Shown: positions 1 through 64,000 of the stretch, in pieces
Layout of the letters: every line of letters begins with the position of its first letter
Numbering within the stretch: position 1 is the first letter of the stretch
IMG/VR virus record: IMGVR_UViG_3300038345_000118
Coordinates: 1 to 64,000 of that record
Direction: 5' to 3' (one strand)
DNA: 64,000 bases
Source of the DNA: a virus
Lineage: Duplodnaviria > Caudoviricetes
Position numbers and translations under genes: made by a program
The notes under the pieces: generated by a model
What the model was told of the DNA's origin: nothing
Databases searched by the model: none
The model's input: the letters and a program-made list of their open reading frames with translations, nothing else

Positions 1-127
1 GCTCAACAGCTTTCCAATCCGTTTGATTGTACAACCCTATGGGAATGATGCGGCGGGTCATGGTTTTGGTACCGTCTATGACGGCCTGCTGTAGACCGTA
101 ACGCTCGCTGAATGATATTTTCTTCAT
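1..127 (-). CDS. Partial ORF running off the left edge; ASCH-like phage protein N-terminus
   Basis: Manual translation MKKISFSERYGLQQAVIDGTKTMTRRII; the G.KT.TRR motif resembles ASCH-like phage proteins. Confidence 0.45.
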   Translation of the reverse strand, partial: MKKISFSERYGLQQAVIDGTKTMTRRIIPIGLYNQTDWKAVE

Positions 128-139
128 AACTGATTTGAT

Positions 140-1267
140 TTATTTCTTTTTCATTTTACTGTTCATTTTCTCTATTTCCTTGGCCTCCTTTGTCATGGTG
201 TTCAGGATATCGAGGATGAAAGGGAGGTTGCTGTCATACACCTGCTGCTGCTCGGCATAGCCCGCATACTTCATAATGGTGTTGATGGTTCCCACCTCGC
301 CCTGCAAGGCATCGCGCACCTGACTGCTTTTGCTCTCTCCGCTGAAGAGTAGGGGATAGGCGATGGCATAGTAGGTGAGGGCTGTCTGGTAGCACTGGAG
401 GCAGATGTGGAAGAGAGAGGAGAGTGGAGAGTGGAGAGAGGAGAGTGAAGAATCTTCGCGGATTCCGCGTTTCAGGTTTTTCTTCCACCACTTCACCATA
501 CCTTCGGCCTGTTCAGCATTGTAGCGATATTCGTAGTGCGGACGGATGCGGATGCTGCCTCCGGAAGTATCGAGTAACGCCCGTGTGCGAGGAACAAGAC
601 AGTGGGCAAGGAACTGCGCCTGCAAGTCAAGAGCCTGTTCGTCGGTAACGTTCTCGGAAAACAGCTGCGGTGTGATGGTCTGCAATGCCCTGTACTGCTG
701 CCATGTAAGGTTATTGCAGGCTACCTGGGGGAGGGCGAACGTCTTTGAGTGAAGAGTGAAGAGTGAAAGGCTACGGGTAGGCGAGCATTGCTCGGGAATG
801 GAGTGAAGAATCACTTTCCCACGACAAACAGTCAATGTGTCGATAGGTAATATCAAGGCATCTTGCATGTTACTGACATAGCCGCCGACGGCCTCGCGCC
901 GTTCTTTCACGATGTTTCCTTTCTCGTCGCGCTCTTCCTTCTCGCCCGGATCTCCGTAGGGCCAGTCGAACCAGGGGAGAGCCTGCTTCGCCATCTGTGC
1001 AGCCTCGCGGGGGGTAATGGAATAGCAGGCACCATTCTCTCCCTCCAGGTGATAGAGGGTTTCGCCGGTTGTCTTGTTGGTCGCAACAAAGTTGCGACTT
1101 ACGGTTAAATTGCACAGCGAGAGAAGTGCGGCGACACGTGCCACGTCGGGATTGCCGCCGTAGCGTATCTTTGCCTGCCAGCACAAGCACAGCTGCTGCC
1201 ATGAGAGCGAGGACCAGGATTTGGGAAGAGGTGGGAGAATCATGCGAACCACGTTATTAAACTGCAA
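140..1267 (-). CDS. Hypothetical protein (375 aa) with two in-frame repeat-derived insertions
   Basis: Long ORF in operon, overlapping the methyltransferase stop; SLSLFTLHS and SSLSSLHSPLSS segments come from GAGTGAA-type repeats. Confidence 0.65.
   Translation of the reverse strand: MQFNNVVRMILPPLPKSWSSLSWQQLCLCWQAKIRYGGNPDVARVAALLSLCNLTVSRNFVATNKTTGETLYHLEGENGACYSITPREAAQMAKQALPWFDWPYGDPGEKEERDEKGNIVKERREAVGGYVSNMQDALILPIDTLTVCRGKVILHSIPEQCSPTRSLSLFTLHSKTFALPQVACNNLTWQQYRALQTITPQLFSENVTDEQALDLQAQFLAHCLVPRTRALLDTSGGSIRIRPHYEYRYNAEQAEGMVKWWKKNLKRGIREDSSLSSLHSPLSSLFHICLQCYQTALTYYAIAYPLLFSGESKSSQVRDALQGEVGTINTIMKYAGYAEQQQVYDSNLPFILDILNTMTKEAKEIEKMNSKMKKK
747..811. repeat. Composite GAGTGAA-heptamer / GTAG-hairpin element (copy 1, in frame in a CDS)
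   Basis: 754-811 matches 42648-42705 at 57 of 58 nt. Confidence 0.85.
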
Positions 1268-3023
1268 CTTTCTTTTCGCGTAGCAAGCGACGGGAGAGGG
1301 CTTCGCAGAGGACGCGGGACATGTTGACCTCCACGGCGTTGCCGATGTATTTCTTCTGCTCGGCCTGGGTGCCGACGAGGATGTAGGAATCAGGAAAGCC
1401 CATGATGCGTTTGAGCTCTGAGATTTTCAGCATGCGCATTCGGATATCAATGAGGCCGTAGGCTGCCATGAACTGCTTGACCTTGCGCGTCATGGGGCTA
1501 TCGGTATCGTAGACGGCGATGGCGAGCTGGGGCTCTCCCGAAGGAGATCCTTCGGGCACGGTGGATACCAGGTAGGGTGGCATCTTGTCCATACGGGCAA
1601 TGAGGGTGAAACAGGGGTTGTCAACAGAGCCTCCTTTGCTTGCAAACTGAGGGTTCATCAGATAGTGCCACTTTCTGTTTGCCGTAATAACCGGAGAAGG
1701 GTCATCAACGGAACTGCCTATATTGCCAAAATTGGTATTCATTATCCAAGGCTTGACACTGACCAGGCTCTGCTTGGGGGTGTTGACCACCGTCGGGGCA
1801 GGGGAGTCTATACTGGAAGGCTTTCCTTTGCCATACTGGCTGTCGAGGAACTGACAGTTGACAATGCTCAGGCGGTCTTTGGTGGTGACTGTGGGAGCGG
1901 GCTCGTCAACGCTGGAATTGAAGCCATTGCCGTAGTAGGCGGTGACGAAGGCGTGATGGTCCTTGCAGGTGATGGTACCTGCCGGACGGTCGATGCTCTG
2001 GTTCTTGGACATTGGGTCGCCACTAAACTGCTTGGAGAGGAAACGGCACTTCACCAGACCGAGGCGGTTCTGAACGGCAACGACGGGGCAGGGCTCGTCA
2101 ATGCCGGGCGGGTTGTGGTGGCCGTCCTGATTGGTGGAGTTGTATTTCAGGATCCATGCGTCGGCATTGTTTTTGCCTCCGGCCACGAACTTTACCAGGC
2201 CCGCATAGATGCGCTCCAAGGTTTTTTCGCAGAGGGGTTTGCTGCGGGTGAAGATGCTGCTGCCTTCGTCCTGCAGGTCGAGGACTTCACGGACGGGTTT
2301 CCATGGGCTGTACTGGTCGGGGAAGAGGGTTCTTCCGTCTGGAGAACCAGACGGCACGGTGGCCTTGGCGTGGGTCTGAGCGGGGAAGGCGATGGGGAGG
2401 CTCTTACGTGCGAACTGTCCGAAGAAACGCTTGCGGGAGGTGTAGGCCCCGAAGTCGGCGGCATTCAGCAGGTGCCAGTCGTAGGTGTAGCCATACTCGC
2501 AGACGTGGCGCACCCAGCGGAGGTAGGAGGAGCCTTTATGCCGGGAGATGGGTTTTCCGTTCTCGTCTAACTCGCCCCAGCACATAAATTCCTCGACGTT
2601 CTCGATTTGCATGTAGTCGGGCTGCAGGGCCTCGATGTAGCGGAAGAGGTGTTCGGCGAGCGTGCGGGAGTCGGCATCGCGGGGCTGGCCTCCCTTGGCG
2701 CGGCTGAAGTTGGTGCATTCGAGACTGGCCCACAACACCACATAGGCGTCGGGATATTCGGTCTTCATGCGGTGCAGGTGCTCTACCATGGGGGAGAGTT
2801 CGAGTGTGCGGATGTCCTCGGTGAAGTGGAGGGCATCGGGGTGGTTGGCCTGATGGGAGAGAATGGCATTACGGTCGTGGTTGACACAGGCTACCACCTT
2901 GGCGCATTTCTCGCCGTTCACACGGGCGTATTCCACACCGGAGGATGTTCCACCGGCGCCGCAGAAGAGGTCGATGTATAATAAGTTGATCATGACTTTA
3001 TTCTTTACTTTGTTCTTAATCAC
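1257..3023 (-). CDS. DNA (cytosine-5) methyltransferase
   Basis: Motif I IDLFCGAGG, motif IV variant ASLECTNFS, motif VI IENVEEF, motif VIII RKRFF, C-terminal KYIGNAV. Confidence 0.92.
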   Translation of the reverse strand: MIKNKVKNKVMINLLYIDLFCGAGGTSSGVEYARVNGEKCAKVVACVNHDRNAILSHQANHPDALHFTEDIRTLELSPMVEHLHRMKTEYPDAYVVLWASLECTNFSRAKGGQPRDADSRTLAEHLFRYIEALQPDYMQIENVEEFMCWGELDENGKPISRHKGSSYLRWVRHVCEYGYTYDWHLLNAADFGAYTSRKRFFGQFARKSLPIAFPAQTHAKATVPSGSPDGRTLFPDQYSPWKPVREVLDLQDEGSSIFTRSKPLCEKTLERIYAGLVKFVAGGKNNADAWILKYNSTNQDGHHNPPGIDEPCPVVAVQNRLGLVKCRFLSKQFSGDPMSKNQSIDRPAGTITCKDHHAFVTAYYGNGFNSSVDEPAPTVTTKDRLSIVNCQFLDSQYGKGKPSSIDSPAPTVVNTPKQSLVSVKPWIMNTNFGNIGSSVDDPSPVITANRKWHYLMNPQFASKGGSVDNPCFTLIARMDKMPPYLVSTVPEGSPSGEPQLAIAVYDTDSPMTRKVKQFMAAYGLIDIRMRMLKISELKRIMGFPDSYILVGTQAEQKKYIGNAVEVNMSRVLCEALSRRLLREKKVAV

Positions 3024-3397
3024 AAATTATCGTCTTTAATAGTTTTGATGATGACTTGTTCTACTTTCCCGTCGCCGAGTCCGTCATTCAGTTCGTCTAT
3101 CATACGTTTAACTCTTCCTTCTACTCTGGAGATGATTTTTTTTAGTTGTTCGGCATCCTCAAACTGCTCGTTTTCAATAAGCCGCTGAAAATCAATTTTC
3201 ATCTCGTTTACATCTCGCATGTTTTCCCTCACTTCGTTGGCGATGCTCAACATAAGCAACCTCTTCAGGACTTCTCGCAGCACTTCTTTATTCTTTTTAA
3301 GATGCCGCAAGTAAAAGAAAGCCATAATGGCCATGTAGGAAGTTGCCAAATAGGCGAGGATGGAAACGATAGTCAGTATGATTTGTAATGTTTGCAT
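3020..3397 (-). CDS. Membrane-anchored protein with UVR (UvrB/UvrC)-like motif
   Basis: N-terminal hydrophobic helix; QRLIENEQFEDAEQLKKII resembles the UVR motif. Confidence 0.5.
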   Translation of the reverse strand: MQTLQIILTIVSILAYLATSYMAIMAFFYLRHLKKNKEVLREVLKRLLMLSIANEVRENMRDVNEMKIDFQRLIENEQFEDAEQLKKIISRVEGRVKRMIDELNDGLGDGKVEQVIIKTIKDDNL

Positions 3398-3431
3398 ATT
3401 AGTGATTTTTTAAAGTGTATTTATATGGCCG

Positions 3432-4151
3432 CTATGACATAAAGGAATAGGGTATGAGTTGACGTAGCCATTTCAAGGCTTGCCAGGTGTACCATGAAGA
3501 GCGCATGGCATCATAGAGAGCATCGTGAGCTTCGCTACCCCGGGCGTATCTCTTCGGGAGAGGGGCGTAAAGTTTGTAAGCCAATGAAGGATTTTGAAGA
3601 ATCTGAAACGGAAGTGCCACCCCGTTTGCTTTTGTTCCTGTTCCATTCATGCTACGCTCCGCTTCTATCAATGCGGCTTCGAGGATGATGGTGCGGCTAT
3701 CACGGAAGCTGGTGTGCGGCACGATGCTTTCCAAGTCTTGATGATACTTGCGGCAGAGGTTACGGAGGATGGCGATATCCACATCCATACCCTGACACCA
3801 TAGGCAGACGCTTTCAAGTTGATACTTTTCTACGATTACTTTGACATAGCGGGAAAGTAGGTCGTATGCCAGATTCTGAACCGGGAACGGTGTGTTGGCA
3901 GTCACGGATTTTTTCACCGCTTCACTCTGGTTGGTCCACCATTTGAGGGTATCAGGATCAAAATCAAAGCCTTCAACCACACATGTACGCAGGTCCACAC
4001 AATAGCCGTAAGGCTCCAATTCCTCTTCGTTGCAAAACGGGTCGGTATCGTTATCGCGGAGCCAAGGCACCACGGCTACCTGCATCGGAGCCGCATTGGC
4101 TGAAAGGGCGCAGGTCTCAAAGTCGATTGTAAGATCAAGGTGTTTATTCAT
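3432..4151 (-). CDS. DEDDh 3'-5' exonuclease/exoribonuclease (phage type)
   Basis: IDFET, WCQGMDVDIAIL, RDSRT and HDALYDA motifs. Confidence 0.8.
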   Translation of the reverse strand: MNKHLDLTIDFETCALSANAAPMQVAVVPWLRDNDTDPFCNEEELEPYGYCVDLRTCVVEGFDFDPDTLKWWTNQSEAVKKSVTANTPFPVQNLAYDLLSRYVKVIVEKYQLESVCLWCQGMDVDIAILRNLCRKYHQDLESIVPHTSFRDSRTIILEAALIEAERSMNGTGTKANGVALPFQILQNPSLAYKLYAPLPKRYARGSEAHDALYDAMRSSWYTWQALKWLRQLIPYSFMS

Positions 4152-4384
4152 GATCGTTGTCTTTTCACATTAAACCGGTATGATATTCTCCCACGTGTCA
4201 TGTCGTAGGGTGACAGTTGCACCTCCACGCGGTCGCCAACCAGGACGCGGATATGCTGGTTGCGCATACGTCCGGAGAGCGTGCCGAGGATCATGGCACC
4301 GTTATCTAACTGTACCCGGAAACGGTCGCCACCCAATGCCTCGGTGACGCAGCCTTCTGTCTTAATAGAATCCTGCTTGCTCAT
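4148..4384 (-). CDS. infA: Translation initiation factor IF-1
   Basis: EGCVTEAL...FRVQLDNG...SGRMR...IRVLVGDRVEVQLSPYDMTRGRISYR is the full IF-1 signature. Confidence 0.92.
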   Translation of the reverse strand: MSKQDSIKTEGCVTEALGGDRFRVQLDNGAMILGTLSGRMRNQHIRVLVGDRVEVQLSPYDMTRGRISYRFNVKRQRS

Positions 4385-4388
4385 AATA

Positions 4389-4595
4389 TCACATTAGAAT
4401 CTCCACGCGCCGTGCCAGATCCATGTGCTGCAAAGCGCGTCGTTCCATTTCTTCTACCTCTCGTGTAAGATAATGCCATTCCGGTGAGCCGAAAGGCACG
4501 AAGTCGAGTTCGATGTTGAGTGACCGCAGTCGGTCGTAGTAGGGAGAGGCTGGCGAGATGCGGATAGCCTCAATAGATTTTTTTGTCTGTTCCAT
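4389..4595 (-). CDS. Hypothetical protein
   Basis: Tightly packed ORF in the minus-strand operon. Confidence 0.5.
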   Translation of the reverse strand: MEQTKKSIEAIRISPASPYYDRLRSLNIELDFVPFGSPEWHYLTREVEEMERRALQHMDLARRVEILM

Positions 4596-4627
4596 TGTTC
4601 TTACTTATTTATCATAATTGCGGTTCT

Positions 4628-4987
4628 TTAAATTTTATTCTTTTTCCGTCGGCGTTCTTCCATAATGTGATTATAAAAATCACAATAGCAGGAACCGCTT
4701 TCCTTCGATAAGGCGATCAGTTGCCGTGCAGCTGTCTTCTGTTGATCGGGAAGTATGTCTGTGAAAGGTTTGTCGGCCAAGCATTCGTTGAGCATCCGTC
4801 TGATGTTCTCCCTTCGCTGCGCTGCCGCCTGTGACCAGTTGCGCATGCGCTCAACCTCCCTGATACAAGCACGCCGATAGGCTTTCCATGCTGCATGCCT
4901 GGAAGGCCCCCGGTAAATCCATACCGCCTTGCCTGTGATACAGGAATTGCGGATAACGGTAAAACTGTGTAAACTAATCTTCGTCAT
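4628..4987 (-). CDS. Hypothetical protein
   Basis: ORF overlapping the primase stop, same strand. Confidence 0.55.
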   Translation of the reverse strand: MTKISLHSFTVIRNSCITGKAVWIYRGPSRHAAWKAYRRACIREVERMRNWSQAAAQRRENIRRMLNECLADKPFTDILPDQQKTAARQLIALSKESGSCYCDFYNHIMEERRRKKNKI

Positions 4988-7900
4988 TCTTATTATCTTT
5001 GCTTTCTGGATCGATTTCCGGAGCAGCCTGCACGTAGTCCTTATCGCCTTCGTGTGCCGGGTCGTAGAAATGGCGTGGCACCTGGCTTTTCCTGTAGAAG
5101 TAATAGGTGCGTGGCTGTTTCAATTTCTCCAGCACCCGAGGCAGCCGGTTGCCCTCCTTGTCGGTCTGTATGGTTCCGTCTGGATTCATGGGGTGCTGCC
5201 ATGCGGCGCAACGGCGAAACCCCTTCTCACGGTCAGTAGGTGTTATCAGTACCACTGGCGGGTTAACCACATAGATGCTGGTGCGTATATAGTCGGCCAA
5301 GTTGTCGCGGATGCGCTTGTAGGCTGCCTTGACGGTTTTCTCGCCGACGGTAATTCCGCAATAGTCGAGCAGCGAAATGGCGAGTTCACGCTGTGCGATA
5401 GGGGTGGCAAGGTGTCGTTTATCCAACAGATACCCTGCAATCCACCGTGTGAACTGTTCGTCCTTAGATGAAGCAAGCGCCTGTCTCAGCAGAGCCCTGC
5501 TATCCTTTGGCGGGTGGATGGTCTCTTCCGGGAATTGGAAAAAGAGCTGTACACATCCGAGCAACAGGTTACGAGCCTCGTTGAGCAGCGACGGACTGAG
5601 GTTGCGGGCTACCTCCTTCATCCCTTCCCGGCGGAAGTCATCGGCAGGAGTATGTGCGGGTCGTGATCCGTCCATGGAGCGTGGATGATACCAGTCGCTG
5701 ACAAGCACCTGATAGGTACGGCGCGAGGTGGAGTCGCTGCTAAGGTCGAGCTGTTCGTTGCTGGCAACGACGAATTTCGGCAAATCATCGCCCTCCAGGA
5801 CCACCGACGACCGGTACAGTCCGCGAGAGGTGATACTCAGTGTGTAGTTATAGAGCGTCTTTGGGGAAAATCCCTGCGGCAGCTCGTCGATGGCAATGAT
5901 GGTATGGAGACCGGGAATCACCTTGTCCAGCTCCTGCGTGAGTTTGACGTTACCGTCTTCGAGAGCCTTTCCGTCAATCCTAAGCACGCGGCGCATGAGC
6001 CCGAGCAATTCCAGAATGACCGTCTTTCCAGTTCCTCCACTTGCAAGGTCTTCGCGGCGCGTGCCGTTATCTGTTATGTGGAGGAACTGCTGGCGGTTGG
6101 CCGAACGGTGGCGAATAAGTGCGGATCCGAGTGCATGCAGCATAGCTATCATATACATATCCTGCACCTGCTTTTCCGTGACGGTAAGCTCTGCACCTCC
6201 CGCCTCTTTCTCCCAGAAAATACGAGACGTATTATACAGGAAGCGGAAATGCGGCGGCATCTGTTCCATTGGTTTGTCGAGTTTCAGCAAATAATGCCAG
6301 AGTGATGACCACGAATCCCATCGCATATTCTCCTGCGCCCGCTCATCAGGCGTCGATGATGCCAGCATGATTTCCTCGTGTTTAAGCAGTTCTGACTCAT
6401 ATAGCGGATTCACCACCACATGCCATGCCTGACGCTGCAGCGTGAAATTACCTTCCATGATGGCCTCACTGTTGGTCCATTGCTGCATCTGACCGTATGG
6501 CACAGTCTTGATGTCATCGGCTGAAACGCGCACGGCACAGTTGGAGAAGAAGAAATGGTCGAAGTCTTCTCCGAAACTCTTCTCGTCAAACTCCTTCTGT
6601 TCGATGGTCTCCAATGTTGACTGCTCCAACTTTGCTGAATAAATGGCCCGGCTTAAAGCCCCTTTCGGGTCGTTGTATTCTTTGTGAGCACGCAACCACT
6701 CGGCCATGATGTCGCGGGCCTGCGCTACCAGTTTGTTGTTACCTTTCTCCCCCGGGAAACATTCCGTAAAGGTGTTGTCGTTTCCAAGCAAGAAGAAACG
6801 CGAGAAAGACGATTTCCCCTGCTGCATGACACGTCGAACCATACCGCGAGCACGAAGAAATACCGGTGTATTGCGAAGGTCGAACTTATACCTTGCCCGG
6901 CCAGTGCCATCAGCATCCTTTCGCTCGCTCTCCCACTGCCAGAACTGGCAGGTAGGCGTATCAAAGAGTGCGTTATCGAACCATTCCACGGGATCGTCGT
7001 GCTGTACCTCGGCGGGCATGCGGCCCTCCACCTCTGAAAAGCGCGTCACGAAGTCGGTGACGTCCTTCAGTGGCTTCAGTTTATTCTGACTACTCTGATT
7101 ATTCCGATTATGCTGAATAATCTGCCCAAGCTCTTTCGGAAGCCGGAGCCAGCGCACCTGCGGGTTGTTGAGCGCGATGGCCTGACTGGCTGCCAGTCCG
7201 GTTGCATCCTCGTCATAGCAGACGTAGAGCCCTCCTTCGACCGTCACGCCCAACAGTTTCTTGATGAATCCGCGAAGCCAACGATTTGGGCGTGTGTTAC
7301 CACCTCGCTTGTCAAAGCCAGCCTGTTCGGAATGTAGCCACACCACATGAGCGTTACTATGCGACCACACGGCAATGGCATCCCGTGGACCGGAGCATAG
7401 TACCACCCGGCGAAAACGCACCTTACCCGTAGGCTTTCCGTCCTTGTCTTTCTCGGCTACATACGGATGGCGCTCGTCCTGTTCTGGTGTGGCCGTGCCG
7501 GGTGTGAGCACATCGGTCAGCGCACTGTCAGCGTACCACTGGTGATAGAGGTCTGAATCCTCCTTCACGCCCCACCACGTCCATTTGTTCGTGCCATAGA
7601 CATCCTTCGGCTCATACTTCTTGGTGCCCCACGGATAGCGGAACATGAAGATGGGATAGTTTTTCGTGGCCCGCACGATGCGCACCACTGCCCCGCCCTT
7701 CTTCGGCTCCACGCGCTGAATGAAGCGGCTGACGGGCTTCACGCCAAACAGCCTTTCCAATTCAGCACCCCATTCCGCTATCGTGTGTGTCTCGGCTTTC
7801 TGTGCCCCACGGTAAAAGTCTTTTCCCAAAGAGCAGCGGTAAAGTGCCTCGCCTGTGTCGGGATTGAACTGCGTAAGCATGTCGCCCACCTTTATTTCAG

Positions 7901-8453
7901 ATTTCCCGGAATATTCCGTGTAATCCGACTTCTTTGCCTTTCTGGTGGCCAGTTCAACCTTCAAGCCAAGGGCTTTCAGGGCTTCTTCAGTCCAGGTGCC
8001 AGGTTCGAATATCGGTTCGTCGCCAATCCAGTCGGCATACTGTTTTTCCTGTTCGTGGAACTCATTCCATCCGAACAGCGACGTCCGCAGGGTGTCGATG
8101 TATTTCTTCTCCGTTTCATCATCGGGCAGCGAGACGTCGCAGCGTGTGGCCAGTTCGGCCATCACGCGGGGAAGGTCTTCCTTCGGTACCATTCCTCCGG
8201 AGAACCCCATCAGCCTTGCTGCAAGCTGAACGGCACCATATCCTTCCTCGCCACAGGCAAAGCACTTGAATCCAAGGTCGGTAGCACCCTGCCGGACCAC
8301 CTTGTCAACGACCAGCGACGGACGGTGATCGTCGTGCCAGGGACAGAGGTACGATGCCGACGTGTCGCCTTCGCGACTCGGTACGTACCCCCATCCTCGC
8401 AACACTTCCACGAGCTGCAGCTGATTCAGTATATCAAATCTACTTTCGGTCAC
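4974..8453 (-). CDS. Primase-helicase fusion (CHC2 zinc finger, TOPRIM-like, C-terminal P-loop NTPase)
   Basis: CPWHDDHRPS...FKCFACG zinc finger; YVCYDEDATG DxD motif; GGTGKT Walker A and IAIDE Walker B. Confidence 0.82.
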   Translation of the reverse strand: MTESRFDILNQLQLVEVLRGWGYVPSREGDTSASYLCPWHDDHRPSLVVDKVVRQGATDLGFKCFACGEEGYGAVQLAARLMGFSGGMVPKEDLPRVMAELATRCDVSLPDDETEKKYIDTLRTSLFGWNEFHEQEKQYADWIGDEPIFEPGTWTEEALKALGLKVELATRKAKKSDYTEYSGKSEIKVGDMLTQFNPDTGEALYRCSLGKDFYRGAQKAETHTIAEWGAELERLFGVKPVSRFIQRVEPKKGGAVVRIVRATKNYPIFMFRYPWGTKKYEPKDVYGTNKWTWWGVKEDSDLYHQWYADSALTDVLTPGTATPEQDERHPYVAEKDKDGKPTGKVRFRRVVLCSGPRDAIAVWSHSNAHVVWLHSEQAGFDKRGGNTRPNRWLRGFIKKLLGVTVEGGLYVCYDEDATGLAASQAIALNNPQVRWLRLPKELGQIIQHNRNNQSSQNKLKPLKDVTDFVTRFSEVEGRMPAEVQHDDPVEWFDNALFDTPTCQFWQWESERKDADGTGRARYKFDLRNTPVFLRARGMVRRVMQQGKSSFSRFFLLGNDNTFTECFPGEKGNNKLVAQARDIMAEWLRAHKEYNDPKGALSRAIYSAKLEQSTLETIEQKEFDEKSFGEDFDHFFFSNCAVRVSADDIKTVPYGQMQQWTNSEAIMEGNFTLQRQAWHVVVNPLYESELLKHEEIMLASSTPDERAQENMRWDSWSSLWHYLLKLDKPMEQMPPHFRFLYNTSRIFWEKEAGGAELTVTEKQVQDMYMIAMLHALGSALIRHRSANRQQFLHITDNGTRREDLASGGTGKTVILELLGLMRRVLRIDGKALEDGNVKLTQELDKVIPGLHTIIAIDELPQGFSPKTLYNYTLSITSRGLYRSSVVLEGDDLPKFVVASNEQLDLSSDSTSRRTYQVLVSDWYHPRSMDGSRPAHTPADDFRREGMKEVARNLSPSLLNEARNLLLGCVQLFFQFPEETIHPPKDSRALLRQALASSKDEQFTRWIAGYLLDKRHLATPIAQRELAISLLDYCGITVGEKTVKAAYKRIRDNLADYIRTSIYVVNPPVVLITPTDREKGFRRCAAWQHPMNPDGTIQTDKEGNRLPRVLEKLKQPRTYYFYRKSQVPRHFYDPAHEGDKDYVQAAPEIDPESKDNKNDED

Positions 8454-8734
8454 GGTTTCTGTAATAATTCGTTACGTAATGGTTCGAGGAGTGCGCGATA
8501 CAATACGCGCTTCTCTTCGGGGATATCTTCTTCTTCGATGCTTGCCAGCAGGAAATAAGACGTAGGAATGCCGAAGACCTCGCAGATCTTCCCGATGGTC
8601 TTTTTCGGCGGGTACGCCTTACCCGTCTCCAGGTTGCTGACAGCCGTAAGGCTCATGCCGCACCGATCAGCAAACTGTGTCTGTGTCATGCCATGCTCCT
8701 GCCGGAGCGTCTTAATTGCTTGTCCGATGTCCAT
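8450..8734 (-). CDS. XRE-family helix-turn-helix regulator
   Basis: IKTLRQEHGMTQTQFADRCGMSLTAVSNLETGK. Confidence 0.88.
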   Translation of the reverse strand: MDIGQAIKTLRQEHGMTQTQFADRCGMSLTAVSNLETGKAYPPKKTIGKICEVFGIPTSYFLLASIEEEDIPEEKRVLYRALLEPLRNELLQKP

Positions 8735-8745
8735 ATCTTTCTCTG

Positions 8746-11700
8746 TTACATTCTGTTTTGGATGGGGAAACGCTCTTTAAGTGCCGTAACCCGCTGATAT
8801 GTTCCGTAACGTCTCTTAATGTTCACCCACCAACGCCCTAGCTGCATTTCATCACTATGAGCGGTACTAGGCAGCCTGTTATGAGAATCAGCAAATGCCT
8901 CTATCTGATCTAAACGAAACTCCATATTGATTGATCGTTTGTTCGTCTGTGCGGCATACTTCCTATGCAACGCCCGAACCTCCGGTGTGTTAAGATATGA
9001 GCGGCGCAAGGTCTCATATTTTTGGTAGATGTCACCATCTTTCCTGTTTGGCAATCGATCATGCTCCAGCGACCAATCCCTTACAAGTGCATAACGTTGT
9101 TCAAATTTGAGAGGTCTATTCTCGTACCTGTCCCGAATGGCTTGCATAACGGGGTCTTCGCAAAGACGGTCACGGCGTGCCCTCCATTGTTTGTAAAGGT
9201 ACATTTCATCCGTTTTCTTTTCAGGTAGACGGCCATTCTTATCAACAAACCCGATAATAAGTCTCTTAACCTCATCGTCATGGCTAGCACGCATCTTCTC
9301 TCCATAAGACGGCCACGACGCTATCTCTTCAAGCAACGGCTTTACATCCGGGTGCTCCGGGTAGTTCTTCCTGATGTTGTAAAGGATAGCGTAAAGGTTG
9401 CGGACACTGTTATCAGTAGGGAGGCATTTGTTTTCTCTTATATACTCAGCTAGCGGCGCTATGTATTCCTTCATGTTGAATTCGTGCTTATCATACTTCT
9501 CATGCATCTCCTTAACCCTTGGATCATCCATATTCTCTCTCATAATTCTGTTCCAAAGATTATACATAGTGTGCTCATTCCTATGCGGCTTACTATTGTG
9601 CTCTCTGACATATTCCTGCAACTTGACAATTCCTTCATCAGCTGTCAGGAACTTCTTCCTTGTTTCCAAAAGCCTGGCTATGTCAGGGTCTTCATGTATG
9701 CTCTTACGTTCACGCATCCTCTTGTAGAGCGCAGCCTCTTCATTGGACCTGTTCTTCATCGGAAGACGGCCATGTTCATTGTAAAAATCGAGAATCGTCC
9801 GTTTAAGACTTTCGTCATCCTTGACAGTTCCGTACTTGTAGATGATTTCTTTAAGCTCTTTGTCATGCCTTCTCTTGTCAACAACACGCAACTGGCAAAA
9901 GTTGTTATAGTCACTCTCTTCACTCTTTATAGGCAATCTCCCGTTCTTCTCGACAAATTCCTTTAATCTTTCTAATCTCTCAAAAAAAGGTATTTTCTTC
10001 TTTTCATACTTTTCAAACAGCTCAGCAACCTGTGGATTACCAAGAAGCCTGTTGGTTACATGCCTACGAAGTTTATTCTCACTTTTAGGCGCAAAACGGT
10101 TATTGCGTGGAAGACGGCCATTCTTCTCGACAAAATCAAGAAATCTTTTAAGAAGTTCATCGTCGGTATCACGAAGACGTGTCCTGTATCTATCTAGCAA
10201 ATCCTGAAAACGCTTGTCAGGATTTCTCATGTGTTGAGTACAAAGGGCCACGTAATTTCTATAATCATCTGGTTCTGTAACCTTGACAGGCAGTCTTCCA
10301 TACTTGTCTGTAAATTCAACAAAACGTTTAAGTCTCGTTTCAAAGTCTTTTACCACACCGTACTTTGCCCTCAAGGCTATCACCTCCGGCCTGTCGCCGT
10401 AACATTGAATGAGAACGTGATAATGCCGAAACACATCCAAACCGTCACCACGGACGGGCGTGCGCCCGTTCTTCTCGCAAAAGTCTGTGACAATGGAAAC
10501 CCTCTCCTCATAGGAGGCGTAGACTATTTCTTGCGGGACCAGTTTTCTAATAGCATCTTTTATGCCTAACGTATAATCGTAAACCACAAAACCAAGTGGC
10601 TCGTATTCGCTCTCCTTCTCATCTTTCATGTGTTGATGCTCATACCAATCATAACCATCCCGTATTTGGTGGACAAGATTGGTCGTTGTGATATTATCAA
10701 CCATATCGAGAATAACGGGCTTATCCGTATTTGCAGCCGTCAAGCACCGCCCAATCTGCTGTAAATATATAATCTTCGACGATGTGGTGCGAAGGAGTAT
10801 GACAGCATTAATACGGGGGATATGCACACCTTCATTAAGCATATTGACGCTAAGCATGATTTTTATGCCTTCTTCATAGTCATCGTTTTCATAACCGTCC
10901 ATTTGCTCTTTCAACTCCTTGTCTGCCATATACCCGTGAACAGTATAGATATCGGCTATTGTGAATCCAGCACTTACAAACCAACTTTTTACGGTTTTCT
11001 CCATATCCTTCAAATGCTCCACATTCCCGCAGAACACTATGACTCGGCGAGCTTTTTCATCAATATGTTTTTGGATAATGGCAGGCATACCTTGTGAGCG
11101 TTCCCAGTCAAGACGAAGATTGTTTACACGTGTCAACCGCTCCTTCTTTTCTTTAATGTCAAGACTACGGCTTTTACTGATACGCCTTTCTATATCATCA
11201 ACAACCTTGTCAAACTCAAACAGCCCTGTCACAAAACGGGGGGTGGCAAGGATATTCCTGTCCCAAGCATCCTTCAATGACATATAGCTGGCAATGTTTC
11301 CGCCAAACAGTTCGTCTGCCATATCACGGTTGTCATCAAGAAAGCGTATAGGTGTAGCCGTTGTTCCCAAAACCTTTGCTTGCGGATTGACTTTAAGTAA
11401 GCGGTCAACGGCATCACCCCATTCGGGTGCTCCGGCACGGTGAAACTCATCGAGGCAAATGAGGTCATAATTCGTTTGCGGGTTTTCGGTAAACATCAGC
11501 AGAGAATATGTCATATATTCCACCTTGCCGTCTTTCTGCCTGTCACGCCACTCCAATACACTATGCACCTGGTTAAGCACAAACGTATTAGGCCCGAGTA
11601 TCAGCACGTTCTTATAGCTTTCAGATACCGCCGCCATCAGGTACGACTTACCCGTACCCGTTGGGTGTACTACACAGGTGCGATCGGCTGCCTCGAAAGC

Positions 11701-11754
11701 CTTCACGACTTTCTGATACGCTGCTTTATTATGCGGTAATAATTGTGTTCTCAT
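8746..11754 (-). CDS. Superfamily II DEAD/DEAH helicase with about 10 C-terminal helicase-associated-like repeats
   Basis: HPTGTGKS, LDEFHR, TATP, NEGVHIP and QQIGR motifs; repeated F...(N/H)GRLP units. Confidence 0.85.
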   Translation of the reverse strand: MRTQLLPHNKAAYQKVVKAFEAADRTCVVHPTGTGKSYLMAAVSESYKNVLILGPNTFVLNQVHSVLEWRDRQKDGKVEYMTYSLLMFTENPQTNYDLICLDEFHRAGAPEWGDAVDRLLKVNPQAKVLGTTATPIRFLDDNRDMADELFGGNIASYMSLKDAWDRNILATPRFVTGLFEFDKVVDDIERRISKSRSLDIKEKKERLTRVNNLRLDWERSQGMPAIIQKHIDEKARRVIVFCGNVEHLKDMEKTVKSWFVSAGFTIADIYTVHGYMADKELKEQMDGYENDDYEEGIKIMLSVNMLNEGVHIPRINAVILLRTTSSKIIYLQQIGRCLTAANTDKPVILDMVDNITTTNLVHQIRDGYDWYEHQHMKDEKESEYEPLGFVVYDYTLGIKDAIRKLVPQEIVYASYEERVSIVTDFCEKNGRTPVRGDGLDVFRHYHVLIQCYGDRPEVIALRAKYGVVKDFETRLKRFVEFTDKYGRLPVKVTEPDDYRNYVALCTQHMRNPDKRFQDLLDRYRTRLRDTDDELLKRFLDFVEKNGRLPRNNRFAPKSENKLRRHVTNRLLGNPQVAELFEKYEKKKIPFFERLERLKEFVEKNGRLPIKSEESDYNNFCQLRVVDKRRHDKELKEIIYKYGTVKDDESLKRTILDFYNEHGRLPMKNRSNEEAALYKRMRERKSIHEDPDIARLLETRKKFLTADEGIVKLQEYVREHNSKPHRNEHTMYNLWNRIMRENMDDPRVKEMHEKYDKHEFNMKEYIAPLAEYIRENKCLPTDNSVRNLYAILYNIRKNYPEHPDVKPLLEEIASWPSYGEKMRASHDDEVKRLIIGFVDKNGRLPEKKTDEMYLYKQWRARRDRLCEDPVMQAIRDRYENRPLKFEQRYALVRDWSLEHDRLPNRKDGDIYQKYETLRRSYLNTPEVRALHRKYAAQTNKRSINMEFRLDQIEAFADSHNRLPSTAHSDEMQLGRWWVNIKRRYGTYQRVTALKERFPIQNRM

Positions 11755-12683
11755 TTGCTATTTTTTTTAGCTTCACGCACCGCATCGTTACGCATCTCTG
11801 TCAGTTCCCTGACGGCTTTCTTCGCAAAACCCTTAGTGGCAAATATCTCATCAGAGTAGTCATAAACTGCCTTGATGGTGGCATCGAAAGGCAGATCCGT
11901 TGACGTCCACAGTTCCTCCAGCTGTTCCACACCGAGCGCGACGTTGCGTTCTTCGGCTTCGTCGAGACTATAGGCATCCGTCTCAGGAGCCAGTGCGACG
12001 AGAGCCCGCTGCCATGCGGCAGAGATGCGTTCAAGTGAAAACGGAGCGTAGATCTGCAAGACTTGGCTCTCTGAAAGCAGTCCTTCGCATGCCTCATGTA
12101 CGATGCACATCGTCCGCTCAAAGATATTGACGGCAAGTTTCAGGACGGTCTCACCCACCAATCCCCACGCCACAAGGTCGGCGCATGGCACGCCGTGAGC
12201 CTGCATCGACAGGCGGAACTTGTTCCACAACGAGCCAATAAGCGGCTGGCTCTTCTGATAGACCAGCGCCCCCGTAGCCTCCCAGAACTCAAAATACTGC
12301 GCATCGGTCACGACACCGTATTTCCGTCGGGCTTCTGCCGGCATGTCCTGAAACCTGAAAAACTTAACGATGCCAGGCGCAGGTTGAATCAGGTTCGTGC
12401 GATAACGCTTATATTCGTCGAGCGCACGGGCAAAGTCGCGCTTTACCTGATGCTTGTATTTAGGGTGTGGAGAGCATGGGCGTGCCATATACTCGTCCTT
12501 TGGCCTCACGTCGGCAATCTTGTTCAGGCTGTCCATCATCACGACGAGTGCTGCATTGTTGGCGGCACCGGTTATCATCTTAACAAAACCGGCGCACTGC
12601 GCCATAAGCAGTTCTATCTCCTCAATGGTCATGCCCTTCGGATTACGGGCAAGGGCGAGATAATTTATGTTTTTTGGTGTCAT
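11751..12683 (-). CDS. Hypothetical protein
   Basis: 310-aa ORF whose stop overlaps the helicase start. Confidence 0.65.
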   Translation of the reverse strand: MTPKNINYLALARNPKGMTIEEIELLMAQCAGFVKMITGAANNAALVVMMDSLNKIADVRPKDEYMARPCSPHPKYKHQVKRDFARALDEYKRYRTNLIQPAPGIVKFFRFQDMPAEARRKYGVVTDAQYFEFWEATGALVYQKSQPLIGSLWNKFRLSMQAHGVPCADLVAWGLVGETVLKLAVNIFERTMCIVHEACEGLLSESQVLQIYAPFSLERISAAWQRALVALAPETDAYSLDEAEERNVALGVEQLEELWTSTDLPFDATIKAVYDYSDEIFATKGFAKKAVRELTEMRNDAVREAKKNSK

Positions 12684-12699
12684 AATCTATTTATTTTTG

Positions 12700-12785
12700 C
12701 CCAGGAGGCCGAAATCGAATCGGCGCTCAGTGGAATGTTACATCCCGTTGCTCCTGTGGGTCTCACTTACGGGCTTTCTCCTGGG
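12700..12785 (-). ncRNA. tRNA-like structured element (acceptor-like stem plus T-arm)
   Basis: CCCAGGAG/CTCCTGGG 8-bp stem stacked on GCCGA-TTCGATT-TCGGC; no canonical D or anticodon arm. Confidence 0.4.
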
Positions 12786-12859
12786 GGTGCCCGTCTTTCC
12801 GGGCTGTCATGCAAGGACCTTAGTCTCGGGCATTGCGAGAACATCTATGTTGGCGACGC

Positions 12860-13306
12860 TTATTGCTTATTCAGTTGTCCCTGTAGCTTAGCGATTGTCT
12901 CGCTATAAGCAGCGACTTGCTTCTGGTGTTCATCGACAAGCTGTTGACGGGACAGTTTCAGCTGTGAGAGCTGTTCATCCTTTTCTTTCAGCCGCTGGCG
13001 AAGATTCTCCACGAGTGTCTGATAGCCAGTCACCTGTTTGTCGATTTCAGCCTTCTGTTCCTTAAACTTCCAGTACATATCTTCGAGTTGGGCGACCTTC
13101 TCAGTCGTTTTCTCGTACTCCTCCCGTACCCGGTCAAGTTCCATCTGGTACGGATTGTTGCCAAACAAGGCAATAAATAAGTTTTTGAAATAACGCTTCA
13201 TTGTTTTGTCTTTTATGGATTTTTCCACCATTTTTGGAAGGGACTTTTCAAAAATTGTTGTAACTTTGTTGCAAAGATACAATAATTTCGGAAATCGACA
13301 AAACAA
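12860..13306 (-). CDS. Coiled-coil hypothetical protein (likely start at MKRYF near 13201)
   Basis: Heptad-rich C-terminus; first gene of the leftward operon. Confidence 0.6.
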   Translation of the reverse strand: MFCRFPKLLYLCNKVTTIFEKSLPKMVEKSIKDKTMKRYFKNLFIALFGNNPYQMELDRVREEYEKTTEKVAQLEDMYWKFKEQKAEIDKQVTGYQTLVENLRQRLKEKDEQLSQLKLSRQQLVDEHQKQVAAYSETIAKLQGQLNKQ

Positions 13307-13346
13307 ATTCAGAAGTTTTTATTCGGATTTTATTATATTAACTTTG
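13272..13346. promoter_or_regulatory. Divergent Bacteroidota sigma-A promoters (candidate genetic switch)
   Basis: TATCTTTG on minus (13272-13279) and TAACTTTG on plus (13339-13346) match the TAnnTTTG -7 element. Confidence 0.6.
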
Positions 13347-13360
13347 TAAAATGAAGTGCT

Positions 13361-14071
13361 ATGAATCAATACAGACTCAACACCAAACTTATCAGCAGCC
13401 TAAGTACCGTGCTATTCACAACGGCAGCAGAGATTATGCAAGCCTCTGGCATTGCAAGCACCACATGGTATGCCATTATGCAGAAACCTGCAGCCATCAC
13501 GATCCAGCAACTCATTGCCATCTCCAACGGCATGCACATCCCTGTAAGCCGGTTTTTCTCAACCGGTAAAACCGACCTGATAGGCCACCGCGACGATTAC
13601 GTGACCGACCCATACCTGCCTTGTTACTACGACGCAGATGCGTTACAGGAACTTGTCAGCAGCCGTCAGGAAACCACATGGCAACGAGCCGCCGATGCAA
13701 CGGGTGTCAGTCGCGACAACCTGCGAAAATCCTTGTTGGGTGTAAGACGCACGCCTGTGACGCGATTTCTCACGACCTGCGACGCTTTTCGAATAGACCC
13801 TTTCGAGATTCTGATTGACCCCAATCCTAAATCGAAGAAAGAGCATGCAAAACCGTCGAAAGCAAGTCTTGAAACCACACACGCGGAAATACACCAGTTG
13901 CAGCAAGACATGAAGGCGCTATCAGAAAGCGTCATGGAGCTCAGCAAAAAGTACGAAGAACTTCTTTCTGCTCACGACGCGCTGCTACGCCAGATCAACA
14001 TGAACATCCATAACTTCACAGAAGGCAGTTTAAACTTTGTTTCCGGTTCGTTGGAGCAGAAAGAAAAGTGA
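13361..14071 (+). CDS. Repressor-like protein with tandem HTH-type domains and C-terminal coiled coil
   Basis: EIMQASGIASTTWY and RAADATGVSRDNLRK HTH-like segments; lone plus-strand gene divergent from the replication operon. Confidence 0.55.
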   Translation: MNQYRLNTKLISSLSTVLFTTAAEIMQASGIASTTWYAIMQKPAAITIQQLIAISNGMHIPVSRFFSTGKTDLIGHRDDYVTDPYLPCYYDADALQELVSSRQETTWQRAADATGVSRDNLRKSLLGVRRTPVTRFLTTCDAFRIDPFEILIDPNPKSKKEHAKPSKASLETTHAEIHQLQQDMKALSESVMELSKKYEELLSAHDALLRQINMNIHNFTEGSLNFVSGSLEQKEK

Positions 14072-14091
14072 AGAGTGAAATTGCAGAATAC

Positions 14092-14129
14092 AAAAAAAGC
14101 GCCCCTCGCTATCACAGCGAAGGACGCTT
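14092..14129 (-). terminator. Intrinsic terminator ending the long minus-strand gene train
   Basis: Hairpin GCGCCCCTCGCT/AGCGAAGGACGC next to an A7 run (U-tract on minus). Confidence 0.6.
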
Positions 14130-14218
14130 CCACTCAAAAATCATTAGTTATGACAACTAATGCGGTGTTACGTGCGTGTGCGCACGTTATATGTATTAGG
14201 TGTGAGCGGAAACCGCTA

Positions 14219-14476
14219 TTACTTCTCTTTCACTCGGCGAGCGATATCCTCCATGTCTGTCAGCCAGCCGTGAGCAGAACGCAGTTCGTGGAGCATATCG
14301 TCTTTGATGCGTCGCTCGCTGTCGTTCTCAGGCTCCGTTCGCTGCAGCAGGTCATAGAGGGCACTCAGGTCGGCACTTGTGCCCGTCAGGTTGATTGTTG
14401 CCGTATAGTCCTTCTGAGGACTATGGGGCGTAAAGTCGGTCTTAATCATAGTTATATTTCTCCTTTTTCCTTCCAT
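14219..14476 (-). CDS. Hypothetical protein
   Basis: Last ORF of the minus-strand train. Confidence 0.5.
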   Translation of the reverse strand: MEGKRRNITMIKTDFTPHSPQKDYTATINLTGTSADLSALYDLLQRTEPENDSERRIKDDMLHELRSAHGWLTDMEDIARRVKEK

Positions 14477-15180
14477 TCATTCCATTTATCAACGCTATAT
14501 CCTTCGTGGGTCTTTACACCGAGGAAGGTGAAGGAGTAGTCGCTGCTGTCGGGCTCGCCCCAGGCGTGGAGCGTGGCGATGTTGCCGCGATGGGTCAATT
14601 CTTCGGGGTGGTCCTGTATGTGTTGCAGGGCCTTGCCGTAGGCATCCATGCCGCTGTTGGCGATGACGTCACCCGTAAAGGTGGTGTCAGCGATGTAGTC
14701 ATTGCCTTGCCGGGCAAACACCATCAGTCGAATGTTCAACTCAACATGGTACCAGCCGGGCTTCTGCTCATGCAATTCAGCCATGCGACGCTGCTTGGCG
14801 GCTTCTGCCTGGCGCATACGATCCTGGCGTGCTGCCTCGCGACGCTCGTTGTAGATACGCTCGTGCTCCTCCAGCGTGTCGGCCATTGCGGGATGGAAAC
14901 CTATCTCCCATGCACCGCAGCCCGTGGTACGGTAGCCAACGTAGGCGCGTGGCTTTCCACTGGGATAGTTGCCGAAGCCGTCGCGGAACAGGTCACGGAT
15001 CTTCTCTGCCGTGCGCTCGTTCACGACTATGTTTTCCGTCGTGCTCTTACGTCCGTAAGGCTTCCAGGTGTTAATCACTGCAATAGCTTCGTCAGCCGAA
15101 TGTGCTATTGCCTTGTAGGGTACATACGTGTTACCGTTGTTGGCGCGTCCGCCGTAGGTGATGAAAAATACGTTTGTCAT
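14452..15180 (-). CDS. Hypothetical protein
   Basis: 242-aa ORF downstream of an internal promoter. Confidence 0.65.
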   Translation of the reverse strand: MTNVFFITYGGRANNGNTYVPYKAIAHSADEAIAVINTWKPYGRKSTTENIVVNERTAEKIRDLFRDGFGNYPSGKPRAYVGYRTTGCGAWEIGFHPAMADTLEEHERIYNERREAARQDRMRQAEAAKQRRMAELHEQKPGWYHVELNIRLMVFARQGNDYIADTTFTGDVIANSGMDAYGKALQHIQDHPEELTHRGNIATLHAWGEPDSSDYSFTFLGVKTHEGYSVDKWNEWKEKGEI

Positions 15181-15249
15181 TGTCTTAACTGTTTAACCGA
15201 TCAGTCCGGGGTCTTAATGAATTAATGATAGTTTACGCTGTAGCCGTTG

Positions 15250-15257
15250 CAAAGATA
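15250..15257 (-). promoter_or_regulatory. Sigma-A -7 element
   Basis: TATCTTTG on minus strand in an AT-rich intergenic gap. Confidence 0.55.
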
Positions 15258-15283
15258 CGATGATTATTTTATTCTTGCAAGCG

Positions 15284-15718
15284 TTATTGAATATTTTTAA
15301 GTTCAATGTCAGATGGCTCGACGACGTAATGATACTCGTCACATCCCGTCTGCAGGAAAATACGGCGCTTGTTTGCCTGCTCTTCCGTTGCGCACGACTG
15401 GATAAACCTTCGGTCTCCGTCGGGAGTAATACACCACAGATGGAAAAGCTGTGATTTGGGTTCACACATACCTCTGTAATCTGGTTCAAGCAGATAAAGA
15501 TCACCATGCTTGTCATAGACCTTTCGCCCACCATGGTAGGTATCTTTGTAGTTCTCCCAACGGTGCATGGCCTCGTTGAACACCTCGTAGTTTACGCGCC
15601 GCTCAAATGTAGCGTGCTCGTCGCAGAAGCGGTGCGCCTCCTGGAAAGTCATCTCCCCGTCGAAGATCTGCTCCTTCGGACTGTATTGGTAAATCTTAAA
15701 GTGATATTTCTGTTTCAT
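15284..15718 (-). CDS. Hypothetical protein
   Basis: Packed ORF in the train. Confidence 0.6.
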   Translation of the reverse strand: MKQKYHFKIYQYSPKEQIFDGEMTFQEAHRFCDEHATFERRVNYEVFNEAMHRWENYKDTYHGGRKVYDKHGDLYLLEPDYRGMCEPKSQLFHLWCITPDGDRRFIQSCATEEQANKRRIFLQTGCDEYHYVVEPSDIELKNIQ

Positions 15719-15737
15719 GGGTTATCGGATTTATTTG

Positions 15738-16052
15738 TTATCTTACTGTAATGTTGACCAGTTGCGAGTCGATAACCACACCGGCATCCTCGCCGCCCCA
15801 GGTGATAGCCCGTACAGGTACAAGCGTCTTACGGCCAGTGTCTGGGTCGCATTTGAAATCGACCTCATAACCGAGCTTGTCTGACACGGAGAAGTAGATG
15901 GACCACTCGCCAATGTCGTAACACTCAGGACCACATATATCCGTGGCCTCGTTTTTCTTCGACTTGCTGAGTTCGGACAGTGAATCATTGAGGATGGCCA
16001 CCTTTCGGATGTCCGCACCCTCAGACTTGAATTTGCAGATGATTGTTTTCAT
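15738..16052 (-). CDS. Hypothetical protein
   Basis: Packed ORF with AACGACTATG start context. Confidence 0.6.
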   Translation of the reverse strand: MKTIICKFKSEGADIRKVAILNDSLSELSKSKKNEATDICGPECYDIGEWSIYFSVSDKLGYEVDFKCDPDTGRKTLVPVRAITWGGEDAGVVIDSQLVNITVR

Positions 16053-16064
16053 AGTCGTATTCGT

Positions 16065-16229
16065 TTAAATTTGTTCAATTCGTTGTTCGGTAATCTCCAG
16101 CCCGCGTTTGCGGGCTTTTTCGTAGAAGTCCTGCCTGACCGCCTCGGTTGGGAGCCACGCCAGTGTGCGCCGCTCCCGTCCGTCTTTAGCCCGCAGGGTA
16201 AGTTCGTAAACTCGGTTAGTATGGTCCAT
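16065..16229 (-). CDS. Small hypothetical protein (54 aa), below the ORF-track cutoff
   Basis: Manual translation MDHTNRVYELTLRAKDGRERRTLAWLPTEAVRQDFYEKARKRGLEITEQRIEQI fills the gap. Confidence 0.5.
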   Translation of the reverse strand: MDHTNRVYELTLRAKDGRERRTLAWLPTEAVRQDFYEKARKRGLEITEQRIEQI

Positions 16230-16347
16230 ACTGCCCTACCCTTTCTCCTTTATCCCAATCGTGTTCGTAGTTGCTGCCACGATAGCATCTGTTGCAACAC
16301 GATTTACCGTCATTCTTGCATCTGTCGCAATATCCAAATCTTCCCAT
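16216..16347 (-). CDS. Small Cys-rich protein (43 aa), below the ORF-track cutoff
   Basis: Manual translation MGRFGYCDRCKNDGKSCCNRCYRGSNYEHDWDKGERVGQYGPY with two CxxC pairs. Confidence 0.45.
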   Translation of the reverse strand: MGRFGYCDRCKNDGKSCCNRCYRGSNYEHDWDKGERVGQYGPY

Positions 16348-16350
16348 AAC

Positions 16351-16587
16351 TCATGCGTCAATTACTTGTTGCACATAGTCGATGACGTCACTCTCCAGAC
16401 TGTCGATGGCCGACTGGAGATTGTCGATGTTTTCCTGCATGGCATCGCCACGCTCACTGTACTGGAGGCCCTCGGGCATATTGTCGAAGGCTTCCTGTTC
16501 TTCGTCCATAACGGCCTCGATGCCGTCTTTGATTGTTCCAAGCTGGTCGATTAGGTCTTCCAGCTGCTTACGTCTTGCTTTGTTCAT
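16351..16587 (-). CDS. Small acidic helical phage protein
   Basis: MNKARRKQL...EEQEAFDNMPEGLQYSERG pattern seen in many phage hypotheticals. Confidence 0.7.
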   Translation of the reverse strand: MNKARRKQLEDLIDQLGTIKDGIEAVMDEEQEAFDNMPEGLQYSERGDAMQENIDNLQSAIDSLESDVIDYVQQVIDA

Positions 16588-16601
16588 AGTCGCTAATTTG
16601 T

Positions 16602-16847
16602 TTAAATTCGTTTAATCTTTCTGTCCTCGGCACCAGCAGCGATCCTGGCTCTAAACACTTCATCAAAGCGCTTCTCTTTATTAGACCTTCGCCCTTTTGA
16701 GTGATTTATCAGGCTCTTTGCCTTTACGATGCCCAGTAGGTCGTCTATTTCCTTGATGTCTTTGAACGATTGAACGACGTCTCCATCGTTCTGTTCCATA
16801 TAAACCTCTGCGAGAATCGGCATGGCATCTGACTTGATATGCTTCAT
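16602..16847 (-). CDS. Hypothetical protein
   Basis: Packed ORF. Confidence 0.5.
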   Translation of the reverse strand: MKHIKSDAMPILAEVYMEQNDGDVVQSFKDIKEIDDLLGIVKAKSLINHSKGRRSNKEKRFDEVFRARIAAGAEDRKIKRI

Positions 16848-16852
16848 AGTCG

Positions 16853-17050
16853 TTAATCGTTTGATGTGTAGTGATAAACTTTCTTCTTTATTTTCTGAGA
16901 GATTCTTTCGATGGCATCGACCTTAATGCGGGCTGACACCTGAATGTCGTCGTATGCCATGAGGTCTTTTAATTCCTCTGCATAGCTTATCAGAAGGCGA
17001 AGGTCGCCTTTGATGTCGTTCTTTGATGTTGCTATGATTTTTGTTGCCAT
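16853..17050 (-). CDS. Hypothetical protein
   Basis: Packed ORF with MATK start. Confidence 0.5.
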   Translation of the reverse strand: MATKIIATSKNDIKGDLRLLISYAEELKDLMAYDDIQVSARIKVDAIERISQKIKKKVYHYTSND

Positions 17051-17201
17051 AATGATTTTAGGATTTTAGGGTTTTGTTTTTTACTTGCATCCACACTTCA
17101 TCAAAGCGAGGAGCACGAGGATAGCGAAAAAATAATTCTCTGGCATATTGTTTGGTTTTAAGTTATTCAAAAGTGTTTCTCGCATTTTAAATGCTTATAT
17201 T

Positions 17202-17639
17202 CTATGCAGCCGGATTACAAATCCGTCTGAACGAATAAGTTTCTCCAAAGGTGATAACTCCGTTAGTTGATGGCGATTCCATCTGTGCCTTGACGATGGC
17301 TGTAACCTCCCATTCACGCAGTGGTATGCCGTGCTGTGAACACAACAGTTCGTCGTTTTGCTTAAAGCCTGCTGCTCTCCAGAAATCACCGGCCTTAATC
17401 CACACTTCTATAAGTGCAGGTTCACGTCGGCCGTCGCGGTTGGGGTAGAGTGAAGCGTCGCCGTAAGGTGGCATTCGCATAACGGAATCCCATACCCGGC
17501 GAAGTCTTGCCATATCCCGCGTCCATGAGCGAGCCGAAGCGTCTTCGATGGCTATCTGTTCGTACTTATCGTGGACGGCCTGTAAAAAGTCGTCCACATC
17601 GAACCGCATTATTTTTAACGTGCCGTAATAGTTTGCCAT
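17202..17639 (-). CDS. Hypothetical protein, C-terminal AA
   Basis: 145-aa ORF ending ICNPAA. Confidence 0.6.
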   Translation of the reverse strand: MANYYGTLKIMRFDVDDFLQAVHDKYEQIAIEDASARSWTRDMARLRRVWDSVMRMPPYGDASLYPNRDGRREPALIEVWIKAGDFWRAAGFKQNDELLCSQHGIPLREWEVTAIVKAQMESPSTNGVITFGETYSFRRICNPAA

Positions 17640-17695
17640 AATGATTTTGAGTTATTGATTAGATTTGTAAGATTTCTCGCCGTGAGGCGACTGGT

Positions 17696-18604
17696 TTACG
17701 CTGTTTGCAGATAGTTATACAATTCTGTGGCGGTCTTGTAGCAACCGTCGAGTTGGGGACGGCGCTTACCACGAGTACGGTAATACTGGCAGGTCTGTTC
17801 CTTGCCGTTGATGTTGGCAATAACCTGCTGCAGGTTATGCACGGTGCGCAGGTGGATAGCGATACCGTAGCGGCGGCAGAGGTCCACCACGTCGCATCCG
17901 TCAATACTCTCGCCGTTCTTGAACTTCTCGGCCTCCTGTGTCAGTCGCTCTTGCTCCTGGCGTTCTTCCTCGGCACGCTTGCGGGCTTCCTCCTCGGCCC
18001 GTTTGCGGGCTTCTTCCCTACGCTGGCGGTCTTCCTCCTCGCGTTCCTCCATTTTTATAGCACGGATTTCTTTCAGGCCGGAGAGAATCGGCGACTGCAC
18101 TTCCTCGTAGGCTCGGATGTCAGAGCATTTCACCCATGAAGATACGGAAAGTAAGTAGTTGTCGTAGTCCATCGTCAGTTTCAGACGCGCCAGAAGATTA
18201 TCACGGTCTTTCTTTCTGTCTTCCATGTTTTCCTCGTTCCATTTGCGCTCCTTGGCCTTGTAGTCATCACTGGCATCGGGATGTTCTGCAAGAAATTTCT
18301 GCCAGCGTATCTGTCCGTCTGCTTCAATCTCTGCGTCGGTTGGCTGCATACGTTCCAGCAAACTGGCACTCACAACGGTTATCATTGCAGCCACCTTGTC
18401 GCTCAGTTGGGCGTAGATGAAGTATTGCACATAGGTTCGGTAGCCCTCGTCGTGTTCCTCACGCTCATACCAGAGTGGAGTCTTCGCATGTTCGTTGCCA
18501 ATGTTGGGCAGCAGTTCACTGAGGTTTGTCAGTTCGATGTTGCGTCTCTTCGGCGTATTGCCGTCGGAGCCGACATAGTGGCACCAGAATTTCTTTGTAT
18601 TCAT
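17696..18604 (-). CDS. Hypothetical protein with charged coiled-coil segment
   Basis: 302-aa ORF; EEARKRAEEE repeat. Confidence 0.7.
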   Translation of the reverse strand: MNTKKFWCHYVGSDGNTPKRRNIELTNLSELLPNIGNEHAKTPLWYEREEHDEGYRTYVQYFIYAQLSDKVAAMITVVSASLLERMQPTDAEIEADGQIRWQKFLAEHPDASDDYKAKERKWNEENMEDRKKDRDNLLARLKLTMDYDNYLLSVSSWVKCSDIRAYEEVQSPILSGLKEIRAIKMEEREEEDRQRREEARKRAEEEARKRAEEERQEQERLTQEAEKFKNGESIDGCDVVDLCRRYGIAIHLRTVHNLQQVIANINGKEQTCQYYRTRGKRRPQLDGCYKTATELYNYLQTA

Positions 18605-18616
18605 AGTTCGTAAATG

Positions 18617-19375
18617 TTAGTGATTCATTCGTTTTTCTATATCTCGCTGTTCGGTCTTGTTGGCCCAGCGTGCCAGGCGACGACCGTTCTGTCCGTTGGC
18701 CTCACGGATATAACCGAGGTTCAGCAGACGGTTGTACTCAGACGTGACGAACTCCACCAATGGGCGGCGCATGTGAGGAGAACCTGTTCCGATATCGTCG
18801 AGGTCAATACGGCGGTTCTGTATGCAGATGCGGTTGCAGGCTGCATGTTCCACACTACCCTTATCCTTGTAAAGGTTCTTCCGCTTGGTGGTCAGCAGTT
18901 CCTTTAAAGTGGTGGCCAACCCTGACGGGAAGTATTCGCGGTACATTTTGCGTTCGTCCTCTTCGGAGGTAGTCACCAGCACATCACCGTAGTTGTCTGT
19001 CCAGCGATACTTGCATGATTGCATATTACGGAACATTTGTTCCAGACGGTCTATGTCATCGGCAATCACCAGTCCGCTGATGTCCTGCGGGTGGCAGTAG
19101 AGATACTGCGCACTCTTCTTTAGCTGCGGGCAGCAAGCGGGGCCGTAGTTCTCCTTACGAAGCGTCCATCCGTCGGCCATCAAAAGAGCAACTACCTCGT
19201 TGTAGAAGGCGCTGACAGCGTTCCCTCCTGCCTCTCGCGCCTCCTTGCTGTAGTCATAAAGTGCCTTATCATAGGCAGGTATGTTGATACGAAAATGTAC
19301 GTCTGACAGCTTCTGCCGTCCGTTTGCCTCATATTGTTTTACTTTCGGCCGCAGGTCGATTGTTGTTGTTGTCAT
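18617..19375 (-). CDS. Hypothetical protein
   Basis: 252-aa ORF in the train. Confidence 0.7.
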   Translation of the reverse strand: MTTTTIDLRPKVKQYEANGRQKLSDVHFRINIPAYDKALYDYSKEAREAGGNAVSAFYNEVVALLMADGWTLRKENYGPACCPQLKKSAQYLYCHPQDISGLVIADDIDRLEQMFRNMQSCKYRWTDNYGDVLVTTSEEDERKMYREYFPSGLATTLKELLTTKRKNLYKDKGSVEHAACNRICIQNRRIDLDDIGTGSPHMRRPLVEFVTSEYNRLLNLGYIREANGQNGRRLARWANKTEQRDIEKRMNH

Positions 19376-19393
19376 AGTCGTAATGTTTTAGAT

Positions 19394-19663
19394 TTAATAC
19401 TTCATGTTAGCATATTCCGGATGTCTTTGCCGGATAAGATAGGGGATATCTTGTATTTCGCGCATCTGAAGGTTTAGCTCGTCAATAGACGGTAACTGCC
19501 AGAACGGTTTGAAATAGATACTGATGTCGCGAGAGTTGGGGTAAGTCACGCCGTGCTTACCCCTTGCAACCCTCGTGGCTATTTTCTGTATGATGGAGTA
19601 TTTCTTGCATTCATCGCGGGCTTCTTTAACTTCCCACTTCCCAACTGTTATCTGTAAGTCCAT
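19394..19663 (-). CDS. Hypothetical protein
   Basis: Packed ORF. Confidence 0.55.
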   Translation of the reverse strand: MDLQITVGKWEVKEARDECKKYSIIQKIATRVARGKHGVTYPNSRDISIYFKPFWQLPSIDELNLQMREIQDIPYLIRQRHPEYANMKY

Positions 19664-19674
19664 AACCGTGTTTC

Positions 19675-20325
19675 TTAATGTTTCTCACTATCACCTTCGT
19701 AAACCTCCGTGGCCCGCTTCACGAGCAGGTCGCGGTTATGATTTGAGAGTTCGGCATAGAACCGCTCGGCAGCTCCATACACGCTGTGTTCCTTGCAGAT
19801 GCCAAGCCACTTGTTCCAGAAGTGCTGCCAGTTGTTTCCGGGAGCGGAGAAAGCCTTCTGGCACTCCTCCTTGCACCAGGCGTTCCACATGTAGAAGAAG
19901 AATGAAGTAACGTCGTTCTTGGGCTTTTCGGGCTGTGGCTTCATTGCCTTTTCCAGCCATGCAATTATGTTCTTCAACACATCTTCCGGCACATCCTCGG
20001 GATCAATCGCCATATCGCCCTCGTCGCCGTCTGGTGTAAACAGGAATACCAGCGGTGTAACATCATCGTCGGGGTCGTAAGCCATGCAGAACAGCCAACC
20101 GCTTTCCTGCGTATTGTCATCATAGGTGATGGTGCAGGGTTTCAGACCGTCACACACAGGCTTACCGTCACCTCCGAAGTTGTAGAGGTCGATGCTAATA
20201 GCTGCACCGTCAGCACTATGTTCATGTACCCACAACGGGTATCCTTCCATGCGGCCCTTAAAGTAGGCCATCTGTACCGTTGCCATCAGGTCGGTCAGGC
20301 ACTTAATCAATTCTTGCTTGTTCAT
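19675..20325 (-). CDS. Hypothetical two-domain protein
   Basis: 216-aa ORF in the train. Confidence 0.65.
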   Translation of the reverse strand: MNKQELIKCLTDLMATVQMAYFKGRMEGYPLWVHEHSADGAAISIDLYNFGGDGKPVCDGLKPCTITYDDNTQESGWLFCMAYDPDDDVTPLVFLFTPDGDEGDMAIDPEDVPEDVLKNIIAWLEKAMKPQPEKPKNDVTSFFFYMWNAWCKEECQKAFSAPGNNWQHFWNKWLGICKEHSVYGAAERFYAELSNHNRDLLVKRATEVYEGDSEKH

Positions 20326-20381
20326 AGTTGTTGTCGTTTTAGGGTTAATAATTCTTGCAACGGCTGAGCCGCTGCCTACGG

Positions 20382-20810
20382 TTAAAGTTCCAATAGGATG
20401 TCGTCAATGTCTCCTTCGTTCTCCCACCAGCCTTCGGGCAGGTCGTTGTCTTGGCCGTATTCTTCCAGCAGGTCGATCACGTGAGCATCGTCTATTCCAG
20501 TATTGACAGGCATGCGGTGTTTCATATTGTAGGTCACTTGCATACGAATAGCCACAGTCCTTTCAGTGCCCAACTGTTCACACACATAGTCGAGAGCAGG
20601 TTTCAGCGGATCAGCATCGGTATCATCCTCGCACTCGCTGACCTCGATAATTGAGTAGTCGGTGCAAGCGTCGATGTTGCTTGTGTACTGATAGGGATTA
20701 GCCTTGCAGCGTTCTTCCACCATCTGCTCGGCCTGCTCTGCTGTTTCTGCATCCACATAGATGCGCTTGGTGACGCGGAAATCCACGTCGATTGCAAATT
20801 GTTTAGCCAT
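20382..20810 (-). CDS. Acidic hypothetical protein
   Basis: 142-aa D/E-rich ORF. Confidence 0.6.
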   Translation of the reverse strand: MAKQFAIDVDFRVTKRIYVDAETAEQAEQMVEERCKANPYQYTSNIDACTDYSIIEVSECEDDTDADPLKPALDYVCEQLGTERTVAIRMQVTYNMKHRMPVNTGIDDAHVIDLLEEYGQDNDLPEGWWENEGDIDDILLEL

Positions 20811-20855
20811 AACTAAATTCGATTTTTATTGATTTTGACAAGAAGGCGAACTTCC

Positions 20856-23800
20856 TCACGCAGCCACTTTGACGGGCTGGTGAGGAGTTTCGCTTTCACG
20901 TAGTTCCTTCTCAATCTTACGGTCGAGAAGGGTGAGCTCGGTACGCAGTTTCATTAACTCGCTCTCCTTACCCCAGGTGAGGGTGAGGATTGACGAGAGC
21001 TGTTCTATGCGTACTCGGTTATCCTCCTTGCGGGTCTCCCATCCGTCGATAATCTCTGGAATGCGTTGGAGCACCTGTAAGGGATATTCAGCGGACAAGC
21101 GGGCAGAACTGCAGTTGAGTTTTCCGCTGTTGTTCTGGTAGATGAGACGGGAACCCTTCACAAAGAAGCGGTTCTCATAGATAGGATCACCCATCAGTTT
21201 GGCCGTGACCACCGTCTTCACCATCACGGGAAATCCGTAGATGCTTCCGACGGTCTTATACTGCTCGGGGGCAGTATGCTCGGTTTCGCAGATGTGCTGC
21301 AGTTCCTTGCCCATGGATTTGATGTCGGCATCCTTGCAACCGGCTATCTCTAAAGCATTCTCCACTGCACCGTCGGCTGTCAGACGGCGGGCCTTGTTGA
21401 ACCTGGCAAGGTCTTCGCGGGCATCCTGAATGCTGTGATCCAGTCGCTCGTTTTCGGCAATCATATCCGTGCGCTTCTGCTCCTGCTCCGCATGGTCTCG
21501 GAGAAAACTCTTGCGCTCGGCTTCCAGTCCGGCAATCTTTTTCTCCAGCTTGGCACGCTCCAGCAAATCGGTGTTGCCGGAGAGAATAGCCATATACTCA
21601 GAGAAATTCATGCCCGTGTTCTCGTCCATCGCTCCCTCATCGAGGGTACGGATGGAAAGCTGTCCGCGTTTCAACTGGTTAATAAACGTCTGCTTACAAT
21701 GTAAGAGATTGAACTTATAGCTGTCAAGGCTTCTCTCCACGGCGTAGATAATCACGTCCACCTTATTGTCGGCGTACAGCTTGGCAATCTCGTTACCCTT
21801 GCGGACGGCTCGTCCGTCACGCTGTTCCAAATCGGAGGGTCGCCACGGTGTATCGAGGTGATGCACCGCAACAATCCGCTGCTGAGCGTTGACACCCGTT
21901 CCGAGCATCGACGTACTGCCGAAGAGCACACGGATGTTACCCTTGTTCACCTCGTCGATCATCTTCTGCTTGGCCTTGTCACTCTTACACTCCTGAATGA
22001 AACGAATTTCAGAGGCAGGGATGCCGTACTCACTGATCAGCTTGTGCTTGATTTCCGAATAGACGTTCCAGCCCCCGTTGTTACCCTGCCACGTACTCAG
22101 ATCGGAGAACACCAACTGTGTGCCCTTCTGCTTGTCGTACTGACGGTAGTACTTGGCAATTTGCTTGGCGCACTGGCTTGCCTTGTTGTTGGGATGGTCG
22201 CCATACGCAGGGTCAATCATTCGCATATCAAGCGACATCTTACGGGCCTGATCGGTGGCGTAGAGCATCTTGGCCTTCTTCTGCTTGTCGGTTGGATTCT
22301 TAATACCAATCAGGCTGAAATCGCCATCCTTGGCAAACTTCATCAGCACCTTTATATATTCCTCCTGGTCGGGGGTAGGCTTGATGTTCATCAGCATGGC
22401 GTTCTTGGCGGGTCGCTCAATGCCCACATCCTCGGCAGTGCGGAAATCGGTAATCTCATTATAGAACATCGCCAGCTCAGGCACCTTGATAAAGTAACGG
22501 AAACGTTCCTTCAGTACTATTGAGTTGGTAATGCTGAACTCAAACTCCTGCGACTTCTTGGTGAAGATAGCGGCCCACGCATCGAAACAGGTGATACGCT
22601 GATCTGCCAAAGCATTTGGACGGAGATAGCGGAACAGGCTGTAAAGCTCCGTCAGCGAGTTTGTCACCGTGGTACCACTCAGGAACGTGGCTCCGAGGTC
22701 GCGGCCTGTGCGTTTCTGAATCGTGCGGATAGCCATGAGCAGGTTAAAGGCTCGCTTGCTCCCCTCTGTGTTGCCGATGCCGGCCACACGGTCGTGACGG
22801 GTGGTAAAGCCGAGGTTCTTGAACTGATGGCTCTCATCGACAAAGATATGGTCGATACCCATCATGCGGAAGTCCACGATGTCATCCTTCCTATTGCGCA
22901 TGCTGTTCTGCAGTTCACGTAACTTTGCCTCACGGTTGCGCTTCCTGGTTTCCAGTCCGCGACGCATCTTAGACGAGATGTCGTAGCCATATTCACCTAA
23001 GAGGTCAAGTGCATCTTCCAGCTGTTGCAGCTCGTCGCGCAGCAACTCCTCCTGTACCTCGTCACTCTGAGGAATGCGGCCAAACTGGTCGTGCGACATG
23101 ATGATGCAGTCGTAGTCGTTGTTCTTCGCATTGTTCAGGAACTCAATGCGGTTGGCTCCGCTGTAGTCGGCGGCTGTAGCAAACAATATCTTTGCATCGG
23201 GGTAGGCTGTGCGGTAGGTCTCGGCAATCGCACTGACGTTGGCCTTCAATCCGATAATCATCGGCTTGTGGCACATACCCAGTCGCTTCATCTCGTGTGC
23301 AGCAATACACATGATGAGCGTCTTGCCACTGCCTACCTCGTGGTCGCAGATACCGCCGCCGTTCAAGAGCAACATCCAAATGCAGTCCTTCTGTGAGTCG
23401 TACAGACGTTCAATGCCGTACTTGGCTTTCAGACCGACCATATCAAGACCGGGGAATGTCTGGTGACTGCCGTCGTACTTAGGTTTCACGAAACAGTTGA
23501 ACCGGCGGTTATAGACATCGGCCAGCTTATCGCGAAACGCCTTGGGCTGACGCTGCAGCCAGTCCTCATAACCCTGTCGGATTTCCTCAATCTTGGCAGC
23601 GGCCAGCTGTGTCTTCTCAGGGTCTTCCACCTTGATTTTGTCATAGTTGTCGGTATAGACATAGAATCCATCCTTGTCACGCAGATACTTCATCATCTGC
23701 GGCGTGGTGTTGTGCAGGGCATGTGTCAGCAGGTCCATGCCGTCAAGCTGCTTGGTAGCCTCACTGCTCACGCTGTACTGCGACCAGATCTTTTCGTTAT

Positions 23801-25742
23801 GATGGTCGGCACTGACGGCGTACTGGTCAATCTGCGGCTCGTACTTCACCGTTACTTTCACCTTGCCGGACCAATAACTGTTGTCCTTATCGTCGGGCAT
23901 CGAGAAAAACTCCGTGGCAAACTTGCTATACACATCGGCATCCACCCAGCGCTCACCGAGGTTGAAGTCCAACTGCTCGAAGGGGATAGGCTCTGGCACT
24001 GCCTCTCGCAGTGCCTGAAGTGAAGAGTGAAGAGTGAAGAGTGAAGAATCTTCACGATTACCATGTATCAGTTCCGGGTACTTCCGTTCAATGGCCTCTA
24101 TCTTCTCGATGACGTTGCCGCTGATGAACTTCGACTTAATTTCATATTCGCCTTCCAGGGGGTTATAGAACACCTCGCCTTGTAGCTCGCCAAGCAACTG
24201 CTCAGCATCCATGCCGGTCAGCGACTCCATATAACCGATGTGCGGCTCGCCGTACTCGTTCAGACTGGCGGCCAGGGCTTCCTTTGCGGTGTAGGTCTTA
24301 TCCTCTTCCTCGGTGGCAAAGGCAATAGGGCGGAGCATGATGTCGGCTTTCTGCCAACAGCCATCGGTCTTCACCTCAATGCCCAACAGTTCCTTCGCCA
24401 CGCGCTCCACCGTAGGCTGGTTCTTAGCGTCGTGCAGATAGCCGAACTCCTTCACAAAGTCATCGTAGAGCTTGTTCAGGTCGCGGCGAAGCTCCGCTTT
24501 CTCTATCTGCTCGTTCTGCTCCTGCTCGTACAACTGCGTGTAGCATTCCTGAATGGCCGTCAGCACCTTCTCCTTCTTGGTCAGGCGCTTCGCCTTGGGT
24601 TTGTTGGCGCTTGATGTCGTTGTAACGTTATTACGTGATGACGTTATAACGAGGTTTGCCGACAAGTCGGCTGCAAGCACTTTCTGCAAATCTTCAGCAA
24701 TGCCCTGCACACCGTCCTTATGCAGATAGGTAAACCCGGGCTTGCCGTAGGCATCGGTGTCAACCTTGCTGCTCGTGGCAATCACATGGTCGGGCTTCAT
24801 GGTGAAGTACAGGTTGGTGGGGCAGTCGTTGTCGGTATAGGCAGAGAGCAGCAGCGTCTCGTCGAGCGTCATCTCTCCCCTACCCTCTTCCTTCTGCAGC
24901 ACTAGCAGGTCAGTACCCACCTCCGTACCGTTGTCCTTGAACAGGTTGTTTGCCAGACGGTAGGCACCAATCAGGCGGGCACTCTTCAATGCCTCTGCCA
25001 GCTGCTCCGTGTCTCGGTTCAGATAATTGCTTGTGATGATGTAAGCCAGCAGACCGCCGTTACGCAGGCAGTCCAGACCTTTCAGCACATAGTAGCGGTG
25101 GATCATCCTTGCAGCATCACGGCGCACCTGATTGTCGCTGTTGCTATACGCAGGGTCGAACACCTGAATGTTACCAAACGGCACATTCGTGGTCACGAGG
25201 TCGAACTGTCCCAGGTCCTCGTTGGGGATAGTCTCGAAACCCTTGATGCGGATGTCAGAATAACGATAATGTCCGTACTTTGCATTCAGGATAACGCCTG
25301 TCAATAAATCTTTCTCGTAAGCCACCATGCGATGACAACCTTCACACACAGAAGGAGTTTGAAGAAAAACGCCCTTTCCTGCAGCAGGGTCAAGAACATT
25401 TGCCGTAGGCATTGCATCCCATAATGTCGTACTTATAGCAGCCACAAATTCCCATGGTGTATAGAACGCCGTCAGCGTAGATGCCTTCAATGATTGCATC
25501 CATGCCTTAAACTCGCGCTCATCCTTACTGTTGTCACGCAGCAGGTTATGAAGGCGCGTCGTATCGCAGAAGCAGTCGAGGTCGCTTGCTGCCCATGCTC
25601 CAGTGTCGAGCGGATTGAGCACGAAGCCCAAACCGCCAAAGCCGGTATATTTATTCAGTATGTCGTTGTCGCACTTGTCTGTTGTAAGTGCATGCTCTAA
25701 TGCCGCGATGTTATCGCGCAGTCTCTGTAATTTCGTTGCCAT
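20856..25742 (-). CDS. DarB-like N6-adenine methyltransferase / SNF2 helicase fusion
   Basis: VLDPAAGKGVF and TNVPFG methylase motifs; HEVGSGKT, DESHQF, GTGVNAQ and WRPSDLEQRDGR helicase motifs; same architecture as phage P1 DarB. Confidence 0.9.
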   Translation of the reverse strand: MATKLQRLRDNIAALEHALTTDKCDNDILNKYTGFGGLGFVLNPLDTGAWAASDLDCFCDTTRLHNLLRDNSKDEREFKAWMQSLKASTLTAFYTPWEFVAAISTTLWDAMPTANVLDPAAGKGVFLQTPSVCEGCHRMVAYEKDLLTGVILNAKYGHYRYSDIRIKGFETIPNEDLGQFDLVTTNVPFGNIQVFDPAYSNSDNQVRRDAARMIHRYYVLKGLDCLRNGGLLAYIITSNYLNRDTEQLAEALKSARLIGAYRLANNLFKDNGTEVGTDLLVLQKEEGRGEMTLDETLLLSAYTDNDCPTNLYFTMKPDHVIATSSKVDTDAYGKPGFTYLHKDGVQGIAEDLQKVLAADLSANLVITSSRNNVTTTSSANKPKAKRLTKKEKVLTAIQECYTQLYEQEQNEQIEKAELRRDLNKLYDDFVKEFGYLHDAKNQPTVERVAKELLGIEVKTDGCWQKADIMLRPIAFATEEEDKTYTAKEALAASLNEYGEPHIGYMESLTGMDAEQLLGELQGEVFYNPLEGEYEIKSKFISGNVIEKIEAIERKYPELIHGNREDSSLFTLHSSLQALREAVPEPIPFEQLDFNLGERWVDADVYSKFATEFFSMPDDKDNSYWSGKVKVTVKYEPQIDQYAVSADHHNEKIWSQYSVSSEATKQLDGMDLLTHALHNTTPQMMKYLRDKDGFYVYTDNYDKIKVEDPEKTQLAAAKIEEIRQGYEDWLQRQPKAFRDKLADVYNRRFNCFVKPKYDGSHQTFPGLDMVGLKAKYGIERLYDSQKDCIWMLLLNGGGICDHEVGSGKTLIMCIAAHEMKRLGMCHKPMIIGLKANVSAIAETYRTAYPDAKILFATAADYSGANRIEFLNNAKNNDYDCIIMSHDQFGRIPQSDEVQEELLRDELQQLEDALDLLGEYGYDISSKMRRGLETRKRNREAKLRELQNSMRNRKDDIVDFRMMGIDHIFVDESHQFKNLGFTTRHDRVAGIGNTEGSKRAFNLLMAIRTIQKRTGRDLGATFLSGTTVTNSLTELYSLFRYLRPNALADQRITCFDAWAAIFTKKSQEFEFSITNSIVLKERFRYFIKVPELAMFYNEITDFRTAEDVGIERPAKNAMLMNIKPTPDQEEYIKVLMKFAKDGDFSLIGIKNPTDKQKKAKMLYATDQARKMSLDMRMIDPAYGDHPNNKASQCAKQIAKYYRQYDKQKGTQLVFSDLSTWQGNNGGWNVYSEIKHKLISEYGIPASEIRFIQECKSDKAKQKMIDEVNKGNIRVLFGSTSMLGTGVNAQQRIVAVHHLDTPWRPSDLEQRDGRAVRKGNEIAKLYADNKVDVIIYAVERSLDSYKFNLLHCKQTFINQLKRGQLSIRTLDEGAMDENTGMNFSEYMAILSGNTDLLERAKLEKKIAGLEAERKSFLRDHAEQEQKRTDMIAENERLDHSIQDAREDLARFNKARRLTADGAVENALEIAGCKDADIKSMGKELQHICETEHTAPEQYKTVGSIYGFPVMVKTVVTAKLMGDPIYENRFFVKGSRLIYQNNSGKLNCSSARLSAEYPLQVLQRIPEIIDGWETRKEDNRVRIEQLSSILTLTWGKESELMKLRTELTLLDRKIEKELRESETPHQPVKVAA

Positions 25743-25745
25743 AAC

Positions 25746-25979
25746 TTACGCCTCCTTGATTTTGATAAATATATTGTAACGAAGCAGTGCAAACACCACC
25801 TCGTAAAGTGTGTCAATAGTTAAGAACTCTGTCCAGAAAGTCGGCCTCTCTTCCTCGTCCCTTGTAACCACCGCAAACCTGGTTCCGCATCGTGGATCGG
25901 CCTGCTCTACATGAGCTTTAGAGTTGAAGTTGTTTTGCAACCAATACTCTATCGTTTGAATCTTTTCTTTCGTTGCCAT
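25746..25979 (-). CDS. Hypothetical protein
   Basis: Packed ORF. Confidence 0.55.
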   Translation of the reverse strand: MATKEKIQTIEYWLQNNFNSKAHVEQADPRCGTRFAVVTRDEEERPTFWTEFLTIDTLYEVVFALLRYNIFIKIKEA

Positions 25980-26018
25980 AACTTATGTTTTTTGAGTTTA
26001 TCGTTTTTAATTGTTTAT

Positions 26019-26411
26019 TTATTCACATTCAAAATAGAATATCACGTTGAGCATGTTGCCCAACTGATAGAACTCTACCACCAGGTCGGGGTTGTCCTCA
26101 CACTCCCACGCCTTGAACATCTTGCGGTAGTCGGCCAGAACAGCGTCGCGGGTGTACTTCCAATCCTCTGTGCCGGGAACAGCAATCACGGTAATGGTAA
26201 CACAGTTGTCGCCATATTTCCACCGTGCATCCACCAGTGCGCTCTCACACTTAATGCCCTGCTCATCTTTCACGGCCTTATAGCCTATCAGGTGACGTGT
26301 CCTTGAACCGTCGCGATGGTCGTGAGCCGCATAGAAATCCTCGAACACCTCGTCCTCGAACGGGTCTTCCATCAAATTCTTGTTATCAATAGGTGCTGCA
26401 ATTTTTTTCAT
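26019..26411 (-). CDS. Hypothetical acidic protein
   Basis: Packed ORF. Confidence 0.6.
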   Translation of the reverse strand: MKKIAAPIDNKNLMEDPFEDEVFEDFYAAHDHRDGSRTRHLIGYKAVKDEQGIKCESALVDARWKYGDNCVTITVIAVPGTEDWKYTRDAVLADYRKMFKAWECEDNPDLVVEFYQLGNMLNVIFYFECE

Positions 26412-26416
26412 TGTCG

Positions 26417-26740
26417 TTATCTTTTTAGTTTGTCGTTTTTGAATTTTGCATAACTCTCATAGTTCCAAACCAGACCTTGGTCGTCGTAGAACCTGATACC
26501 TTTGCAGTTATAGTCACACAACCATGCGAAATCATTCATCAGGACCTCACTATGATGGCCTGTCCATGAATATTCAAAAGAACCATCGAGGTGATGACGC
26601 TGACCTATGGATGAACAGTCGTCAATAGTCGCTGCCTCCTTTTCGGCAAATTTCTTAGCGTCATTATATTCTTCAAAGTAAGCACGATATTCAGTGCTTT
26701 CACCTCTGATTTTCCGTACTGTATAAATCGTCTTAAACAT
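26417..26740 (-). CDS. Hypothetical protein
   Basis: Packed ORF. Confidence 0.55.
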   Translation of the reverse strand: MFKTIYTVRKIRGESTEYRAYFEEYNDAKKFAEKEAATIDDCSSIGQRHHLDGSFEYSWTGHHSEVLMNDFAWLCDYNCKGIRFYDDQGLVWNYESYAKFKNDKLKR

Positions 26741-26758
26741 AGCCGTAATCTTTTATCT

Positions 26759-27340
26759 TCACGCTGCCATCCTTGCCAGCAGTGCTTGGCGCAACTGCTC
26801 AGCAAGCGTAAGAGGTTTTGCCGCAGGCATAGGCTTTACAATAGCCTTTGTCTTCGTGGCTGCCTTCTTTTTCCGTTCTCCCCTCGGGGAGTTAGAGGGG
26901 GTTTTTGCTTTTGTTTTCTTCACCTCGGGCAGCACCGCCCACCGTTCGCCGCCCTTGGCGCAGAAGCGCACCTTCTGTCTCATGGACGGGCAGTTCAGCT
27001 TGCAGAATCCTGAGGTGACGTCAAAGATATTGTCGAGGCGGTAGGAGAAGCGGAAGTTTCCGAACTCCATGCGTGTCTCCCACGTCTTCTTGCTGAAGCC
27101 CAAAAGTCCTCCGTCACCGGCGAACGTCGAGATGAAGACGTCCCAGTGCTCGCACAGCCCCATGTCCTCGATGATGATGCCCGGTGCGCTTTCGTAGCAC
27201 TTGTTCCCGTGCAGTCCCTGAAGGACTTCGCTCAGCCTAAACTCACCTTCGTTTGGGTTTCTGGTGCAGTGCTCCCACACCCATGCGCACTGCCGCAATA
27301 GCGACATGGCGATACGCATATTCAATTCCTGTTGTTCCAT
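26759..27340 (-). CDS. Hypothetical protein, C-terminal AA
   Basis: Ends TLAEQLRQALLARMAA. Confidence 0.65.
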   Translation of the reverse strand: MEQQELNMRIAMSLLRQCAWVWEHCTRNPNEGEFRLSEVLQGLHGNKCYESAPGIIIEDMGLCEHWDVFISTFAGDGGLLGFSKKTWETRMEFGNFRFSYRLDNIFDVTSGFCKLNCPSMRQKVRFCAKGGERWAVLPEVKKTKAKTPSNSPRGERKKKAATKTKAIVKPMPAAKPLTLAEQLRQALLARMAA

Positions 27341-27501
27341 AGTTGTATTTCGTTTAATTCGTTAAATTCGTTGTTCAAAGAGGGCTGGCCCGTCATCCCG
27401 ACGGGACAGCCCAACACTCAAAAAATTACAAGTTATGATATATCTTGTATTTAGTTCCCGTAGTCGCATCAAAGCATAGGTCAAGCCGCTACGGGATGGG
27501 G

Positions 27502-28113
27502 TTACTTCTCAATGTCATACATATCCACGCCCAGCTCGTCGGCCACAGCCGTGAGCGCCGTGTGGCTCCAGTGGTGTTCGCAGAAAACCTCGCTGCACTT
27601 CACAATCACCGCCTCCGTGATATCCTCAATAGAGGCGTAGGCATTCAGGTTTGCCGGCTCGTCGTACTGCTCGGCCAGCGCAGCGTTTACGCTCAGCAGG
27701 TCTTCCGTGCTTGCCATCGTAGCCGCGTCGTCAAGCACATAGCCCAGCGTCCGGTTCATCCACCTTACGGCGGCTTCCTCGCTGCCGCAATACTCATGCT
27801 CGTGCACGAACTTGCCACCATTCATCAACACCGGCGACGACGGAGACGTATCGACATGCACGATGCAGCGGATAATCCTGTCGCAACGCCGCATCGACTT
27901 CACCCGCACATCGGGCCACGCCTCGCTCACCAGCCGGTCCAGTTCCTCCTCATAGAAGCCGCTGGCATAGTTCTCCGTATCTCCGTCGCTCCAGCTGACG
28001 TTAAGCGAATAGCAGTTACCTCCCAACTCACGGCGCACCTCCAACTGTGCGCCATACTCCTTCAGGTTCTCGTTGGCCTTTTCCAGGGCGGCCTCCCATG
28101 ATTTCTTTGCCAT
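27502..28113 (-). CDS. Hypothetical acidic protein
   Basis: 203-aa ORF. Confidence 0.65.
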   Translation of the reverse strand: MAKKSWEAALEKANENLKEYGAQLEVRRELGGNCYSLNVSWSDGDTENYASGFYEEELDRLVSEAWPDVRVKSMRRCDRIIRCIVHVDTSPSSPVLMNGGKFVHEHEYCGSEEAAVRWMNRTLGYVLDDAATMASTEDLLSVNAALAEQYDEPANLNAYASIEDITEAVIVKCSEVFCEHHWSHTALTAVADELGVDMYDIEK

Positions 28114-28136
28114 AGTTTTGTTACTCGTTTAATGTA

Positions 28137-28883
28137 TTACCTCTCAATCCCATTCTCGTGCAGATACACTTGGCGCATAGCCTCGTGGTAGTCGTCGGCG
28201 TTCACGGCGAAGTAACCTTTTGCGTCAATGAAGCGGTCGATGTCGCCGTCCACGTCCTCGATATTCCCGTTGCAGTGTACGAAGAACAGCGGGCAGTCTG
28301 CAAAGCTGTAGATGAGATTGCTCTCGCCCCGGTGGGTGTCACCGTCCACACGGCGCAGCCGCACCGTCTCGCTATAGTCGTCGGCATCGTCGCAGTAAGT
28401 CTGCACCAGACTGGTCCACACCTTCTCAACCACCTTCACCGCATCCTCCAGCTTCACGTCATCGTCCTTCACGTCCACGTCCTCTCCATCGTAGAGCACA
28501 TACACCTCATAGTTCGGCCCTGTCTGATACGCCTCGATATATATCTGTGCCTTCACGTCCTCCTGCTCCAGGTGCTCGTTGGCCAGTGTGACATACTGCG
28601 TCACTTCCTCCCACATCTTGTCGCGCTTCGTGTCAATGCCGAAAGCCGCCATCATGCGCTGCTGGTTGTCATCCGACAGCGAGTCAATGTCGATGTCGCC
28701 CTCAAACTCCTTGCATCCGCAGTGTAGGTATATCTTGTCCTCCTTGTCGGAGTACCAGATGGTTTCCACGTCCACCGCCGTCGGCCCGATATAGAGCGTC
28801 ACGTTGTTTCCCTCTGCATAGAAATTATGCTCATGGCTGCTCATATAGTCCATCGCAGCCTCCTGTATTGATGTCTTTGTCAT
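28137..28883 (-). CDS. Highly acidic hypothetical protein
   Basis: 248-aa D/E-rich ORF. Confidence 0.7.
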   Translation of the reverse strand: MTKTSIQEAAMDYMSSHEHNFYAEGNNVTLYIGPTAVDVETIWYSDKEDKIYLHCGCKEFEGDIDIDSLSDDNQQRMMAAFGIDTKRDKMWEEVTQYVTLANEHLEQEDVKAQIYIEAYQTGPNYEVYVLYDGEDVDVKDDDVKLEDAVKVVEKVWTSLVQTYCDDADDYSETVRLRRVDGDTHRGESNLIYSFADCPLFFVHCNGNIEDVDGDIDRFIDAKGYFAVNADDYHEAMRQVYLHENGIER

Positions 28884-28901
28884 AGCCGTTACACGTTTAA
28901 G

Positions 28902-29387
28902 TTATTCATCCTTCACTTTCTCCACATCCCTACGCAGATGCCAGTAGATAGCCTGCGTCAGGTAGTCCAGTTCTGCCAGCGACATTTCAGATGCAGGGCT
29001 GTGGTCTGGCTCAGCCTGCTCACTGTCCCAGCAAACACCGGAGTTCACAAACTGATAGAACATCAGTGTTTCATAGCCCGTCTCGTCGCGCTCAATATAC
29101 AGCGACCAGTAGGCATGATAGCCGAACTCGTCGGCCAGTTCGCTACTCAGCGGATGTACGTCTGCTGTCAGATCATCGCACCATTTCAGCGGCAGTGCCA
29201 TGTGGCATCCGAAATGGGCAATGTCAAACACCTTCACAATGGTATAGCCATCGTCCTCCTCAATTCCGTGTTCGTTAAGATAGTAGTCGTTATAGTCCTC
29301 TCCGTTCTCCTTGACCAACGTCATCAGCGTGTCAAGCATTTTCTTCTTGCACGCCTCCCTTATTAGATGAATTTGCTCTGATTTCAT
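28902..29387 (-). CDS. Acidic hypothetical protein
   Basis: 161-aa ORF. Confidence 0.65.
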   Translation of the reverse strand: MKSEQIHLIREACKKKMLDTLMTLVKENGEDYNDYYLNEHGIEEDDGYTIVKVFDIAHFGCHMALPLKWCDDLTADVHPLSSELADEFGYHAYWSLYIERDETGYETLMFYQFVNSGVCWDSEQAEPDHSPASEMSLAELDYLTQAIYWHLRRDVEKVKDE

Positions 29388-29399
29388 AATTGTTACTCG

Positions 29400-29630
29400 T
29401 TAAAGATTATACATCGGTATCTCGTCGCTGGCTGTCATACGACCTTCCATCAACTGAAAGAAGATAGTCTCATAGCGTTCATGCTCGCTACCCTCCGAGC
29501 ACTTCATGCCCTCGTAGTAGAACTCCAGCGCCTTGCGCCGCGTCATCTTCTCCGTTTTGCGGTAGCAGGTCACCGTTACCTTCTCATTCAGTTTTCTTGC
29601 ACTAAAATCTGCCATAGTCTTAAACCTCAA
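29400..29630 (-). CDS. Small phage hypothetical protein
   Basis: KVTVTCY...FYYEGMKCSEGSEHERY. Confidence 0.6.
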   Translation of the reverse strand: MRFKTMADFSARKLNEKVTVTCYRKTEKMTRRKALEFYYEGMKCSEGSEHERYETIFFQLMEGRMTASDEIPMYNL

Positions 29631-30021
29631 AGTTAGTTACATTCTTAACACTCTCTATGTGTTTCAGCACAGCCGCCTTCACCTTCGGCCATTCATCCAT
29701 AGCCAGTTTAAATCCATCCACGTTTTCACGTGGGATATACCAATAGGGGTTGGTCAAGTACGACTGCGTATAGTCTTTATCGTCATCATACAGTTTTCCG
29801 TCTTTCACCTTCTTGGTGGTCCCATAGTGGCGAAAGTAGAAACACGGTTCCTTGCGACACCAGAACTCCAGCCTGTCGCATCGGTGCCCATAGATGAAGC
29901 CATAGGCAAACTCATACTCGAAAGGCACGTCACAGTCGGCCTTCTTAAACTGCTCACTAATCCAGTTCAGCATCTTGGTCATGTTCTCCAGCAGATGCTT
30001 TCTCAATGTCATTTCGTCCAT
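29620..30021 (-). CDS. Hypothetical protein
   Basis: Packed ORF. Confidence 0.6.
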   Translation of the reverse strand: MDEMTLRKHLLENMTKMLNWISEQFKKADCDVPFEYEFAYGFIYGHRCDRLEFWCRKEPCFYFRHYGTTKKVKDGKLYDDDKDYTQSYLTNPYWYIPRENVDGFKLAMDEWPKVKAAVLKHIESVKNVTNFEV

Positions 30022-30074
30022 AACTTTCGTTTTTTGAATGATTTTCTATTAATTTCCGATAATTTCTTTCCAGT

Positions 30075-30446
30075 TCATGCAGCCATTTCGGCGAGATAGG
30101 TTTCAGGATAGGCCCATTCGAGTTTCCAGAAGAAATACTCTATCGGGATAACCTCGCCCGTGTCGCAGTCCACTTCCTCGTTTACCAGAGCCTCCAGGTC
30201 TTCACGGGTATAAGCGCTTACCTGATCTTGTGGATAGCAACGTTCGCCATCAATCATCACCTCTTCGGCCTCACAGAATCCGTTCTCAGGAATGTAGCAC
30301 ACAGCCTTGGGGTCGTTCCTAAAAGCCTTTTCGTCCTTGAACACATAGCCATAGCCCAGCCCGTCGATGCTGAAATATTCGTTGGTGAAGTAAGCCGCAC
30401 CGTCCTTGACGATGCGCTTACCTGCCTGCTGATATTCTTTTGCCAT
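30075..30446 (-). CDS. Hypothetical protein, C-terminal AA
   Basis: F..LEWAYPETYLAEMAA. Confidence 0.65.
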   Translation of the reverse strand: MAKEYQQAGKRIVKDGAAYFTNEYFSIDGLGYGYVFKDEKAFRNDPKAVCYIPENGFCEAEEVMIDGERCYPQDQVSAYTREDLEALVNEEVDCDTGEVIPIEYFFWKLEWAYPETYLAEMAA

Positions 30447-30505
30447 AGTTATTGCCCGTCATGCCGATAGCGCAGCGTTAAATTCTAAACTCTAAACTCT
30501 AAACT

Positions 30506-31918
30506 TCAAGCCGCCTTTGACAAAAGGCGCTTGATGTCCTCTGGGATGTCCTCACCTGCCATCACCTTCTGCAGCATAGCGGCCACATCCTCCTTGGTAT
30601 AGCAATCTGTTGCAACGGTGTTCTCACGCTTAGCCTTGCGCTCCTCGGCCTTAGCCTTATATTCGGCACGCTGTGCCTCACGCTCCTTACGGTGGGCGTC
30701 GAGCGTGCCGTTCACGTCCTCGACTGCCTTGCTGATAGCGGCAGCGTCGCCATTGTTCCATGCCTCGCACAACTGCTTGGCTGCATTCACATAGACAGGA
30801 CCGAATACGAGCATATAGGTCTTGTTGCCCTTCTTGTCGCGCTCCCATGTCTTCGAGCCGTGAAGCTCGGGGCCTGACTGATAGCGGGCATCGTCCTCGG
30901 TAAATCCCTTGATACGGGCGCAGGTCTTGCCCTTCTTGTTCGTGTAGGTCTCATACACGAGTGGAGCGTTAGCGTTAACGTTATCGTTGGCCTTTGCCTT
31001 TGGCTTCTCGCTCTTAGTATTCTTGACCTTCGGCTTCTCGCTCTTGGGCTTCTCGCTCTTGGGCTTCTCGGCCTTGGGCTTCTCGGCCTTAGTAGCGTTA
31101 GCGTTATCGTTAACGTTAGCGTTAACGTTATCGTTATCGTTACCCTTCGGCTTCGGTTTCTCCAGCTGATCACAGATAGCCACATGCTTGCCAGCCCTGA
31201 TGAGCTTGGGCAGATAGGAGTCGAGAGCATGATGCGGGAATCCGGCCATCTGCACGCCGTCGTCACCCTTCGTGAGCGTAATGCCCAGCACCTCGGCTAC
31301 ATCCGCAGCGTCCTGCTCGTAGGTCTCATAGAAGTCTCCGCAGCGGAACAACAGGATTCTCTCCGGATGCTTCGCCTTCAGGTCGCGGAACTGCTTCATC
31401 ATGGGGTTATTCACTTGTGCGTTCTGCACGTTAGCACTCTCGTTGTTGTTGTTCTTTGTTTCCATAACTTGTTCGTTTGAAGTGTTATTCGTATTATTGT
31501 TCTCGGTCATCATGTCGGCCATCTGCTTACGGAACGACTCCGTATAGCCGTACTTGGCGATATTGGCGATAGCCGCATTCAGTTTCTGCCACTCGCGGTG
31601 GTCAAATAGCCATGCGATAGCCTCTTTGGCCATCTCCAGATTGACTTTGTACTGCTCCAGCTTCTTCACGTTGTTCTTCGTGGCCGTCGGCTCGATGTCC
31701 ACCCATGTGGTTGATGTCAGCGGGTTATTCGAGAAGTCGAATAAGCAACCGTAGCCAATGCCCGACGTCCACCCAGGATGATAGTTAGCACGAAATCCTC
31801 TACCCTTCGTGTAATTCACACTCACTCTAAGCGTGTTGAACTCCTGCTCTCCATTTCCGGCCGTCTTATACGGAGCGATAGCCACATAAAAATCCATGTG
31901 TTCGATTGTCTTTGCCAT
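30506..31918 (-). CDS. Multidomain protein with a MutS domain I (mismatch-recognition) module and low-complexity linker
   Basis: [33 protein letters not shown]...LGITLT...[28 protein letters not shown]; no MutS ATPase domain. Confidence 0.85.
30969..31143 (-). repeat. In-frame tandem repeats (15-bp [10 protein letters not shown] units and 6-bp N-D/V/A units)
   Basis: CTTGGGCTTCTCG(G/C) units and GTTA(G/T/A)C hexamers. Confidence 0.8.
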
Positions 31919-31990
31919 AGTTGTATTTTTTTAATGCTTAATTCTTAATGCTTAATTAATGCCCTCCCCTCGGGGAGGGATGGGAGGGGG

Positions 31991-32959
31991 TCATGCTGCA
32001 ATAGCCGTGATGCCGTCGTTCTCTTTTGCCTGACGCTCACCCTGTATGTAGCGGGCAGCTTTCTCTGCACGGCTGCTGGCCCACACAATCATCTTCGGGT
32101 CGTTCTTCAACTGTTTCAGCCAGCCTTGAATATAGGCCACGCTATTCTTGAAAGCCTTGTCGCAGTCCATACCGCAGACGTTCACTAACATGGCAGCACC
32201 CATCTCGGCCACCAGTTCCTCGCGGCTGTACGCCTCGTTGCCGAACATAGCTACACCCGTCTGCTCGCTCTTGCGGTTGCATCGGCTCTCGATAAGCGTA
32301 GAGTGCGTCAGCTCATGGAAGGCGGTGGAATAGTATTCCTCCACATCCTGATACTGGCTCATCATCGGTACCACCACCTCGTCGGCAGCAGGCGAGAAAT
32401 ACGCTCGGTTGCTCGGTTTATTGTTGATGAACTTCAAATGCGGTTCAGCAGCCAGATAGCCTTGTATAGTACGCTCTGCCTTATCCACGGGCTGCAACGT
32501 CACCGTGGGCACATCGACTGTCAGCTTAGACGCGATACCCTCGCAGTCGTCGATGTGGAAGACGTGATAGAACTTCAGGATAGGCGCATAATACTCTTGG
32601 AACACCGTCACCGTCATCGTGTCGCCATCCTCCGTTTCCTCCTTCTCTTTCTTCATCACCGTGCGGGAATAGAAGCACACGATCCCGCTCTGTGCGCCCT
32701 TCTTGATAGAGCCGCCCAACGCTTTCACCTGCTTAAACGTCAGATACTCGCCAGGCTTGCCCAGCAGCATCTGGTTAATAAACGAATAGGGCTTGCGAGT
32801 GGTGTACGAGATAGCCCCTTCCTGCGTACCGCTCCACGGGCGACGCCACGGGATAAGACCCTTCTCCATTTGTTCGACAATCTTATCCGTTACCATTTGG
32901 TAAACGTTAAACACCTTCTTCGTGCCACCCTTGGTGGACTTCGTTTTCTTTGTTGCCAT
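31991..32959 (-). CDS. ardC: ArdC-family antirestriction / ssDNA-binding zincin protein
   Basis: VTDKIVEQMEKGLIPWRRPW, YSFINQMLL, FHELTHST (HExxH), YSREELVAEMGA. Confidence 0.9.
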   Translation of the reverse strand: MATKKTKSTKGGTKKVFNVYQMVTDKIVEQMEKGLIPWRRPWSGTQEGAISYTTRKPYSFINQMLLGKPGEYLTFKQVKALGGSIKKGAQSGIVCFYSRTVMKKEKEETEDGDTMTVTVFQEYYAPILKFYHVFHIDDCEGIASKLTVDVPTVTLQPVDKAERTIQGYLAAEPHLKFINNKPSNRAYFSPAADEVVVPMMSQYQDVEEYYSTAFHELTHSTLIESRCNRKSEQTGVAMFGNEAYSREELVAEMGAAMLVNVCGMDCDKAFKNSVAYIQGWLKQLKNDPKMIVWASSRAEKAARYIQGERQAKENDGITAIAA

Positions 32960-32983
32960 AATTGTAAATTTTTTGAGTTAAAC

Positions 32984-33490
32984 TTATGCTGCTTCCAGCT
33001 CTACTTCACCCCACCAGCCATCCACGCTGCGCAGATCGCTCTCATAGAGCACGCTCAGGCAGTTAAAGAACAGCTCTGCCACCGCACGATGAGCGGCCTC
33101 GTTTTCTATCTGATAGAGCACGCTCTTAAAGAAACTGAACATTGACAGGCGGAACTTTTTCTTATCCATCACGTTCTCTACCTTGTGAAAGATAATGCCG
33201 TTATCGGAGGCATAGCCCTCACGCTGGATGAGTGCGCCCTTCTTACGATAAGATTCAAACACATCGTCGTACTGCTCCGTTTCAGGCATTTCACCGTCAC
33301 CGTATTGCTCGTTCACGCTCACTACGTTCAGCGCGTAGGCATGTTCAAACTCCTTGCGCACATTGTCGATAAACCACTTGTGGCTGTCGCGCTTCGCTTC
33401 CTCATAGCCACACATCAGGCCAGCGGCCTTGATGTACTCCACTTTGCTGATAATAAAACTGCTCATAGTCGTTTGTCGTTTAGATTTCAC
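32984..33490 (-). CDS. Hypothetical protein, C-terminal AA
   Basis: Ends WWGEVELEAA. Confidence 0.65.
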   Translation of the reverse strand: MKSKRQTTMSSFIISKVEYIKAAGLMCGYEEAKRDSHKWFIDNVRKEFEHAYALNVVSVNEQYGDGEMPETEQYDDVFESYRKKGALIQREGYASDNGIIFHKVENVMDKKKFRLSMFSFFKSVLYQIENEAAHRAVAELFFNCLSVLYESDLRSVDGWWGEVELEAA

Positions 33491-33809
33491 ACATACTGCG
33501 CACCATTTCCTTCAGTTCTGCCTCAGTGGTCACGCCACGACGGCGGAACTCCTTAGTAAGAGATGCCGTAGTCAGGTACGTCGGCATGGCGTAGTATTCC
33601 TCGGGATAGAGCACCTTGATAACCTTGTACTCATCCTCGGCCCAGTCATAGTCGCCATTGTCCTCGGCATCCAGCGCGGCGTCCAGCCCCACGTTCAGGC
33701 GGTAGCCTCGCTCGCTCATAGTAACCACGCTGGCCTCGCACTTAAAGCCCAGCTCCTTTGCCGTGTCATTGATGAACTTGGCAAACACTTTCGATACTTT
33801 CACTTTCAT
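33480..33809 (-). CDS. Hypothetical protein
   Basis: Packed ORF. Confidence 0.6.
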   Translation of the reverse strand: MKVKVSKVFAKFINDTAKELGFKCEASVVTMSERGYRLNVGLDAALDAEDNGDYDWAEDEYKVIKVLYPEEYYAMPTYLTTASLTKEFRRRGVTTEAELKEMVRSMCEI

Positions 33810-33822
33810 GGTTTACAGAGTT

Positions 33823-34077
33823 TTAGTCCTCAAAATAGCCGTCGATAATAGCGAACGAAGCCTGTTCGCCCTCGCCAGTAGTCATGCGCACCTCGTACTC
33901 GTAGAAACCCTTGTCGCGGTTCATGCGGTCGATACGCTCAGTCACTTTGCCACCGCAGACGTCACACATACGCTCTACGTCGCTGTTCAGTTCTGCCTTG
34001 GCCTTGTCGTAGTTCTTGAAGTAGCGGTCGTGAATCCGACCGCCCACATTCTTTCGATAGATTGCAAACATAGTCAC
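33823..34077 (-). CDS. Hypothetical protein
   Basis: Packed ORF. Confidence 0.55.
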   Translation of the reverse strand: MTMFAIYRKNVGGRIHDRYFKNYDKAKAELNSDVERMCDVCGGKVTERIDRMNRDKGFYEYEVRMTTGEGEQASFAIIDGYFED

Positions 34078-34403
34078 GCTGCTTTAGATAGTCCTTGTTC
34101 TTCACGTTCATCGTAGGGAATATAGAGCAGGTCGGCCTTGATGAGTGCGTCGATAGCCACACGGGCACACTTGCAGGCCCATTCGTCACGCGGATCGTAC
34201 CAGCCCTTGCGCTCATAGGAGGCCAGCACCTTCAGGTACTCAATAGCCAGTTCTCCACGCTGCCCCACCAGATAGCGGTGGTCGCGAGCCATAGCCCGCG
34301 CCACGTCGCGCTTGTGATAGAGGCCGCCATTGATAAAGTTACTCTCTGTCTTCACGAACTCCTGTTCGTGCTCGTTAAGATTCAGTTCTCCGTCGTACAT
34401 CAT
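34074..34403 (-). CDS. Hypothetical protein, C-terminal AA
   Basis: Ends GLSKAA. Confidence 0.6.
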   Translation of the reverse strand: MMYDGELNLNEHEQEFVKTESNFINGGLYHKRDVARAMARDHRYLVGQRGELAIEYLKVLASYERKGWYDPRDEWACKCARVAIDALIKADLLYIPYDEREEQGLSKAA

Positions 34404-34451
34404 AGTCGTAAAGTTTTAAATTCTTCACTCTTCATTCTTCACTCTTCACTT

Positions 34452-34628
34452 TCATGCAATAAGTCCGTCAAACGGGTCCCATGTGTATTCGATAGCACAC
34501 ACGTCCATGCCTTCGGCCTGCATGTCGGCCATAGCCTGCTTCTCGGCTGCGCTGATAGATGAAACACTTGCACCGGTTGCTGCTGCCAGTGCGATAACGA
34601 TTGCCTTAGATGATTTCTTTGTCTTCAT
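34452..34628 (-). CDS. Small hypothetical protein (58 aa)
   Basis: Manual translation MKTKKSSKAIVIALAAATGASVSSISAAEKQAMADMQAEGMDVCAIEYTWDPFDGLIA. Confidence 0.5.
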   Translation of the reverse strand: MKTKKSSKAIVIALAAATGASVSSISAAEKQAMADMQAEGMDVCAIEYTWDPFDGLIA

Positions 34629-34696
34629 AACTTTTGTGATTTTTTGAGTTTATACTAATGCTTAATTCTTAATGCCTAATGCTTAATTGCCACTTT

Positions 34697-34909
34697 TTAG
34701 GCAGCGGTTTTATAGTCGCCTTTAGAAGATTCTTCACTCTTCACTTTTAACTCTTCACTTTCTGACTCGTCAGCGTAAGCAAAACAAACCGCAGCGCAAC
34801 AAATCAGCGCAAGGGAATACAGAATCTGAATAGGGTTCACATCGATGCCCGTAGCCACGAGCATGCCCAGGGCGAACAGGATGCCGCCAACGATAGATAA
34901 TTTTTTCAT
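34697..34909 (-). CDS. Small two-helix membrane protein, C-terminal AA
   Basis: Two hydrophobic segments; ends DYKTAA. Confidence 0.6.
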   Translation of the reverse strand: MKKLSIVGGILFALGMLVATGIDVNPIQILYSLALICCAAVCFAYADESESEELKVKSEESSKGDYKTAA

Positions 34910-34924
34910 TGTTTTGTCCTCCGA

Positions 34925-35104
34925 TTAAAAATCAAATGCTGTTTCGATAAATTTCTCTAAGCGGTCTTTCCGCCATTTGCAACCAAGATCACGGGCGAAG
35001 GCAAATAGTATGCGCTTCACTTGCGCCTCCGTATAGGTACGAGCGTCCCGCAGTTCCTGAACTTTAGGACGCATTTGTAGAATCATTGCTTTTGTTTCTG
35101 CCAT
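34925..35104 (-). CDS. Small hypothetical protein (59 aa)
   Basis: Manual translation MAETKAMILQMRPKVQELRDARTYTEAQVKRILFAFARDLGCKWRKDRLEKFIETAFDF. Confidence 0.5.
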   Translation of the reverse strand: MAETKAMILQMRPKVQELRDARTYTEAQVKRILFAFARDLGCKWRKDRLEKFIETAFDF

Positions 35105-35124
35105 AGGAATATGGTTTTATAGAT

Positions 35125-35361
35125 TTAACATGGATAACACCCCATAGCCAGAGGCCAACCTTCAGGACCATAGCCCCCATAGCAATAGAGCTGTTCCCAT
35201 ACTTCATAGGTACTTTTGTAATAATCACCACCACGCTGCTGCTTAGAATAAAGCGTAGGGATAGGCATACCATGTGCCATACAATAGTCGCTCACGGCCT
35301 TTGGCTCGCGAACTTCAAAATAGACTTCTGATTTCTTTGTTGTCATAATTTTGTCCTCCAT
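35125..35361 (-). CDS. Small hypothetical protein
   Basis: ORF directly downstream of the structured non-coding region. Confidence 0.5.
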   Translation of the reverse strand: MEDKIMTTKKSEVYFEVREPKAVSDYCMAHGMPIPTLYSKQQRGGDYYKSTYEVWEQLYCYGGYGPEGWPLAMGCYPC

Positions 35362-35375
35362 ATTTTAGTGAATAA

Positions 35376-36409
35376 TAGTAGAAGAGGGCGGACTCGAACC
35401 GCCTGATGCCCACGTGGGGCGTCCAGCCCTGACTCTCTCGGCTATCGTATGCGTGTGCTGCGTCGGCCACGCCTGACACCTGGTGTCCTGCGTTTGGATT
35501 CGTTGCCCATAGGCCATATTGTCAGCTCACGCAAATAGCGGGAAAAGTCGTTTACACTCTCCTCCTCCGTTTTATCTTCAAAATCTCGGATACACTTTAC
35601 TTTAATCTGTCCCCCTCGTTTGTGTCCGACCCGAAACAGGCCGTTAGATAACACGCTCATGCCGCTTGAAAACCGGCTGCACATGAAACGAGTACAGCAC
35701 ACTCACTGGCCACTCGCGCTCTACCCACCCAGGGGGCCTGGCGCTCATAGCCCTTCGTGCGAAGGACAAGATATTGAAGTTCGTCGCGGTTTTTTCTTCC
35801 TGAGCCCCGCCCCTATGTGTGCATAGGTATTGTCCGCCGCTTGCAAAGTTTTATGCGGATAGGATAGAACCCCACCCGGCGAGACTCACTTTCGGACCCG
35901 GCTGCATCGTCCGCCTCGTGAGCGCCTATAAAAACGCCTTCGACTTCCTGCTCTCGCCTTCCTTGGATAGTCTTTAATTATAACCCTTCTGCCTTCTCGC
36001 CTGGGGCGGTTTTGCTTGAGTTCGTCACCTCCTTGCAACCTACCCCCTGCGCCCTCCACCGGGAGGGCATAGACAGTTCGTTATCTCGTGCGCCGAAACG
36101 CCTACCTAACTATCCGGTCCCAGATCGCTAACTATCCCGGGGCCTTGCGGCCTGCCTTTAGCTCTCTGCCCCTTTGCATTTAAGAGAGTGGGGGTACACC
36201 CGAGGTTTTCCGGCTATCCTTCTGCCTGCCTTTGCTTTTACTCCCTGGCCTTGGGAGGATCTTTTGCTCCCCCTTGCCCTGAAAACCGGGCTTTATAGTG
36301 GAGGATCCGGGGGCCTTGAAAACCGGGCCGATCCGGGCAAAATGTTTTTTAGTGGGGGCAGGGGGTATCGATCCCCCTTGCGCTCCTTGCGCCCCCTGGC
36401 CTTGCGGCC
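35376..36409 (-). ncRNA. Candidate large (~1 kb) structured non-coding RNA bracketed by tRNA-like minihelices
   Basis: No convincing ORF; many hairpins (GGCC-GCAA-GGCC twice, GCCCTCC-CGGT-GGAGGGC, CCTATG-CACA-CATAGG); T-arm plus acceptor-like stem ending ACTA at both ends. Confidence 0.55.
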
Positions 36410-36410
36410 G

Positions 36411-37070
36411 TTATGCTGCAAACAATAGGGCGGCGGCCTCTGCCTCTGTTATTGTGCCGGCCTCCACTTGTTTTTTAAGATCCTGGGCTTTCTTTGCAAA
36501 CTCCTTGGCCTTGTCTGCATAGGCCTTGCGCTCCTGACTCTTGGCCTTGCGCTCTGCCTTGCGCTCTGCCTTGCGCTCTGCCTTCTCTTTTGCCTTGCGC
36601 TCCTTGTCTTGCTCCTTGTCGATAGCTGCGGCGTATTTTTCAACAAGCCCCAGACGGGCGGCGGCAGCATCTATAACGGAGTTATCACTCCAACAACTTG
36701 CAAGCGTACCAATATAATATGTACCTGCAAAGTGGATCAAAACGTGATCGGCGTCAGGTGTAAAACTTGGATCAAGATAGAAAGCCGTAGTATCAGTTAC
36801 GGCAACAAGAGACGTAACCGGGCGGCCGTTAAAAGCATATATAGAACTCCACCAAAAACCGGCGCCGTCAACGAAGGCCGCATTTAAACGGGAATAAAGA
36901 TCTTTAATGTTTTCGTTACTGTAACCTTCTACGCCCTTGGCCTCCTTGTCTCTGCCCTGGGCTACCTTATTCAGGTGCCGGAAAATGTAACCGGGGTTAC
37001 TGTTGATCACCTTGTTTTCATTCTTTGCACCCTTTTTAACCTGGGCAGTGGTTTTTACTTGCTTATTCAT
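36411..37070 (-). CDS. First gene of the train; hypothetical protein with basic KAER-repeat helix, C-terminal AA
   Basis: 219-aa ORF downstream of a TAACTTTG promoter. Confidence 0.7.
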   Translation of the reverse strand: MNKQVKTTAQVKKGAKNENKVINSNPGYIFRHLNKVAQGRDKEAKGVEGYSNENIKDLYSRLNAAFVDGAGFWWSSIYAFNGRPVTSLVAVTDTTAFYLDPSFTPDADHVLIHFAGTYYIGTLASCWSDNSVIDAAAARLGLVEKYAAAIDKEQDKERKAKEKAERKAERKAERKAKSQERKAYADKAKEFAKKAQDLKKQVEAGTITEAEAAALLFAA

Positions 37071-37117
37071 AACTTTAAATTTTTAAGTGTGAAACATATT
37101 GTTTATTAATTCTGCTG

Positions 37118-37184
37118 CAAAGTTATATCTTTTTCGTTTTACTCGCAAGCATTTTCTTAATTATTTTATCTTTTTCGTTTTACT
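37118..37184 (-). promoter_or_regulatory. Promoter of the train with a duplicated 18-bp operator-like repeat
   Basis: TAACTTTG -7 element at 37118-37125; TATCTTTTTCGTTTTACT at 37126-37143 and 37167-37184. Confidence 0.6.
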
Positions 37185-37358
37185 TTTTCCGATTTCTTGA
37201 CAAAATATACAAAAGTATCTTTATTTTGTAATCTCAGAGTTTGCAAAATGATACCTTAACCACTATATTCCTACCTGAAAACCGCAAACAAAGGCCAACA
37301 CTATTTGACTTTAATAATGTACGCGCGAGAACTGGTGTTGCCTGGTGTTCACGCTCCA

Positions 37359-37499
37359 TCACCACCCACACCACCAGAAGCACACCACCAGAAGCACACC
37401 ACCACCACACCACCCACACCACACCACCACACCACACCACCACACCACACCACACCACACCACCACACCACCACCCACACCACCACCACACCACACCAA
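37359..37499. repeat. C(1-3)A low-complexity repeat tract (TGG/TG on minus)
   Basis: About 140 nt of CCA/CA/CCCA units, interrupted only by two GAAG insertions. Confidence 0.9.
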
Positions 37500-37634
37500 A
37501 GCATATTTACAGCCGCCGCCGGACGCCCACACCCACCCCACCGATACAATGTGGCGCGGGGTGATCTCTGCGTAAGAAAAAAAAATGAAAAAAAAGTGGG
37601 AGGTTGGAAACGATTATAAAAGGGATGGAGCAAT

Positions 37635-37677
37635 AAACAACTGCGGACTTCATCAAAAAAGAAGTCCGCAGTTGTTT
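37635..37677. terminator. Strong hairpin, likely terminator of the 37854-38378 gene
   Basis: 17-bp perfect inverted repeat AAACAACTGCGGACTTC/GAAGTCCGCAGTTGTTT. Confidence 0.65.
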
Positions 37678-37853
37678 CCTTTTAATTAACTATAATAAAT
37701 TAAATAGTGGTATTTATGTTAATCTAAGGTTTTATTTTAACACTCTATACCTTTTATATTTAACAATTCAATTTTAAATATTGAATGATTCTCTTTATTC
37801 TATTTTTAGAATAGAAAGTATAAAAAGGAAAAATGTTTTTACATAATTAATAT

Positions 37854-38378
37854 TTATTGTTCGTCAACTCCATCTTCTGCCACCACCTCATAACTGGAGA
37901 GCACCCCGGCGACGGCCAGCAGTTCAGCGTTGATACGGTCAACATCTTCACGTGTGATGTTACCATAGACGGGTGACTTAATAATAGACAAAGTTGTGCG
38001 ACATTTGGTAATATTCCATCCCAGCAGTCTATTCAGCAGACCACGCAGTTTGAAATATTTATTCATTCCATTCTTAATCTGATCCACCACTGTAGGGTCG
38101 TAGGTTGTTCCTCGCTGATTAGTAAAAGTCTGATTACTTCCAAATGTCAGCAGGCATCCGCGTAATTCGTTGGCAACCAGTCCTAAAGTATCATTCAGAC
38201 GCTGAATGTTCGATGCAGAAAACTTCTGCGGCTTTCCATGACGATTAGGCGTATGTAGGAAACAAGCACGTACAACACTATCACTTATCCCCATCATACC
38301 ACCAATCGATGAAATTATGAAATTATGCTCAGTGAGATAGTCGTAAAGAAAGTCCTGTGACACCTTTATCTTTTCCAT
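37854..38378 (-). CDS. Hypothetical protein, possible N-terminal HTH regulator
   Basis: ISSIGGMMGISDSVVRACF is HTH-like; has its own promoter at 38434-38441. Confidence 0.55.
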   Translation of the reverse strand: MEKIKVSQDFLYDYLTEHNFIISSIGGMMGISDSVVRACFLHTPNRHGKPQKFSASNIQRLNDTLGLVANELRGCLLTFGSNQTFTNQRGTTYDPTVVDQIKNGMNKYFKLRGLLNRLLGWNITKCRTTLSIIKSPVYGNITREDVDRINAELLAVAGVLSSYEVVAEDGVDEQ

Positions 38379-38509
38379 TAGTATATATATTTTTAAATGA
38401 GATTGTTGTAGCCTTTATTTATATTTTCGCCTACAAAGTTATATCTTTTTTATTTTACCACAAAATCATTTAAATCTTTTTAAGAAAATAGTTTTTCTTA
38501 CCTTATTAT

Positions 38510-38547
38510 AAAGAAAACAACCCGTCGGTTTTTAGTCCGACGGGTTG
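38510..38547 (-). terminator. Intrinsic terminator (or IS-end-like hairpin) downstream of tnpB
   Basis: 11-bp perfect stem CAACCCGTCGG/CCGACGGGTTG followed by TTTTCTTT on minus. Confidence 0.6.
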
Positions 38548-38548
38548 G

Positions 38549-38604
38549 CTCGTCGCGTAGCAGAGAACTGAGATTACCCCGTGCCTCGGAGGCATGAAGG
38601 ATTT
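38549..38604 (-). ncRNA. Putative IS200/IS605 right end / omegaRNA 3' scaffold and 20-nt guide
   Basis: AAATCCTTCATGCC-TCCGA-GGCACGGGGTAATCTCA resembles IS605/IS1341 right ends; followed by GTTCTCTGCTACGCGACGAG. Confidence 0.5.
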
Positions 38605-38608
38605 ATGG

Positions 38609-40006
38609 TTACGAGCGTGTGCCTACCTTCTTCCCGTTATCAATTTCCCTATACCTTATATTGTTCCTTATCAGGTCGGAACGCATAGGGCTGACTTCGG
38701 GCATTGAACCGGTATTGCCTATCCCGGTTAAATTTCTTAGATTGATAGCAGCATTCAAGTCACGATCAATTACGTTGCCACATTCAGGGCAGCGATAAAT
38801 TCGCTGATTAAATGTCATGCGTTGTTCGACATGTCCACACTGACAACACCGACGAGTGCTTGGAAAATTAATTGGGGCCTTTATAATTTTTCTACCAAGC
38901 AGTTCGCCGAGAGTCTCCAGCCGATGACGTATCTCATAGAGTCCTACATCCGCAAGGTGGGCATTCAGTTTCTTTTTGCCTTCCTTTCGTTCTACGGATT
39001 TTGCCATCTTTTTGATGGATAGCGTCTCAATGGAAATATACTGATAGTTAGCAAGGATTACCCCACAAAGACGATTACGTAAATCCTCACGCCTATTGCG
39101 TATGCGTGTGCGAAGCCTCCATAACTGTTGTTTCAACCGCAAAAAATTCTTTCCAGGTCTGTTGCCAGATTTCTTCTGCTTCGCACAACTGCAATGATTC
39201 ATACGCTCCTGCAGTTTGTTCTCATGTATCAGTTGCCGCTCCCAGAAACGGAGGTTCTCTATCATCAAGCCATCAGAGGTGACGGCCAGTTCTTTTATCC
39301 CGAGGTCTATGCCAATGGCAGCGGTGGGCGACTGGGCATATCGAGGATGAACACGTATAAATTCTTCTTCAGTGATCTCAACGAGAAAACAAGCGTAGAA
39401 ACGCTCGTTCTTTTGACGGATGGTAACGCTGACAGGTCTGCCTTCATAGCGAAGTGGCCGAGTCATTCGGACACAGCCGAGTTTTGGTAACAACAGGTAA
39501 GGCCGTTTATGGCAGGGCTTGCTACTGGGATCGTCTGCATAAGTCGGTACAAGAGACCCATCACGGCGCTTGTGCATTTTCATTTTCACGCGGTGGTCGA
39601 GAATCTTTGCACCGCCCTCATTATTCGTTGGGAAGTATTCAGTGTAACTTCCATGATTGTATGACTTATTCTTGGGTTTTGGAAATCCGCTCACCTCGTC
39701 GTTACCACCTTGTTTGATTTTTTCATGGCCTTTAAAGAAATTATCAAAGGCTCTTTGAAGGTCGTCAAAAGCATAGCAGGTGGCAGCGGACGAGATTCGT
39801 TTGAGGAACGGCCATTGTCCTGCTTTCTTCTCTTTATTAAACTGAGTGCGTATGTCACGGCAGTTTGTCCTCTGTCCGCTATCACGCAGACGTATCCACT
39901 CGCACAAGCCGTAGTTGTAGGCCAGCCGATGAGCGCCGAAGCACTGGCGGAAGTAAGTTTTCTGCTTATTGTTGGGTCGTATCTCTATGGTCTGTCGTAC
40001 AAACAT
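38609..40006 (-). mobile_element. tnpB: TnpB RNA-guided endonuclease (IS200/IS605 family), no tnpA nearby
   Basis: N-terminal HTH (IEIRPNNKQK...RLAYNYGL), RuvC-I IGIDLG, RuvC-II ISIETL, CCQC/CPEC zinc finger, RuvC-III DRDLNAAINL. Confidence 0.92.
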
Positions 40007-40100
40007 GCTGTTATGTTCTTTGTCTTTTGAGAAATCAGTCCGCCGGCATTGCTACCGGCGGGCTGTCGGTAAGAGATCTTTAGTTATCTGTCGGTGGAGT

Positions 40101-40559
40101 TTAATCCCATGAGTGTTCTTTAAGGGTTTCGTCGTCGGTGGGACAACATCTGATGTCGGGGTCGTTGGTGTAGTCGATGTCGTCGTCCTCGTCGAGTTCC
40201 AGTTGGTTAAGTTCCGAGCGGGCGATGTCGAGGATGGTGGACTTGACGAGGGTTTCACCGTGCTGCATGTAGAGGACGGGGGTGTGGCGGTAGTCGGGCG
40301 AGAGCATGTTTTTCAGGGCCCATGTCTCGGCGGCTAAGGTGTAGTCGCGCTTCAGTTTGGTGAACATCACTTCAGGCATCATCTGCGCCAGTTCGCGTCG
40401 CACGGTGTCGATGTGCTTGAAGTCGAAATAGATGACTTGCGCCTGCACCTGGCCGCCGTCGCTTGTCACCTCCAGTCCGTAGAGAAACCGCCCGAAGTAT
40501 TCCTTCAGCATCTTCTTGTAGTCACGGCCAAGTGACTGAGGGGTTTTGATTCTTTTCAT
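40101..40559 (-). CDS. Hypothetical protein with acidic tail, predicted target of the antisense module
   Basis: ATG lies 1 nt downstream of the antisense target site TGTCAAAATTCATAGCG. Confidence 0.65.
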   Translation of the reverse strand: MKRIKTPQSLGRDYKKMLKEYFGRFLYGLEVTSDGGQVQAQVIYFDFKHIDTVRRELAQMMPEVMFTKLKRDYTLAAETWALKNMLSPDYRHTPVLYMQHGETLVKSTILDIARSELNQLELDEDDDIDYTNDPDIRCCPTDDETLKEHSWD

Positions 40560-40584
40560 ACGCTATGAATTTTGACAAACAAAA

Positions 40585-40659
40585 ACTGCACTACGGGCTG
40601 TCAAGGTTCATAGCGGTGAGACCTTTGGGGCTGTTATCCAGTACCCCACCCGGTGCAGT
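40585..40659 (-). ncRNA. C4/CI-like antisense RNA (75 nt)
   Basis: ACTGCAC/GTGCAGT closing stem and two internal hairpins, with CCGCTATGAA in a loop and TTGACA at a stem end and bulge, complementary to flanking sites at 40561-40577 and 40743-40762. Confidence 0.75.
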
Positions 40660-40765
40660 CGTATTTTTTGAGGATAATCCTCGTTCATTTTCGGGCACAA
40701 AAAATGCCGCTTGTTCGGCGGCTCTTTTTCTTCTTCGTGCCACCGCTATGAATTTTTTGACATGG

Positions 40766-40773
40766 CAAAGATA
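40766..40773 (-). promoter_or_regulatory. Sigma-A -7 element driving the antisense module
   Basis: TATCTTTG on minus strand directly upstream of the first target site. Confidence 0.6.
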
Positions 40774-40987
40774 GGATGATTTTCTGAAACTTCCAAATTT
40801 TTCCGCAACTTTTTTTTGAGCGAAATCAGGTTATAACAAAGTTATAAAAAAAATTTGATATACCAATTTGGCATATCAAAAATATGTAAATGGATGTTCT
40901 ATCTGTTTTGAAGTCGCAATTTGCGACTTCAAGTTATTAACTTCCTCATTTTCAAAATGATTGAATTTGACATCACAATTTGTGATA

Positions 40988-41290
40988 TCAAAGAGCCGGT
41001 CGCATGATGGAGAGTCCAAGCGCGTTGATGATGCTAAGGAAGAAGCCTGCGGATGGTTCCACTCTTCCTGTCTCGATGCGCGAGATGTAGGACTTCTTGC
41101 TGCCTACGCGGTCGGCAAGTTCCTGCTGCGTGATGCCGTCGTGCTTGCGGGCATCACGAATGATAGTGCCAACATAGTAGGCGTATGCCTCGCGGCGAAA
41201 ATGGTCGCGCTGCGGAGTGCCAGGCTGACCGACGAGTGAGTTCATCACTTCGTCGAAACTGTGTACATCAGGATTGATCTTTGCTTGCAT
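40988..41290 (-). CDS. HigA-like XRE antitoxin
   Basis: IRDARKHDGITQQELADRVGSKKSYISRIETG; downstream of a RelE-like toxin. Confidence 0.85.
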   Translation of the reverse strand: MQAKINPDVHSFDEVMNSLVGQPGTPQRDHFRREAYAYYVGTIIRDARKHDGITQQELADRVGSKKSYISRIETGRVEPSAGFFLSIINALGLSIMRPAL

Positions 41291-41603
41291 AGTATTCTTT
41301 CTTTAATTTGACTGCTTTATTGATTTCGGATGTGGGTGTCTTCTGTGTCTTCTTCTGAAATCCGTTGAATAGCATGACGATGTTGTTGCCATCGAAGATG
41401 AAGAATGCGCGATAGATGTTACCCATGTGGAAGGCCCTGAGTTCAAAGACACCATCTCGTATGTGCTTGACAAACTGCTGGTTCAGGCGCTGCTGTGTCT
41501 TCAGCATGTCTAACACATAGAGAACTTTCCTCTGTGCTCCTTTGTCGAGCGACTGAAAGAAGTCAAGGAAGTAGTGCTTGTAGTACAGTATCTTTCGCTC
41601 CAC
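41268..41603 (-). CDS. RelE/HigB-like type II toxin (Gp49-like), probable GTG start at 41603
   Basis: KHIRDGVFELRAFHMGNIYRAFFIFDGNNIVMLFNGFQKKTQKTP; toxin-first gene order. Confidence 0.85.
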   Translation of the reverse strand: MERKILYYKHYFLDFFQSLDKGAQRKVLYVLDMLKTQQRLNQQFVKHIRDGVFELRAFHMGNIYRAFFIFDGNNIVMLFNGFQKKTQKTPTSEINKAVKLKKEYYASKDQS

Positions 41604-41749
41604 GGTGCAAAGATAGCAAATGTTTTCAAATATGAAAACTTTTTGTGGATTTTTTTGCAAAATAAAATTCAGCCCGCCGGACACGGGGCTGGGCGGGCTG
41701 AACGCAGGCGGTCTGGCTCCCTCCCTTCGGGAGGGGCAGGGGTGGGTTT

Positions 41750-42187
41750 TTACGGCTCAACGGTGCCGTTCTCTCCATCGTCGGAATCGAAGCCGGCATA
41801 GATGTCGGCCTCTTTGAAGGTGGCATCTTCGAACAGCTGACGAGCACGGAAGCGCTTGCCGAGGAAGAGGTTCATGTGGACACCCTTGATGCAGTTGGCG
41901 GTGAAATCGGAGGCCGTATCGCAGCCACGGGTGGAGATGCCAATCTTGAAAATGCCCAGTTCGTCGAACTCCACGGCCTTGCCCTCCAGGAGCAGCTCGC
42001 GCAGACAGACTTCCATCTCTACGAGCACACCACGGATGGTGCCCTCGGAGAACACACAATGGTGATTGGCCATGTGCGTTATAAATTCCTCAAAGGTGAC
42101 GCGCTCGTGGGTGGCCCGTCCGTAATACTTCATGTAGCTCATTTCGGCCTTCTCGTTCTTGTTCTGGTACTTTTTGTAACGGATCAT
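41750..42187 (-). CDS. HU-like DNA-binding protein (Bacteroidales type)
   Basis: TFEEFITHMA...SEGTIRGVL...LLEGKAVEFDELGIFKIGI. Confidence 0.85.
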   Translation of the reverse strand: MIRYKKYQNKNEKAEMSYMKYYGRATHERVTFEEFITHMANHHCVFSEGTIRGVLVEMEVCLRELLLEGKAVEFDELGIFKIGISTRGCDTASDFTANCIKGVHMNLFLGKRFRARQLFEDATFKEADIYAGFDSDDGENGTVEP

Positions 42188-42344
42188 GGTTCAGAAAAGT
42201 TTAGGGTTGTGTGGCACTATTGCCGCCGTAAAGGTAGGCAAAGAGTTTATCCTGCAGTCGGTTCGTTTGGGATATGGTCGGTTATCGTCGGTAACAGTCG
42301 GCAGAAATCACTCGAATACGCCGGGAAAATATTAACTTTGTGGT

Positions 42345-42563
42345 ATGAAAGCGTTTCGAGTTAAAGAATACGGGAGGACGGAGTTGGCCCTGCTCTACTG
42401 TCCGGACATCACGCCCGATGCCGCGTGGCGGAAGTTGCGGCAGTGGATTCACCATTTTCCTGGACTCGAAGAGAGTCTGGCCGAACACGGCTACACCAAC
42501 CGCTGCCGCTCGTTCACTCCGGCACAGGTTCGCCTGATAGTGGAAGCGCTTGGAGAACCCTAA
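42345..42563 (+). CDS. DUF4248-like small DNA-binding protein
   Basis: YGRTELALLYCP...AWRKLRQWI...FTPAQVRLIVEALGEP. Confidence 0.8.
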   Translation: MKAFRVKEYGRTELALLYCPDITPDAAWRKLRQWIHHFPGLEESLAEHGYTNRCRSFTPAQVRLIVEALGEP

Positions 42564-42647
42564 ATCCTTTAACATATTTTTTGTGCTGGTTTTTGGCAAA
42601 AATCAATATAATCTTTTTCAAAAACCAATATGATTTTAAAAAGTTAA

Positions 42648-42759
42648 GAGTGAAGAGTGAAAGGCTACGGGTAGGCGAGCATCGCTCGGGAATGGAGTGA
42701 AGAATTGGCGCTTCGCGCGATTATCAATTAAGAATTAAGAATTAAGCATTAAGCATTAA
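42648..42759. repeat. Composite repeat element (copy 2, intergenic) followed by TTAAG(A/C)A heptamers
   Basis: Near-identical to 754-811. Confidence 0.85.
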
Positions 42760-42867
42760 ATCGCTTTCCGTATCGCTTAGGGCATTTTGCTCGTTTTTGT
42801 GACTATGTTTTAACTTTTTTTATGGGGTTATTTTCAACGGCTCAAATTCCTCATTTTCTCATTTTCT

Positions 42868-43302
42868 TCATCTCTCATTTTCTTTGGGCACCGCCTCGCG
42901 CCAGATGCCTTTCTGGTTGGGCTGGTACTTCAGACCTTTGCGCTTGCGGATGGGTGGGTCCTTGGGGTTGTGGACGAAGGAGCGGCGGGTGGGGTCGAAA
43001 CGTTGCTGCTCCACCACCTCGCGGCGCATGTTGCGCGTGGGGGCGAACTTCAGGCGCTTGCAGGCGGGCACGGTGCGGATTTCGTCGCGACCTCCGTAGG
43101 TGTAGTGATACTTACGTTCGGGGATGTCGATGACGGCGAAGGTGCCGAACGACTCGACGGGTACACAGAGTGAACCTTCGGCAAGCTGGAAACGGATCTC
43201 GTCGAAGACGGCGGGCAGCACCTGCTCGACGGTGGCCCTGCTGATGCCGCTGCGCTTCACGACGGCGGCGATGAAATGTTTTTTGTAGTCGTAGGGACGC
43301 AT
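42868..43302 (-). CDS. HU/IHF-family DNA-binding protein
   Basis: FIAAVVKRSGISRATVEQVL...VESFGTFAV...LKFAP. Confidence 0.75.
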   Translation of the reverse strand: MRPYDYKKHFIAAVVKRSGISRATVEQVLPAVFDEIRFQLAEGSLCVPVESFGTFAVIDIPERKYHYTYGGRDEIRTVPACKRLKFAPTRNMRREVVEQQRFDPTRRSFVHNPKDPPIRKRKGLKYQPNQKGIWREAVPKENER

Positions 43303-43306
43303 ATTT

Positions 43307-43540
43307 TCAAGTGAAGAGTGAAGAGTGAAGAGTGAAGAATTTGCTGCCGCACAACGTAACCATTACGAACAGCATGGCAAACAGGATGGCAGCAACGATG
43401 TAAAACGCCGTGCGCCATGCGTTGCGTTCACGCTCTATGCCGTAGTTGTCGATAGAAGTTTGAAGACTTTTGTGCCATACCTTCATGTATTCTTGATCGT
43501 CTGGCCTCGGTGCCGGAATGTCTGAGGGTTGAATTTTCAT
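43307..43540 (-). CDS. Small single-pass membrane protein
   Basis: One hydrophobic helix; repeat-derived FTLHSSLFT tail. Confidence 0.55.
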   Translation of the reverse strand: MKIQPSDIPAPRPDDQEYMKVWHKSLQTSIDNYGIERERNAWRTAFYIVAAILFAMLFVMVTLCGSKFFTLHSSLFT

Positions 43541-43642
43541 ATTTTCTGTTTCTGTTAAATGAGCATAAGGCTCGGATTATAATTTTGTTGACGATAATTA
43601 ATGTTAAATGTGGCGGACAAAATGATGCTTTTTGCCCTGAAC

Positions 43643-43951
43643 TCAAATTCGCAGGATGAAATCGTTGGCCTGGAGGATGCAGCAATCACGAAGTCGGCGC
43701 GTCTGGCCGCTGGCGGTGAACTGCACGAGGCGCGAAGGGTAGGCACCTGGGCCGTCGTCGGGATAGACGGCGATGGTGACAACCTCTTCGCCACGAATCA
43801 CGTCGCCATTGCTGGCGGCCACGTACCACACGCGCCAGGGGATGCGTTCAAGAGCCTCTCCCCCAACTCCTCTCCCAGAGGGAGGGGGGACTTTTACCAG
43901 GCGCGAGCGTTCGGCTACTCTACGGAGTTCTGAAAGGGCGAGGGTTTTCAT
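43643..43951 (-). CDS. Hypothetical protein
   Basis: Packed ORF with an in-frame palindrome insertion (PPPSGRGVGGE). Confidence 0.55.
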   Translation of the reverse strand: MKTLALSELRRVAERSRLVKVPPPSGRGVGGEALERIPWRVWYVAASNGDVIRGEEVVTIAVYPDDGPGAYPSRLVQFTASGQTRRLRDCCILQANDFILRI

Positions 43952-44195
43952 TTTAAGTTAAGAGTGAAGAGTGAAGAGTGAAGTATCCACTCCCTCCCCT
44001 CGGGGAGGGTCGGGGTGGGGGTCATAAATCCGTTTTCAGAATTGTGTAATACAATTCCAGAAGTTCGTCACGGGTGAGAGTAACCTGACGGTGAAACCCT
44101 TCGGAGTCCGTTCTGGTCACTATCCACATATCAGACTTCCCATCCTTCTTCAAATCAACATTCATGTAAGTGAAGAGTGAAGAATTTTTTAAAGG

Positions 44196-44732
44196 TTAAG
44201 ATTCGGAGCTCTGGAATTTCTTCAGGAGGATCTGCCGTTCTTCCTCATCGCGCTTACGCTTGGCCACGGTCTCACGGTCGGGGCCGTATTCACGGATGAA
44301 TCGCAAGAGGGTTTCGTATTCGTTATGCAGACGGAGGAAGTCGGCATCGGGTCCGCTCCATGGCTTACGGTCCTCACGGGGACATCCGTCGAGCCATGCA
44401 ACCAGGCTGATGTTCGGTCGGAGCTGATGAGTGACATGCGGCAGTATGCGCTCCAGCATTATATCTTCGTGGTTTATGCCGTCGAGCCACCAGTTTACCC
44501 ATGCCTGTATTTCCTCTCCAACAGCTTCGCGTGATCCGTAGCGGCGGACATACTCTGGCAGGCGGTCGATGACCTTCCGCATTTCGTCGAGCGAGAAGAA
44601 CATCGTGTCTCCGAAGCAGCACAGGAAAGGATCATCAGACACCCAGAACTCAGGTTCCATGCCGATGACCTCTCCGAAGAGCCGTGCATATTCCTTCGCC
44701 ACGGCCCACAGTTGTTCATTGAGTTTTTTCAT
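44196..44732 (-). CDS. Hypothetical protein
   Basis: 178-aa ORF. Confidence 0.6.
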   Translation of the reverse strand: MKKLNEQLWAVAKEYARLFGEVIGMEPEFWVSDDPFLCCFGDTMFFSLDEMRKVIDRLPEYVRRYGSREAVGEEIQAWVNWWLDGINHEDIMLERILPHVTHQLRPNISLVAWLDGCPREDRKPWSGPDADFLRLHNEYETLLRFIREYGPDRETVAKRKRDEEERQILLKKFQSSES

Positions 44733-44774
44733 TTCACTTTAATATTAATATTATTGCGTTATTGCGTGATAACG

Positions 44775-45293
44775 TTATTTCGATGGAGGTGGCGGCGGGA
44801 GTTCGGCAGCCTGTTTCTTGACAAGTTTTTCAATGGCCTTATCGAGAACATCCCGGGCAGGCTTTGCCAGTCCGAACACGCCGAAATGGTAGGCCACGCA
44901 ACTCTCGATGTTTGCACCGCGTGACTGCTGCCAGCCCGGCATCTTGTAAATGCGGTTACAGCGGGTGAGTAGCCAGAGGTCGTAGAACAGCGTGAGTTTG
45001 TAGCCGATGATACAAAAAAGCCAAGGGAAGCGGCACGTCCATACACGCACCGGATTTACGATGTGGGTGTAACCCTGTCGGCGAAGCAGCTGCTCGGCAA
45101 GACGGAAGCGGGCGATGTACTGTTCTCGCTGCACCGATGACATTGGCCCGGAGATGTATATAAGGTCTTTGTTTTTCTTCATGTTTGCGGTTTTTGTTAT
45201 CATTTTTGTTTTCCGTGAGTTATCTGAAGAGCCTGAGCCACCATGTACGTTTCCGGATGATCCATACGCCGGCGGCGAGTGCGAGGGCGACAA
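44775..45293 (-). CDS. DUF4406 / nucleoside 2-deoxyribosyltransferase-like protein (likely start near 45182)
   Basis: IYISGPMS...IVNP...CNRIYKMPGWQQSRGANIE. Confidence 0.8.
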   Translation of the reverse strand: MSPSHSPPAYGSSGNVHGGSGSSDNSRKTKMITKTANMKKNKDLIYISGPMSSVQREQYIARFRLAEQLLRRQGYTHIVNPVRVWTCRFPWLFCIIGYKLTLFYDLWLLTRCNRIYKMPGWQQSRGANIESCVAYHFGVFGLAKPARDVLDKAIEKLVKKQAAELPPPPPSK

Positions 45294-45927
45294 GAACCAG
45301 ATTACCCATCCAGAGGCGCATTTGCTCCCAGGTGGTAAACTGCCGTTCCACCTCCTTCACCACCGGCACGGGTACCGGCACCTCTTTCTCGCGATACACG
45401 ATGCTGTCGCGTGTGGTCTCTTTGTGCTGCACGGGTACCGGTACGGGTGTGTCAAGACTGCGAAGGCTATGAAAGAGCAGGCCACCACGAATGGAGGCCG
45501 TGCTCTCGGCAAAGGAGATGCGAAGTGTAGAGGTAGTGTCGGGTGTCGTTCGCTCTACCACCTGTGCGGGCAGCGTGACATACTGCGTGTCGGGTATGAA
45601 GATTGTATTAGTAGTTACCTCGGTGCGGATGCTGTCTCGGATCTCGACGACTGGCATGTACTTTGTCTTGCATCCGGAAAGCAGAGCACAAACCATAAAT
45701 ACAATGATGAATCCCAGCAGATACAGTCCGCATCCGTAAACGGTCATTTTTTCGCGGATTTCCTCACGCTCTTCCGGCGTAAGATCTTTCATGGACGGAA
45801 ACACATCGTTGTCGAATCCGTAGGGGTTGTTAAATGAGTTGAGCATGTTTTTGTTCTCGTTATGACGTTGTTTCGTTATAACGAATTTACAGGTTAACGG
45901 ATAAAAAATCAAGGGCGTATTTTTCAC
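45220..45927 (-). CDS. Lipoprotein/membrane protein, possible spanin-like lysis accessory (likely start near 45846)
   Basis: Hydrophobic helix ending LLSGC, beta-rich middle, C-terminal TM; spanin role is inference. Confidence 0.55.
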   Translation of the reverse strand: MKNTPLIFYPLTCKFVITKQRHNENKNMLNSFNNPYGFDNDVFPSMKDLTPEEREEIREKMTVYGCGLYLLGFIIVFMVCALLSGCKTKYMPVVEIRDSIRTEVTTNTIFIPDTQYVTLPAQVVERTTPDTTSTLRISFAESTASIRGGLLFHSLRSLDTPVPVPVQHKETTRDSIVYREKEVPVPVPVVKEVERQFTTWEQMRLWMGNLVLVALALAAGVWIIRKRTWWLRLFR

Positions 45928-45971
45928 AAAAGCGCCGCCAACCCAAAAAGCTACAACAGGGTCGGCAGCGC
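45928..45971 (-). terminator. Terminator-like hairpin in the leader of the 45.9-42.9 kb operon
   Basis: GCGCTGCCGACCC/GGGTTGGCGGCGC followed by TTTT on minus. Confidence 0.5.
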
Positions 45972-46853
45972 GGAGAATGGAAATTCAGCAAATTGCTTCA
46001 AAGAGAAGCAAGACTCAGAGCAAGAAGGCTACCTAAGCTGAAGCAGCCAACTCTACGAGTATATCCATCCTCACAGGATTCTTTTCACATTATTATCTTT
46101 TTATGGCAAAAATTGAAATGCACCTCACGGCGATATTTGGGTCGCGGCGCAGACGCAGGCATTAGAGGTGGCGTTAGCTGTGCGTTTTAATTAGGCGGGA
46201 AAACTGCGCCGCGATGTATCTGAAGACTGTTAGTCTGCTTTATGTTTGCGTTGCAAAGGTAAGTAATTTTATCGTAACTACCAAGAAATTAGATAGTTAT
46301 CTTTTGAAATTTGGTTTTTGAAAAGCCGCATTTGTCCGCTTGTCTGGCGACTATCAAAACGCCGAATAACTCGTAACTCACTGATTATCAATTATTTATT
46401 TTAAAATTTTGCGGTTATTTTTATATTTTTATATTCATAAAGTGATTCAAAAAAAGGAAAGGATAGTATATATATATTATGTAAGTTATTGTATATCAAT
46501 CATTTATTTTTATTTATCAATCTCTTATTACTTATAGTGGGTATGAGGGAGTTTCGCGCATGTATGATGAAATTAGTATTTCAATAAGAGAGTTTATATG
46601 TTTTTTTTGTTTTTAAAATACTTTGGGCGAAAAATGGGTGTTTTTAGACAAGTGGGTAAAAAATGCATTGTAACTTATTGATATTCAGATAGGTTTCACT
46701 TATTTTTGCGTTAGACAAATAAAATGGCGAAAAACGGCACTTTTTGGAGTGTAACTTATTGATAATCAGTACTTGTCTAAAGTTTGTCCAAAACTTATTT
46801 TTTTGAGCCTAAATCAGACAAAAACAAGCGTTTTTGAATAAGTTGGAAAACTT

Positions 46854-47516
46854 TTGGAGAAGCAAACGGAAATGATTAACTTTGCCGTCGAGATGGAGAA
46901 AAACTACAAGATACCGCCGATAACGTGGCTGAAGATGACGGACTACATGCACGGTTGGCTGCAGCATGAGCTGGGCGGCGGTGCGAGAATCAAGGACCAG
47001 CGCGTAGTATGCGTGCAGCATCTGCCTGGTGCCAGGGAGGTGTTGCGCATGGAAACGGTGGAGGATATGATGGAGAAGCGTCCTGCCGGCAATGCCATGA
47101 GCGGCACGCGGAAGAACTGTCTATGTGCCGGGATGGAACTGGACCCCGGTGTAATCGAGCGCGAGTACGGCATGACAAAAGAGCTGCTGAAGTTATACGT
47201 TCCCATCGAGTGTCCGAAGATGTGCCTGACGAAGAACGGCGTACTGCGTCCGTGGACGCTCAACGTATGCTTTGACAAGGAGCAGGCCACGGCTCTGCAG
47301 AAGTTGCTCAGACGTGAGTTTTGGAAGGCTGTGGAGAAATATAACGCGGAGTATGCCAGAAAGATGGGCGGGAAGAAATATCCTGCAATCGACATGATTG
47401 AGAATTTCTGCATGGATACCGAAACGCCGGACATGTACACAGAGGCCATCAGGCGGGAATGGCAGCGGAGATGTAAGAGAAAACCCACCCCTACCCCTCC
47501 CGAAGGGAGGGAATGA
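46854..47516 (+). CDS. Hypothetical protein
   Basis: 220-aa ORF with alternative start codon, convergent with the rep operon. Confidence 0.55.
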   Translation: MEKQTEMINFAVEMEKNYKIPPITWLKMTDYMHGWLQHELGGGARIKDQRVVCVQHLPGAREVLRMETVEDMMEKRPAGNAMSGTRKNCLCAGMELDPGVIEREYGMTKELLKLYVPIECPKMCLTKNGVLRPWTLNVCFDKEQATALQKLLRREFWKAVEKYNAEYARKMGGKKYPAIDMIENFCMDTETPDMYTEAIRREWQRRCKRKPTPTPPEGRE

Positions 47517-47523
47517 TTAGGCA

Positions 47524-48363
47524 TTATTTCCTCATGTCTTTGCCTTTAAATTCAATGGCGCGGACGATGGAGCGCAGGCGGCTAATGACCTCGTTGCCGT
47601 AGCGTTCCTGTATAGATAGCGGGTAACGCGGGTCATTGACGGGTGTGGTGGAGAGATTAGTGGTGATGATGAGCAGGTTTCCGTTCTGTTCCGCAGCGTC
47701 GCACAACTGGTAGAACGAGTCGTCTGGATTTCCGTAGTACTTTGCAGGTTCGCGTCCGAGACCGTCGATGATGACGATGCGCTCTTTCAGCAGGTCGTTG
47801 ACCTTTGCTCTCATCTCAGTGGCCTTAACCGCAGGCACTTTTCGTCCGAGAATAACCGGCAGTATCTTCTCGCAGATAACTGTCTTTCCAAGTCCGCTAA
47901 TGCCAACGCAGAGCAGCCCCCTACCCCGGTTGTCGGTCAGCCATTCTGCCACCTCGTCGTAAGCTGGAATCCACTGTACTTTGTCGCCCAGGAAATGTTG
48001 AAGTCCTTTCTTCAACCGCTCATGCGCGTTTGGTATAATTATATGCGGCCGTTGCAGATATGGGCCAGACGTTTCGTTTTGCAGAAAGTCAACGGGTGCT
48101 GACGCTTTGCTCTCCGCAATGCGATAGTTGAGTCTGACACCGGGTTTGAAACTGGAGTCAAGAGCCCATTTCATCATGGGCACGTGAATCTCCTCGATGT
48201 ATTCAAAGACATAGCGGCTGGGCAGGCACAACACTACCGCGTTCTGCTCTTCGTCGTAGCGCTCGCAAATGATATCCTTGAACCATACATCAAAGACGTG
48301 CTGGCTCACCTTCAGCCGGATGAGTTGCTGGCATTGGTTCCAGAGTTGCTGCATATTTTCCAT
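47524..48363 (-). CDS. DnaA N-terminal-domain / DnaC-IstB-like ATPase fusion
   Basis: LWNQCQQLIRLKVSQHVFDVWFKDI...LPSRYVFEYIEE resembles DnaA domain I; VGISGLGKT Walker A, IIIDGLGRE and IITTNL motifs. Confidence 0.75.
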   Translation of the reverse strand: MENMQQLWNQCQQLIRLKVSQHVFDVWFKDIICERYDEEQNAVVLCLPSRYVFEYIEEIHVPMMKWALDSSFKPGVRLNYRIAESKASAPVDFLQNETSGPYLQRPHIIIPNAHERLKKGLQHFLGDKVQWIPAYDEVAEWLTDNRGRGLLCVGISGLGKTVICEKILPVILGRKVPAVKATEMRAKVNDLLKERIVIIDGLGREPAKYYGNPDDSFYQLCDAAEQNGNLLIITTNLSTTPVNDPRYPLSIQERYGNEVISRLRSIVRAIEFKGKDMRK

Positions 48364-48368
48364 GATGA

Positions 48369-49394
48369 CTATTTCTTATCGTTTCCAAAGAGTTCCATTC
48401 CGCTGTCTGTCGGCTGCTGCACTACGGGTTCAGGCTCTACGGATAGCGTTTTATAAGTTGTCTTGTTTTGCCGGTTCCGTTGTTCTATTGCCTTCTGAGT
48501 TTCAAGAAGGCCCTGCTTGATGTTACGCCCAAGATCGGTGAGGTGTATATGAAAGGCTATAGACTCCGGCGTGCCGCGTTTCTTTCCCGGCGGGTATATA
48601 AACTCGTATTCGAATGTACAGTCGATGCGGTCGGCGGCTTCGAGGATTTCCCGTCGAGCCGGTTCCAGCACACGCTTCTTGAAGTCGTTGATGTCACGGT
48701 ATTTGTCAACGGTAGCCTTCTTAGTCTCCTTGTCGTAAGTCGTCAGGAGTATCTTCCGTAATTTCTCGTAGCTGATGACCCATGTGCCGAGTTGCTTGTT
48801 AGCGTTGATGAGCAGGTAAATACGTCCGGCATAGTTGCTGGAGAAGAGGAAGATAGCATCTTTCAGGTAGCGATGGTAAGGCGTAATGCGGAATAGGTCC
48901 TTGGCCGTCGTCTCCGTCATGTGCAAATAGATATTCTGGCGACGCTTTCCCGGCACGTCCTTGTCTATATCGACGACTGGAAACGCCACGGTGTATCTCA
49001 TTTTCCCCTCCACCTCCTTTTCATAGACGATGGACTGCATGGACTTAGCCGCCGTATCCACGTCGTTGTAGTGCTGCGGTTCTATGCCAAGCTCAGAATA
49101 AGCCACCTTGAAGGTAAGATAGCGTGAGCGGTCATCGGGCGAGATAGGCTTGTAGTCTTCGCTGTCAAAAAGGTCTCCGATAAGTCCCTCCTTTGACTTT
49201 CTTTCGAGCGCCTTCTTGATTTTACCCTGCAGCTTCTCCATGATGGTAGTCTGGATGCGTGTCTGCATCATCGACATTTCACCGTTTAGATAAGTGAATG
49301 TGATGGGCTGCGTGATCATCTTTCGCTGTTCAGCGGGAACGCTGCTGATAATTTCCTGCTTCAGCTGTTCAGCCTTACGTGACTTTCTTGCCAT
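48369..49394 (-). CDS. Plasmid replication initiator (Rep_3 / RepA-like), probable start MARKS at 49394
   Basis: FSSNYAGRIYLLI...ISYEKLRKIL...YRDINDFKKRVLEPARREI is Rep_3-like; adjacent to an iteron array. Confidence 0.8.
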   Translation of the reverse strand: MARKSRKAEQLKQEIISSVPAEQRKMITQPITFTYLNGEMSMMQTRIQTTIMEKLQGKIKKALERKSKEGLIGDLFDSEDYKPISPDDRSRYLTFKVAYSELGIEPQHYNDVDTAAKSMQSIVYEKEVEGKMRYTVAFPVVDIDKDVPGKRRQNIYLHMTETTAKDLFRITPYHRYLKDAIFLFSSNYAGRIYLLINANKQLGTWVISYEKLRKILLTTYDKETKKATVDKYRDINDFKKRVLEPARREILEAADRIDCTFEYEFIYPPGKKRGTPESIAFHIHLTDLGRNIKQGLLETQKAIEQRNRQNKTTYKTLSVEPEPVVQQPTDSGMELFGNDKK

Positions 49395-49560
49395 AATGTG
49401 TATCTTTAAAATATTACCATTGACATGGGACCGTTGTAGCCAAATCCCTGCATTCGGTGGCAAAGTTACAAATTTGTCCGAGAAGTTCCAAGCGTTTTCC
49501 CCTTTATTTTCTGATGTTTAGAAAACCTTTAACTTTTGTTAGTATTTTAAAAATCGGTAA

Positions 49561-49788
49561 AAGTTACGGAAATGTCCGAGTTTGACGGCGTGCGGCGGTT
49601 AAGAAAGTTACGGAAATGTCCGAGAACAGTTCCGCTTTTGTCTGAAAAATAATAAAACATGTTCCGTTTTTGTCCGGAATCATTTCCGAAACCGTCTGAA
49701 AAGAGTTACGGTTTTGTCGGAAACATCTTCCGTAACTGTCTGAAAACACTTCCGTTTTTGTCCGCAACAAGTTCCGTTTTTGTCCGTG
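49561..49788 (+). repeat. Iteron array of the plasmid origin (9 copies of a 20-bp unit, mostly 22-bp period)
   Basis: Units at 49561, 49605, 49627, 49659, 49681, 49703, 49725, 49747 and 49769; consensus NNGTT(A/C)CGNNNNTGTC(C/T)GNN; further copies at 49463 and inverted near 49989-50028; AT-rich tract follows. Confidence 0.85.
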
Positions 49789-50127
49789 AATATTTTGTAT
49801 CTTGCTATTAATAAGCAAGTTAGGCGTACCTAATATATACTATTCTTTATTATACTAATATGCAGATCATTCAAATAACCCGTTTTTATATTTCCTTTTT
49901 TATTCTTTAGAATTATGCAGAAAGTACTCTCTGACAGTAAGTTACTGATAATCAGCACGGTTTTTCAATAACACATAAAATGTATTTTCGGACAAAAACG
50001 TAACTTTAAAATTCGGACAGATTTGTAACTCGCGGGTAATATATGCGCACGTCATGCATGCGTATTAATTATGTAAATACTAAAAAAGCCCACCAGTAAA
50101 AGGTGGGCTTGAAAGTGTGGATGCTGG

Positions 50128-50544
50128 TCAATAGACTCTGGTGAATGTTACTTCGTAACTTAATGGTTTAGTTTTGTTTTTGATGATGAGCTTGTCGCCC
50201 GAAATTCTATATTCCCAGGAGAATGGGCCTTCTTCCAAATCATCATAGTCGCTTTGTATAATCACATATTCACCAATTATCTTTCCGTTTTTTGCTTCGT
50301 ATTTAAATTCTGCCCAGATACCTAAGTTGCATTCGTAATAGCCCGTTCCGGTTTTAAGGAAGGTCAATTTCTCCACCATTTTGTTTTCTGTATCTTCGTA
50401 CCTCCAGGTGCCAACAATGCTGTTAGCTGGTTCCTCTTTGTCATCGTCGTTGCTACCGCTGCAGGCATTGAAGCAGATGGATGTGAGGAAAGCAAGTGCC
50501 AGGACTGCCAGGCGGCTTGCAAAAGTGAATGTCTTTGATTTCAT
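50128..50544 (-). CDS. Lipocalin-like lipoprotein
   Basis: Signal peptide with FNAC lipobox; SIVGTWRY motif; lower-GC appearance. Confidence 0.75.
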   Translation of the reverse strand: MKSKTFTFASRLAVLALAFLTSICFNACSGSNDDDKEEPANSIVGTWRYEDTENKMVEKLTFLKTGTGYYECNLGIWAEFKYEAKNGKIIGEYVIIQSDYDDLEEGPFSWEYRISGDKLIIKNKTKPLSYEVTFTRVY

Positions 50545-50553
50545 GTTTTTGCT

Positions 50554-50617
50554 CTATTGAATTATTGTAATATTGTATTATTGTTATTGTGCAATATTGC
50601 ATTATCACATTATTGCG
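50554..50617. repeat. parS-like array 3 (about eight 8-bp units)
   Basis: CTATTGAA TTATTGTA ATATTGTA TTATTGTT ... ATATTGCA. Confidence 0.7.
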
Positions 50618-50981
50618 CTACAGTCTTACGGCCTTTCCATCCGTATTCATTAGGAAGAGACAGGGCTTCGTTACGTTGTTCGGTTGTAATTACCCCCTGT
50701 TGTTCGAGTCCAATAAGGATGGTCTCGAAGAAGAACCGCTTTGCGGTTAGATCTTTGTCCTCTGCAAATCTCGTGGCAAGTCGGTGGATGGACTTTGGGA
50801 GGAAGCATAGTGCCCCGACGGGTTTTTCGGCTGCGAGTCCGGTAGGTTCTTCGACTTCGGATGAAGAGTTGCTATCCCCCACCCTGCTTTCAATGGCACG
50901 TTTGCGGCGCAGGATTTCTTCTGGTGTCTCGTTAAGGATCTGCGCCGGCTTTTCTGATTTCTTTTTGCTTAGTGCTGACAT
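50610..50981 (-). CDS. Small partition partner protein (type Ib ParG/omega-like centromere binder)
   Basis: Directly downstream of parA; disordered N-terminus plus LCFLPKSIHRLATRFAED ribbon-helix-helix-like C-terminus; flanked by repeat arrays. Confidence 0.6.
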   Translation of the reverse strand: MSALSKKKSEKPAQILNETPEEILRRKRAIESRVGDSNSSSEVEEPTGLAAEKPVGALCFLPKSIHRLATRFAEDKDLTAKRFFFETILIGLEQQGVITTEQRNEALSLPNEYGWKGRKTVAQ

Positions 50982-50993
50982 AGTTGTATGGTT

Positions 50994-51153
50994 TTATTGA
51001 ATTATTGTTATATTGCTATATTGCTTTATCGAATTATTGCAATAACGTTATATTGTAATATTGTTGTATCGTGATATCGTTATAACGTAATAATGTAATA
51101 TCGAAATATTGTAATATAGTTATACTGCAATATTGTATTATTGCAATAATGTT
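50994..51153. repeat. parS-like array 2: twenty contiguous 8-bp units (consensus WTATTGYW)
   Basis: Unbroken 8-bp register from 50994 to 51153 between parA and its partner gene. Confidence 0.85.
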
Positions 51154-52052
51154 TTAGTGCGCTTAATGATTTCATTGGCGAGAAGTGTGAACTCTTCGCG
51201 TGGTATGTCGGCGCGTGGGGTGGAGTAGACGCTTGTGAACTCGCGCTGGCTTTTGCTGACGGCTTCGCGTTCTGAGATGCTGACAGGCAGTATTTCCTTG
51301 CCGTAACGTGATTTGAGTTGTTCTTCTGCCTCGCGCTGTCCTTTGATATATGCCTTACGCCGGGTTATCAGGAATCCGAGGTTAGTCAGTTCATCGTTTT
51401 CACTCTCGCGTATTTCCTGGATGTATGCCAGGTAGTTCTGCAGTCCGTTGAGTGCGAATCCTTCGAGGTTGATGGGAATCAGCACGGCATTGACGGCGAT
51501 CAGGATGTTGTCGATAAGGACTTGCGGTCCGACGGGCGAGTCAATCAGGATGAAGTCGAAATCCGTCATCCAGTCGGTGATGCCTTCGCCGGTATGATCA
51601 TCCGGTGCTTTCTGCAAGGCCCGGGTTAGTTTCATGGCCGGGTTGCGCATGGTGGGAAGCTGCTGGTCCACCTTGTTCATAATCGAGGTGGACGGGCAGT
51701 AGTAGAGTCCCGACTCGCTCCGGTAGACGGGGATGGGTGCATCCTCACACAGTACGTGGTAGATGGTGGGGTAGTGCTGCAGTTCGAGGTCTGGGTTCCA
51801 GTCGGTACAGCTGGAGAGGTTAGCTTGCCGGTCCATGTCGATGACCATGACGCGGTAGCCTTGCAAGTGCAGGGCCATTGCCAGATTGAGTGTGGTCGTG
51901 GTTTTACCCACGCCACCTTTGTAGTTGCCGATGCCGATGACGGCACGCAGCTGTGTCTTGCGTTTTTTTACCATAATGTTGTAGCTTTTATTTGAAATTG
52001 TATTTGCTCCTATATCAGGATGTTGTAGCGAATCCTTGGAGGAACGGTGCAA
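51138..52052 (-). CDS. parA: ParA-family partition ATPase (likely start MVKKR near 51974)
   Basis: Deviant Walker A NYKGGVGKTTT, VMVIDMDRQANL, FDFILIDSP, VLIPI. Confidence 0.93.
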   Translation of the reverse strand: MHRSSKDSLQHPDIGANTISNKSYNIMVKKRKTQLRAVIGIGNYKGGVGKTTTTLNLAMALHLQGYRVMVIDMDRQANLSSCTDWNPDLELQHYPTIYHVLCEDAPIPVYRSESGLYYCPSTSIMNKVDQQLPTMRNPAMKLTRALQKAPDDHTGEGITDWMTDFDFILIDSPVGPQVLIDNILIAVNAVLIPINLEGFALNGLQNYLAYIQEIRESENDELTNLGFLITRRKAYIKGQREAEEQLKSRYGKEILPVSISEREAVSKSQREFTSVYSTPRADIPREEFTLLANEIIKRTKTLLQ

Positions 52053-52137
52053 AGATAGGTAAAAGTTTTCAAACTATTGCAATATTGCAGTATAAAAAAT
52101 GTGAATTATTGCAATATTGCAGTAAAATCGTATTGCG
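52051..52137 (-). promoter_or_regulatory. parA promoter overlapped by parS-like array 1
   Basis: TATCTTTG at 52051-52058 (minus); CTATTGCA/ATATTGCA/TTATTGCA units in 8-bp register at 52074-52137. Confidence 0.65.
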
Positions 52138-52262
52138 AATGGTCTTATCGGGGAGTACCCTGCATGAAAGTTTGCCCTTGATTCGGTGTTCAACATTCAT
52201 TATCTTGCGGTAAAGAAAACAACAAAGATGGGCTGCAACACAGTTGCTGCTTACGTAAAACT

Positions 52263-53114
52263 ATGACAGGGGAATTGCAGGAGAAAGTGAACCGTTCTGT
52301 CCGGCTGATACAGGCGGCCGGTGCTGACGGAAGCGTCGTTGAGGTATCATACTCAGGCGGGAAGGACTCTGACGTTATCTTGGAACTGACACGCATGGCC
52401 GGAATCAAATTCCGTGCTATCTACAAGAATACGTCAATAGATCCTCCGGGAACCATCAGGCATGCCCTGGAACAAGGGGCTGAGGTAATGAGACCCGAAA
52501 AGACTTTCTTTCAGTTGTTAGAGGAAAACGGCATGCCTAACCGTTGGCAGCGCCACTGTTGCCGATATCTGAAAGAGTACAAGGTGCTTGAACGCAACAT
52601 ACAGGGAATCCGGAAGTGTGAGAGTACTAAAAGGGAGCAAGGCTACAACGAACCGACGGAGTGTCGCGTCTACGGAAAGGGTCGCAAGAAGCAGACTGCC
52701 GAGGCATTCTATCCCATTCTTGACTGGACGGATGATGATGTCGTTGAATTTATCACGGAGCGCGGCATCAAGGTGCATCCGCTCTATTACCGTGAGGACG
52801 GCACCATCGACGCAAGTAGAAGGCTGGGGTGTATGTGTTGTCCGCTTGCCTACTACAAGAAGCGTATTGACTATTTCAAGCGATATCCCGGCATGGTGCG
52901 TGCCTATTGCCGTTCGGCACAGAAATACCGGGACGCACACCCCGACGTAGAGACCGTGAAGAAATACGGCGATGTCTATGAATGGTTTACCCGTGAAGTG
53001 TTCTTTGAGAAGCAAAACGAATGGGAAAACCATAAGACGGTAACGCAATTTACCCCCCCCCATTACAAACAGTTTCTTGAACGGTTTTTCGGCATTGAGC
53101 TGACTTTTAAATAA
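52263..53114 (+). CDS. Phosphoadenosine phosphosulfate (PAPS) reductase-family protein
   Basis: PP-motif SYSGGKDS, CCRYLKE, GIRKCES, YPILDWT, RLGCMCCP. Confidence 0.88.
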   Translation: MTGELQEKVNRSVRLIQAAGADGSVVEVSYSGGKDSDVILELTRMAGIKFRAIYKNTSIDPPGTIRHALEQGAEVMRPEKTFFQLLEENGMPNRWQRHCCRYLKEYKVLERNIQGIRKCESTKREQGYNEPTECRVYGKGRKKQTAEAFYPILDWTDDDVVEFITERGIKVHPLYYREDGTIDASRRLGCMCCPLAYYKKRIDYFKRYPGMVRAYCRSAQKYRDAHPDVETVKKYGDVYEWFTREVFFEKQNEWENHKTVTQFTPPHYKQFLERFFGIELTFK

Positions 53115-53167
53115 TTATTAAATAACGGCTGCGGCGAAACCGCAGCTTACGAGAAAAATTAAGAATT

Positions 53168-53554
53168 ATGGAAAACGAACAGAGAAAGAATTACAGCATT
53201 AAGATTGACTGCCTGAAACTGAAGGGTGCTTTTATGAAGAACCTGACGGGGAAGACGGCCACCAAGCGATGTCTGATTATCCCGGTGGACGACAACGAGT
53301 GTATGTACCTTGGCGAGAAGGGCTGCTATCTGAACATCGTCGGTTACGAGTTGCAGAACTCACAGTACGGCGACACCCACCTGCTGAAAGGAGATTTGCC
53401 GAAAGAAGTGCGTGAGCGCATGACCGAAGAGGAGCGTAACGCCATACCCATTCTCGGGAACATGCGGCCCATCAAACCGCAGCAGATGCAGGTGACGGGC
53501 AGTGTGTCGATGGATGCACCGGACGGACAACAGCAGGATGATCTTCCATTCTGA
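53168..53554 (+). CDS. Probable single-stranded DNA-binding protein
   Basis: Beta-rich small protein ending QQQDDLPF, the SSB C-terminal tip motif. Confidence 0.55.
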   Translation: MENEQRKNYSIKIDCLKLKGAFMKNLTGKTATKRCLIIPVDDNECMYLGEKGCYLNIVGYELQNSQYGDTHLLKGDLPKEVRERMTEEERNAIPILGNMRPIKPQQMQVTGSVSMDAPDGQQQDDLPF

Positions 53555-53651
53555 CAATGGCTGCCCTTGATTTTGCGATACAGGAAAGGTACATTGCTGG
53601 TGAATAGATTAAAAACATCTGCTATGACATAGCAGCATACAAGACAGAATT

Positions 53652-54839
53652 ATGGTACGGAAAATACAGAGTGACGAATATCTGAAACGTTACGATAAAA
53701 TGACCTTGGCAGAACGCCAGGCATACAAGGACAGGGTAGGGCAGTGGCTGCGCTCTGGGGGACGATTGCTGTCCGTTAGGGCTGCCGACTTTGACGCCCG
53801 CCTGCAAAACGTACTGATGGTCAGCATCAGTTGGAATGACGCAGAGTGCCAGGCATTCGAGGCGGGAGCACATCTTTTGAGTGCGCTGGTGAACAGTGCA
53901 GACACATGGCTTCCCGATTTGCTATATATTAAGGCAGCAAAGAGGGCTATCAACAATATGATAAGAGCACTCTCTTCCATCTCCTTCATTGACACGAAGG
54001 GAGCAGGTGCGCCTGTGAATCAGAAACCGAAGGAGGAGCCTTCGGGAAAAACCCGAAAAGAAGCGGAGGCCGTCGGAGGAGGTTATATACCCACCGGAAA
54101 ACCGGCGGGCACGGTGGCTGACACGAAAGCGGGCACGGTAGCTGACACGAAAGCGGGCACGGTGGCTGTAACGTCGGCGGGCAAGAAGCCTGTAGAAAAA
54201 CCAACGGTCACGGTGACTGCCGTGCCGCCACGGCCTAAGCATATCGACCAGTATGTGCATCTTCTTCCGGTGAAGACACAGGAGCGTGCGGCGAAGGTGA
54301 AAGACCTGTTGCGCGAACTTGATTATGCCAGAGAGAAGGCACGGCTGCTGATGGATTCCCCACAGGCCAGTCCTGACGATCGTGCGGCCTGGGCCAAGAA
54401 GGCTACTTCCTGCGACAATGCCGTGAGAAGCATCTACAAGGAACTGGATGCAGAGTGGGATAAGCTGGTGAAGAGCGGCCGTATAGAGGTTGATGTGTTT
54501 GGCAATGCGAGAGTGGTTGCCGACGGAGAACCGTCGGGCACGGTGGCGGAGCAGGAGAAGCCGGAGCTGACCTCTGAGCAGAAGCACCGGAGGCGGGAGC
54601 TACGGAAGTGGCTTATTGACACACGGCGCGGTTCGGAGGGTAAGGCCCGTGAAAAGCGCATCGAGCAGTGGAAGGTGAACATCCGTGAGTACCTGACGCT
54701 GGAGCCTCTCGAAACGGCATTGAAGGATGAGAAGCTCGTTGTGGCTGCAGAACATTTCGGAGTTGATATTAAGGCTGCGGCAGAATCGCAGCATACTAAA
54801 AAAGCGACATCCGAGAGGAAACCAACCAAACAACAATAA
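53652..54839 (+). CDS. Hypothetical phage protein with AGTVADTK tandem repeats
   Basis: 395-aa ORF; 24-bp tandem unit near 54106-54170. Confidence 0.7.
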   Translation: MVRKIQSDEYLKRYDKMTLAERQAYKDRVGQWLRSGGRLLSVRAADFDARLQNVLMVSISWNDAECQAFEAGAHLLSALVNSADTWLPDLLYIKAAKRAINNMIRALSSISFIDTKGAGAPVNQKPKEEPSGKTRKEAEAVGGGYIPTGKPAGTVADTKAGTVADTKAGTVAVTSAGKKPVEKPTVTVTAVPPRPKHIDQYVHLLPVKTQERAAKVKDLLRELDYAREKARLLMDSPQASPDDRAAWAKKATSCDNAVRSIYKELDAEWDKLVKSGRIEVDVFGNARVVADGEPSGTVAEQEKPELTSEQKHRRRELRKWLIDTRRGSEGKAREKRIEQWKVNIREYLTLEPLETALKDEKLVVAAEHFGVDIKAAAESQHTKKATSERKPTKQQ

Positions 54840-54857
54840 ACCAACACAAAAACGACT

Positions 54858-55403
54858 ATGACTTTTCATTCGATAGTGAGGCAGTGGTGCCAGACGTACA
54901 AGCCGATGCTGGATAACCCGGAGAATGGGAACCGGCGGTTTTACCTGACGGACTCTACCGCTGGTGTGGTGGAGATGGCGAAGGGTATCAGTAATAAGTT
55001 TTCTCCATTCGTGATGATGGAGAGCAACGTGGAGGGCGGAGGTCCGATAGCGAGGCCCTCCAGGAACTACCCTATATACTTTTTCGTCAGGGCTCGTGAC
55101 ATGGCCGACGGCGATGCCGCTGCCGAGGCGAAGGAAGAGGCGTGGTACCACGCACAGCAATACCTGACGTGGATCAAGGACAAGCACGACAGGGAAATTG
55201 CCGAGAATATCGACGGCGACTATGCGCGTATAGACCTGGACAACGCCCTGCTTGACATTACAACCGTAGGTCCTCTGGAGAACGGATGGTACGGAGTGCT
55301 CATACAGTTTGAGCGCGAGGAGCCGCTGAATTTGTGCGTGGATGAGGAGATGTATATAGCCCCACCCCTGCCCCTCCCCGAAGAAGAGGGGAGTAGTTTC
55401 TAA
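54858..55403 (+). CDS. Hypothetical phage protein, possibly head-tail/tail-completion type
   Basis: 181-aa acidic ORF in the virion block; function is inference only. Confidence 0.55.
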   Translation: MTFHSIVRQWCQTYKPMLDNPENGNRRFYLTDSTAGVVEMAKGISNKFSPFVMMESNVEGGGPIARPSRNYPIYFFVRARDMADGDAAAEAKEEAWYHAQQYLTWIKDKHDREIAENIDGDYARIDLDNALLDITTVGPLENGWYGVLIQFEREEPLNLCVDEEMYIAPPLPLPEEEGSSF

Positions 55404-55421
55404 CAAAACAAAACGCAGACG

Positions 55422-55775
55422 ATGGGAAAAGGGAGAGATGAAGGGAACGAGATTCACGTTACCGACATTAATGCGCTGAAGGACAACACGCAGGCTGCGG
55501 TGGAAGGATTCGCCGAACGGTGGATTTCCATGCCGTCGTTCACTGAAGATTGTGAGGTGATGGATGTAAGGCAGTTGCGTGATGCGATGGGAATACGGGC
55601 GACGATTGAAGCCGGAGACCCGTGGCCCGCTGCCGAGAAATTGTTGTTGAACCTTGGATTCCGCTGGCATTGGTTAGGCAATTCACGGGTGATGTTCCTA
55701 CGGGAACGCGACGATTACACGGGTACGAGTGCCGGCGGTGGTGACGGATGGGATGACGGAGAGGAGGTAGATTAG
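55422..55775 (+). CDS. Hypothetical protein
   Basis: Packed ORF. Confidence 0.55.
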   Translation: MGKGRDEGNEIHVTDINALKDNTQAAVEGFAERWISMPSFTEDCEVMDVRQLRDAMGIRATIEAGDPWPAAEKLLLNLGFRWHWLGNSRVMFLRERDDYTGTSAGGGDGWDDGEEVD

Positions 55776-55863
55776 AGTGAAGAGTGAAGAGTGAAGAATT
55801 GGGCTGCGACCGAGTCGCAGCATACAATTAAGCATTGTAAGATATAAACTTTTTAAATAACAA

Positions 55864-56532
55864 ATGACAATGAAAAAGAATTTTTTTGAACAACTGTTGG
55901 GCGTGCTGCTGTTGGTAGCGACAGCCCTGATGATTAACAGCTGCAAGGGTTGTAAACAAAGTGAAGAGCAAAAAGTGAAGAGTGAAGAAGCTGCTACCGC
56001 AGCTGTTTACCACGACTATGACGGGGTAGTGCAGGACTTCACAACAGGCGTGAGCCAGATTCAGGCTTTGCACCGTCAGACCGTTTTCCATCTTGCCGGA
56101 GGCGTTAACTACGAGTGGCGCAACTCGCGTGTCATCCTGAACGACACCATTACGGCAGAGAATATCGACAACCTGCATGTGACGGACGTCAACGACGTGT
56201 TCTGCTACTGGAATGAGCGCGGTCCGTGGGTGCAGTATGTCAACTCCAATATTAAGAATGGTCTGCAGATTCCCTGGCCTATTAATGACGTATGGATTGA
56301 GGACAGAGACCTGAGTAACCTGCCGATTGAACTGAGTGCCGAGGATGCGCTGCTACGTCTGAAGGAATGGAACGGTGTTATCCCCTCTGCGAATTTCCTT
56401 ACGCTGCGACTGCCTGTCGGTCCGAAGGATTGTAATGCGCAATGGGTTATCGGCAATGTCTATAATACGATATTCATTGACGCGGTGACAGGAGATATAA
56501 CGGATAGCAACCCTGCGTTCCCGCGAAAGTAA
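55864..56532 (+). CDS. Lipoprotein with C-terminal PepSY-like motif
   Basis: Signal peptide ending INSC; IFIDAVTGDI. Confidence 0.7.
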   Translation: MTMKKNFFEQLLGVLLLVATALMINSCKGCKQSEEQKVKSEEAATAAVYHDYDGVVQDFTTGVSQIQALHRQTVFHLAGGVNYEWRNSRVILNDTITAENIDNLHVTDVNDVFCYWNERGPWVQYVNSNIKNGLQIPWPINDVWIEDRDLSNLPIELSAEDALLRLKEWNGVIPSANFLTLRLPVGPKDCNAQWVIGNVYNTIFIDAVTGDITDSNPAFPRK

Positions 56533-56733
56533 CGGGGATGGGCTTCGTAGGCCCGAAGGGTCTATATCCCATCCCCAGAAACGGCGCGACGGTCTCTAAA
56601 ACCGTGACGGCCATATTTTAGTAATCATCATCAGCCATGCCGCCTTGCTTTCCTCGGTGTGGCTGCTGATAGAGCTGCAACACAGTTGCAGCATACGGAA
56701 AAGGGATAGACAAAAAAAACGCGATAATGAATT

Positions 56734-57513
56734 ATGGCAACGATTAAAATCGGGAGTAGGGGAGAGGCTGTCAAACAGATTCAGCGGTCGCTGGGTCTGA
56801 ACCCTGTCGATGGTGTCTTTGGCGAGAAGACAGCTGCTGCCGTTCGGGTTTTCCAGCAGGCGGCAGGACTTGTTGCTGACGGCATCGTAGGCCCTGCCAC
56901 ATTAGCGAAGCTGAAGGAGTGTTCGCTTGACATCGTTTCCGGGTATATCTACAAGCACATCACCCGTTGCTCCAGCAGGCCCCTGAAGTATATTGCCATC
57001 CACTACACGGCTGGCGGTAACAGTCGGAGGGGTGCAGCCATGGCGAACCGCAATGCGTTTCTTAGTCGTAACGCCTCTGCCGACTTTGTGGTGGATGACG
57101 AGCAGATCGTGCAGGTCAATCCTGACATCAGGAACTACTACTGTTGGGCTGTCGGTGACAAGAAGAATACGAGTAGCGGTGGCGGCAGTCTCTACGGCAT
57201 TGCAACAAACAAGAATACGATCAGCATTGAAATCTGTTCTAATCTTCGCACTGGCACCACTGCTGCCATTCCCAACCACGAAGGATGGTCGTTTACGGAC
57301 AAAGCACTTGATCGCGCACTCAGGCTTGTTCGCTATCTGATGCGCGTGTATGGCATTCCCAAGAGCAACGTTATCCGGCACTATGATGTGAGCGGTAAGC
57401 TTTGCCCCGGCATTATCGGGTGGAATAGCGCCTATCTCTATACGACTGCCGGAAAAGCGACTTCCGTCAAGAACAGCAGCGAGAAATGGCTGGCGTTCAA
57501 GGGGAGGATTTAG
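56734..57513 (+). CDS. Endolysin: peptidoglycan-binding domain plus N-acetylmuramoyl-L-alanine amidase (amidase_2)
   Basis: GSRGEAVKQIQ...DGVFGEKT...DGIVGPAT; YIAIHYTA, SADFVVD, SIEIC, IRHYDVSGKLCPG. Confidence 0.92.
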   Translation: MATIKIGSRGEAVKQIQRSLGLNPVDGVFGEKTAAAVRVFQQAAGLVADGIVGPATLAKLKECSLDIVSGYIYKHITRCSSRPLKYIAIHYTAGGNSRRGAAMANRNAFLSRNASADFVVDDEQIVQVNPDIRNYYCWAVGDKKNTSSGGGSLYGIATNKNTISIEICSNLRTGTTAAIPNHEGWSFTDKALDRALRLVRYLMRVYGIPKSNVIRHYDVSGKLCPGIIGWNSAYLYTTAGKATSVKNSSEKWLAFKGRI

Positions 57514-57574
57514 AGTGAAGAAATGCTGCGACGAAATCGCAGCCTACAATTAAGCATTAAGCATTAAAAAGGCT

Positions 57575-58255
57575 ATGGCACAACCGAGTGTATTACCAGA
57601 TGGATTGATGAGTGGGTCGCTGATTCACTTTGAGAAAGGCGTTCCCATTGACGACCTCGACCTGAAGCCTGTTCATCGGGAGCGTCTGGCACGTGTAGCG
57701 CACGTCTATTGGATATGGGTCAAGAATCCCTTTCTTGATGCCTTTGGTATGTTCAAGCAACTGGCCAAGGGAAAATATTCTGACAAGTCGAGTGAGTGGC
57801 GGGCAGCCCAGCGCGATAAGCTGCTGTTCGATTTTGTGGTGGAAAATGTCTCTGCCCCGAGTCGAAAAGAGAGCGAGGCGAAGGTGCGCGTGACTGCCGA
57901 CCGTCTGATGCAGATGGGTGCTCAGACCGACAACGGTCGCGACATGGAAGCCGGTGCCAAGCTGCTGATGAAGCTCGACCGTCTGGACCAGCCCGAAGAT
58001 CAGAATGCCGACCTTAGCAAGGTGGCATTCCTGCCAAGCGTGGTTGTTACCGACATCCGCGAGGTGGATGACACGAAGGAGAACTACGATGATGCCGAGA
58101 CGAAGCGTATCATGGCGAAATACGGCGGCTATGTTGACGAGAAGCGCAAGCTGGTTGAAGACAAGGTAGCGGTGATGGAGGCACGTAATACCGGAAAACA
58201 AAGTTGCGATGAAATCGCAACATACGGAGAAGAAGAGACTGGCGAGGAAGGATGA
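57575..58255 (+). CDS. Probable terminase small subunit
   Basis: Helical 226-aa protein whose stop overlaps the large terminase start; positional inference. Confidence 0.5.
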   Translation: MAQPSVLPDGLMSGSLIHFEKGVPIDDLDLKPVHRERLARVAHVYWIWVKNPFLDAFGMFKQLAKGKYSDKSSEWRAAQRDKLLFDFVVENVSAPSRKESEAKVRVTADRLMQMGAQTDNGRDMEAGAKLLMKLDRLDQPEDQNADLSKVAFLPSVVVTDIREVDDTKENYDDAETKRIMAKYGGYVDEKRKLVEDKVAVMEARNTGKQSCDEIATYGEEETGEEG

Positions 58256-60165
58256 GCAGGATAGGAACAAACCCCAATGTGAGCAGCGACCAGCTGGAGG
58301 CGAAGATGCTGCCGAACATAGAGGATGTGAAGCCCGAAGAGGGTGGGGCAGTGGACCTCTTAGGCGACGGTGTGCATAAGATATATCTGCATCGTGGCCA
58401 GCTCGACATCTACAACTTTGGTTCCAGGAGTACGAAGGTGAGGGCAGCCCGCGGTTTTGGCAAGACCTCGTATATCGGTCTGCACATGGTGAAGTGCGTG
58501 CTCGGACTGAGACGTCAGATGGGCGGTTTCGTCGGAGCCAGTGCAAAGCAGCTCTACACCCGCACGATGCCTAACGCCCTGAAGGTGGTCAGTTCGCTGG
58601 GTTTCGAGAAATTCTTCTTTCTTGGTCAGGCACCTGCCAAGCTACGTTGGGAGATGCCGTTGGCCCGTCCGCGTCAATGGGAGAACTGCGTTCATTTCCA
58701 GAACGGTTTCGTTTGGCAGATGCTCTCCATGGCCGTGAAGGGAAGTGCCAACGGTTTGAACCTTGCCGCTCTTATCGGTGACGAGACCAAATATCTTCCG
58801 TGGTCGCGTGTCAAGGAGGAAGTGCTGCCAACGCTCCGTGGCGACTTTATGCCTGTGTCGGCACGAAAGACCGAGCAGAAACGTTGGGGATATGGCACTG
58901 ACCCGAAGGTGAATCCCTATTGGCTGAGTCAGCTTTGGGTTTCCGATGCCGGTCTGACCCAAAGAGAATGCGTATGGGAGAAGGAAGAGCAGTATGAGAC
59001 CAAGGACATCAACGCGCAGATTGCGGAGATGCTGGCCGAACTGAAATACCTTGAAAAGGCCAACCCACGGATGGCCTTGGAGCTGGCTCAAAACGAAATG
59101 TTCCTGAAGAAGCTCCACCTGTTGCGGTCACAGTCGGAAACCTTCTGGAATTTCTCTTCCATCGAGAATGCCGCCATGTTAGGCGGCGAGGCATGGATCC
59201 GTCAGATGAAGCGCGAGCTGCCCGACCTGATGTTCCGCATCCAGATACTCGGTCAGAAGAAAGGCGCGGCGAAGGACGGCTATTACGCCAACTGGGACAT
59301 AGACATTCACGGCTACACCTGCGACGACATCACCACCTACGACCTGATCGCCGACAAGTTCACGGTCAAGCAGAAAGGCAAGGCACTGGACGTGCAGAAC
59401 TGGCCGACGGCCTACGAGACGGAGACCATCGATCTCGACCAGGCACAGCGTGCCGGTGAGAGTTGCGTTCTTGACACCGACCTGGACTACAACCAGCCGT
59501 TGTGTATTGCCATCGACTGCAATGCCAACCTGAACTGCGCGGTGATAGGACAGACGCGGATGTTCGAGGGACGTGAAAGCCTGCTTGTCTTGAAGTCGAT
59601 GTTCGTGATGAACGAGCGCAAGCTGCGCAGTCTCTGTGCCGATGTGACCAATTACTATCGCACCTTCCTCCGTCGGAACGGAGAGATCCTGTTTTTCTAC
59701 ACCCCCACCATCAAGCAGGGAGGCAGTACCGCCTACGCTGTGGAGGGAGCCGAGGATTTCCGTTTTGACCGTGTGGTGGTTAACGAGCTGCAGTCGTTGG
59801 GTTGGAAGGTGACGGACATTGAGATACCCGTCATCCGCGACAAGTATCAAGTCATCAACGACATCCTTTCTGGCAGGACTGGCCCGTTCCTGCGCGTCAA
59901 CAGCGAGGCAGGCCGTAACGACTATCTGATTACCGCTATTGAGAATGCCGGACTGATACCCGGCACGTTCAAGAAGGACAAGAGCAAAGAGAAGTTGAAG
60001 AGCACCAGCGAGGAATCGTTGGGTGGCGATCCCCGTACCCGGACGGACATTACCGATGCACTTGACGATCTGGTACTGGGCGTAAAGTTCAGGAACGTGG
60101 CGAAGCAGAAGGTGGGCGGGCAGTTGCGCGGGCGGTTCAGGAACCTGGTGATGCCGAGAGGGTGA
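58252..60165 (+). CDS. Terminase large subunit
   Basis: Walker A AARGFGKT, Walker B LIGDE, nuclease-domain IAIDCN and C-terminal DITDALD. Confidence 0.82.
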   Translation: MSRIGTNPNVSSDQLEAKMLPNIEDVKPEEGGAVDLLGDGVHKIYLHRGQLDIYNFGSRSTKVRAARGFGKTSYIGLHMVKCVLGLRRQMGGFVGASAKQLYTRTMPNALKVVSSLGFEKFFFLGQAPAKLRWEMPLARPRQWENCVHFQNGFVWQMLSMAVKGSANGLNLAALIGDETKYLPWSRVKEEVLPTLRGDFMPVSARKTEQKRWGYGTDPKVNPYWLSQLWVSDAGLTQRECVWEKEEQYETKDINAQIAEMLAELKYLEKANPRMALELAQNEMFLKKLHLLRSQSETFWNFSSIENAAMLGGEAWIRQMKRELPDLMFRIQILGQKKGAAKDGYYANWDIDIHGYTCDDITTYDLIADKFTVKQKGKALDVQNWPTAYETETIDLDQAQRAGESCVLDTDLDYNQPLCIAIDCNANLNCAVIGQTRMFEGRESLLVLKSMFVMNERKLRSLCADVTNYYRTFLRRNGEILFFYTPTIKQGGSTAYAVEGAEDFRFDRVVVNELQSLGWKVTDIEIPVIRDKYQVINDILSGRTGPFLRVNSEAGRNDYLITAIENAGLIPGTFKKDKSKEKLKSTSEESLGGDPRTRTDITDALDDLVLGVKFRNVAKQKVGGQLRGRFRNLVMPRG

Positions 60166-60234
60166 TTTGGCTGCTGCTGAGCAGCAGCATACGGGAAAGA
60201 ATTTTTAAATTCATTCAATAAGATTCAAAACACT

Positions 60235-60738
60235 ATGGAAGAGCAGACAAAGAAAGTCGAATACCTGTTTGATGTGGGCGACATTGTGAAGATGAAAAAA
60301 GGAGAATCCTTTTTCATTGGAAACAAGGAATACCATGAGCACCTTAAAGTGGTATTTCGGTTCTTTGACGGAGAATTTCCATCTTATGTAATCGAAACAG
60401 AAGATGGAGTCGGAACGCCTTTAAGAGAATATGACCTTGACTTGGAAGAGAAATGCTGCGCACCTGTATGTGAGCAAGAAGAGCAGGCGCCTATCGACGG
60501 AAGAGACAAGAAACTCTATCTTGTCAGGAACGGGCTTGGGAATTTCCATGTCATTGCCCATTCTTTTGACGAAGCGGCTGATGTTCTTGAAGGACGGCTC
60601 AACCAAGCGACCTACGGTTTTACCAGTAAGAGACAAGTGAAGAGTATCGACATTGTTGCGACACAGCATTTCTTTAACGGCAAGCAATGGTTCTGTGGTG
60701 AAGAAGGGCATCTGATTATTGACGGTGACAAGCCATGA
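60235..60738 (+). CDS. Hypothetical two-domain protein
   Basis: FDVGDIVKMK is SH3-like; stop overlaps the methyltransferase start. Confidence 0.55.
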   Translation: MEEQTKKVEYLFDVGDIVKMKKGESFFIGNKEYHEHLKVVFRFFDGEFPSYVIETEDGVGTPLREYDLDLEEKCCAPVCEQEEQAPIDGRDKKLYLVRNGLGNFHVIAHSFDEAADVLEGRLNQATYGFTSKRQVKSIDIVATQHFFNGKQWFCGEEGHLIIDGDKP

Positions 60739-61454
60739 TTGAACTTGACACAATCTATAACGAAGACTGCCTGGAGGGGATGCGTCGCATCCCTGACGGG
60801 AGTGTGGACCTGATAGTCTGCGACCCGCCGTATGTAATCGGGAACCAGGGCGGCGGCTTCTGGAGCAAGAACCCGGAGGCATCGCATTATAACGCCCGTG
60901 GCACGCGCAAGGGTATGGAAAGGCTTAGTAACATCAAAGACGGTTTCGACACAGCCATTCTTGACGAGATGTGCCGCGTGATGAAGCGGGTGAACATTTA
61001 CGTGTGGTGCTCACAGAAGCAGATACGGCCCTACCTCGAATACTTCGTTGACGGGAAAGGCTGCAACTGGAACCTGCTCTGCTGGCACAAGACGAATCCG
61101 ATTCCTGCCTGCGGGAACAAATACCTGAATGATACGGAATACATTCTGTTCTTCCGCGAGAAGGGTGTGCGGGTAGAGGGACGTTACGACACCAAGCGCA
61201 CGTTTTACACGTCGCTGCGAAACCAGCAGGAGAACATCGAATACGGTCATCCTACTGTGAAGCCGTGTCAGATTATCCAAAACCTTATCGTGAACAGCAG
61301 CCCAGTGGGGGGGGTAATTTTAGACCCGTTCATAGGCAGTGGAACGACCGCTATTGCCGCTATGCGCGAAGGGCGGCATTACATCGGGTTTGAGATTAAC
61401 GAGCAGTATTACGAGACAGCAGTAAGGAGGATTGAAACGGAAAAAGCAAATTAA
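60735..61454 (+). CDS. N4-C/N6-A DNA methyltransferase (beta class)
   Basis: DLIVCDPPY, HPTVKP, ILDPFIGSGTT. Confidence 0.93.
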   Translation: MIELDTIYNEDCLEGMRRIPDGSVDLIVCDPPYVIGNQGGGFWSKNPEASHYNARGTRKGMERLSNIKDGFDTAILDEMCRVMKRVNIYVWCSQKQIRPYLEYFVDGKGCNWNLLCWHKTNPIPACGNKYLNDTEYILFFREKGVRVEGRYDTKRTFYTSLRNQQENIEYGHPTVKPCQIIQNLIVNSSPVGGVILDPFIGSGTTAIAAMREGRHYIGFEINEQYYETAVRRIETEKAN

Positions 61455-61552
61455 ATTTTGAAATTGCAAAACATTTTTGGAAGAAATTGCAATGCCCTTG
61501 ATTTCTGGATGTAAGATAGATATATTGGCGAGTAGAAACAAATGCGAAAGAT

Positions 61553-63439
61553 ATGAGAAAGAAAAATAAAACTCCACTCGTACACAAGGTTAGTAGTAGG
61601 CAGGAGTTTGAACGGCTGAACAAGGAGCTCAACGCCAGACGCTACATTGCCATCGATCTGCTGAAGAAAGGACGCACCAAAAGCTTCTCGTTAGGTGACA
61701 AAGACCCGTCGGATGGCGAAGCCAAGGACACGGCAACGTGCATGGGTAATGGCAGCTGGAGTACCGGCCCGCTGGTGCAGGTAGCCTGGCAATTTGACAG
61801 TCGCGACGAGAACGCCGTGACTGCTGTGTACGACAAGGACGGAAAGACGCCTCTCGGTCTTGGCTACATCAAATGGGGTCCCGGTAACAGCATTCCCTCC
61901 GTGATACCTCCTTTGGCGCAGTCGTCGCCATACACTGCCGCTCCGCTACGCTATATCGCAGACACTATCTGCGGTCTCGGACCGGCACTGATGTACCGTT
62001 TCCCCGACGGCACGCTGTGCGACATGAAGGACGCCGGCTACAAGATACTGCAACAGCTGGAGAAGAAACAGAAAGAGCAGGAGAAGGAAGGAGTTGTCAG
62101 CCTTGTTGACGATCTTGACACGACCGCAGACGCAACACGCCGACATTTCATCGGCGACTATGTGATGACAGACGGCGGCATTATGACGATCCAGGAAGCC
62201 AATACGCTTAGACTGGAGCCACGTGGCATATCTACCATGCCTCGCAATCTCGGTCCCGACTACTGGAACCGGCTCTATGCCGAATGGGAGCGCATCTGGC
62301 GTGGTTACGACGAGACCGACGAGCTGGAAATCAAGAGACACGTGATAGGAGCCAAGGACTTTATCGACCAGAACAACCTGAACCTGCACCTCTCGCAGTG
62401 TATGCAGGATCATGTATTCCTTGACATTTTCTATCCGACGGTTGGCTTTTCGGACAAAGGCTTACGCCGTTCATGGGCACCCCTTATCGACAAGGTTGAC
62501 ATGATACCCGCCCACAGCATCCGCCTGGAGAAACGCAATGAATACAACCACATCAACCATTGCTACGTGTCAGACCAATTCCGCACGCTTGGCATCGGCA
62601 CTGTGCGCACGGTCAGACCCGAAGAGACGCGGATCAAGATGTTTCCCGCCTGTATGCCGCAGCACCTTCTCAGCGACCTGCGCTACATCGTCAGCAGTAA
62701 CCAGAAGTCGCGCATCAACGCCCGTCCGATGTGGGTCGTGTGCCCTACCTTCTACCCGTCTCTCAACAAGCCCTACTATCCGCAACCCGCATGGTGGAGT
62801 ATCTTTACCAGTAAGGCTTTTGACTTCTCGGCCACCATTCTCTACGACAAGTATAAAGCACGTGAGAACAACACCACCTGGGGACGTATCCTTTACATCT
62901 CTCTTGACTACCTCGACCAGGTGTTTGCCGATGAAGGTTATCAGGGCAACAAGGAGAAGCAGCAGGAGTTTATCGGAGCGCTGGAAGACTCCATGGAACA
63001 GTTCTTGCAGCAGCGCGACAACCATGGCAAGACCATGCGCCAATGGATGTGGATCGGACAAGACGGAAAGGAACACCACAACGTAGAGATTGTGGATATC
63101 AAGGAAGCCTCCAACGATGCCGTCAAGGCCGGCAAGGAAGAGTTGGAACTTTCGACCTCGCCCATCTTCCTTGCTTTGCAGGTAGATCCCCGTCTTGTAG
63201 GTGTGCCGATGGTAGCGGCCTCGAACGGTGGTACGGCGCTGAGAGAAATGCAGTTGCTGAAGCAGCAGCAGCTTAACGTCCACCAGCGACTTTACCTCCA
63301 GTTCCTCAATGCGGTACTGAACTTCAACCAATGGGATGCCGACGGACGCGTAGCCTTCTACATCAAGCAGCAGACTTTCACCACGCTTGACAACAACAAG
63401 ACTGGGGTTATTGAGACGATTTCAGGGGAAGGGACGTAG
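61553..63439 (+). CDS. Probable portal protein
   Basis: 628 aa, just downstream of the terminase; YYPQPAW and IFLALQVDPRLVG...SNGGTALRE resemble Bacteroidales phage portals. Confidence 0.65.
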   Translation: MRKKNKTPLVHKVSSRQEFERLNKELNARRYIAIDLLKKGRTKSFSLGDKDPSDGEAKDTATCMGNGSWSTGPLVQVAWQFDSRDENAVTAVYDKDGKTPLGLGYIKWGPGNSIPSVIPPLAQSSPYTAAPLRYIADTICGLGPALMYRFPDGTLCDMKDAGYKILQQLEKKQKEQEKEGVVSLVDDLDTTADATRRHFIGDYVMTDGGIMTIQEANTLRLEPRGISTMPRNLGPDYWNRLYAEWERIWRGYDETDELEIKRHVIGAKDFIDQNNLNLHLSQCMQDHVFLDIFYPTVGFSDKGLRRSWAPLIDKVDMIPAHSIRLEKRNEYNHINHCYVSDQFRTLGIGTVRTVRPEETRIKMFPACMPQHLLSDLRYIVSSNQKSRINARPMWVVCPTFYPSLNKPYYPQPAWWSIFTSKAFDFSATILYDKYKARENNTTWGRILYISLDYLDQVFADEGYQGNKEKQQEFIGALEDSMEQFLQQRDNHGKTMRQWMWIGQDGKEHHNVEIVDIKEASNDAVKAGKEELELSTSPIFLALQVDPRLVGVPMVAASNGGTALREMQLLKQQQLNVHQRLYLQFLNAVLNFNQWDADGRVAFYIKQQTFTTLDNNKTGVIETISGEGT

Positions 63440-63525
63440 TAGAGCCGTTGGCGCAAAGTTTAGCATTGAGAGATATTAGCGAATAACAAAGTGTCGTTTA
63501 ATATAGTAATTGTGTGATTAACGCT

Positions 63526-63561
63526 GAGCACGGGTGGCTGTGAAGCCGTCCGTGTTTTTTT
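63526..63561 (+). terminator. Intrinsic terminator after the portal gene
   Basis: GCACGGGTGGCT/AGCCGTCCGTGT hairpin followed by a T run. Confidence 0.6.
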
Positions 63562-63643
63562 ATCAAAGCCTGTCTGCCCTTGACCAGCGGAGTTTCTGCA
63601 ATTAAATTGCAGGTATAAATGAGGGGACAAAAATATTAGGAAA

Positions 63644-64000
63644 ATGGACTGCTTTATGATACCACGCCGGAAGGCGATTCACGAGCCTAAACCGCTACGC
63701 ATAGATGGCACCACCACGTCGATGACTGCAGAACCGGACGATGCTGAACTGGCGGCGATGGCTTTGCTCGCTTCGCTTGCAGGTAGCAGATTGGCTGCAG
63801 CGGAACCGCAGCCTGCGGAGAAGGGGACGGCGGCGTATTTTCATGCGCTTTCGGAGCGGGTACGTGAAGGACGGGCAGCAGAGGTGAGGATGGCGAGTCG
63901 GTATGTGGCCTATTGTGAGCAGGAACTGACGAATCATTCACAATTAACCGAGCTGGAGCGCGGTCTATACCGGCATCTCGACATCATCGACCGGGAGGGG
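63644..64000 (+). CDS. Partial ORF running off the right edge
   Basis: Open frame from ATG 63644 (MDCFMIPRRKAIHEPK...) to the window end. Confidence 0.45.
   Translation, partial: MDCFMIPRRKAIHEPKPLRIDGTTTSMTAEPDDAELAAMALLASLAGSRLAAAEPQPAEKGTAAYFHALSERVREGRAAEVRMASRYVAYCEQELTNHSQLTELERGLYRHLDIIDREG

Follow-up and report, generated by a model that had tools for sequence, protein, structure and literature searches.

Ala-Ala C-termini shared by unrelated proteins of one gene train in a putative Bacteroidales phage-plasmid are candidate ssrA-like degrons

Background

A single gene train of a viral genome raises the question of why ten of its proteins should end in the same two residues, Ala-Ala, and whether these ends act as degradation signals encoded by the element itself. 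The window analysed here is a stretch of 64,000 nucleotides which, with a further 22 kb, makes up a contig of 86,148 bp. This contig carries plasmid replication and partition genes (Rep3_C and ParA/AAA_31) as well as genes for a tape-measure protein, an S49 peptidase, an amidase and a tyrosine integrase. Such a mixture of plasmid maintenance and virion functions points to a phage-plasmid, and by its Rep_3, ParA and integrase genes the element looks temperate and plasmid-like.

The first-pass annotation of this DNA treated C-terminal Ala-Ala as an established ClpX determinant, and the literature bears this out, as ClpXP recognises the ssrA tag mainly through its terminal Ala-Ala-COO- and natural proteins with Ala-Ala ends are ClpXP substrates (PMC7652416). 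Two variants of this tag, LVA and AAV, also function in degradation, with graded strength (PMC11003136). In mycobacteriophages, C-terminal ssrA-like tags on the BPs repressor and on the integrases of such phages set the choice between lysis and lysogeny (PMC4557955; PMC9635641). Tags of this kind on single phage proteins are therefore already known; their use across an operon would be a new variation.

Results

Ala-Ala ends are confined to the gene train

The train and its ten Ala-Ala-ending proteins are as follows, with the basis of each assignment in brackets.

17202..37070, minus strand: co-oriented gene train of approximately 28-31 ORFs, containing all ten Ala-Ala-ending genes
17202..17639, minus strand: 145-aa protein, end ...RICNPAA (ORF translation)
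20856..25742, minus strand: 1628-aa DarB-like methyltransferase/helicase, end ...PVKVAA (phrog_10089, DarB-like antirestriction, E = 8e-258)
26759..27340, minus strand: 193-aa protein, end ...LLARMAA after a Lys-rich hydrophilic stretch (ORF translation)
30075..30446, minus strand: 123-aa protein, end ...YLAEMAA (ORF translation)
30506..31918, minus strand: 470-aa MutS domain I (MutS-I) protein, end ...IKRLLSKAA (PF01624, E = 5e-29)
31991..32959, minus strand: 322-aa ArdC-like protein (ArdC-N and zincin metallopeptidase), end ...ENDGITAIAA (PF08401, PF18818)
32984..33490, minus strand: 168-aa protein, end ...GEVELEAA (ORF translation)
34074..34403, minus strand: 109-aa protein, end ...EEQGLSKAA (ORF translation)
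34697..34909, minus strand: 70-aa protein, hydrophobic at the N-terminus and acidic in the tail, end ...GDYKTAA (ORF translation)
36411..37070, minus strand: 219-aa Lys-rich protein, end ...AAALLFAA (ORF translation)

Translation of these ten minus-strand ORFs reproduces exactly the ends that had been reported for them, in each case a free C-terminal Ala-Ala followed by a stop codon. The accompanying claim that no such ends lie outside the train also held, with a greedy ORF call over the 86,148-bp contig finding no other; among all six-frame ORFs of at least 50 aa (n=484) there were only four further Ala-Ala ends, all in shadow ORFs inside longer genes. The inside-outside comparison proposed at that stage gives 10/31 for ORFs of the train and 0/95 for the remaining ORFs of the contig (Fisher p = 2.3e-7). 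The frequency of Ala-Ala ends in 79 Bacteroidales chromosomal loci was 4/1114 ORFs (0.36%), and the binomial test, which used a baseline of 0.8%, gives a probability of 4e-14 for at least 10 in 31. When compared with one another by blastp (E <= 0.01), the ten proteins showed no detectable similarity, so that paralogy and repeated DNA are not the explanation. The same enrichment is found in the syntenic trains of loci L011-L017 and L018-L021 and of G001:C31 (23.3-43.0 kb), a contig of a related phage. Chance, common ancestry of the ten genes or an ORF-calling artefact could draw only on the small sample from a single window; against them stand the binomial probability, the lack of paralogy and the recurrence of the pattern in independent distant relatives and in the 120 best MutS-I homologs, and we consider these explanations refuted.

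The terminus is conserved while its surroundings change

The reading in the first-pass annotation would have been refuted by homologs that did not conserve the Ala-Ala ends, and the comparison came out otherwise, with homologs conserving the ends strongly. Ala-Ala is kept by the ArdC, DarB-like and three further families, both across the syntenic trains and in a 110-kb contig that is only distantly related, while the non-Ala-Ala families of the trains remain without it. In five ortholog pairs between G000 and G001:C31 (32-62% identity) Ala-Ala is kept in all, for which the naive chance is approximately 2e-4, and the residues at -3 and -4 change. The Ala codons also differ among orthologs (GCC GCT, GCG GCT, GCC GCA, GCG GCG), as do the stop codons. 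This variation of the -3 and -4 residues and of the Ala codons argues for selection on the protein terminus.

Among the individual families, the DarB-like orthologs within trains end in Ala-Ala in 4/4 cases, with KVAA in L011-L013; the 62%-identical ortholog of G001:C31 has the end IQQAA. The family at 26759 has RMAA in 7/7 orthologs and LKQAA in the 32%-identical G001:C31 ortholog, and that at 34697 has Ala-Ala in 4/4 members (KTAA, EDAA, EDAA, KKAA) and an HKDAA end in the 41%-identical G001:C31 ortholog. Seven of eight members of the 32984 family end in LEAA or LDAA, the most distant in DTA. One further member is available for the 30075 family in the fetched loci (end ...LLEMAA) and for the 36411 family (L011 310-1005, end ...AELLAA), and the 34074 protein had no ortholog in the fetched loci. 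Searches of the 17202 protein against Pfam, PHROG and NCBIfam gave no match; its conservation is shallow, the NPAA end being shared by its only close homologs, two proteins at 88-96% identity.

The MutS-I and ArdC families allowed deeper comparison. Among the 120 best MutS-I homologs, with identity down to approximately 35%, 105 end in Ala-Ala, and the exceptions end in TA, VA, AV, IA, EA or MA. ArdC orthologs in trains keep Ala-Ala in 11/11 cases with differing -3 and -4 residues (AIAA, AKAA, SMAA). In the wider ArdC family 10/150 representatives have such an end, each on a hydrophilic extension; the extensions run 10-42 residues beyond the last conserved helix (approximately 15 in the window protein) and include unrelated sequences such as ...KGKKAA, ...GDQTAA and ...NGEEAA. 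Ala-Ala on unrelated ArdC extensions is, judging from these alignments, a convergent gain. The Ala-Ala ends as a whole are evidently genome-encoded C-terminal tags under selection, carried by about one third of the anti-defence and establishment train proteins of this apparent Bacteroidales phage-plasmid lineage.

The same comparisons bear on whether GCN GCN stop is a nucleotide- or translation-level feature, acting in termination or re-initiation or as an RNA or DNA motif. In its favor, TGA is the stop codon in 6/10 of the window Ala-Ala genes against 4/29 (p = 0.009), GCC is avoided as their last codon, and longer spacers with heptamer repeats follow several of them. The avoidance of GCC is generic, however: across all ORFs, here as in Bacteroidales chromosomes, last codons are depleted in third-base C, and the TGA bias is absent from the distant relative (3/8). 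As orthologs keep Ala-Ala while codons and stops vary, and nothing is common to the flanking sequences or to the distance to the next start, this account is largely refuted and highly improbable.

Tail features compared with the ssrA tag

Free C-terminal Ala-Ala is common to the train tails and to the ssrA tag and ClpX C-motif-1 degrons (...LAA-COOH, with LVA and AAV variants). The ssrA tag ends in ALAA in the host lineage, and Ala or Val is likewise the last residue of the rare MutS-I exceptions (VA, AV, TA, IA and others). The ssrA tag is added by tmRNA, whereas in the train the two Ala codons belong to the ORFs themselves, each with an ordinary stop codon after them; a tmRNA-added tag was rejected on this ground. 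The SspB-type upstream motif is absent from the train tails.

Leu at -3 of the ssrA tag makes a modest contribution to ClpX binding. The train tails, whose candidate degron role is read from sequence, usually have Lys, Met or an acidic residue there instead. In the window the -3 residue is nonpolar in five of ten tails (V, M, M, I, F; the rest P, K, E, K, T), and over 49 distinct tails the counts are K 14, M 7, E/D/Q 15 and L 3. With a nonpolar residue in only half of the window tails, and with Lys the most frequent residue across families (followed by Met, Glu, Asp and Gln), many of the tails may bind ClpX only weakly. The -5 residue is hydrophobic in 56% of Ala-Ala tails and in 34% of other ORF ends.

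A buried Ala-Ala end is insufficient as a degron. Most of the window tails are preceded by hydrophilic, low-complexity stretches, and in an AF2 model of the MutS-I protein (mean pLDDT 67, medium confidence) a long single helix leads to the tail, itself a short terminal helix, with the last helix outside the folded domains. On the basis of composition and this one model, the tails may be accessible.

A matching tag and ClpX in a related host

A related phage contig is carried by the Bacteroidaceae MAG G001, which has the tmRNA tag GNNNFALAA and a clpX gene, likely with clpP just upstream. Six E. coli ClpX residues are reported as Ala-Ala-COO- contacts (PMC7652416), and all six (Y153, V154, T199, V202, R228, H230) are identical in the aligned G001 ClpX. 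By sequence, the lineage hosting this relative of the window phage has both a matching tag and matching ClpX pore residues.

Discussion

The explanation that we favor, with moderate confidence, is that the tails are genome-encoded ssrA-like C-degrons giving short protein lifetimes. In this model the axial pore of ClpX would take hold of the free Ala-Ala-COO-, the protein would be unfolded starting at its C-terminus, and the chain would pass on to ClpP. The train is probably expressed early, and the tagged proteins would have a short lifetime set by the host and be gone soon after train transcription stops. The expected benefit would be transient action of the DarB-like, ArdC-like, MutS-I and further train proteins. 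The first-pass annotation had proposed such hard-coded turnover for establishment and anti-defence proteins; the conserved ends, the genuine ClpX determinant and the fit of the G001 tag and ClpX lend the degron part partial support, but a recognisable anti-defence or DNA-binding function is found in only 3/10 of the proteins.

The tails could alternatively be docking tags or, as the first-pass annotation had also suggested, sorting signals, recognized by a reader other than a protease, which is the main rival and a possible though rather unlikely one. Candidate readers include a virion-packaging factor, the DNA co-transfer route proposed for polyvalent-protein domains and the ArdC-like zincin peptidase encoded in the train. 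Phage P1, for comparison, takes DarB and further Dar proteins into its particles for injection. The conservation and enrichment statistics would be the same whatever reads the terminus, and the frequent Lys, Glu or Asp at -3, in place of Leu, is compatible with one. To our knowledge, however, the only readers of a two-residue Ala-Ala-COOH are AAA+ protease pores; the tails lack a common charge or longer motif, no structural or late gene of the contig has an Ala-Ala end, and no packaging partner was found there.

The signature domains of the train belong to the 'polyvalent protein' pool, which lends the docking account some further support. In passages of their paper, Iyer, Burroughs, Anand, de Souza and Aravind (2017) describe the co-occurrence of ArdC-N with zincin MPTase, MutS-I and DarB-like methylase/helicase, all of which are in the train, place MutS-I outside MutS in Bacteroidetes and Firmicutes elements, usually alongside ArdC-N, and propose that polyvalent-protein domains travel with DNA into the new cell (PMC5512222). 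ClpX is not mentioned in the text of that paper, and those passages contain no shared Ala-Ala terminus or degron. Polyvalent proteins fuse their domains in one polypeptide, whereas the ArdC-like, MutS-I and DarB-like proteins here are separate genes; a search for longer fused forms of the C-terminal part of the MutS-I protein found none, which is weak evidence.

A further alternative, which we regard as improbable, is that the many tails jointly load or titrate ClpXP rather than acting on each protein. The dosage of early proteins might then reflect how much protease capacity the host has, or the multiplicity of infection, by analogy with integration-dependent immunity in mycobacteriophages; or competition might spare further ClpXP substrates, for instance abortive-infection antitoxins. 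The approximately ten co-expressed substrates of one operon and the temperate, plasmid-like appearance of the element would suit such a role. In BPs, the frequency of lysogenisation is set by how the repressor is proteolysed through its tag (PMC4557955), and the integrase escapes proteolysis at low protease or high multiplicity (PMC9635641). Titration nevertheless presupposes the degron reading, and as a purely inferential proposal it is not separated by sequence from per-protein turnover.

If the tails are degrons, the element sets the duration of anti-restriction and DNA handling in protein sequence and not by transcription alone. This would account for the clearance of potentially harmful proteins (a predicted DNA methylase/helicase, ssDNA-binding protease and mismatch-binding module) after the element has settled in as a plasmid or prophage. 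A hydrophilic extension ending in Ala-Ala-COOH would then help to pick out genes for transient establishment and anti-defence functions among the many uncharacterised ORFs of elements in gut Bacteroidales, host ClpXP status would be predicted to affect phage and plasmid establishment, and genetic work in Bacteroides would gain a natural set of degradation tags of differing strength. More speculatively, and with low probability, operon-wide tails might be a general mobile-element strategy in which the host protease that reads ssrA sets the lifetime of establishment and anti-defence proteins. A load of approximately ten substrates may sense or sink ClpXP and bias establishment, lysis/lysogeny or abortive infection, or the tails may address an unknown non-proteolytic Ala-Ala-COOH receptor.

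C-terminal alanines also serve as a degradation signal in eukaryotic Ala-tail C-degrons. In bacterial ribosome quality control, Ala-tailing by RqcH provides a comparable signal, cited for ClpXP (PMC7652416). Both kinds of Ala-tail are added after stalled translation, whereas the train tails are templated and stand on ordinary full-length proteins. A closer likeness is integration-dependent immunity in the mycobacteriophages BPs and Brujita (repressor gp33-136, integrase), in which a phage-encoded ssrA-like tag and a host protease set protein lifetime with regulatory consequences. There the tag is on one or two regulatory proteins and is removed by integration. Here there is no sign of tag removal, and the tails are found on approximately ten unrelated proteins of one Bacteroidales operon and in more than 35 family lineages across relatives.

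Ala-Ala ends within one gene train

On the evidence of sequence, many unrelated proteins encoded in one train of co-oriented minus-strand genes (17202-37070) carry a selected C-terminal Ala-Ala tag. The first-pass annotation had named ten such C-termini, and every one proved correct on translation; they belong to the ORFs starting at 17202, 20856 (DarB-like), 26759, 30075, 30506 (MutS-I), 31991 (ArdC-like), 32984, 34074, 34697 and 36411. It had also held that no ORF outside the train ends in this way, and a greedy ORF call over the whole 86,148-bp contig, of which the window makes up the first 64 kb, gave no other. Among six-frame ORFs of at least 50 aa, 14 of 484 end in Ala-Ala, comprising the ten train genes and four shadow ORFs within longer genes. 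The enrichment that the annotation had proposed to test was confirmed both by comparison of ORFs inside and outside the train (10/31 versus 0/95, Fisher p = 2.3e-7) and by a binomial test with a generous baseline of 0.8% (probability 4e-14). Paralogy of the ten proteins was ruled out, as no similarity is detectable among them.

The chromosomal baseline is 4 Ala-Ala ends in 1114 ORFs (0.36%) from 79 Bacteroidales loci. These loci came from a MutS-I alignment search of genome contigs, which returned mostly chromosomal mutS because the LFRCGDFY motif is common to both; L093 was the only true relative among the loci returned. Over all 80 fetched loci, L093 included, 3.7% of 1149 ORFs end in Ala.

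A nucleotide-level or chance origin of the Ala-Ala ends is essentially excluded. The Ala-Ala genes hardly ever encode their final Ala by GCC, owing to a generic termination-context bias against third-base C. At last sense codons, C in the third position is depleted both over all ORFs in the contig (9% versus 32%) and in Bacteroidales chromosomal ORFs (16% versus 29%; loci L022-L101), and GCC avoidance was rejected as a special signal since this depletion is generic to last codons. TGA stops terminate 6 of the 10 Ala-Ala genes in the window versus 4 of 29 other train ORFs (p = 0.009), and a TGA preference was rejected as a component of the motif, the figure being 3 of 8 in the distant relative G001:C31, a 110-kb contig belonging to a Bacteroidaceae MAG (G001). 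No common sequence follows the stop codons of the Ala-Ala genes.

Tandem arrays of 3-5 heptamers occur in the spacers of the train and elsewhere in the contig. The units are mostly GTGAAGA/TCTTCAC, with GAGTTTA, GCATTAA and AGCATTA also present (minus-strand reading), and the arrays could be protein-binding or regulatory repeats.

Heptamer arrays of the contig
30479-30505, 31931-31956, 34422-34454, 34656-34687: intergenic arrays just after stop codons
24019-24047, 34731-34759: arrays within genes
43311-43338, 55777-55797, and 82011-82038 in whole-contig (G000) coordinates: other arrays

Conservation in homologs and related trains

Conservation of the ends in homologs, on which the first-pass annotation had staked its reading, is borne out in the MutS-I family and likewise in other families. 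Among the best 120 MutS-I homologs, ranging from 93% down to ~35% identity, 105 end in Ala-Ala and the remaining 15 in TA, VA, AV, IA, EA or MA. Seven metagenomic loci (L011-L017) have a train order in common with the window (ArdC, MutS-I and, further along, DarB-like) and contain 5-10 plus-strand ORFs ending in Ala-Ala, for example 10 of 31 in L012; such ends also occur in the more distant trains of L019 (10/44), L020 (7/29) and L018 (4/41). Family clustering revealed that the state is family-specific, with non-Ala-Ala families never showing it, and that it is held by 12/12 MutS-I (minimum identity 27%), 11/11 ArdC, 7/8 of the 32984 family, 7/7 of the 26759 family, 4/4 of the 34697 family and 4/4 DarB-like proteins. 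Within these families the residues at positions -3 and -4 from the C-terminus vary (AIAA, AKAA, SMAA; KTAA, EDAA, KKAA), as do the Ala and stop codons. Selection on the protein thus maintains the Ala-Ala ending.

The structural genes of G001:C31 match those of the contig at 45-70% identity. Eight of its 145 ORFs end in Ala-Ala, seven of them inside the equivalent train (23.3-43.0 kb), and the orthologs of DarB-like (62% identity), 26759 (32%), MutS-I (46%), ArdC (36%) and 34697 (41%) all do so. The chance of these five keeping the ending is ~2e-4 if tails diverge like the rest of the protein. TraG (TIGR03783) was not found in G001.

In the wider ArdC family, 10 of 150 representatives at 37-80% identity to the query end in Ala-Ala and 35 in Ala. 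The Ala-Ala always lies on a hydrophilic extension past the last conserved helix, so the tag does not belong to the ArdC fold and was acquired more than once.

In the trains of relatives, the ArdC and MutS-I genes are closely followed, on the downstream side, by reverse-transcriptase genes:

L015 11371-12972: reverse transcriptase, RVT_1 Pfam match
L018 12786-14402: reverse transcriptase, RVT_1 Pfam match
G001:C31 29724-31340: reverse transcriptase, assigned from its size and similar tail

The G001:C31 copy ends in SWTKAA and the others in WTEK or AATE, which looks like an Ala-Ala end gained within one family. A different Ala-terminal motif is also present in the train. The small protein at 34452-34628 (-) belongs to a family of 58-78 aa, with orthologs in L012, L019, L020 and L021, whose conserved end is DPFDG followed by two hydrophobic residues and Ala (LIA, MLA, FCA, FIA).

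The element and its probable host

The contig encodes a Rep_3-type initiator and ParA together with a tape-measure protein, S49 peptidase, amidase and tyrosine integrase, and this gene content gives it the appearance of a tailed, temperate phage that also has plasmid functions. A DarB-like methylase/helicase, an ArdC-like protein and a MutS domain I protein are also encoded. The host is likely a member of the Bacteroidales, since gene starts lack Shine-Dalgarno sequences and all relatives found were in Bacteroidales metagenomes or MAGs.

Megablast against phage and plasmid collections found no relative of 26000-37100, and related-locus searches of IMG/VR with the MutS-I protein or ORF 26759 as query gave no match. 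The same search with ArdC returned 8 phage loci, none syntenic, with Ala-Ala on only 3 closely related ArdC homologs. Pfam, PHROGs and NCBIfam gave no function for seven of the Ala-Ala proteins, nor did the ESM Atlas for ORF 26759. Just outside the train, a 465-aa ORF (38609-40006, -) matches transposase phrog_506 (E = 6e-76). Within the train, the protein at 20382-20810 (-) shows weak DpnD/PcfM-like similarity (E = 0.004, short of the Pfam cut-off), and that family is otherwise seen in conjugative elements.

Candidate readers of the tag

The repressor gp33-136 of mycobacteriophage BPs carries an encoded ssrA-like tag that sets lysogenisation frequency (PMC4557955), and integrases of such mycobacteriophages likewise bear ssrA-like tags (PMC9635641). 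Whereas single proteins are tagged in those phages, here the tag is found on many unrelated proteins from the same train. The open-access literature searched gave no description of an operon-wide set of Ala-Ala ends on establishment genes, whether of phages or of plasmids.

Of the elements of the ssrA tag, the terminal Ala-Ala-COO- matters most, and ClpXP substrates include other cellular proteins with Ala-Ala ends (PMC7652416). ARAGORN identified a tmRNA with tag GNNNFALAA in G001, which also encodes ClpX, with an ORF of ClpP size directly upstream. Alignment with E. coli ClpX (PDB 8e91) showed that Tyr153, Val154, Thr199, Val202, Arg228 and His230, the six residues that a cryo-EM study reports to contact Ala-Ala-COO- (PMC7652416), are all identical. 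The tag variants LVA and AAV remain functional with graded strength (PMC11003136), and the few MutS-I homologs that end in VA or AV instead fit with this.

The best-supported reader, with a somewhat better than even chance of being the right one, is the host ssrA-tag protease system, ClpXP first. The main rival, which we consider unlikely, is a non-proteolytic Ala-Ala reader acting in virion packaging or co-transfer with the DNA, as Iyer et al. (PMC5512222) propose for the ArdC-N/MPTase/MutS-I domain pool. A collective effect of the tails on ClpXP capacity is more improbable still, and itself presupposes a degron. With ClpXP as the reader, the tagged proteins of a presumably early-expressed train would be degraded rapidly in a ClpXP-dependent manner, so that anti-restriction and DNA-handling proteins would act transiently; the element may then persist as a plasmid.

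Tail shape and accessibility

The 49 distinct tails compared, which represent ~37 family lineages, have Lys at position -3 in 14 cases, Glu, Asp or Gln in 15, Met in 7 and Leu in 3, and position -5 is hydrophobic in 56% versus 34% of other ORF ends. The frequent Lys and acidic residues at -3 suggest weaker ClpX binding than with the Leu of ssrA. Hydrophilic, low-complexity stretches precede most of the Ala-Ala tails in the window. In the MutS-I model (AF2, mean pLDDT 67), a short helix made up of the final ten residues follows a long single helix and lies clear of the folded domains, a predicted position that fits an accessible tag and does not prove one.

A search gave no longer, fused form containing the C-terminal part of MutS-I. 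The same model of 30506-31918 (-) contains a confident, largely beta N-terminal domain (~residues 1-140) and a C-terminal domain (~320-390), neither of recognised family, which flank MutS domain I with disordered linkers between.

What the first reader, a model, noticed from the sequence alone, without database searches (positions are those of the whole stretch)
35376..36409. Candidate ~1-kb structured ncRNA bracketed by two tRNA-like minihelices
In an otherwise densely coding train, 1 kb has no credible ORF and is full of stems on the minus strand. At the 5' end, right after the 36411 stop, is GGGGGCG-12nt-GGGGG ATCGATA CCCCC-TGCCCCC-ACTA (36350-36396). At the 3' end is GGCGG TTCGAGT CCGCC-CTCTTCT-ACTA (35376-35403). 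Both are an acceptor-like stem plus T-arm ending in ACTA. Between them lie GGCC-GCAA-GGCC (36141-36152), a 7-bp perfect stem (36051-36068), CCGGTTTTCA three times (35667, 36280, 36317) with a complementary GAAAACC, and a GGATAGTTAG direct repeat; a second GGCC-GCAA-GGCC (36398-36409) sits just before the 5' minihelix. Large ornate phage RNAs next to tRNAs are known (GOLLD, ROOL). Inference: a new member of this kind, excised by RNase P/Z at tRNA mimics. An alternative is an ssDNA promoter or single-strand origin.
Basis: partly seen in the sequence, partly recalled or inferred. Interest (0 to 1): 0.85.

Follow-up and report, generated by a model that had tools for sequence, protein, structure and literature searches.

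The report
New kilobase phage RNA with tRNA-like ends
The gene-free kilobase is a real, conserved, elaborately folded non-coding RNA of Bacteroidales phage-plasmids. It starts and ends with tRNA look-alikes, always follows the same unknown protein gene, and matches no catalogued RNA family, so it is a new large RNA whose job is still unknown.

Summary
Window 35376-36396 (minus strand) has stops in all six frames and shows no codon periodicity in its substitutions.

- **Conservation.** It is 78-81% identical over about 1.05 kb to gene-free gaps in metagenomic relatives. The flanking protein gene is only 67-70% identical at the nucleotide level.
- **Fold.** RNAalifold on nine sequences gives 180 pairs. 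Fifty show clean compensatory double changes, against 2-5 in slid controls and 8.6 in shuffles.
- **5' end.** It is a tRNA-like minihelix: a 7-bp acceptor, a T-arm, then AC[A/U]A. It starts 6-15 nt after the stop codon of a conserved 197-237-aa protein gene in six lineages, with seven different, always complementary, acceptor sequences.
- **3' end.** It is a tRNA-like four-way junction, compact (about 73 nt) in two lineages and expanded (about 195 nt) here.
- **Not a known family.** No Rfam family reaches threshold. ARAGORN calls no tRNA or tmRNA. GOLLD and ROOL give no hit even at E = 10.
- **Context.** It is the second unit of an operon that carries anti-restriction genes (ArdC, DarB-like) in a tailed phage-plasmid of Bacteroidales.
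- **Mechanism.** Excision by RNase P and RNase Z at the tRNA mimics is plausible but untested, and the function is unknown.

Earlier AI notes of this scan describe look-alike RNAs on other DNA (for example e1-3661548). I could not test whether those are homologous.

The parts
37118..37125 (-). Bacteroidota-type promoter -7 box TAACTTTG, 55 nt upstream of the ATG of the protein gene; probable start of the operon transcript that carries the RNA
   Evidence: TAnnTTTG sits at -55/-57 in win, L002, L004, L005 and L009. A strong terminator hairpin lies upstream at 37636-37676.
36411..37070 (-). 219-aa protein gene of unknown family that always precedes the RNA. It has an N-terminal alpha/beta domain, a ~75-residue ER/K-rich single helix and a C-terminus ending in ...AA
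   Evidence: No Pfam or PHROG hit. 14 close and 12 distant homologues. A 0.77-1.16 kb gene-free gap follows wherever the contig is long enough. AF2 pLDDT is 78 with no fold match.
36350..36396 (-). TLS1, the 5' tRNA-like minihelix: acceptor GGGGGCG/UGCCCCC, invariant 12-nt linker CAAGGAGCGCAA, T-arm GGGGG-AUCGAUA-CCCCC, then ACUA
   Evidence: Seven acceptor sequence variants are all complementary across lineages. It starts 14 nt after the stop codon.
36262..36342 (-). Three-way domain: closing helix UUUUGC/GCAAAA encloses hairpins H1 (36307-36336) and H2 (36276-36291), each displaying the loop CGGUUUUCA(A/G)
   Evidence: The closing helix has compensatory changes at 5 of 6 pairs in type A alone and at all 6 in the nine-sequence set. 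The H2 stem covaries: GCCC/GGGC against CUCC/GGAG. Model R1 finds this module in three further lineages.
36121..36168 (-). Helix CAGAGAGCUAA/UUAGCGAUCUG enclosing the GNRA hairpin GGCC-GCAA-GGCC (36141-36152)
   Evidence: Four compensatory pairs. The GCAA loop is invariant in type A. L029 has GGGC-GCAA-GCCC.
35988..36072 (-). Most conserved central core, shared by types A and B, including hairpin GCCCUCC-CGGU-GGAGGGC (36051-36068) and a nested helix set
   Evidence: near-invariant block. Pairs at alignment columns 463-546 carry several compensatory changes.
35576..35779 (-). Domain closed by the long-range 12-bp helix CUUCAAUAUCUU/GAGAUUUUGAAG. It contains the third CGGUUUUCAA hairpin (35658-35685)
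   Evidence: Five compensatory pairs in the closing helix. The third hairpin is also kept in type B and, by blastn, in the distant lineage L021.
35376..35568 (-). TLS2, the 3' tRNA-like four-way junction: acceptor AGGAGAG (35557-35563) / CUCUUCU (35380-35386), ~125-nt long arm, ~30-nt arm, T-arm GGCGG-UUCGAGU-CCGCC (35387-35403), then ACUA (35376-35379)
   Evidence: The minimum-free-energy (MFE) fold gives the same architecture in win, L002 and L004. The homologous compact cloverleaves in L024 and L021 covary in the acceptor and in both arms. Rfam gives only weak local tmRNA hits.
35125..35346 (-). First downstream gene (73 aa from ATG 35346), preceded by the conserved AUUCACUAAA and GGAGGA, about 30 nt after TLS2
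   Evidence: The gene is called as 73 aa in L004 and L005.

Best explanation
This is a previously uncatalogued class of large (about 0.85-1.15 kb) structured non-coding RNA carried by phage-plasmids and related mobile elements of Bacteroidales.

How it is most likely made:
- It is transcribed as the second unit of an operon that starts at a Bacteroidota-type promoter. The order is a 219-aa protein gene, then the RNA, then small genes and anti-restriction genes.
- The RNA is bracketed by two tRNA-like structures that cannot decode.
- Host tRNA-processing enzymes most likely cut the polycistronic transcript at these mimics. RNase P would cut 5' of each acceptor stem, and RNase Z would cut after the discriminator A, which the non-CCA trailer AC[A/U]A allows.
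- This would release a stable ~1-kb RNA whose 3' end is a tRNA-like domain, and would separate it from the upstream and downstream mRNAs.

The mature RNA probably acts in trans during establishment of the phage-plasmid, possibly as a ribonucleoprotein with the protein encoded just upstream.

Shown here: conservation, covariation, the tRNA-like architecture, and linkage to the protein gene.
Inferred only: co-transcription, processing, the protein partner, and any role in infection.
For: - **Non-coding.** Stops in all frames. No codon periodicity of substitutions. The only ORF called in relatives is frameshifted in L010 and has substitutions spread 6/6/7 over codon positions.
- **Purifying selection on the sequence.** 78-81% identity over ~1.05 kb, against 67-70% for the adjacent gene.
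- **Structure.** 180 alifold pairs, 60 with double changes. 96.8% canonical cells and 50 clean compensatory pairs, against 2-5 when slid and a mean of 8.6 (maximum 15) when shuffled.
- **Strand.** T-loops (UUCGAGU) and the GCAA loop read on the gene-sense strand. G-U to A-C cells are 16:1 in helices common to both strands. Sense alifold is -175.8 against -162.4 kcal/mol.
- **TLS1.** It lies 6-15 nt after the stop codon in six lineages, with seven complementary acceptor variants, each followed by ACAA or ACUA. The background rate of such a pattern is about 0.03 per kb.
- **TLS2.** Compact cloverleaf in L024 (MFE z = -4.1) and L021, with compensatory changes in the acceptor and both arms. The homologous acceptor position closes a 4-way junction in win, L002 and L004.
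- **Homology across lineages.** A covariance model of the 5' module hits L024/L025/L026 at 41.5 bits (E = 6e-10) and L029 at 52.3 bits (E = 6e-15), and finds only one copy in the 86-kb genome.
- **Operon context.** Promoter box at -55 is conserved and a terminator lies upstream. ArdC, a MutS-I protein and a DarB-like protein lie downstream.
- **tRNA trailer.** A real tRNA-Met gene on a related element (L024) lacks encoded CCA and has A-CUUA after the acceptor, like the mimics.
Against: - No transcript data could be obtained, so neither a discrete RNA nor cleavage at the mimics is shown.
- Type B relatives (L007, L009, L010) keep the 3' T-loop hairpin but show no convincing acceptor closure. 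The 3' tRNA-like junction is therefore not universal.
- The effective number of independent sequences is small: about six lineages, and nine sequences in the main alignment. Alifold chooses structures partly by covariation.
- The strand test by total energy is only modestly in favour of the sense strand.
- The link to the upstream protein rests on gene order alone. Its fold gave no RNA-binding clue.
Confidence: 0.6

Rival explanations
1. It is a cis-acting part of the operon mRNA rather than a free RNA. On this reading it is a giant structured intercistronic spacer. Its tRNA-like ends and helices would set mRNA processing, stability or translation of the flanking cistrons. For example, they would define a short 3' end for the first gene and a new 5' end with GGAGGA for the downstream genes, or make RNA polymerase read through the roughly 20-kb operon.
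For: - No internal promoter motif or terminator was found in the gap.
- TLS1 begins within the footprint of a ribosome terminating on the upstream gene, 6-15 nt after the stop.
- The conserved AUUCACUAAA-GGAGGA leader follows TLS2 directly.
- A third tRNA-like element sits between two other genes of the same genome at 12700-12785, which suggests tRNA-like punctuation as a general device here.
Against: - A kilobase with about 180 conserved pairs, long-range helices and a near-invariant 85-nt core is far more than known processing or antitermination signals need.
- The core is more conserved than the flanking genes.
Confidence: 0.2
2. The 3' tRNA-like domain is functional as a tRNA mimic. After processing and CCA addition it would be charged (alanine) or bound by translation or tRNA-surveillance factors. 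The RNA would then act like a tmRNA or like the 3' tRNA-like ends of plant viral RNAs.
For: - TLS2 of L024, and of type A in the homologous register, has G2-C71, G3-U70 and A73. From established tRNA biochemistry this is the AlaRS identity set.
- Rfam tmRNA models give the only weak hits: 14.6 bits spanning model positions 1-374 in L024, and 18.9 bits to the permuted tmRNA model at TLS1.
Against: - L021 has G3-C70, and type B has no acceptor closure.
- The (GGA)n run allows another register in type A that lacks G3-U70.
- There is no tag reading frame, and ARAGORN finds no tmRNA even at relaxed settings with any consistency.
- All Rfam scores are far below gathering (47 bits).
Confidence: 0.08
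3. The structure works at the DNA level: a single-stranded promoter, a priming site or a lytic origin that folds when the strand is single-stranded, as in the leading regions of conjugative plasmids ahead of anti-defence genes.
For: - It lies ahead of ArdC, ArdA and DarB-like genes.
- The cumulative GC skew has its minimum at 38-39 kb, next to an AT-rich block and a TG1-3 tract.
- About half of the predicted helices are hairpins that would form on either strand.
Against: - T-loop and GNRA loop sequences and the G-U bias fit RNA of the sense strand.
- tRNA-like acceptor/T-arm geometry with an AC[A/U]A trailer has no known role in DNA.
- Long-range helices span up to 260 nt.
- The element is a tailed phage with its own Rep3/ParA replicon elsewhere, at 48-52 kb.
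Confidence: 0.05
4. It is a decayed protein-coding gene or a selfish repeat with no function.
For: Short ORFs of 50-127 aa can be called in some copies.
Against: - Covariation, higher conservation than the neighbouring gene, no codon periodicity and a frameshifted ORF in L010.
- A single copy per genome.
Confidence: 0.02

Closest known systems
GOLLD (Rfam RF01998) and ROOL (RF03087) large ornate RNAs
   Same: They are very large, multi-domain, covariation-supported non-coding RNAs. They are carried by phages or prophages, are often next to tRNA genes, and their function is unknown.
   Different: - No match to either model even at E = 10.
- Here the tRNA-like units are non-decoding mimics built into both ends.
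- The RNA sits inside an operon directly after a conserved protein gene.
- Hosts are Bacteroidales, and the length is ~1 kb.
tmRNA tRNA-like domain (RF00023, RF04321)
   Same: Both have an acceptor stem stacked on a T-arm with no anticodon. Discriminator A, G2-C71 and G3-U70 are present in TLS2 of two lineages. These models give the only weak Rfam hits.
   Different: - No tag reading frame or resume codon.
- Scores of 13-19 bits against a gathering score of 47.
- ARAGORN is negative.
- The acceptor of TLS2 closes only the last 75-195 nt, not the whole RNA.
MALAT1/MEN-beta 3' tRNA-like elements (mascRNA) of mammals, and tRNA punctuation of mitochondrial transcripts
   Same: The proposed logic is the same: a tRNA mimic inside a long transcript is cut by RNase P and RNase Z to define the ends of a long non-coding RNA. 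This comparison rests on established knowledge and was not tested here.
   Different: Those systems are eukaryotic or organellar. Nothing comparable is catalogued for a phage operon, and cleavage is not shown here.
3' tRNA-like structures of plant viral RNAs (TYMV, BMV)
   Same: A tRNA mimic lies at the 3' end of a long RNA.
   Different: Those are RNA virus genomes, their structures are pseudoknot-based, and charging has been demonstrated. Here it is a DNA phage transcript with a cloverleaf-like junction, and charging is untested.
Bacterial Y RNAs (YrlA) with Ro60
   Same: A non-coding RNA containing a tRNA-like module is encoded next to a protein partner.
   Different: YrlA is ~100-150 nt and is in Rfam (no hit here). 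The neighbouring protein here has no detectable Ro60 (TROVE) family hit in Pfam.
Frpo-type single-stranded DNA promoters of plasmid leading regions (PMC11541004)
   Same: A non-coding folded region lies upstream of anti-defence genes on a mobile element.
   Different: Frpo is ~300 nt, a single long hairpin acting as DNA. Here there is ~1 kb of many helices with RNA-type loop motifs and tRNA mimicry.

Membership tests
tRNA (RF00005) | Cloverleaf with a 7-nt anticodon loop, recognised by ARAGORN or the Rfam tRNA model | tested here: not met
   ARAGORN finds none in the window or in L002, L004, L007, L012 and L021. There is no RF00005 hit in the region at E = 10. As a control, the real tRNA-Met of L024 scores 52 bits. 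TLS2 arm 2 ends in a tetraloop.
tmRNA (RF00023 / RF04321) | Score at or above the Rfam gathering threshold | tested here: not met
   Scores are 18.9, 14.6 and 13.3 bits against a gathering score of 47. The hits are local T-arm/acceptor matches only.
tmRNA (RF00023 / RF04321) | mRNA-like tag reading frame with a resume codon between the halves of the tRNA-like domain | tested here: not met
   ARAGORN finds no tmRNA at default settings. Relaxed settings give inconsistent peptides among homologues. The compact TLS2 of L024 and L021 has no room for a frame.
tmRNA (RF00023 / RF04321) | G3-U70 and A73 in the acceptor stem (alanine identity) | tested here: inconclusive
   Present in L024, and in type A under the homologous register. 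Absent in L021 (G3-C70, G2-U71) and in type B.
GOLLD (RF01998) / ROOL (RF03087) | Match to the family covariance model | tested here: not met
   No hit at gathering on the whole window. No hit at E = 10 on 35000-36800, nor at E = 5 on four relatives.
Large ornate structured ncRNA (descriptive class, not a homology family) | More than 500 nt, non-coding, with many helices kept by compensatory changes and conserved loops and junctions | tested here: met
   ~1,020 nt. 180 pairs, of which 50-60 are compensatory. There is a near-invariant 85-nt core, a GNRA loop and T-loops.
RNase P / RNase Z substrate (tRNA-like processing signal) | 7-bp acceptor stacked on a T-arm, with a discriminator base and a 3' trailer lacking CCA | tested here: met
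   The sequence features are met for TLS1 in all lineages, and for TLS2 in types A, C and F.
RNase P / RNase Z substrate (tRNA-like processing signal) | Actual cleavage by the enzymes | not testable with these tools
Frpo-type ssDNA promoter | A single long hairpin of ~300 nt that rebuilds -35 and -10 boxes in folded single-stranded DNA | tested here: inconclusive
   No such long hairpin appears among the inverted repeats or in the fold. Promoter-like hexamers are no commoner than loosely expected (10 against 4.5 +/- 2.1 over 3.2 kb, and only two lie inside the RNA). Bacteroidota promoters differ from the sigma-70 pattern that was scanned.

The most novel reading that the evidence does not exclude
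The kilobase RNA is cut out at its tRNA mimics, receives CCA, and its 3' domain (G2-C71, G3-U70, A73) is charged with alanine or otherwise engages the host's tRNA and translation machinery. It would do so while bound to the ER/K-helix protein encoded just upstream. That would make it a phage ribonucleoprotein that uses tRNA mimicry to take over or blunt a host system early after entry, a bacterial counterpart of viral 3' tRNA-like ends and of tmRNA on a wholly new scaffold.
Probability: 0.08. Interest if true: 0.9.

Novelty: new variant of a known kind. Interest (0 to 1): 0.7.

Why it matters
- **Rarity.** Bacterial and phage non-coding RNAs of this size and complexity are rare. The few known ones (ribosomal RNA, RNase P, group I/II introns, OLE, GOLLD, ROOL, raiA) have each opened new biology or new RNA architecture.
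- **What is new.** This one adds a distinct design: a ~1-kb core framed by two non-decoding tRNA mimics, hard-wired behind one protein gene, near the head of an operon that also carries anti-restriction genes, in gut or rumen-type Bacteroidales phage-plasmids.
- **What it makes testable.** It gives a concrete test of whether bacteria and phages use tRNA punctuation to carve long non-coding RNAs out of operon transcripts.
- **Other uses.** It offers a new target for cryo-EM of natural RNA folds and a candidate RNA player in phage establishment or counter-defence.

Tried and rejected
- **Known RNA families.** Rfam at gathering and at E = 10 gave only the unrelated c4-2 RNA at 40582-40660 and weak T-arm hits.
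- **tRNA/tmRNA callers.** ARAGORN at default found nothing. At 80% and 60% thresholds it gave only inconsistent noise.
- **Recoding.** All three stop codons occur in every frame, so no simple reassignment opens a frame.
- **Public DNA searches.** The phage database gave no match by blastn. IMG/VR scans with the protein, with a protein alignment and with two DNA patterns found no relatives. PLSDB plasmids have no homologue of the 219-aa protein. The seven genome-contig hits to GGCCCGGTTTTCAAGGCCC are 19-28-nt chance matches in unrelated phyla.
- **Loop pairing.** I tested whether the GGUUUUC loops pair with the conserved GAAAACC. The lengths of the U and A runs do not covary among relatives, so I dropped the idea.
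- **Alternative closures.** Alifold on type A alone paired the two T-arms with each other (8 non-canonical cells). I rejected this as an artefact of their similarity. No partner for the 3' acceptor strand was found in type B, other than the 5' T-arm itself.
- **The upstream protein.** Foldseek PDB, VIA-align wide and ESM Atlas returned only long-helix matches.
- **Literature.** I found no description of this RNA. The large screen of phage structured RNAs (PMC10690425) reports motifs of at most 151 nt.
Full report
**What is there.** On the minus strand, the 219-aa ORF ends at 36411 and the next gene starts at ATG 35346 (the ORF caller started it at 35361). About one kilobase between them is not coding.
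- Each of the six frames holds 10-17 stops, of all three kinds.
- ARAGORN finds no tRNA or tmRNA in the window.
- At gathering thresholds Rfam 15 finds only a c4-2 antisense RNA at 40582-40660.
- At E up to 10, the region gives only weak local matches of its two T-arm/acceptor pieces to tmRNA models: 18.9, 14.8 and 11.2 bits against gathering scores of 47-84.

**Host and element.** The 86-kb IMG/VR record is a tailed phage. It has a 2,324-aa tape measure protein and a head maturation protease. It also carries a plasmid replicon: a Rep3-type initiator at 48369-49463 and ParA at 51138-52052.
- All 39 plasmid relatives of the Rep protein are from Bacteroidales or other Bacteroidota.
- The RNA lies in a long minus-strand gene train that includes ArdC, a MutS-I-domain protein and a 1,628-aa DarB-like protein.
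- The train starts just upstream of the 219-aa gene. There is a strong terminator hairpin at 37636-37676, a TG1-3 simple-repeat tract, and then a Bacteroidota-type -7 box TAACTTTG at 37118-37125, 55 nt before the ATG.
- The same box sits at -55/-57 in five relatives.
- No promoter or terminator motif of note lies inside the gap.

**Relatives.** The phage database and IMG/VR gave nothing. The 219-aa protein, which has no Pfam or PHROG family, does have homologues in metagenome assemblies.
- Fourteen homologues are 51-93% identical.
- A profile search found 12 more distant cluster representatives.
- Wherever the contig is long enough, a gene-free gap of 0.77-1.16 kb follows the gene.
- One exact-pattern scan added a JGI contig, L012.
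- The gaps of L002, L012, L004, L005 and L011 (type A) are 78-81% identical to the window over ~1.05 kb. The protein gene next to them is only 67-70% identical at the nucleotide level.
- Three others (L007, L009, L010; type B) share the first ~250 nt, the central core, the third CGGUUUUCAA hairpin and the 3' T-arm, but differ in between.

**It is a folded RNA, not a gene.**
- Substitutions among type A sequences show no 3-base periodicity anywhere.
- The 127-aa ORF called in two type B contigs is frameshifted in L010, and its substitutions are spread 6/6/7 over codon positions.
- RNAalifold on nine sequences predicts 180 pairs, and 60 of them keep pairing through changes on both sides.
- In my own control, 96.8% of cells are canonical and 50 pairs show clean compensatory change. 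Sliding the 3' partners by 1-3 columns gives 2-5 such pairs. Shuffling within columns gives a mean of 8.6 and a maximum of 15.
- Well-supported helices include the closing helix of the first domain (36337-36342 with 36262-36267), where all six pairs covary.
- Two more are the helix around the GCAA hairpin (four compensatory pairs) and a 12-bp long-range helix (35768-35779 with 35576-35587; five pairs).

**Which strand.** Total alifold energy favours the gene-sense strand only modestly: -175.8 against -162.4 kcal/mol, with covariation terms of 20.7 against 15.7. Two further points favour it.
- In the 86 pairs predicted on both strands, G-U cells outnumber A-C cells 16 to 1.
- The T-loops (UUCGAGU, AUCGAUA) and the invariant GCAA tetraloop read correctly only on this strand.

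**The two ends.** TLS1 (36350-36396) has four parts: a 7-bp acceptor, an invariant 12-nt linker, a 5-bp T-stem with a 7-nt loop, and the 3' acceptor strand followed by ACUA.
- The same design begins 6-15 nt after the stop codon in every lineage.
- The acceptor sequences differ but are always complementary: GGGGGCG/UGCCCCC, AGGGGCG/UGCCCCU, AGGGGUG/UACCCCU, AGGCGUG/CACGCCU, GGGCAGG/CCUGCCU, AGGUGGG/CCCACCU and GGGUAU/AUACCC. Each is followed by ACAA.
- In this genome such a pattern followed by AC occurs five times in 172 kb of both strands.

- In the compact lineages L024 and L021 this is the end of a ~73-nt cloverleaf-like junction: acceptor, a 6-bp arm with the loop AUCACGGACA, a 5-6-bp arm with a tetraloop, and the T-arm. 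The fold is -30.8 kcal/mol with z = -4.1 for L024.
- The two lineages differ by compensatory changes in the acceptor and both arms.
- The 5' acceptor strand of L024 (AGGAGUG, within GACGGAGGAGGAGUG) aligns with AGGAGAG at 35557-35563 of the window (within GACGGAGGAGGAGAGUG). That strand pairs with CUCUUCU at 35380-35386.
- Minimum-energy folds of the last 193-197 nt of win, L002 and L004 each give the same four-way junction, with a ~125-nt arm in place of the short one.
- Type B shows no convincing closure.
- Neither element has an anticodon loop.

**One family.** A covariance model of the 5' module (TLS1 plus the two CGGUUUUCA hairpins), built only from types A and B, finds the distant lineages over its full length.
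- L024, L025 and L026 score 41.5, 41.5 and 35.5 bits (E = 6e-10 to 3e-8).
- L029 scores 52.3 bits (E = 6e-15).
- L020, which is cut short by its contig end, scores 12.9 bits.
- The model finds a single copy in the whole 86-kb genome.
- L021 has almost no sequence similarity, but it has the same order of parts and a CGGUUUUCAG hairpin.

**How it probably works.** The steps below are inference.
- The RNA has no promoter of its own, so it should be made as part of the operon transcript.
- An acceptor stem stacked on a T-arm is the substrate feature recognised by RNase P. A discriminator followed by a non-CCA trailer is what RNase Z cuts. Both statements come from established tRNA biochemistry.
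- The only real tRNA gene seen on a related element also lacks encoded CCA and reads A-CUUA after its acceptor.
- Cutting at TLS1 and TLS2 would free a ~1-kb RNA ending in a tRNA-like domain. It would leave the first gene's mRNA with a very short 3' end and give the downstream genes a ~30-nt leader with GGAGGA.
- A third tRNA-like element in another intergenic gap of this genome (12700-12785) hints that such punctuation is used more than once.
- The unbroken linkage to the upstream protein suggests a protein-RNA pair. The protein is basic (pI 9.3) and has an N-terminal domain of unassigned fold plus a 75-residue ER/K single helix. Gene order is the only evidence for the pairing.
- What the RNA does is unknown. 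Its place in an operon that carries anti-restriction genes makes a role in establishment or counter-defence a reasonable guess, nothing more.

**A lead, not a finding.** TLS2 of L024, and of type A in the homologous register, has G2-C71, G3-U70 and discriminator A, which is the alanine identity set. L021 and type B lack it, and the (GGA)n run allows another register.

**Comparison and novelty.** The RNA is of the same kind as GOLLD and ROOL: very large, ornate, phage-borne and associated with tRNA-like elements. It is not a member of either, since no model match appears at any threshold tried. Its design is also different.
- I found no paper describing it.
- Earlier AI notes of this scan describe similar tRNA-capped large RNAs in Bacteroidales phages on other DNA (e1-3661548, e1-4363390, e1-3599465) and a helical protein plus RNA pair (e1-5467631).
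- I could not retrieve those sequences, so homology with them is untested, and they are not counted as evidence.

Noticed in passing
window 12700-12785 (minus strand): There is a third tRNA-like element in the gap between ORFs 12860-13306 and 11751-12683. An 8-bp acceptor CCCAGGAG/CUCCUGGG closes directly on the T-arm GCCGA-UUCGAUU-UCGGC. MFE is -32.3 kcal/mol, z = -2.6. It has no Rfam or ARAGORN hit.
   Followed up: partly
window 37360-37520 (minus strand), and the first bases of L002-L009: A TG1-3 simple-repeat tract lies ~290 nt upstream of the protein gene. Nearly all relatives' contigs end 240-266 nt upstream of their gene, inside their own simple repeats. These differ between relatives (TG-rich, AGAGTGA units, CCCTGATGCTGCCCCC units). 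This looks like a hypervariable repeat locus that breaks assemblies.
   Followed up: partly
window 37274-37284 (minus strand): A fourth copy of CGGTTTTCAGG lies outside the RNA, between the TG tract and the promoter. It is absent from relatives. In 86 kb the motif occurs only at this locus.
   Followed up: partly
window 35344-35361: The ORF called from ATG 35361 (78 aa) most likely starts at ATG 35346 (73 aa, as called in L004 and L005). It is preceded by GGAGGA, which is unusual for Bacteroidota, where Shine-Dalgarno use is rare.
   Followed up: partly
window 38000-39000 (cumulative GC skew minimum); AT-rich block 37680-37850: GC skew changes sign near 38-39 kb although genes stay on the minus strand on both sides. 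Next to it are a very AT-rich block and a 16-bp perfect hairpin terminator. This may be a lytic origin or a module boundary.
   Followed up: no
window 38609-40006 and 40582-40660 (minus strand): There is a solo TnpB (OrfB_IS605 plus Cas12f-like TNB domains) in a low-GC insert. A c4-2 antisense RNA (Rfam RF02944, 45.7 bits) lies upstream of a 152-aa ORF, in a P1-like immunity layout.
   Followed up: no
window 36411-37070, and alignment A2: All 13 aligned members of the 219-aa protein family end in alanine (..FAA, ..LAA, ..MVA). Their middle is an ER/K-rich stretch that AlphaFold models as one 75-residue helix.
   Followed up: partly
L024 1003-1077: A genuine tRNA-Met gene (Rfam 52 bits) lies 4 kb upstream of the protein-RNA pair, next to a sugar epimerase gene. 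This suggests that this relative is integrated in or near a chromosome. PcfJ and ArdA genes occur downstream in relatives.
   Followed up: no

Follow-up and report, generated by a model that had tools for sequence, protein, structure and literature searches.

On the minus strand of the 64,000-nt stretch of DNA analyzed here (hereafter, the window), a c4-2-type antisense RNA switch probably heads a leftward operon of a temperate, plasmid-like tailed phage of a Prevotella-type host in the Bacteroidota; we assign this reading a probability of about 75%. Two segments exposed in the RNA (a' and b') are each complementary to one upstream and one downstream site in the same predicted transcript, and this target-RNA-target layout is established by sequence co-variation among relatives. 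The element is not a new kind of RNA, as it falls in an existing Rfam family.

A first-pass annotation of the window had described a promoter, a first target, a GCCGC/GCGGC-T6 hairpin, a structured RNA, and a second target ahead of an ATG. When we read the sequence, all of these elements were present on the minus strand where that annotation had placed them; for the structured RNA, the covariance model spans 40582–40660 (79 nt) versus the 40585–40659 (75 nt) given earlier. The -7 box (TATCTTTG, of the form TAnnTTTG) lies at 40766–40773, and a TTTG resembling the -33 element of a Bacteroidota-type promoter lies 20 nt upstream of it at 40794–40797. The Bacteroidota promoter consensus is TTTG-N19-21-TAnnTTTG, which the predicted elements fit in both sequence and spacing. 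Of 21 loci examined, 18 have a T[AT]nnTTTG box immediately before target 1.

Target 1 (a1b1) had been placed at 40743–40762; a1 and b1 together cover 40741–40762. The a1 segment (TGTCAA; 40757–40762) is the complement of a' and forms the predicted 5' end of the transcript, and four A residues separate it from b1 (TTCATAGCGGTG; 40741–40752), which is complementary to the b' loop over 12 nt without a mismatch. Directly after b1 comes a leader hairpin that resembles an intrinsic terminator (40694–40741), with a GCCGC/GCGGC top stem (40706–40722), a GGCAC/GUGCC base helix, and a T6 run (40699–40704). Between this terminator and the c4-2 RNA lies a small spacer hairpin (GAGGATTATCCTC; 40670–40682); among relatives with a leader terminator, about half have a hairpin predicted there. 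Within the c4-2 RNA, b' (CACCGCUAUGAA; 40607–40618) is the loop of the second internal hairpin, and a' (UUGACA; 40599–40604) is the single-stranded junction that follows this hairpin. Target 2 (TGTCAA-AA-TTCATAGCG; 40561–40577) consists of a2 (40572–40577) and b2 (40561–40569), and b2 is followed by a single T and then by the start codon (ATG; 40557–40559) of the putative controlled gene, ORF152 (40101–40559), which encodes a conserved hypothetical protein of 152 aa whose C-terminal part is acidic. ORF152 is followed on the same strand by a gene for TnpB, an RNA-guided nuclease of the IS605 OrfB type (38609–40006), and the two may be co-transcribed. Reading the sequence from the terminator to the c4-2 RNA (40699 to 40660), we found no TAnnTTTG box, so both the RNA and the ORF would depend on read-through from a single promoter; the absence of a separate c4-2 promoter fits processing of the RNA from a longer transcript.

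In a scan of 4227 Rfam families, c4-2 (RF02944, clan CL00128) was the sole above-threshold match in the whole window, aligning over model positions 1–79 (E = 4e-8 in a local scan and 1e-6 for the whole window) with the same four-helix layout as the Rfam model. Its score of 45.7 bits compares with a gathering score of 41 and with 58–66 bits for other Bacteroidales copies; the window RNA is a divergent, near-threshold member, about 5 bits above the cut-off. The C4 model (RF01695; P1/P7/P4 type), which we take to belong to clan CL00128 as c4-2 does, was unmatched throughout the 86-kb record at E ≤ 10. Because RF02944 was passed and RF01695 was unmatched, the RNA is a member of c4-2 and not of C4.

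The locus had earlier been claimed as a C4/CI-type module of a Bacteroidota phage whose sequences differ from those of the P1 and P4 RNAs, with an Infernal search using the Rfam C4 models proposed as a check. That check gave a divided answer (c4-2 matched, C4 did not), and the C4/CI-type reading is supported for the mechanism class and the clan, including by loop/target co-variation in 22 relatives, whereas formal membership is in c4-2. The claimed difference in sequence agrees with the unmatched RF01695 model and with the lack of sequence similarity to P1 c4. Assignment to a Bacteroidota phage also stands, given relatives in Prevotella/Prevotellaceae genomes and genes for a tape-measure protein and a head protease in the record. 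Kinship to the P1 and P4 RNAs rests on the Rfam clan assignment and the common layout; the authors of the c4-2 family describe it as a likely distant homolog of the earlier-described c4 RNA (Weinberg et al. 2017, PMC5737381). We found no experimental study of c4-2 in the literature searched, where it is so far a purely computational family.

Other searches of the region returned little. The isrK model (RF01394) had no match at 40694–40762, and its best matches in the record (11.5 and 7.6 bits) lie elsewhere. The one other Rfam match on the leader, OrzO-P (21.9 bits versus a cut-off of 60), was treated as chance. Using blastn, we found no match to the 1.25-kb region among 50,697 GenBank phages. 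The 221-nt region folds better than 200 of 200 shuffles (z = -3.3).

The motif TGTCAA-N2-4-TTCATAGCG has exactly three matches in the 64-kb window, all within 200 nt: two on the minus strand, at 40561–40577 and 40744–40762, and one on the plus strand, at 40599–40615, where it is the complement of the RNA loops. The same search in 100 dinucleotide-preserving shuffles gave 0 matches. The calculated duplex energy of the c4-2 RNA is -26.3 kcal/mol with the b1 target and -20.8 kcal/mol with a2b2; because the RNA is GC-rich, energies of shuffled-target duplexes discriminate poorly, and we relied instead on the exact-motif and permutation tests.

Using a degenerate pattern derived from the conserved hairpin, we identified 32 IMG/VR loci with 20 distinct RNAs besides the window's own. 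The RNAalifold consensus of 21 sequences contains 20 pairs, 12 of which have compensatory double changes, a count in which part of hairpin P3 is uninformative, as it was fixed by the search pattern. The co-variation test used 22 distinct relatives, comprising loci from IMG/VR phages and Prevotella genomes. Across these loci, the sequence of the b' loop varies, and each variant is accompanied by an exact complement at a fixed upstream offset and by another just before the start codon, with own-locus matches of 7–12 nt upstream and 6–10 nt downstream. Summed over the 22 loci, the longest own-locus matches reach 199 nt upstream and 169 nt downstream, versus permutation means of 120 and 109, and 0 of 10,000 permutations reached the observed sums. 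The a' segment likewise occurs as UUGACA, UGAACA, UAGACA, UUGUCA, or UUAGCA, each mirrored in a1 and a2 of its own locus. Where present, a2b2 ends 0–5 nt before the ATG, and in the subgroup with antirepressors it covers the ATG and first codons; judging from this position, RNA bound at a2b2 would occupy the 30S footprint.

The motif-triplet shuffles and the co-variation permutations already contradict a reading in which the complementarities are incidental and the structured RNA is, for example, a processing or terminator element of an upstream toxin-antitoxin-like operon. The RNA does end in a T-rich run, and an upstream HigB-like/HTH pair ends 330 nt away; however, a motif triplet with zero chance expectation, locus-specific co-variation in 22 loci, a promoter of its own that is conserved in relatives, and upstream genes that differ between loci together make this reading scarcely credible.

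The co-variation of loops and targets would be equally expected of a purely cis-acting 5' leader, and it cannot tell cis from trans. In such a leader, a1b1, a'b', and a2b2 would alternate in intramolecular pairings that set translation or termination; the RNA would not diffuse and would confer no immunity. Folded as a whole, the 221-nt leader has a minimum-energy structure in which a1b1 is paired in cis with the RNA loops, and the isrK-orf45 leader of Gifsy-1 is reported to switch between two intramolecular structures (PMC4825925). We nevertheless consider a leader acting solely in cis to be unlikely: the RNA has a compact fold that is closed by a 13-bp terminal stack and whose conservation does not depend on the flanking sequence, as fits a stable excised molecule; trans action is established for the homologous RNAs of P1 and P4; and one relative (L019) has two modules with orthogonal loops, which fits specificity in trans. 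The two L019 modules, at 3142–3219 (minus strand) and 8600–8677 (plus strand), have different a' and b' sequences, and each precedes an ORF152-family paralog (the two paralogs are 84% identical). On sequence, this arrangement fits the expectation for orthogonal specificities.

The hairpin and T-run directly after b1 are kept in 15 relatives. When these leaders were folded as truncated transcripts that end with the last loop nucleotide and so lack the 3' arm, an alternative hairpin formed in 15 of 15, with energies from -8.7 to -13.9 kcal/mol; in this early hairpin, the 3' end of b1 and an invariant GGC pair with the 5' arm of the terminator. The variable bases of the early hairpin co-vary (GC with GC, CG with CG, and GG with CC), and the leader sequences reveal a further co-varying variant, in a shifted register, in L017. 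Native leaders are more stable than chimeric ones, a result matched or exceeded in 49 of 10,000 permutations. Of the 7 nucleotides that make up the 5' side of the early hairpin in the window, 5 belong to b1, so c4-2 bound to b1 would exclude this hairpin and favor the terminator. For leaders folded at full length, the terminator is invariably the structure of lowest energy; an anti-terminator step would thus depend on kinetics. The pairing of the b1 3' end with the terminator 5' arm suggests that the leader may act by attenuation.

We propose that transcription from the Bacteroidota-type promoter would yield a1b1 first, followed by the terminator hairpin, the 79-nt c4-2 RNA, a2b2, and ORF152. 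By analogy with P1 c4, P4 CI, and IsrK/STnc1160 of Gifsy-1, c4-2 would be cut out of read-through transcripts; by analogy with the same systems, the excised RNA would act in trans on a2b2 and block ribosome binding. Such a block would, if the analogy holds, silence the operon in the lysogen and in superinfecting phages with the same loop sequence. Based on folding and co-variation, the b1 3' end may also pair with the terminator 5' arm in the nascent leader and delay the terminator, and binding of c4-2 to b1 would remove this competitor, so that transcription would stop before c4-2 and the ORF. The outcome would be a self-limiting repression in two layers, attenuation and a translational block. 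Some relatives lack one or both of these components: a2b2 is missing in L006, L016, and L062, and the leader terminator is missing in L006, L016, L031, and L059–L061, all of which keep a1b1 and the RNA. Neither layer of repression is therefore universal.

The position of the terminator directly after a1b1, kept in 15 loci, would also suit a different main regulator, namely, the short leader transcript itself (a1b1 plus terminator, ~60 nt). This transcript should be the most abundant product, and it could, as an IsrK-like sRNA or sponge, titrate c4-2 and so activate the operon, with c4-2 mainly as its target. [quoted passage not shown] The isrK model does not match the leader of the window, however, and relatives that lack the leader terminator retain a1b1 together with the RNA, which leads us to regard a leader sRNA as a very improbable main regulator. 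Such an activity would be compatible with repression by c4-2, and both may coexist.

Some c4-2 variants have a1b1 ~25 nt before the RNA with no intervening terminator, and the family includes at least two leader architectures. Compared with the Rfam c4-2 family, the window RNA passes the threshold over the full model and comes from the same host group (Bacteroidales), and its subgroup differs by the extra leader terminator.

A C4 antisense RNA proper is released from a longer transcript by RNase P and confers immunity by acting in trans. The targets of C4-type RNAs are an antirepressor in P1 and the replication operon in P4; in P4, termination takes place downstream of cI and controls the replication genes. 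The window RNA resembles the ~77-nt c4 RNA of P1 and P7 in exposing a' and b', and the presentation of b' as a hairpin loop and of a' as a single-stranded junction is the same as in P1 c4. The two targets are also placed alike: a1b1 precedes the RNA, and a2b2 follows it and lies at the first ORF's ribosome-binding site. Further likenesses to P1 are the plasmid-prophage context and, in four relatives, an antirepressor downstream. In contrast to P1 and P7, the window RNA has neither sequence similarity nor an RF01695 match, a terminator lies between a1b1 and the RNA, the first ORF encodes the 152-aa protein instead of icd, and the window operon has no ant gene. The immI operon of P1/P7 is reported to be c4-icd-ant, with c4 as an antisense RNA (Citron and Schuster 1990, cited in PMC8201110).

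The CI RNA of P4 pairs with seqA (upstream) and seqC (downstream), which leads to premature termination (PMC4825925). The present locus is alike in its target-RNA-target order, in the origin of the RNA from the leader of the operon that it would control, and in the proposed premature termination, whereas its candidate terminator lies upstream of the RNA, with a mechanism that we infer. The closest published layout is that of isrK-STnc1160-orf45-anrP in Gifsy-1, where the IsrK leader stops at a Rho-independent terminator with partial read-through, ~80-nt STnc1160 is processed from the read-through transcript, and an antirepressor gene follows downstream; its authors raised the possibility of CI-like control of the IsrK terminator (PMC4825925). 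Both loci comprise a promoter, a terminator-ended leader, an ~80-nt RNA complementary to the leader, and a translationally controlled ORF (putatively so in the window). Unlike in the window, the processed RNA of Gifsy-1 overlaps orf45, the leader sRNA is an activator, and the downstream gene is an antirepressor. With IsrK/SeqA-type elements in general, the window shares a target-bearing leader with an intrinsic-terminator-like element before a C4-like RNA, although RF01394 is unmatched.

We used the same degenerate pattern to search species genomes; this analysis identified 23 loci, of which 20 were scanned with Rfam. Only two of the scanned loci (L037 and L055), both in uncultured Prevotella/Prevotellaceae MAGs, scored above the c4-2 threshold. 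L045, from a Prevotella sp., fell below it, and the remaining pattern loci were taken as chance matches. Scanning with the Rfam model detected c4-2 in 5 of 151 genomes drawn from the family to which one of these MAGs (Prevotellaceae) belongs and in 0 of 14 control genomes.

The record itself is an 86-kb IMG/VR virus contig with an estimated completeness of 72%. Among its products are a tape-measure protein of 2324 aa and a head maturation protease (L067:692–7666 and 11676–13535), together with a Rep3-like initiator, a DnaA_N/ATPase protein, and ParA (window 47524–49463 and 51138–52052, minus strand). Further genes encode ArdC and a MutS_I protein, and methyltransferase and helicase genes are also present. 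This gene content suggests a phage-plasmid of a Prevotella-type host. P1, which uses c4, lives as a tailed temperate phage that replicates and partitions like a plasmid, and the predicted combination of a Rep3-like initiator and ParA with a tape-measure protein and a head protease fits a P1-like lifestyle.

ORF152 has homologs in 175 clusters (90% identity), all hypothetical and one of them from a Bacteroidaceae MAG. Its AF2 model has a pLDDT of 84.5. The protein belongs to no Pfam or PHROG family, and Foldseek identified nothing in the PDB at E ≤ 0.001; the best Z in a wide VIA-align search was 5.5, to generic alpha/beta domains and with no convincing fold match, and a protein atlas returned scores ≤0.78, to unnamed viral clusters only. 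These results bear out the statement in the first-pass annotation that the controlled gene is not a recognizable antirepressor. Its suggestion that the gene may be a new lysis-lysogeny effector gained no support, as no family or fold was matched and homologs occur in early-gene trains with no gap for c4-2. One homolog with 70% identity lies in a long early-gene train, where it abuts an HNH-like gene and is itself followed by a gene for a GIY-YIG repeat protein; there is no space for a c4-2 RNA in front of this homolog, so the ORF152 protein is not tied to c4-2. The 448-aa gene after the ORF152 homolog in L063 is not a TnpB; it carries the repeats of the GIY-YIG proteins of L016 and L026.

The TnpB downstream of ORF152 has the Pfam domains HTH_OrfB_IS605, OrfB_IS605, and Cas12f1-like_TNB. 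It aligns to solved TnpB structures, and the three RuvC acidic motifs (D/E/D) and the zinc finger are present; the protein appears intact in sequence. The genes that follow c4-2 in the window are ORF152 and TnpB, neither an antirepressor nor a replication operon. Among the relatives, the genes after c4-2 vary. Antirepressors with Bro-N/KilAC (Bro-N/ANT) or only KilAC domains come directly after c4-2 in 4 loci (L003, L005, L018, and L007), members of the ORF152 family are among the first genes in 4 loci, GIY-YIG repeat proteins are encoded by the first ORF in 2 loci (L016 and L026), and an HNH or HNH-NUMOD endonuclease is the second gene in 4 loci.

A TnpB gene is located on the same strand ~0.4–1.3 kb downstream of c4-2 in 4 of the ~13 loci with enough downstream sequence (window 38609–40006, minus; L008:1174–2577, plus; L019:609–2486, minus; and L032:1486–2601, plus). 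These downstream TnpBs are mutually 24–30% identical and so do not represent one recent IS. In all fetched loci, 4 of 5 TnpB matches sit downstream of c4-2, a position that may reflect old synteny or a shared insertion hot spot. Genes of the HNH, HNH_3+NUMOD, or GIY-YIG type were found at L008:719–1159, L032:1072–1470, L017:5123–6019, and L028:2336–3106, and further genes of the homing-endonuclease type are the first ORFs of L016 and L026 and the genes at L063:5573–6004 and 6473–7819. Homing-endonuclease-type genes thus recur as the first or second gene after c4-2 or flank ORF152 homologs, and the slot that follows the RNA resembles a place where selfish nucleases land.

A broader reading, which we regard as rather doubtful, is that the two-layer c4-2 switch guards a hyper-variable cassette slot in Prevotella-type phage-plasmids, a slot occupied by an antirepressor or by selfish nucleases (HNH, GIY-YIG, or an intact-looking TnpB) together with the 152-aa protein. 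If this were true, the guarded slot would place an RNA-guided nuclease and a new effector under the control of prophage immunity.

For c4-2 itself, the locus and its relatives offer a concrete, testable picture in which two targets are defined and a candidate attenuator is identified. The switch would extend P1-type RNA immunity to phages of the Bacteroidota, a dominant group in the gut and rumen with poorly understood temperate phages and phage-plasmids. From phage to phage the loop-target code varies, and it would set which phages exclude each other, and orthogonal loop-target pairs could serve as programmable RNA repressors for Bacteroidota genetics. The added value is modest, consisting of explicit targets, a specificity code, a candidate attenuator, and variable cargo; as an instance of a catalogued family, the locus is ordinary.

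A Gp49 (HigB/RelE-like) gene and an HTH_3 (XRE) gene overlap each other a short distance before the c4-2 promoter (window 40988–41684, minus strand). Pairs homologous to Gp49/HTH_3 also occur near c4-2 in L019 and, in divergent orientation and adjoining c4-2, in L005. The pair could be a toxin-antitoxin pair or a repressor pair of the immunity region. Between the stop codon of the HTH gene and the c4-2 promoter are three palindromes of the form X-AAATT-X' (window 40846–40990, minus strand), located at ~40975–40995, ~40906–40930, and ~40854–40880, the last followed by T8. The palindrome at 40854–40880 with its T8 run looks like a terminator, and the other two could be operators.
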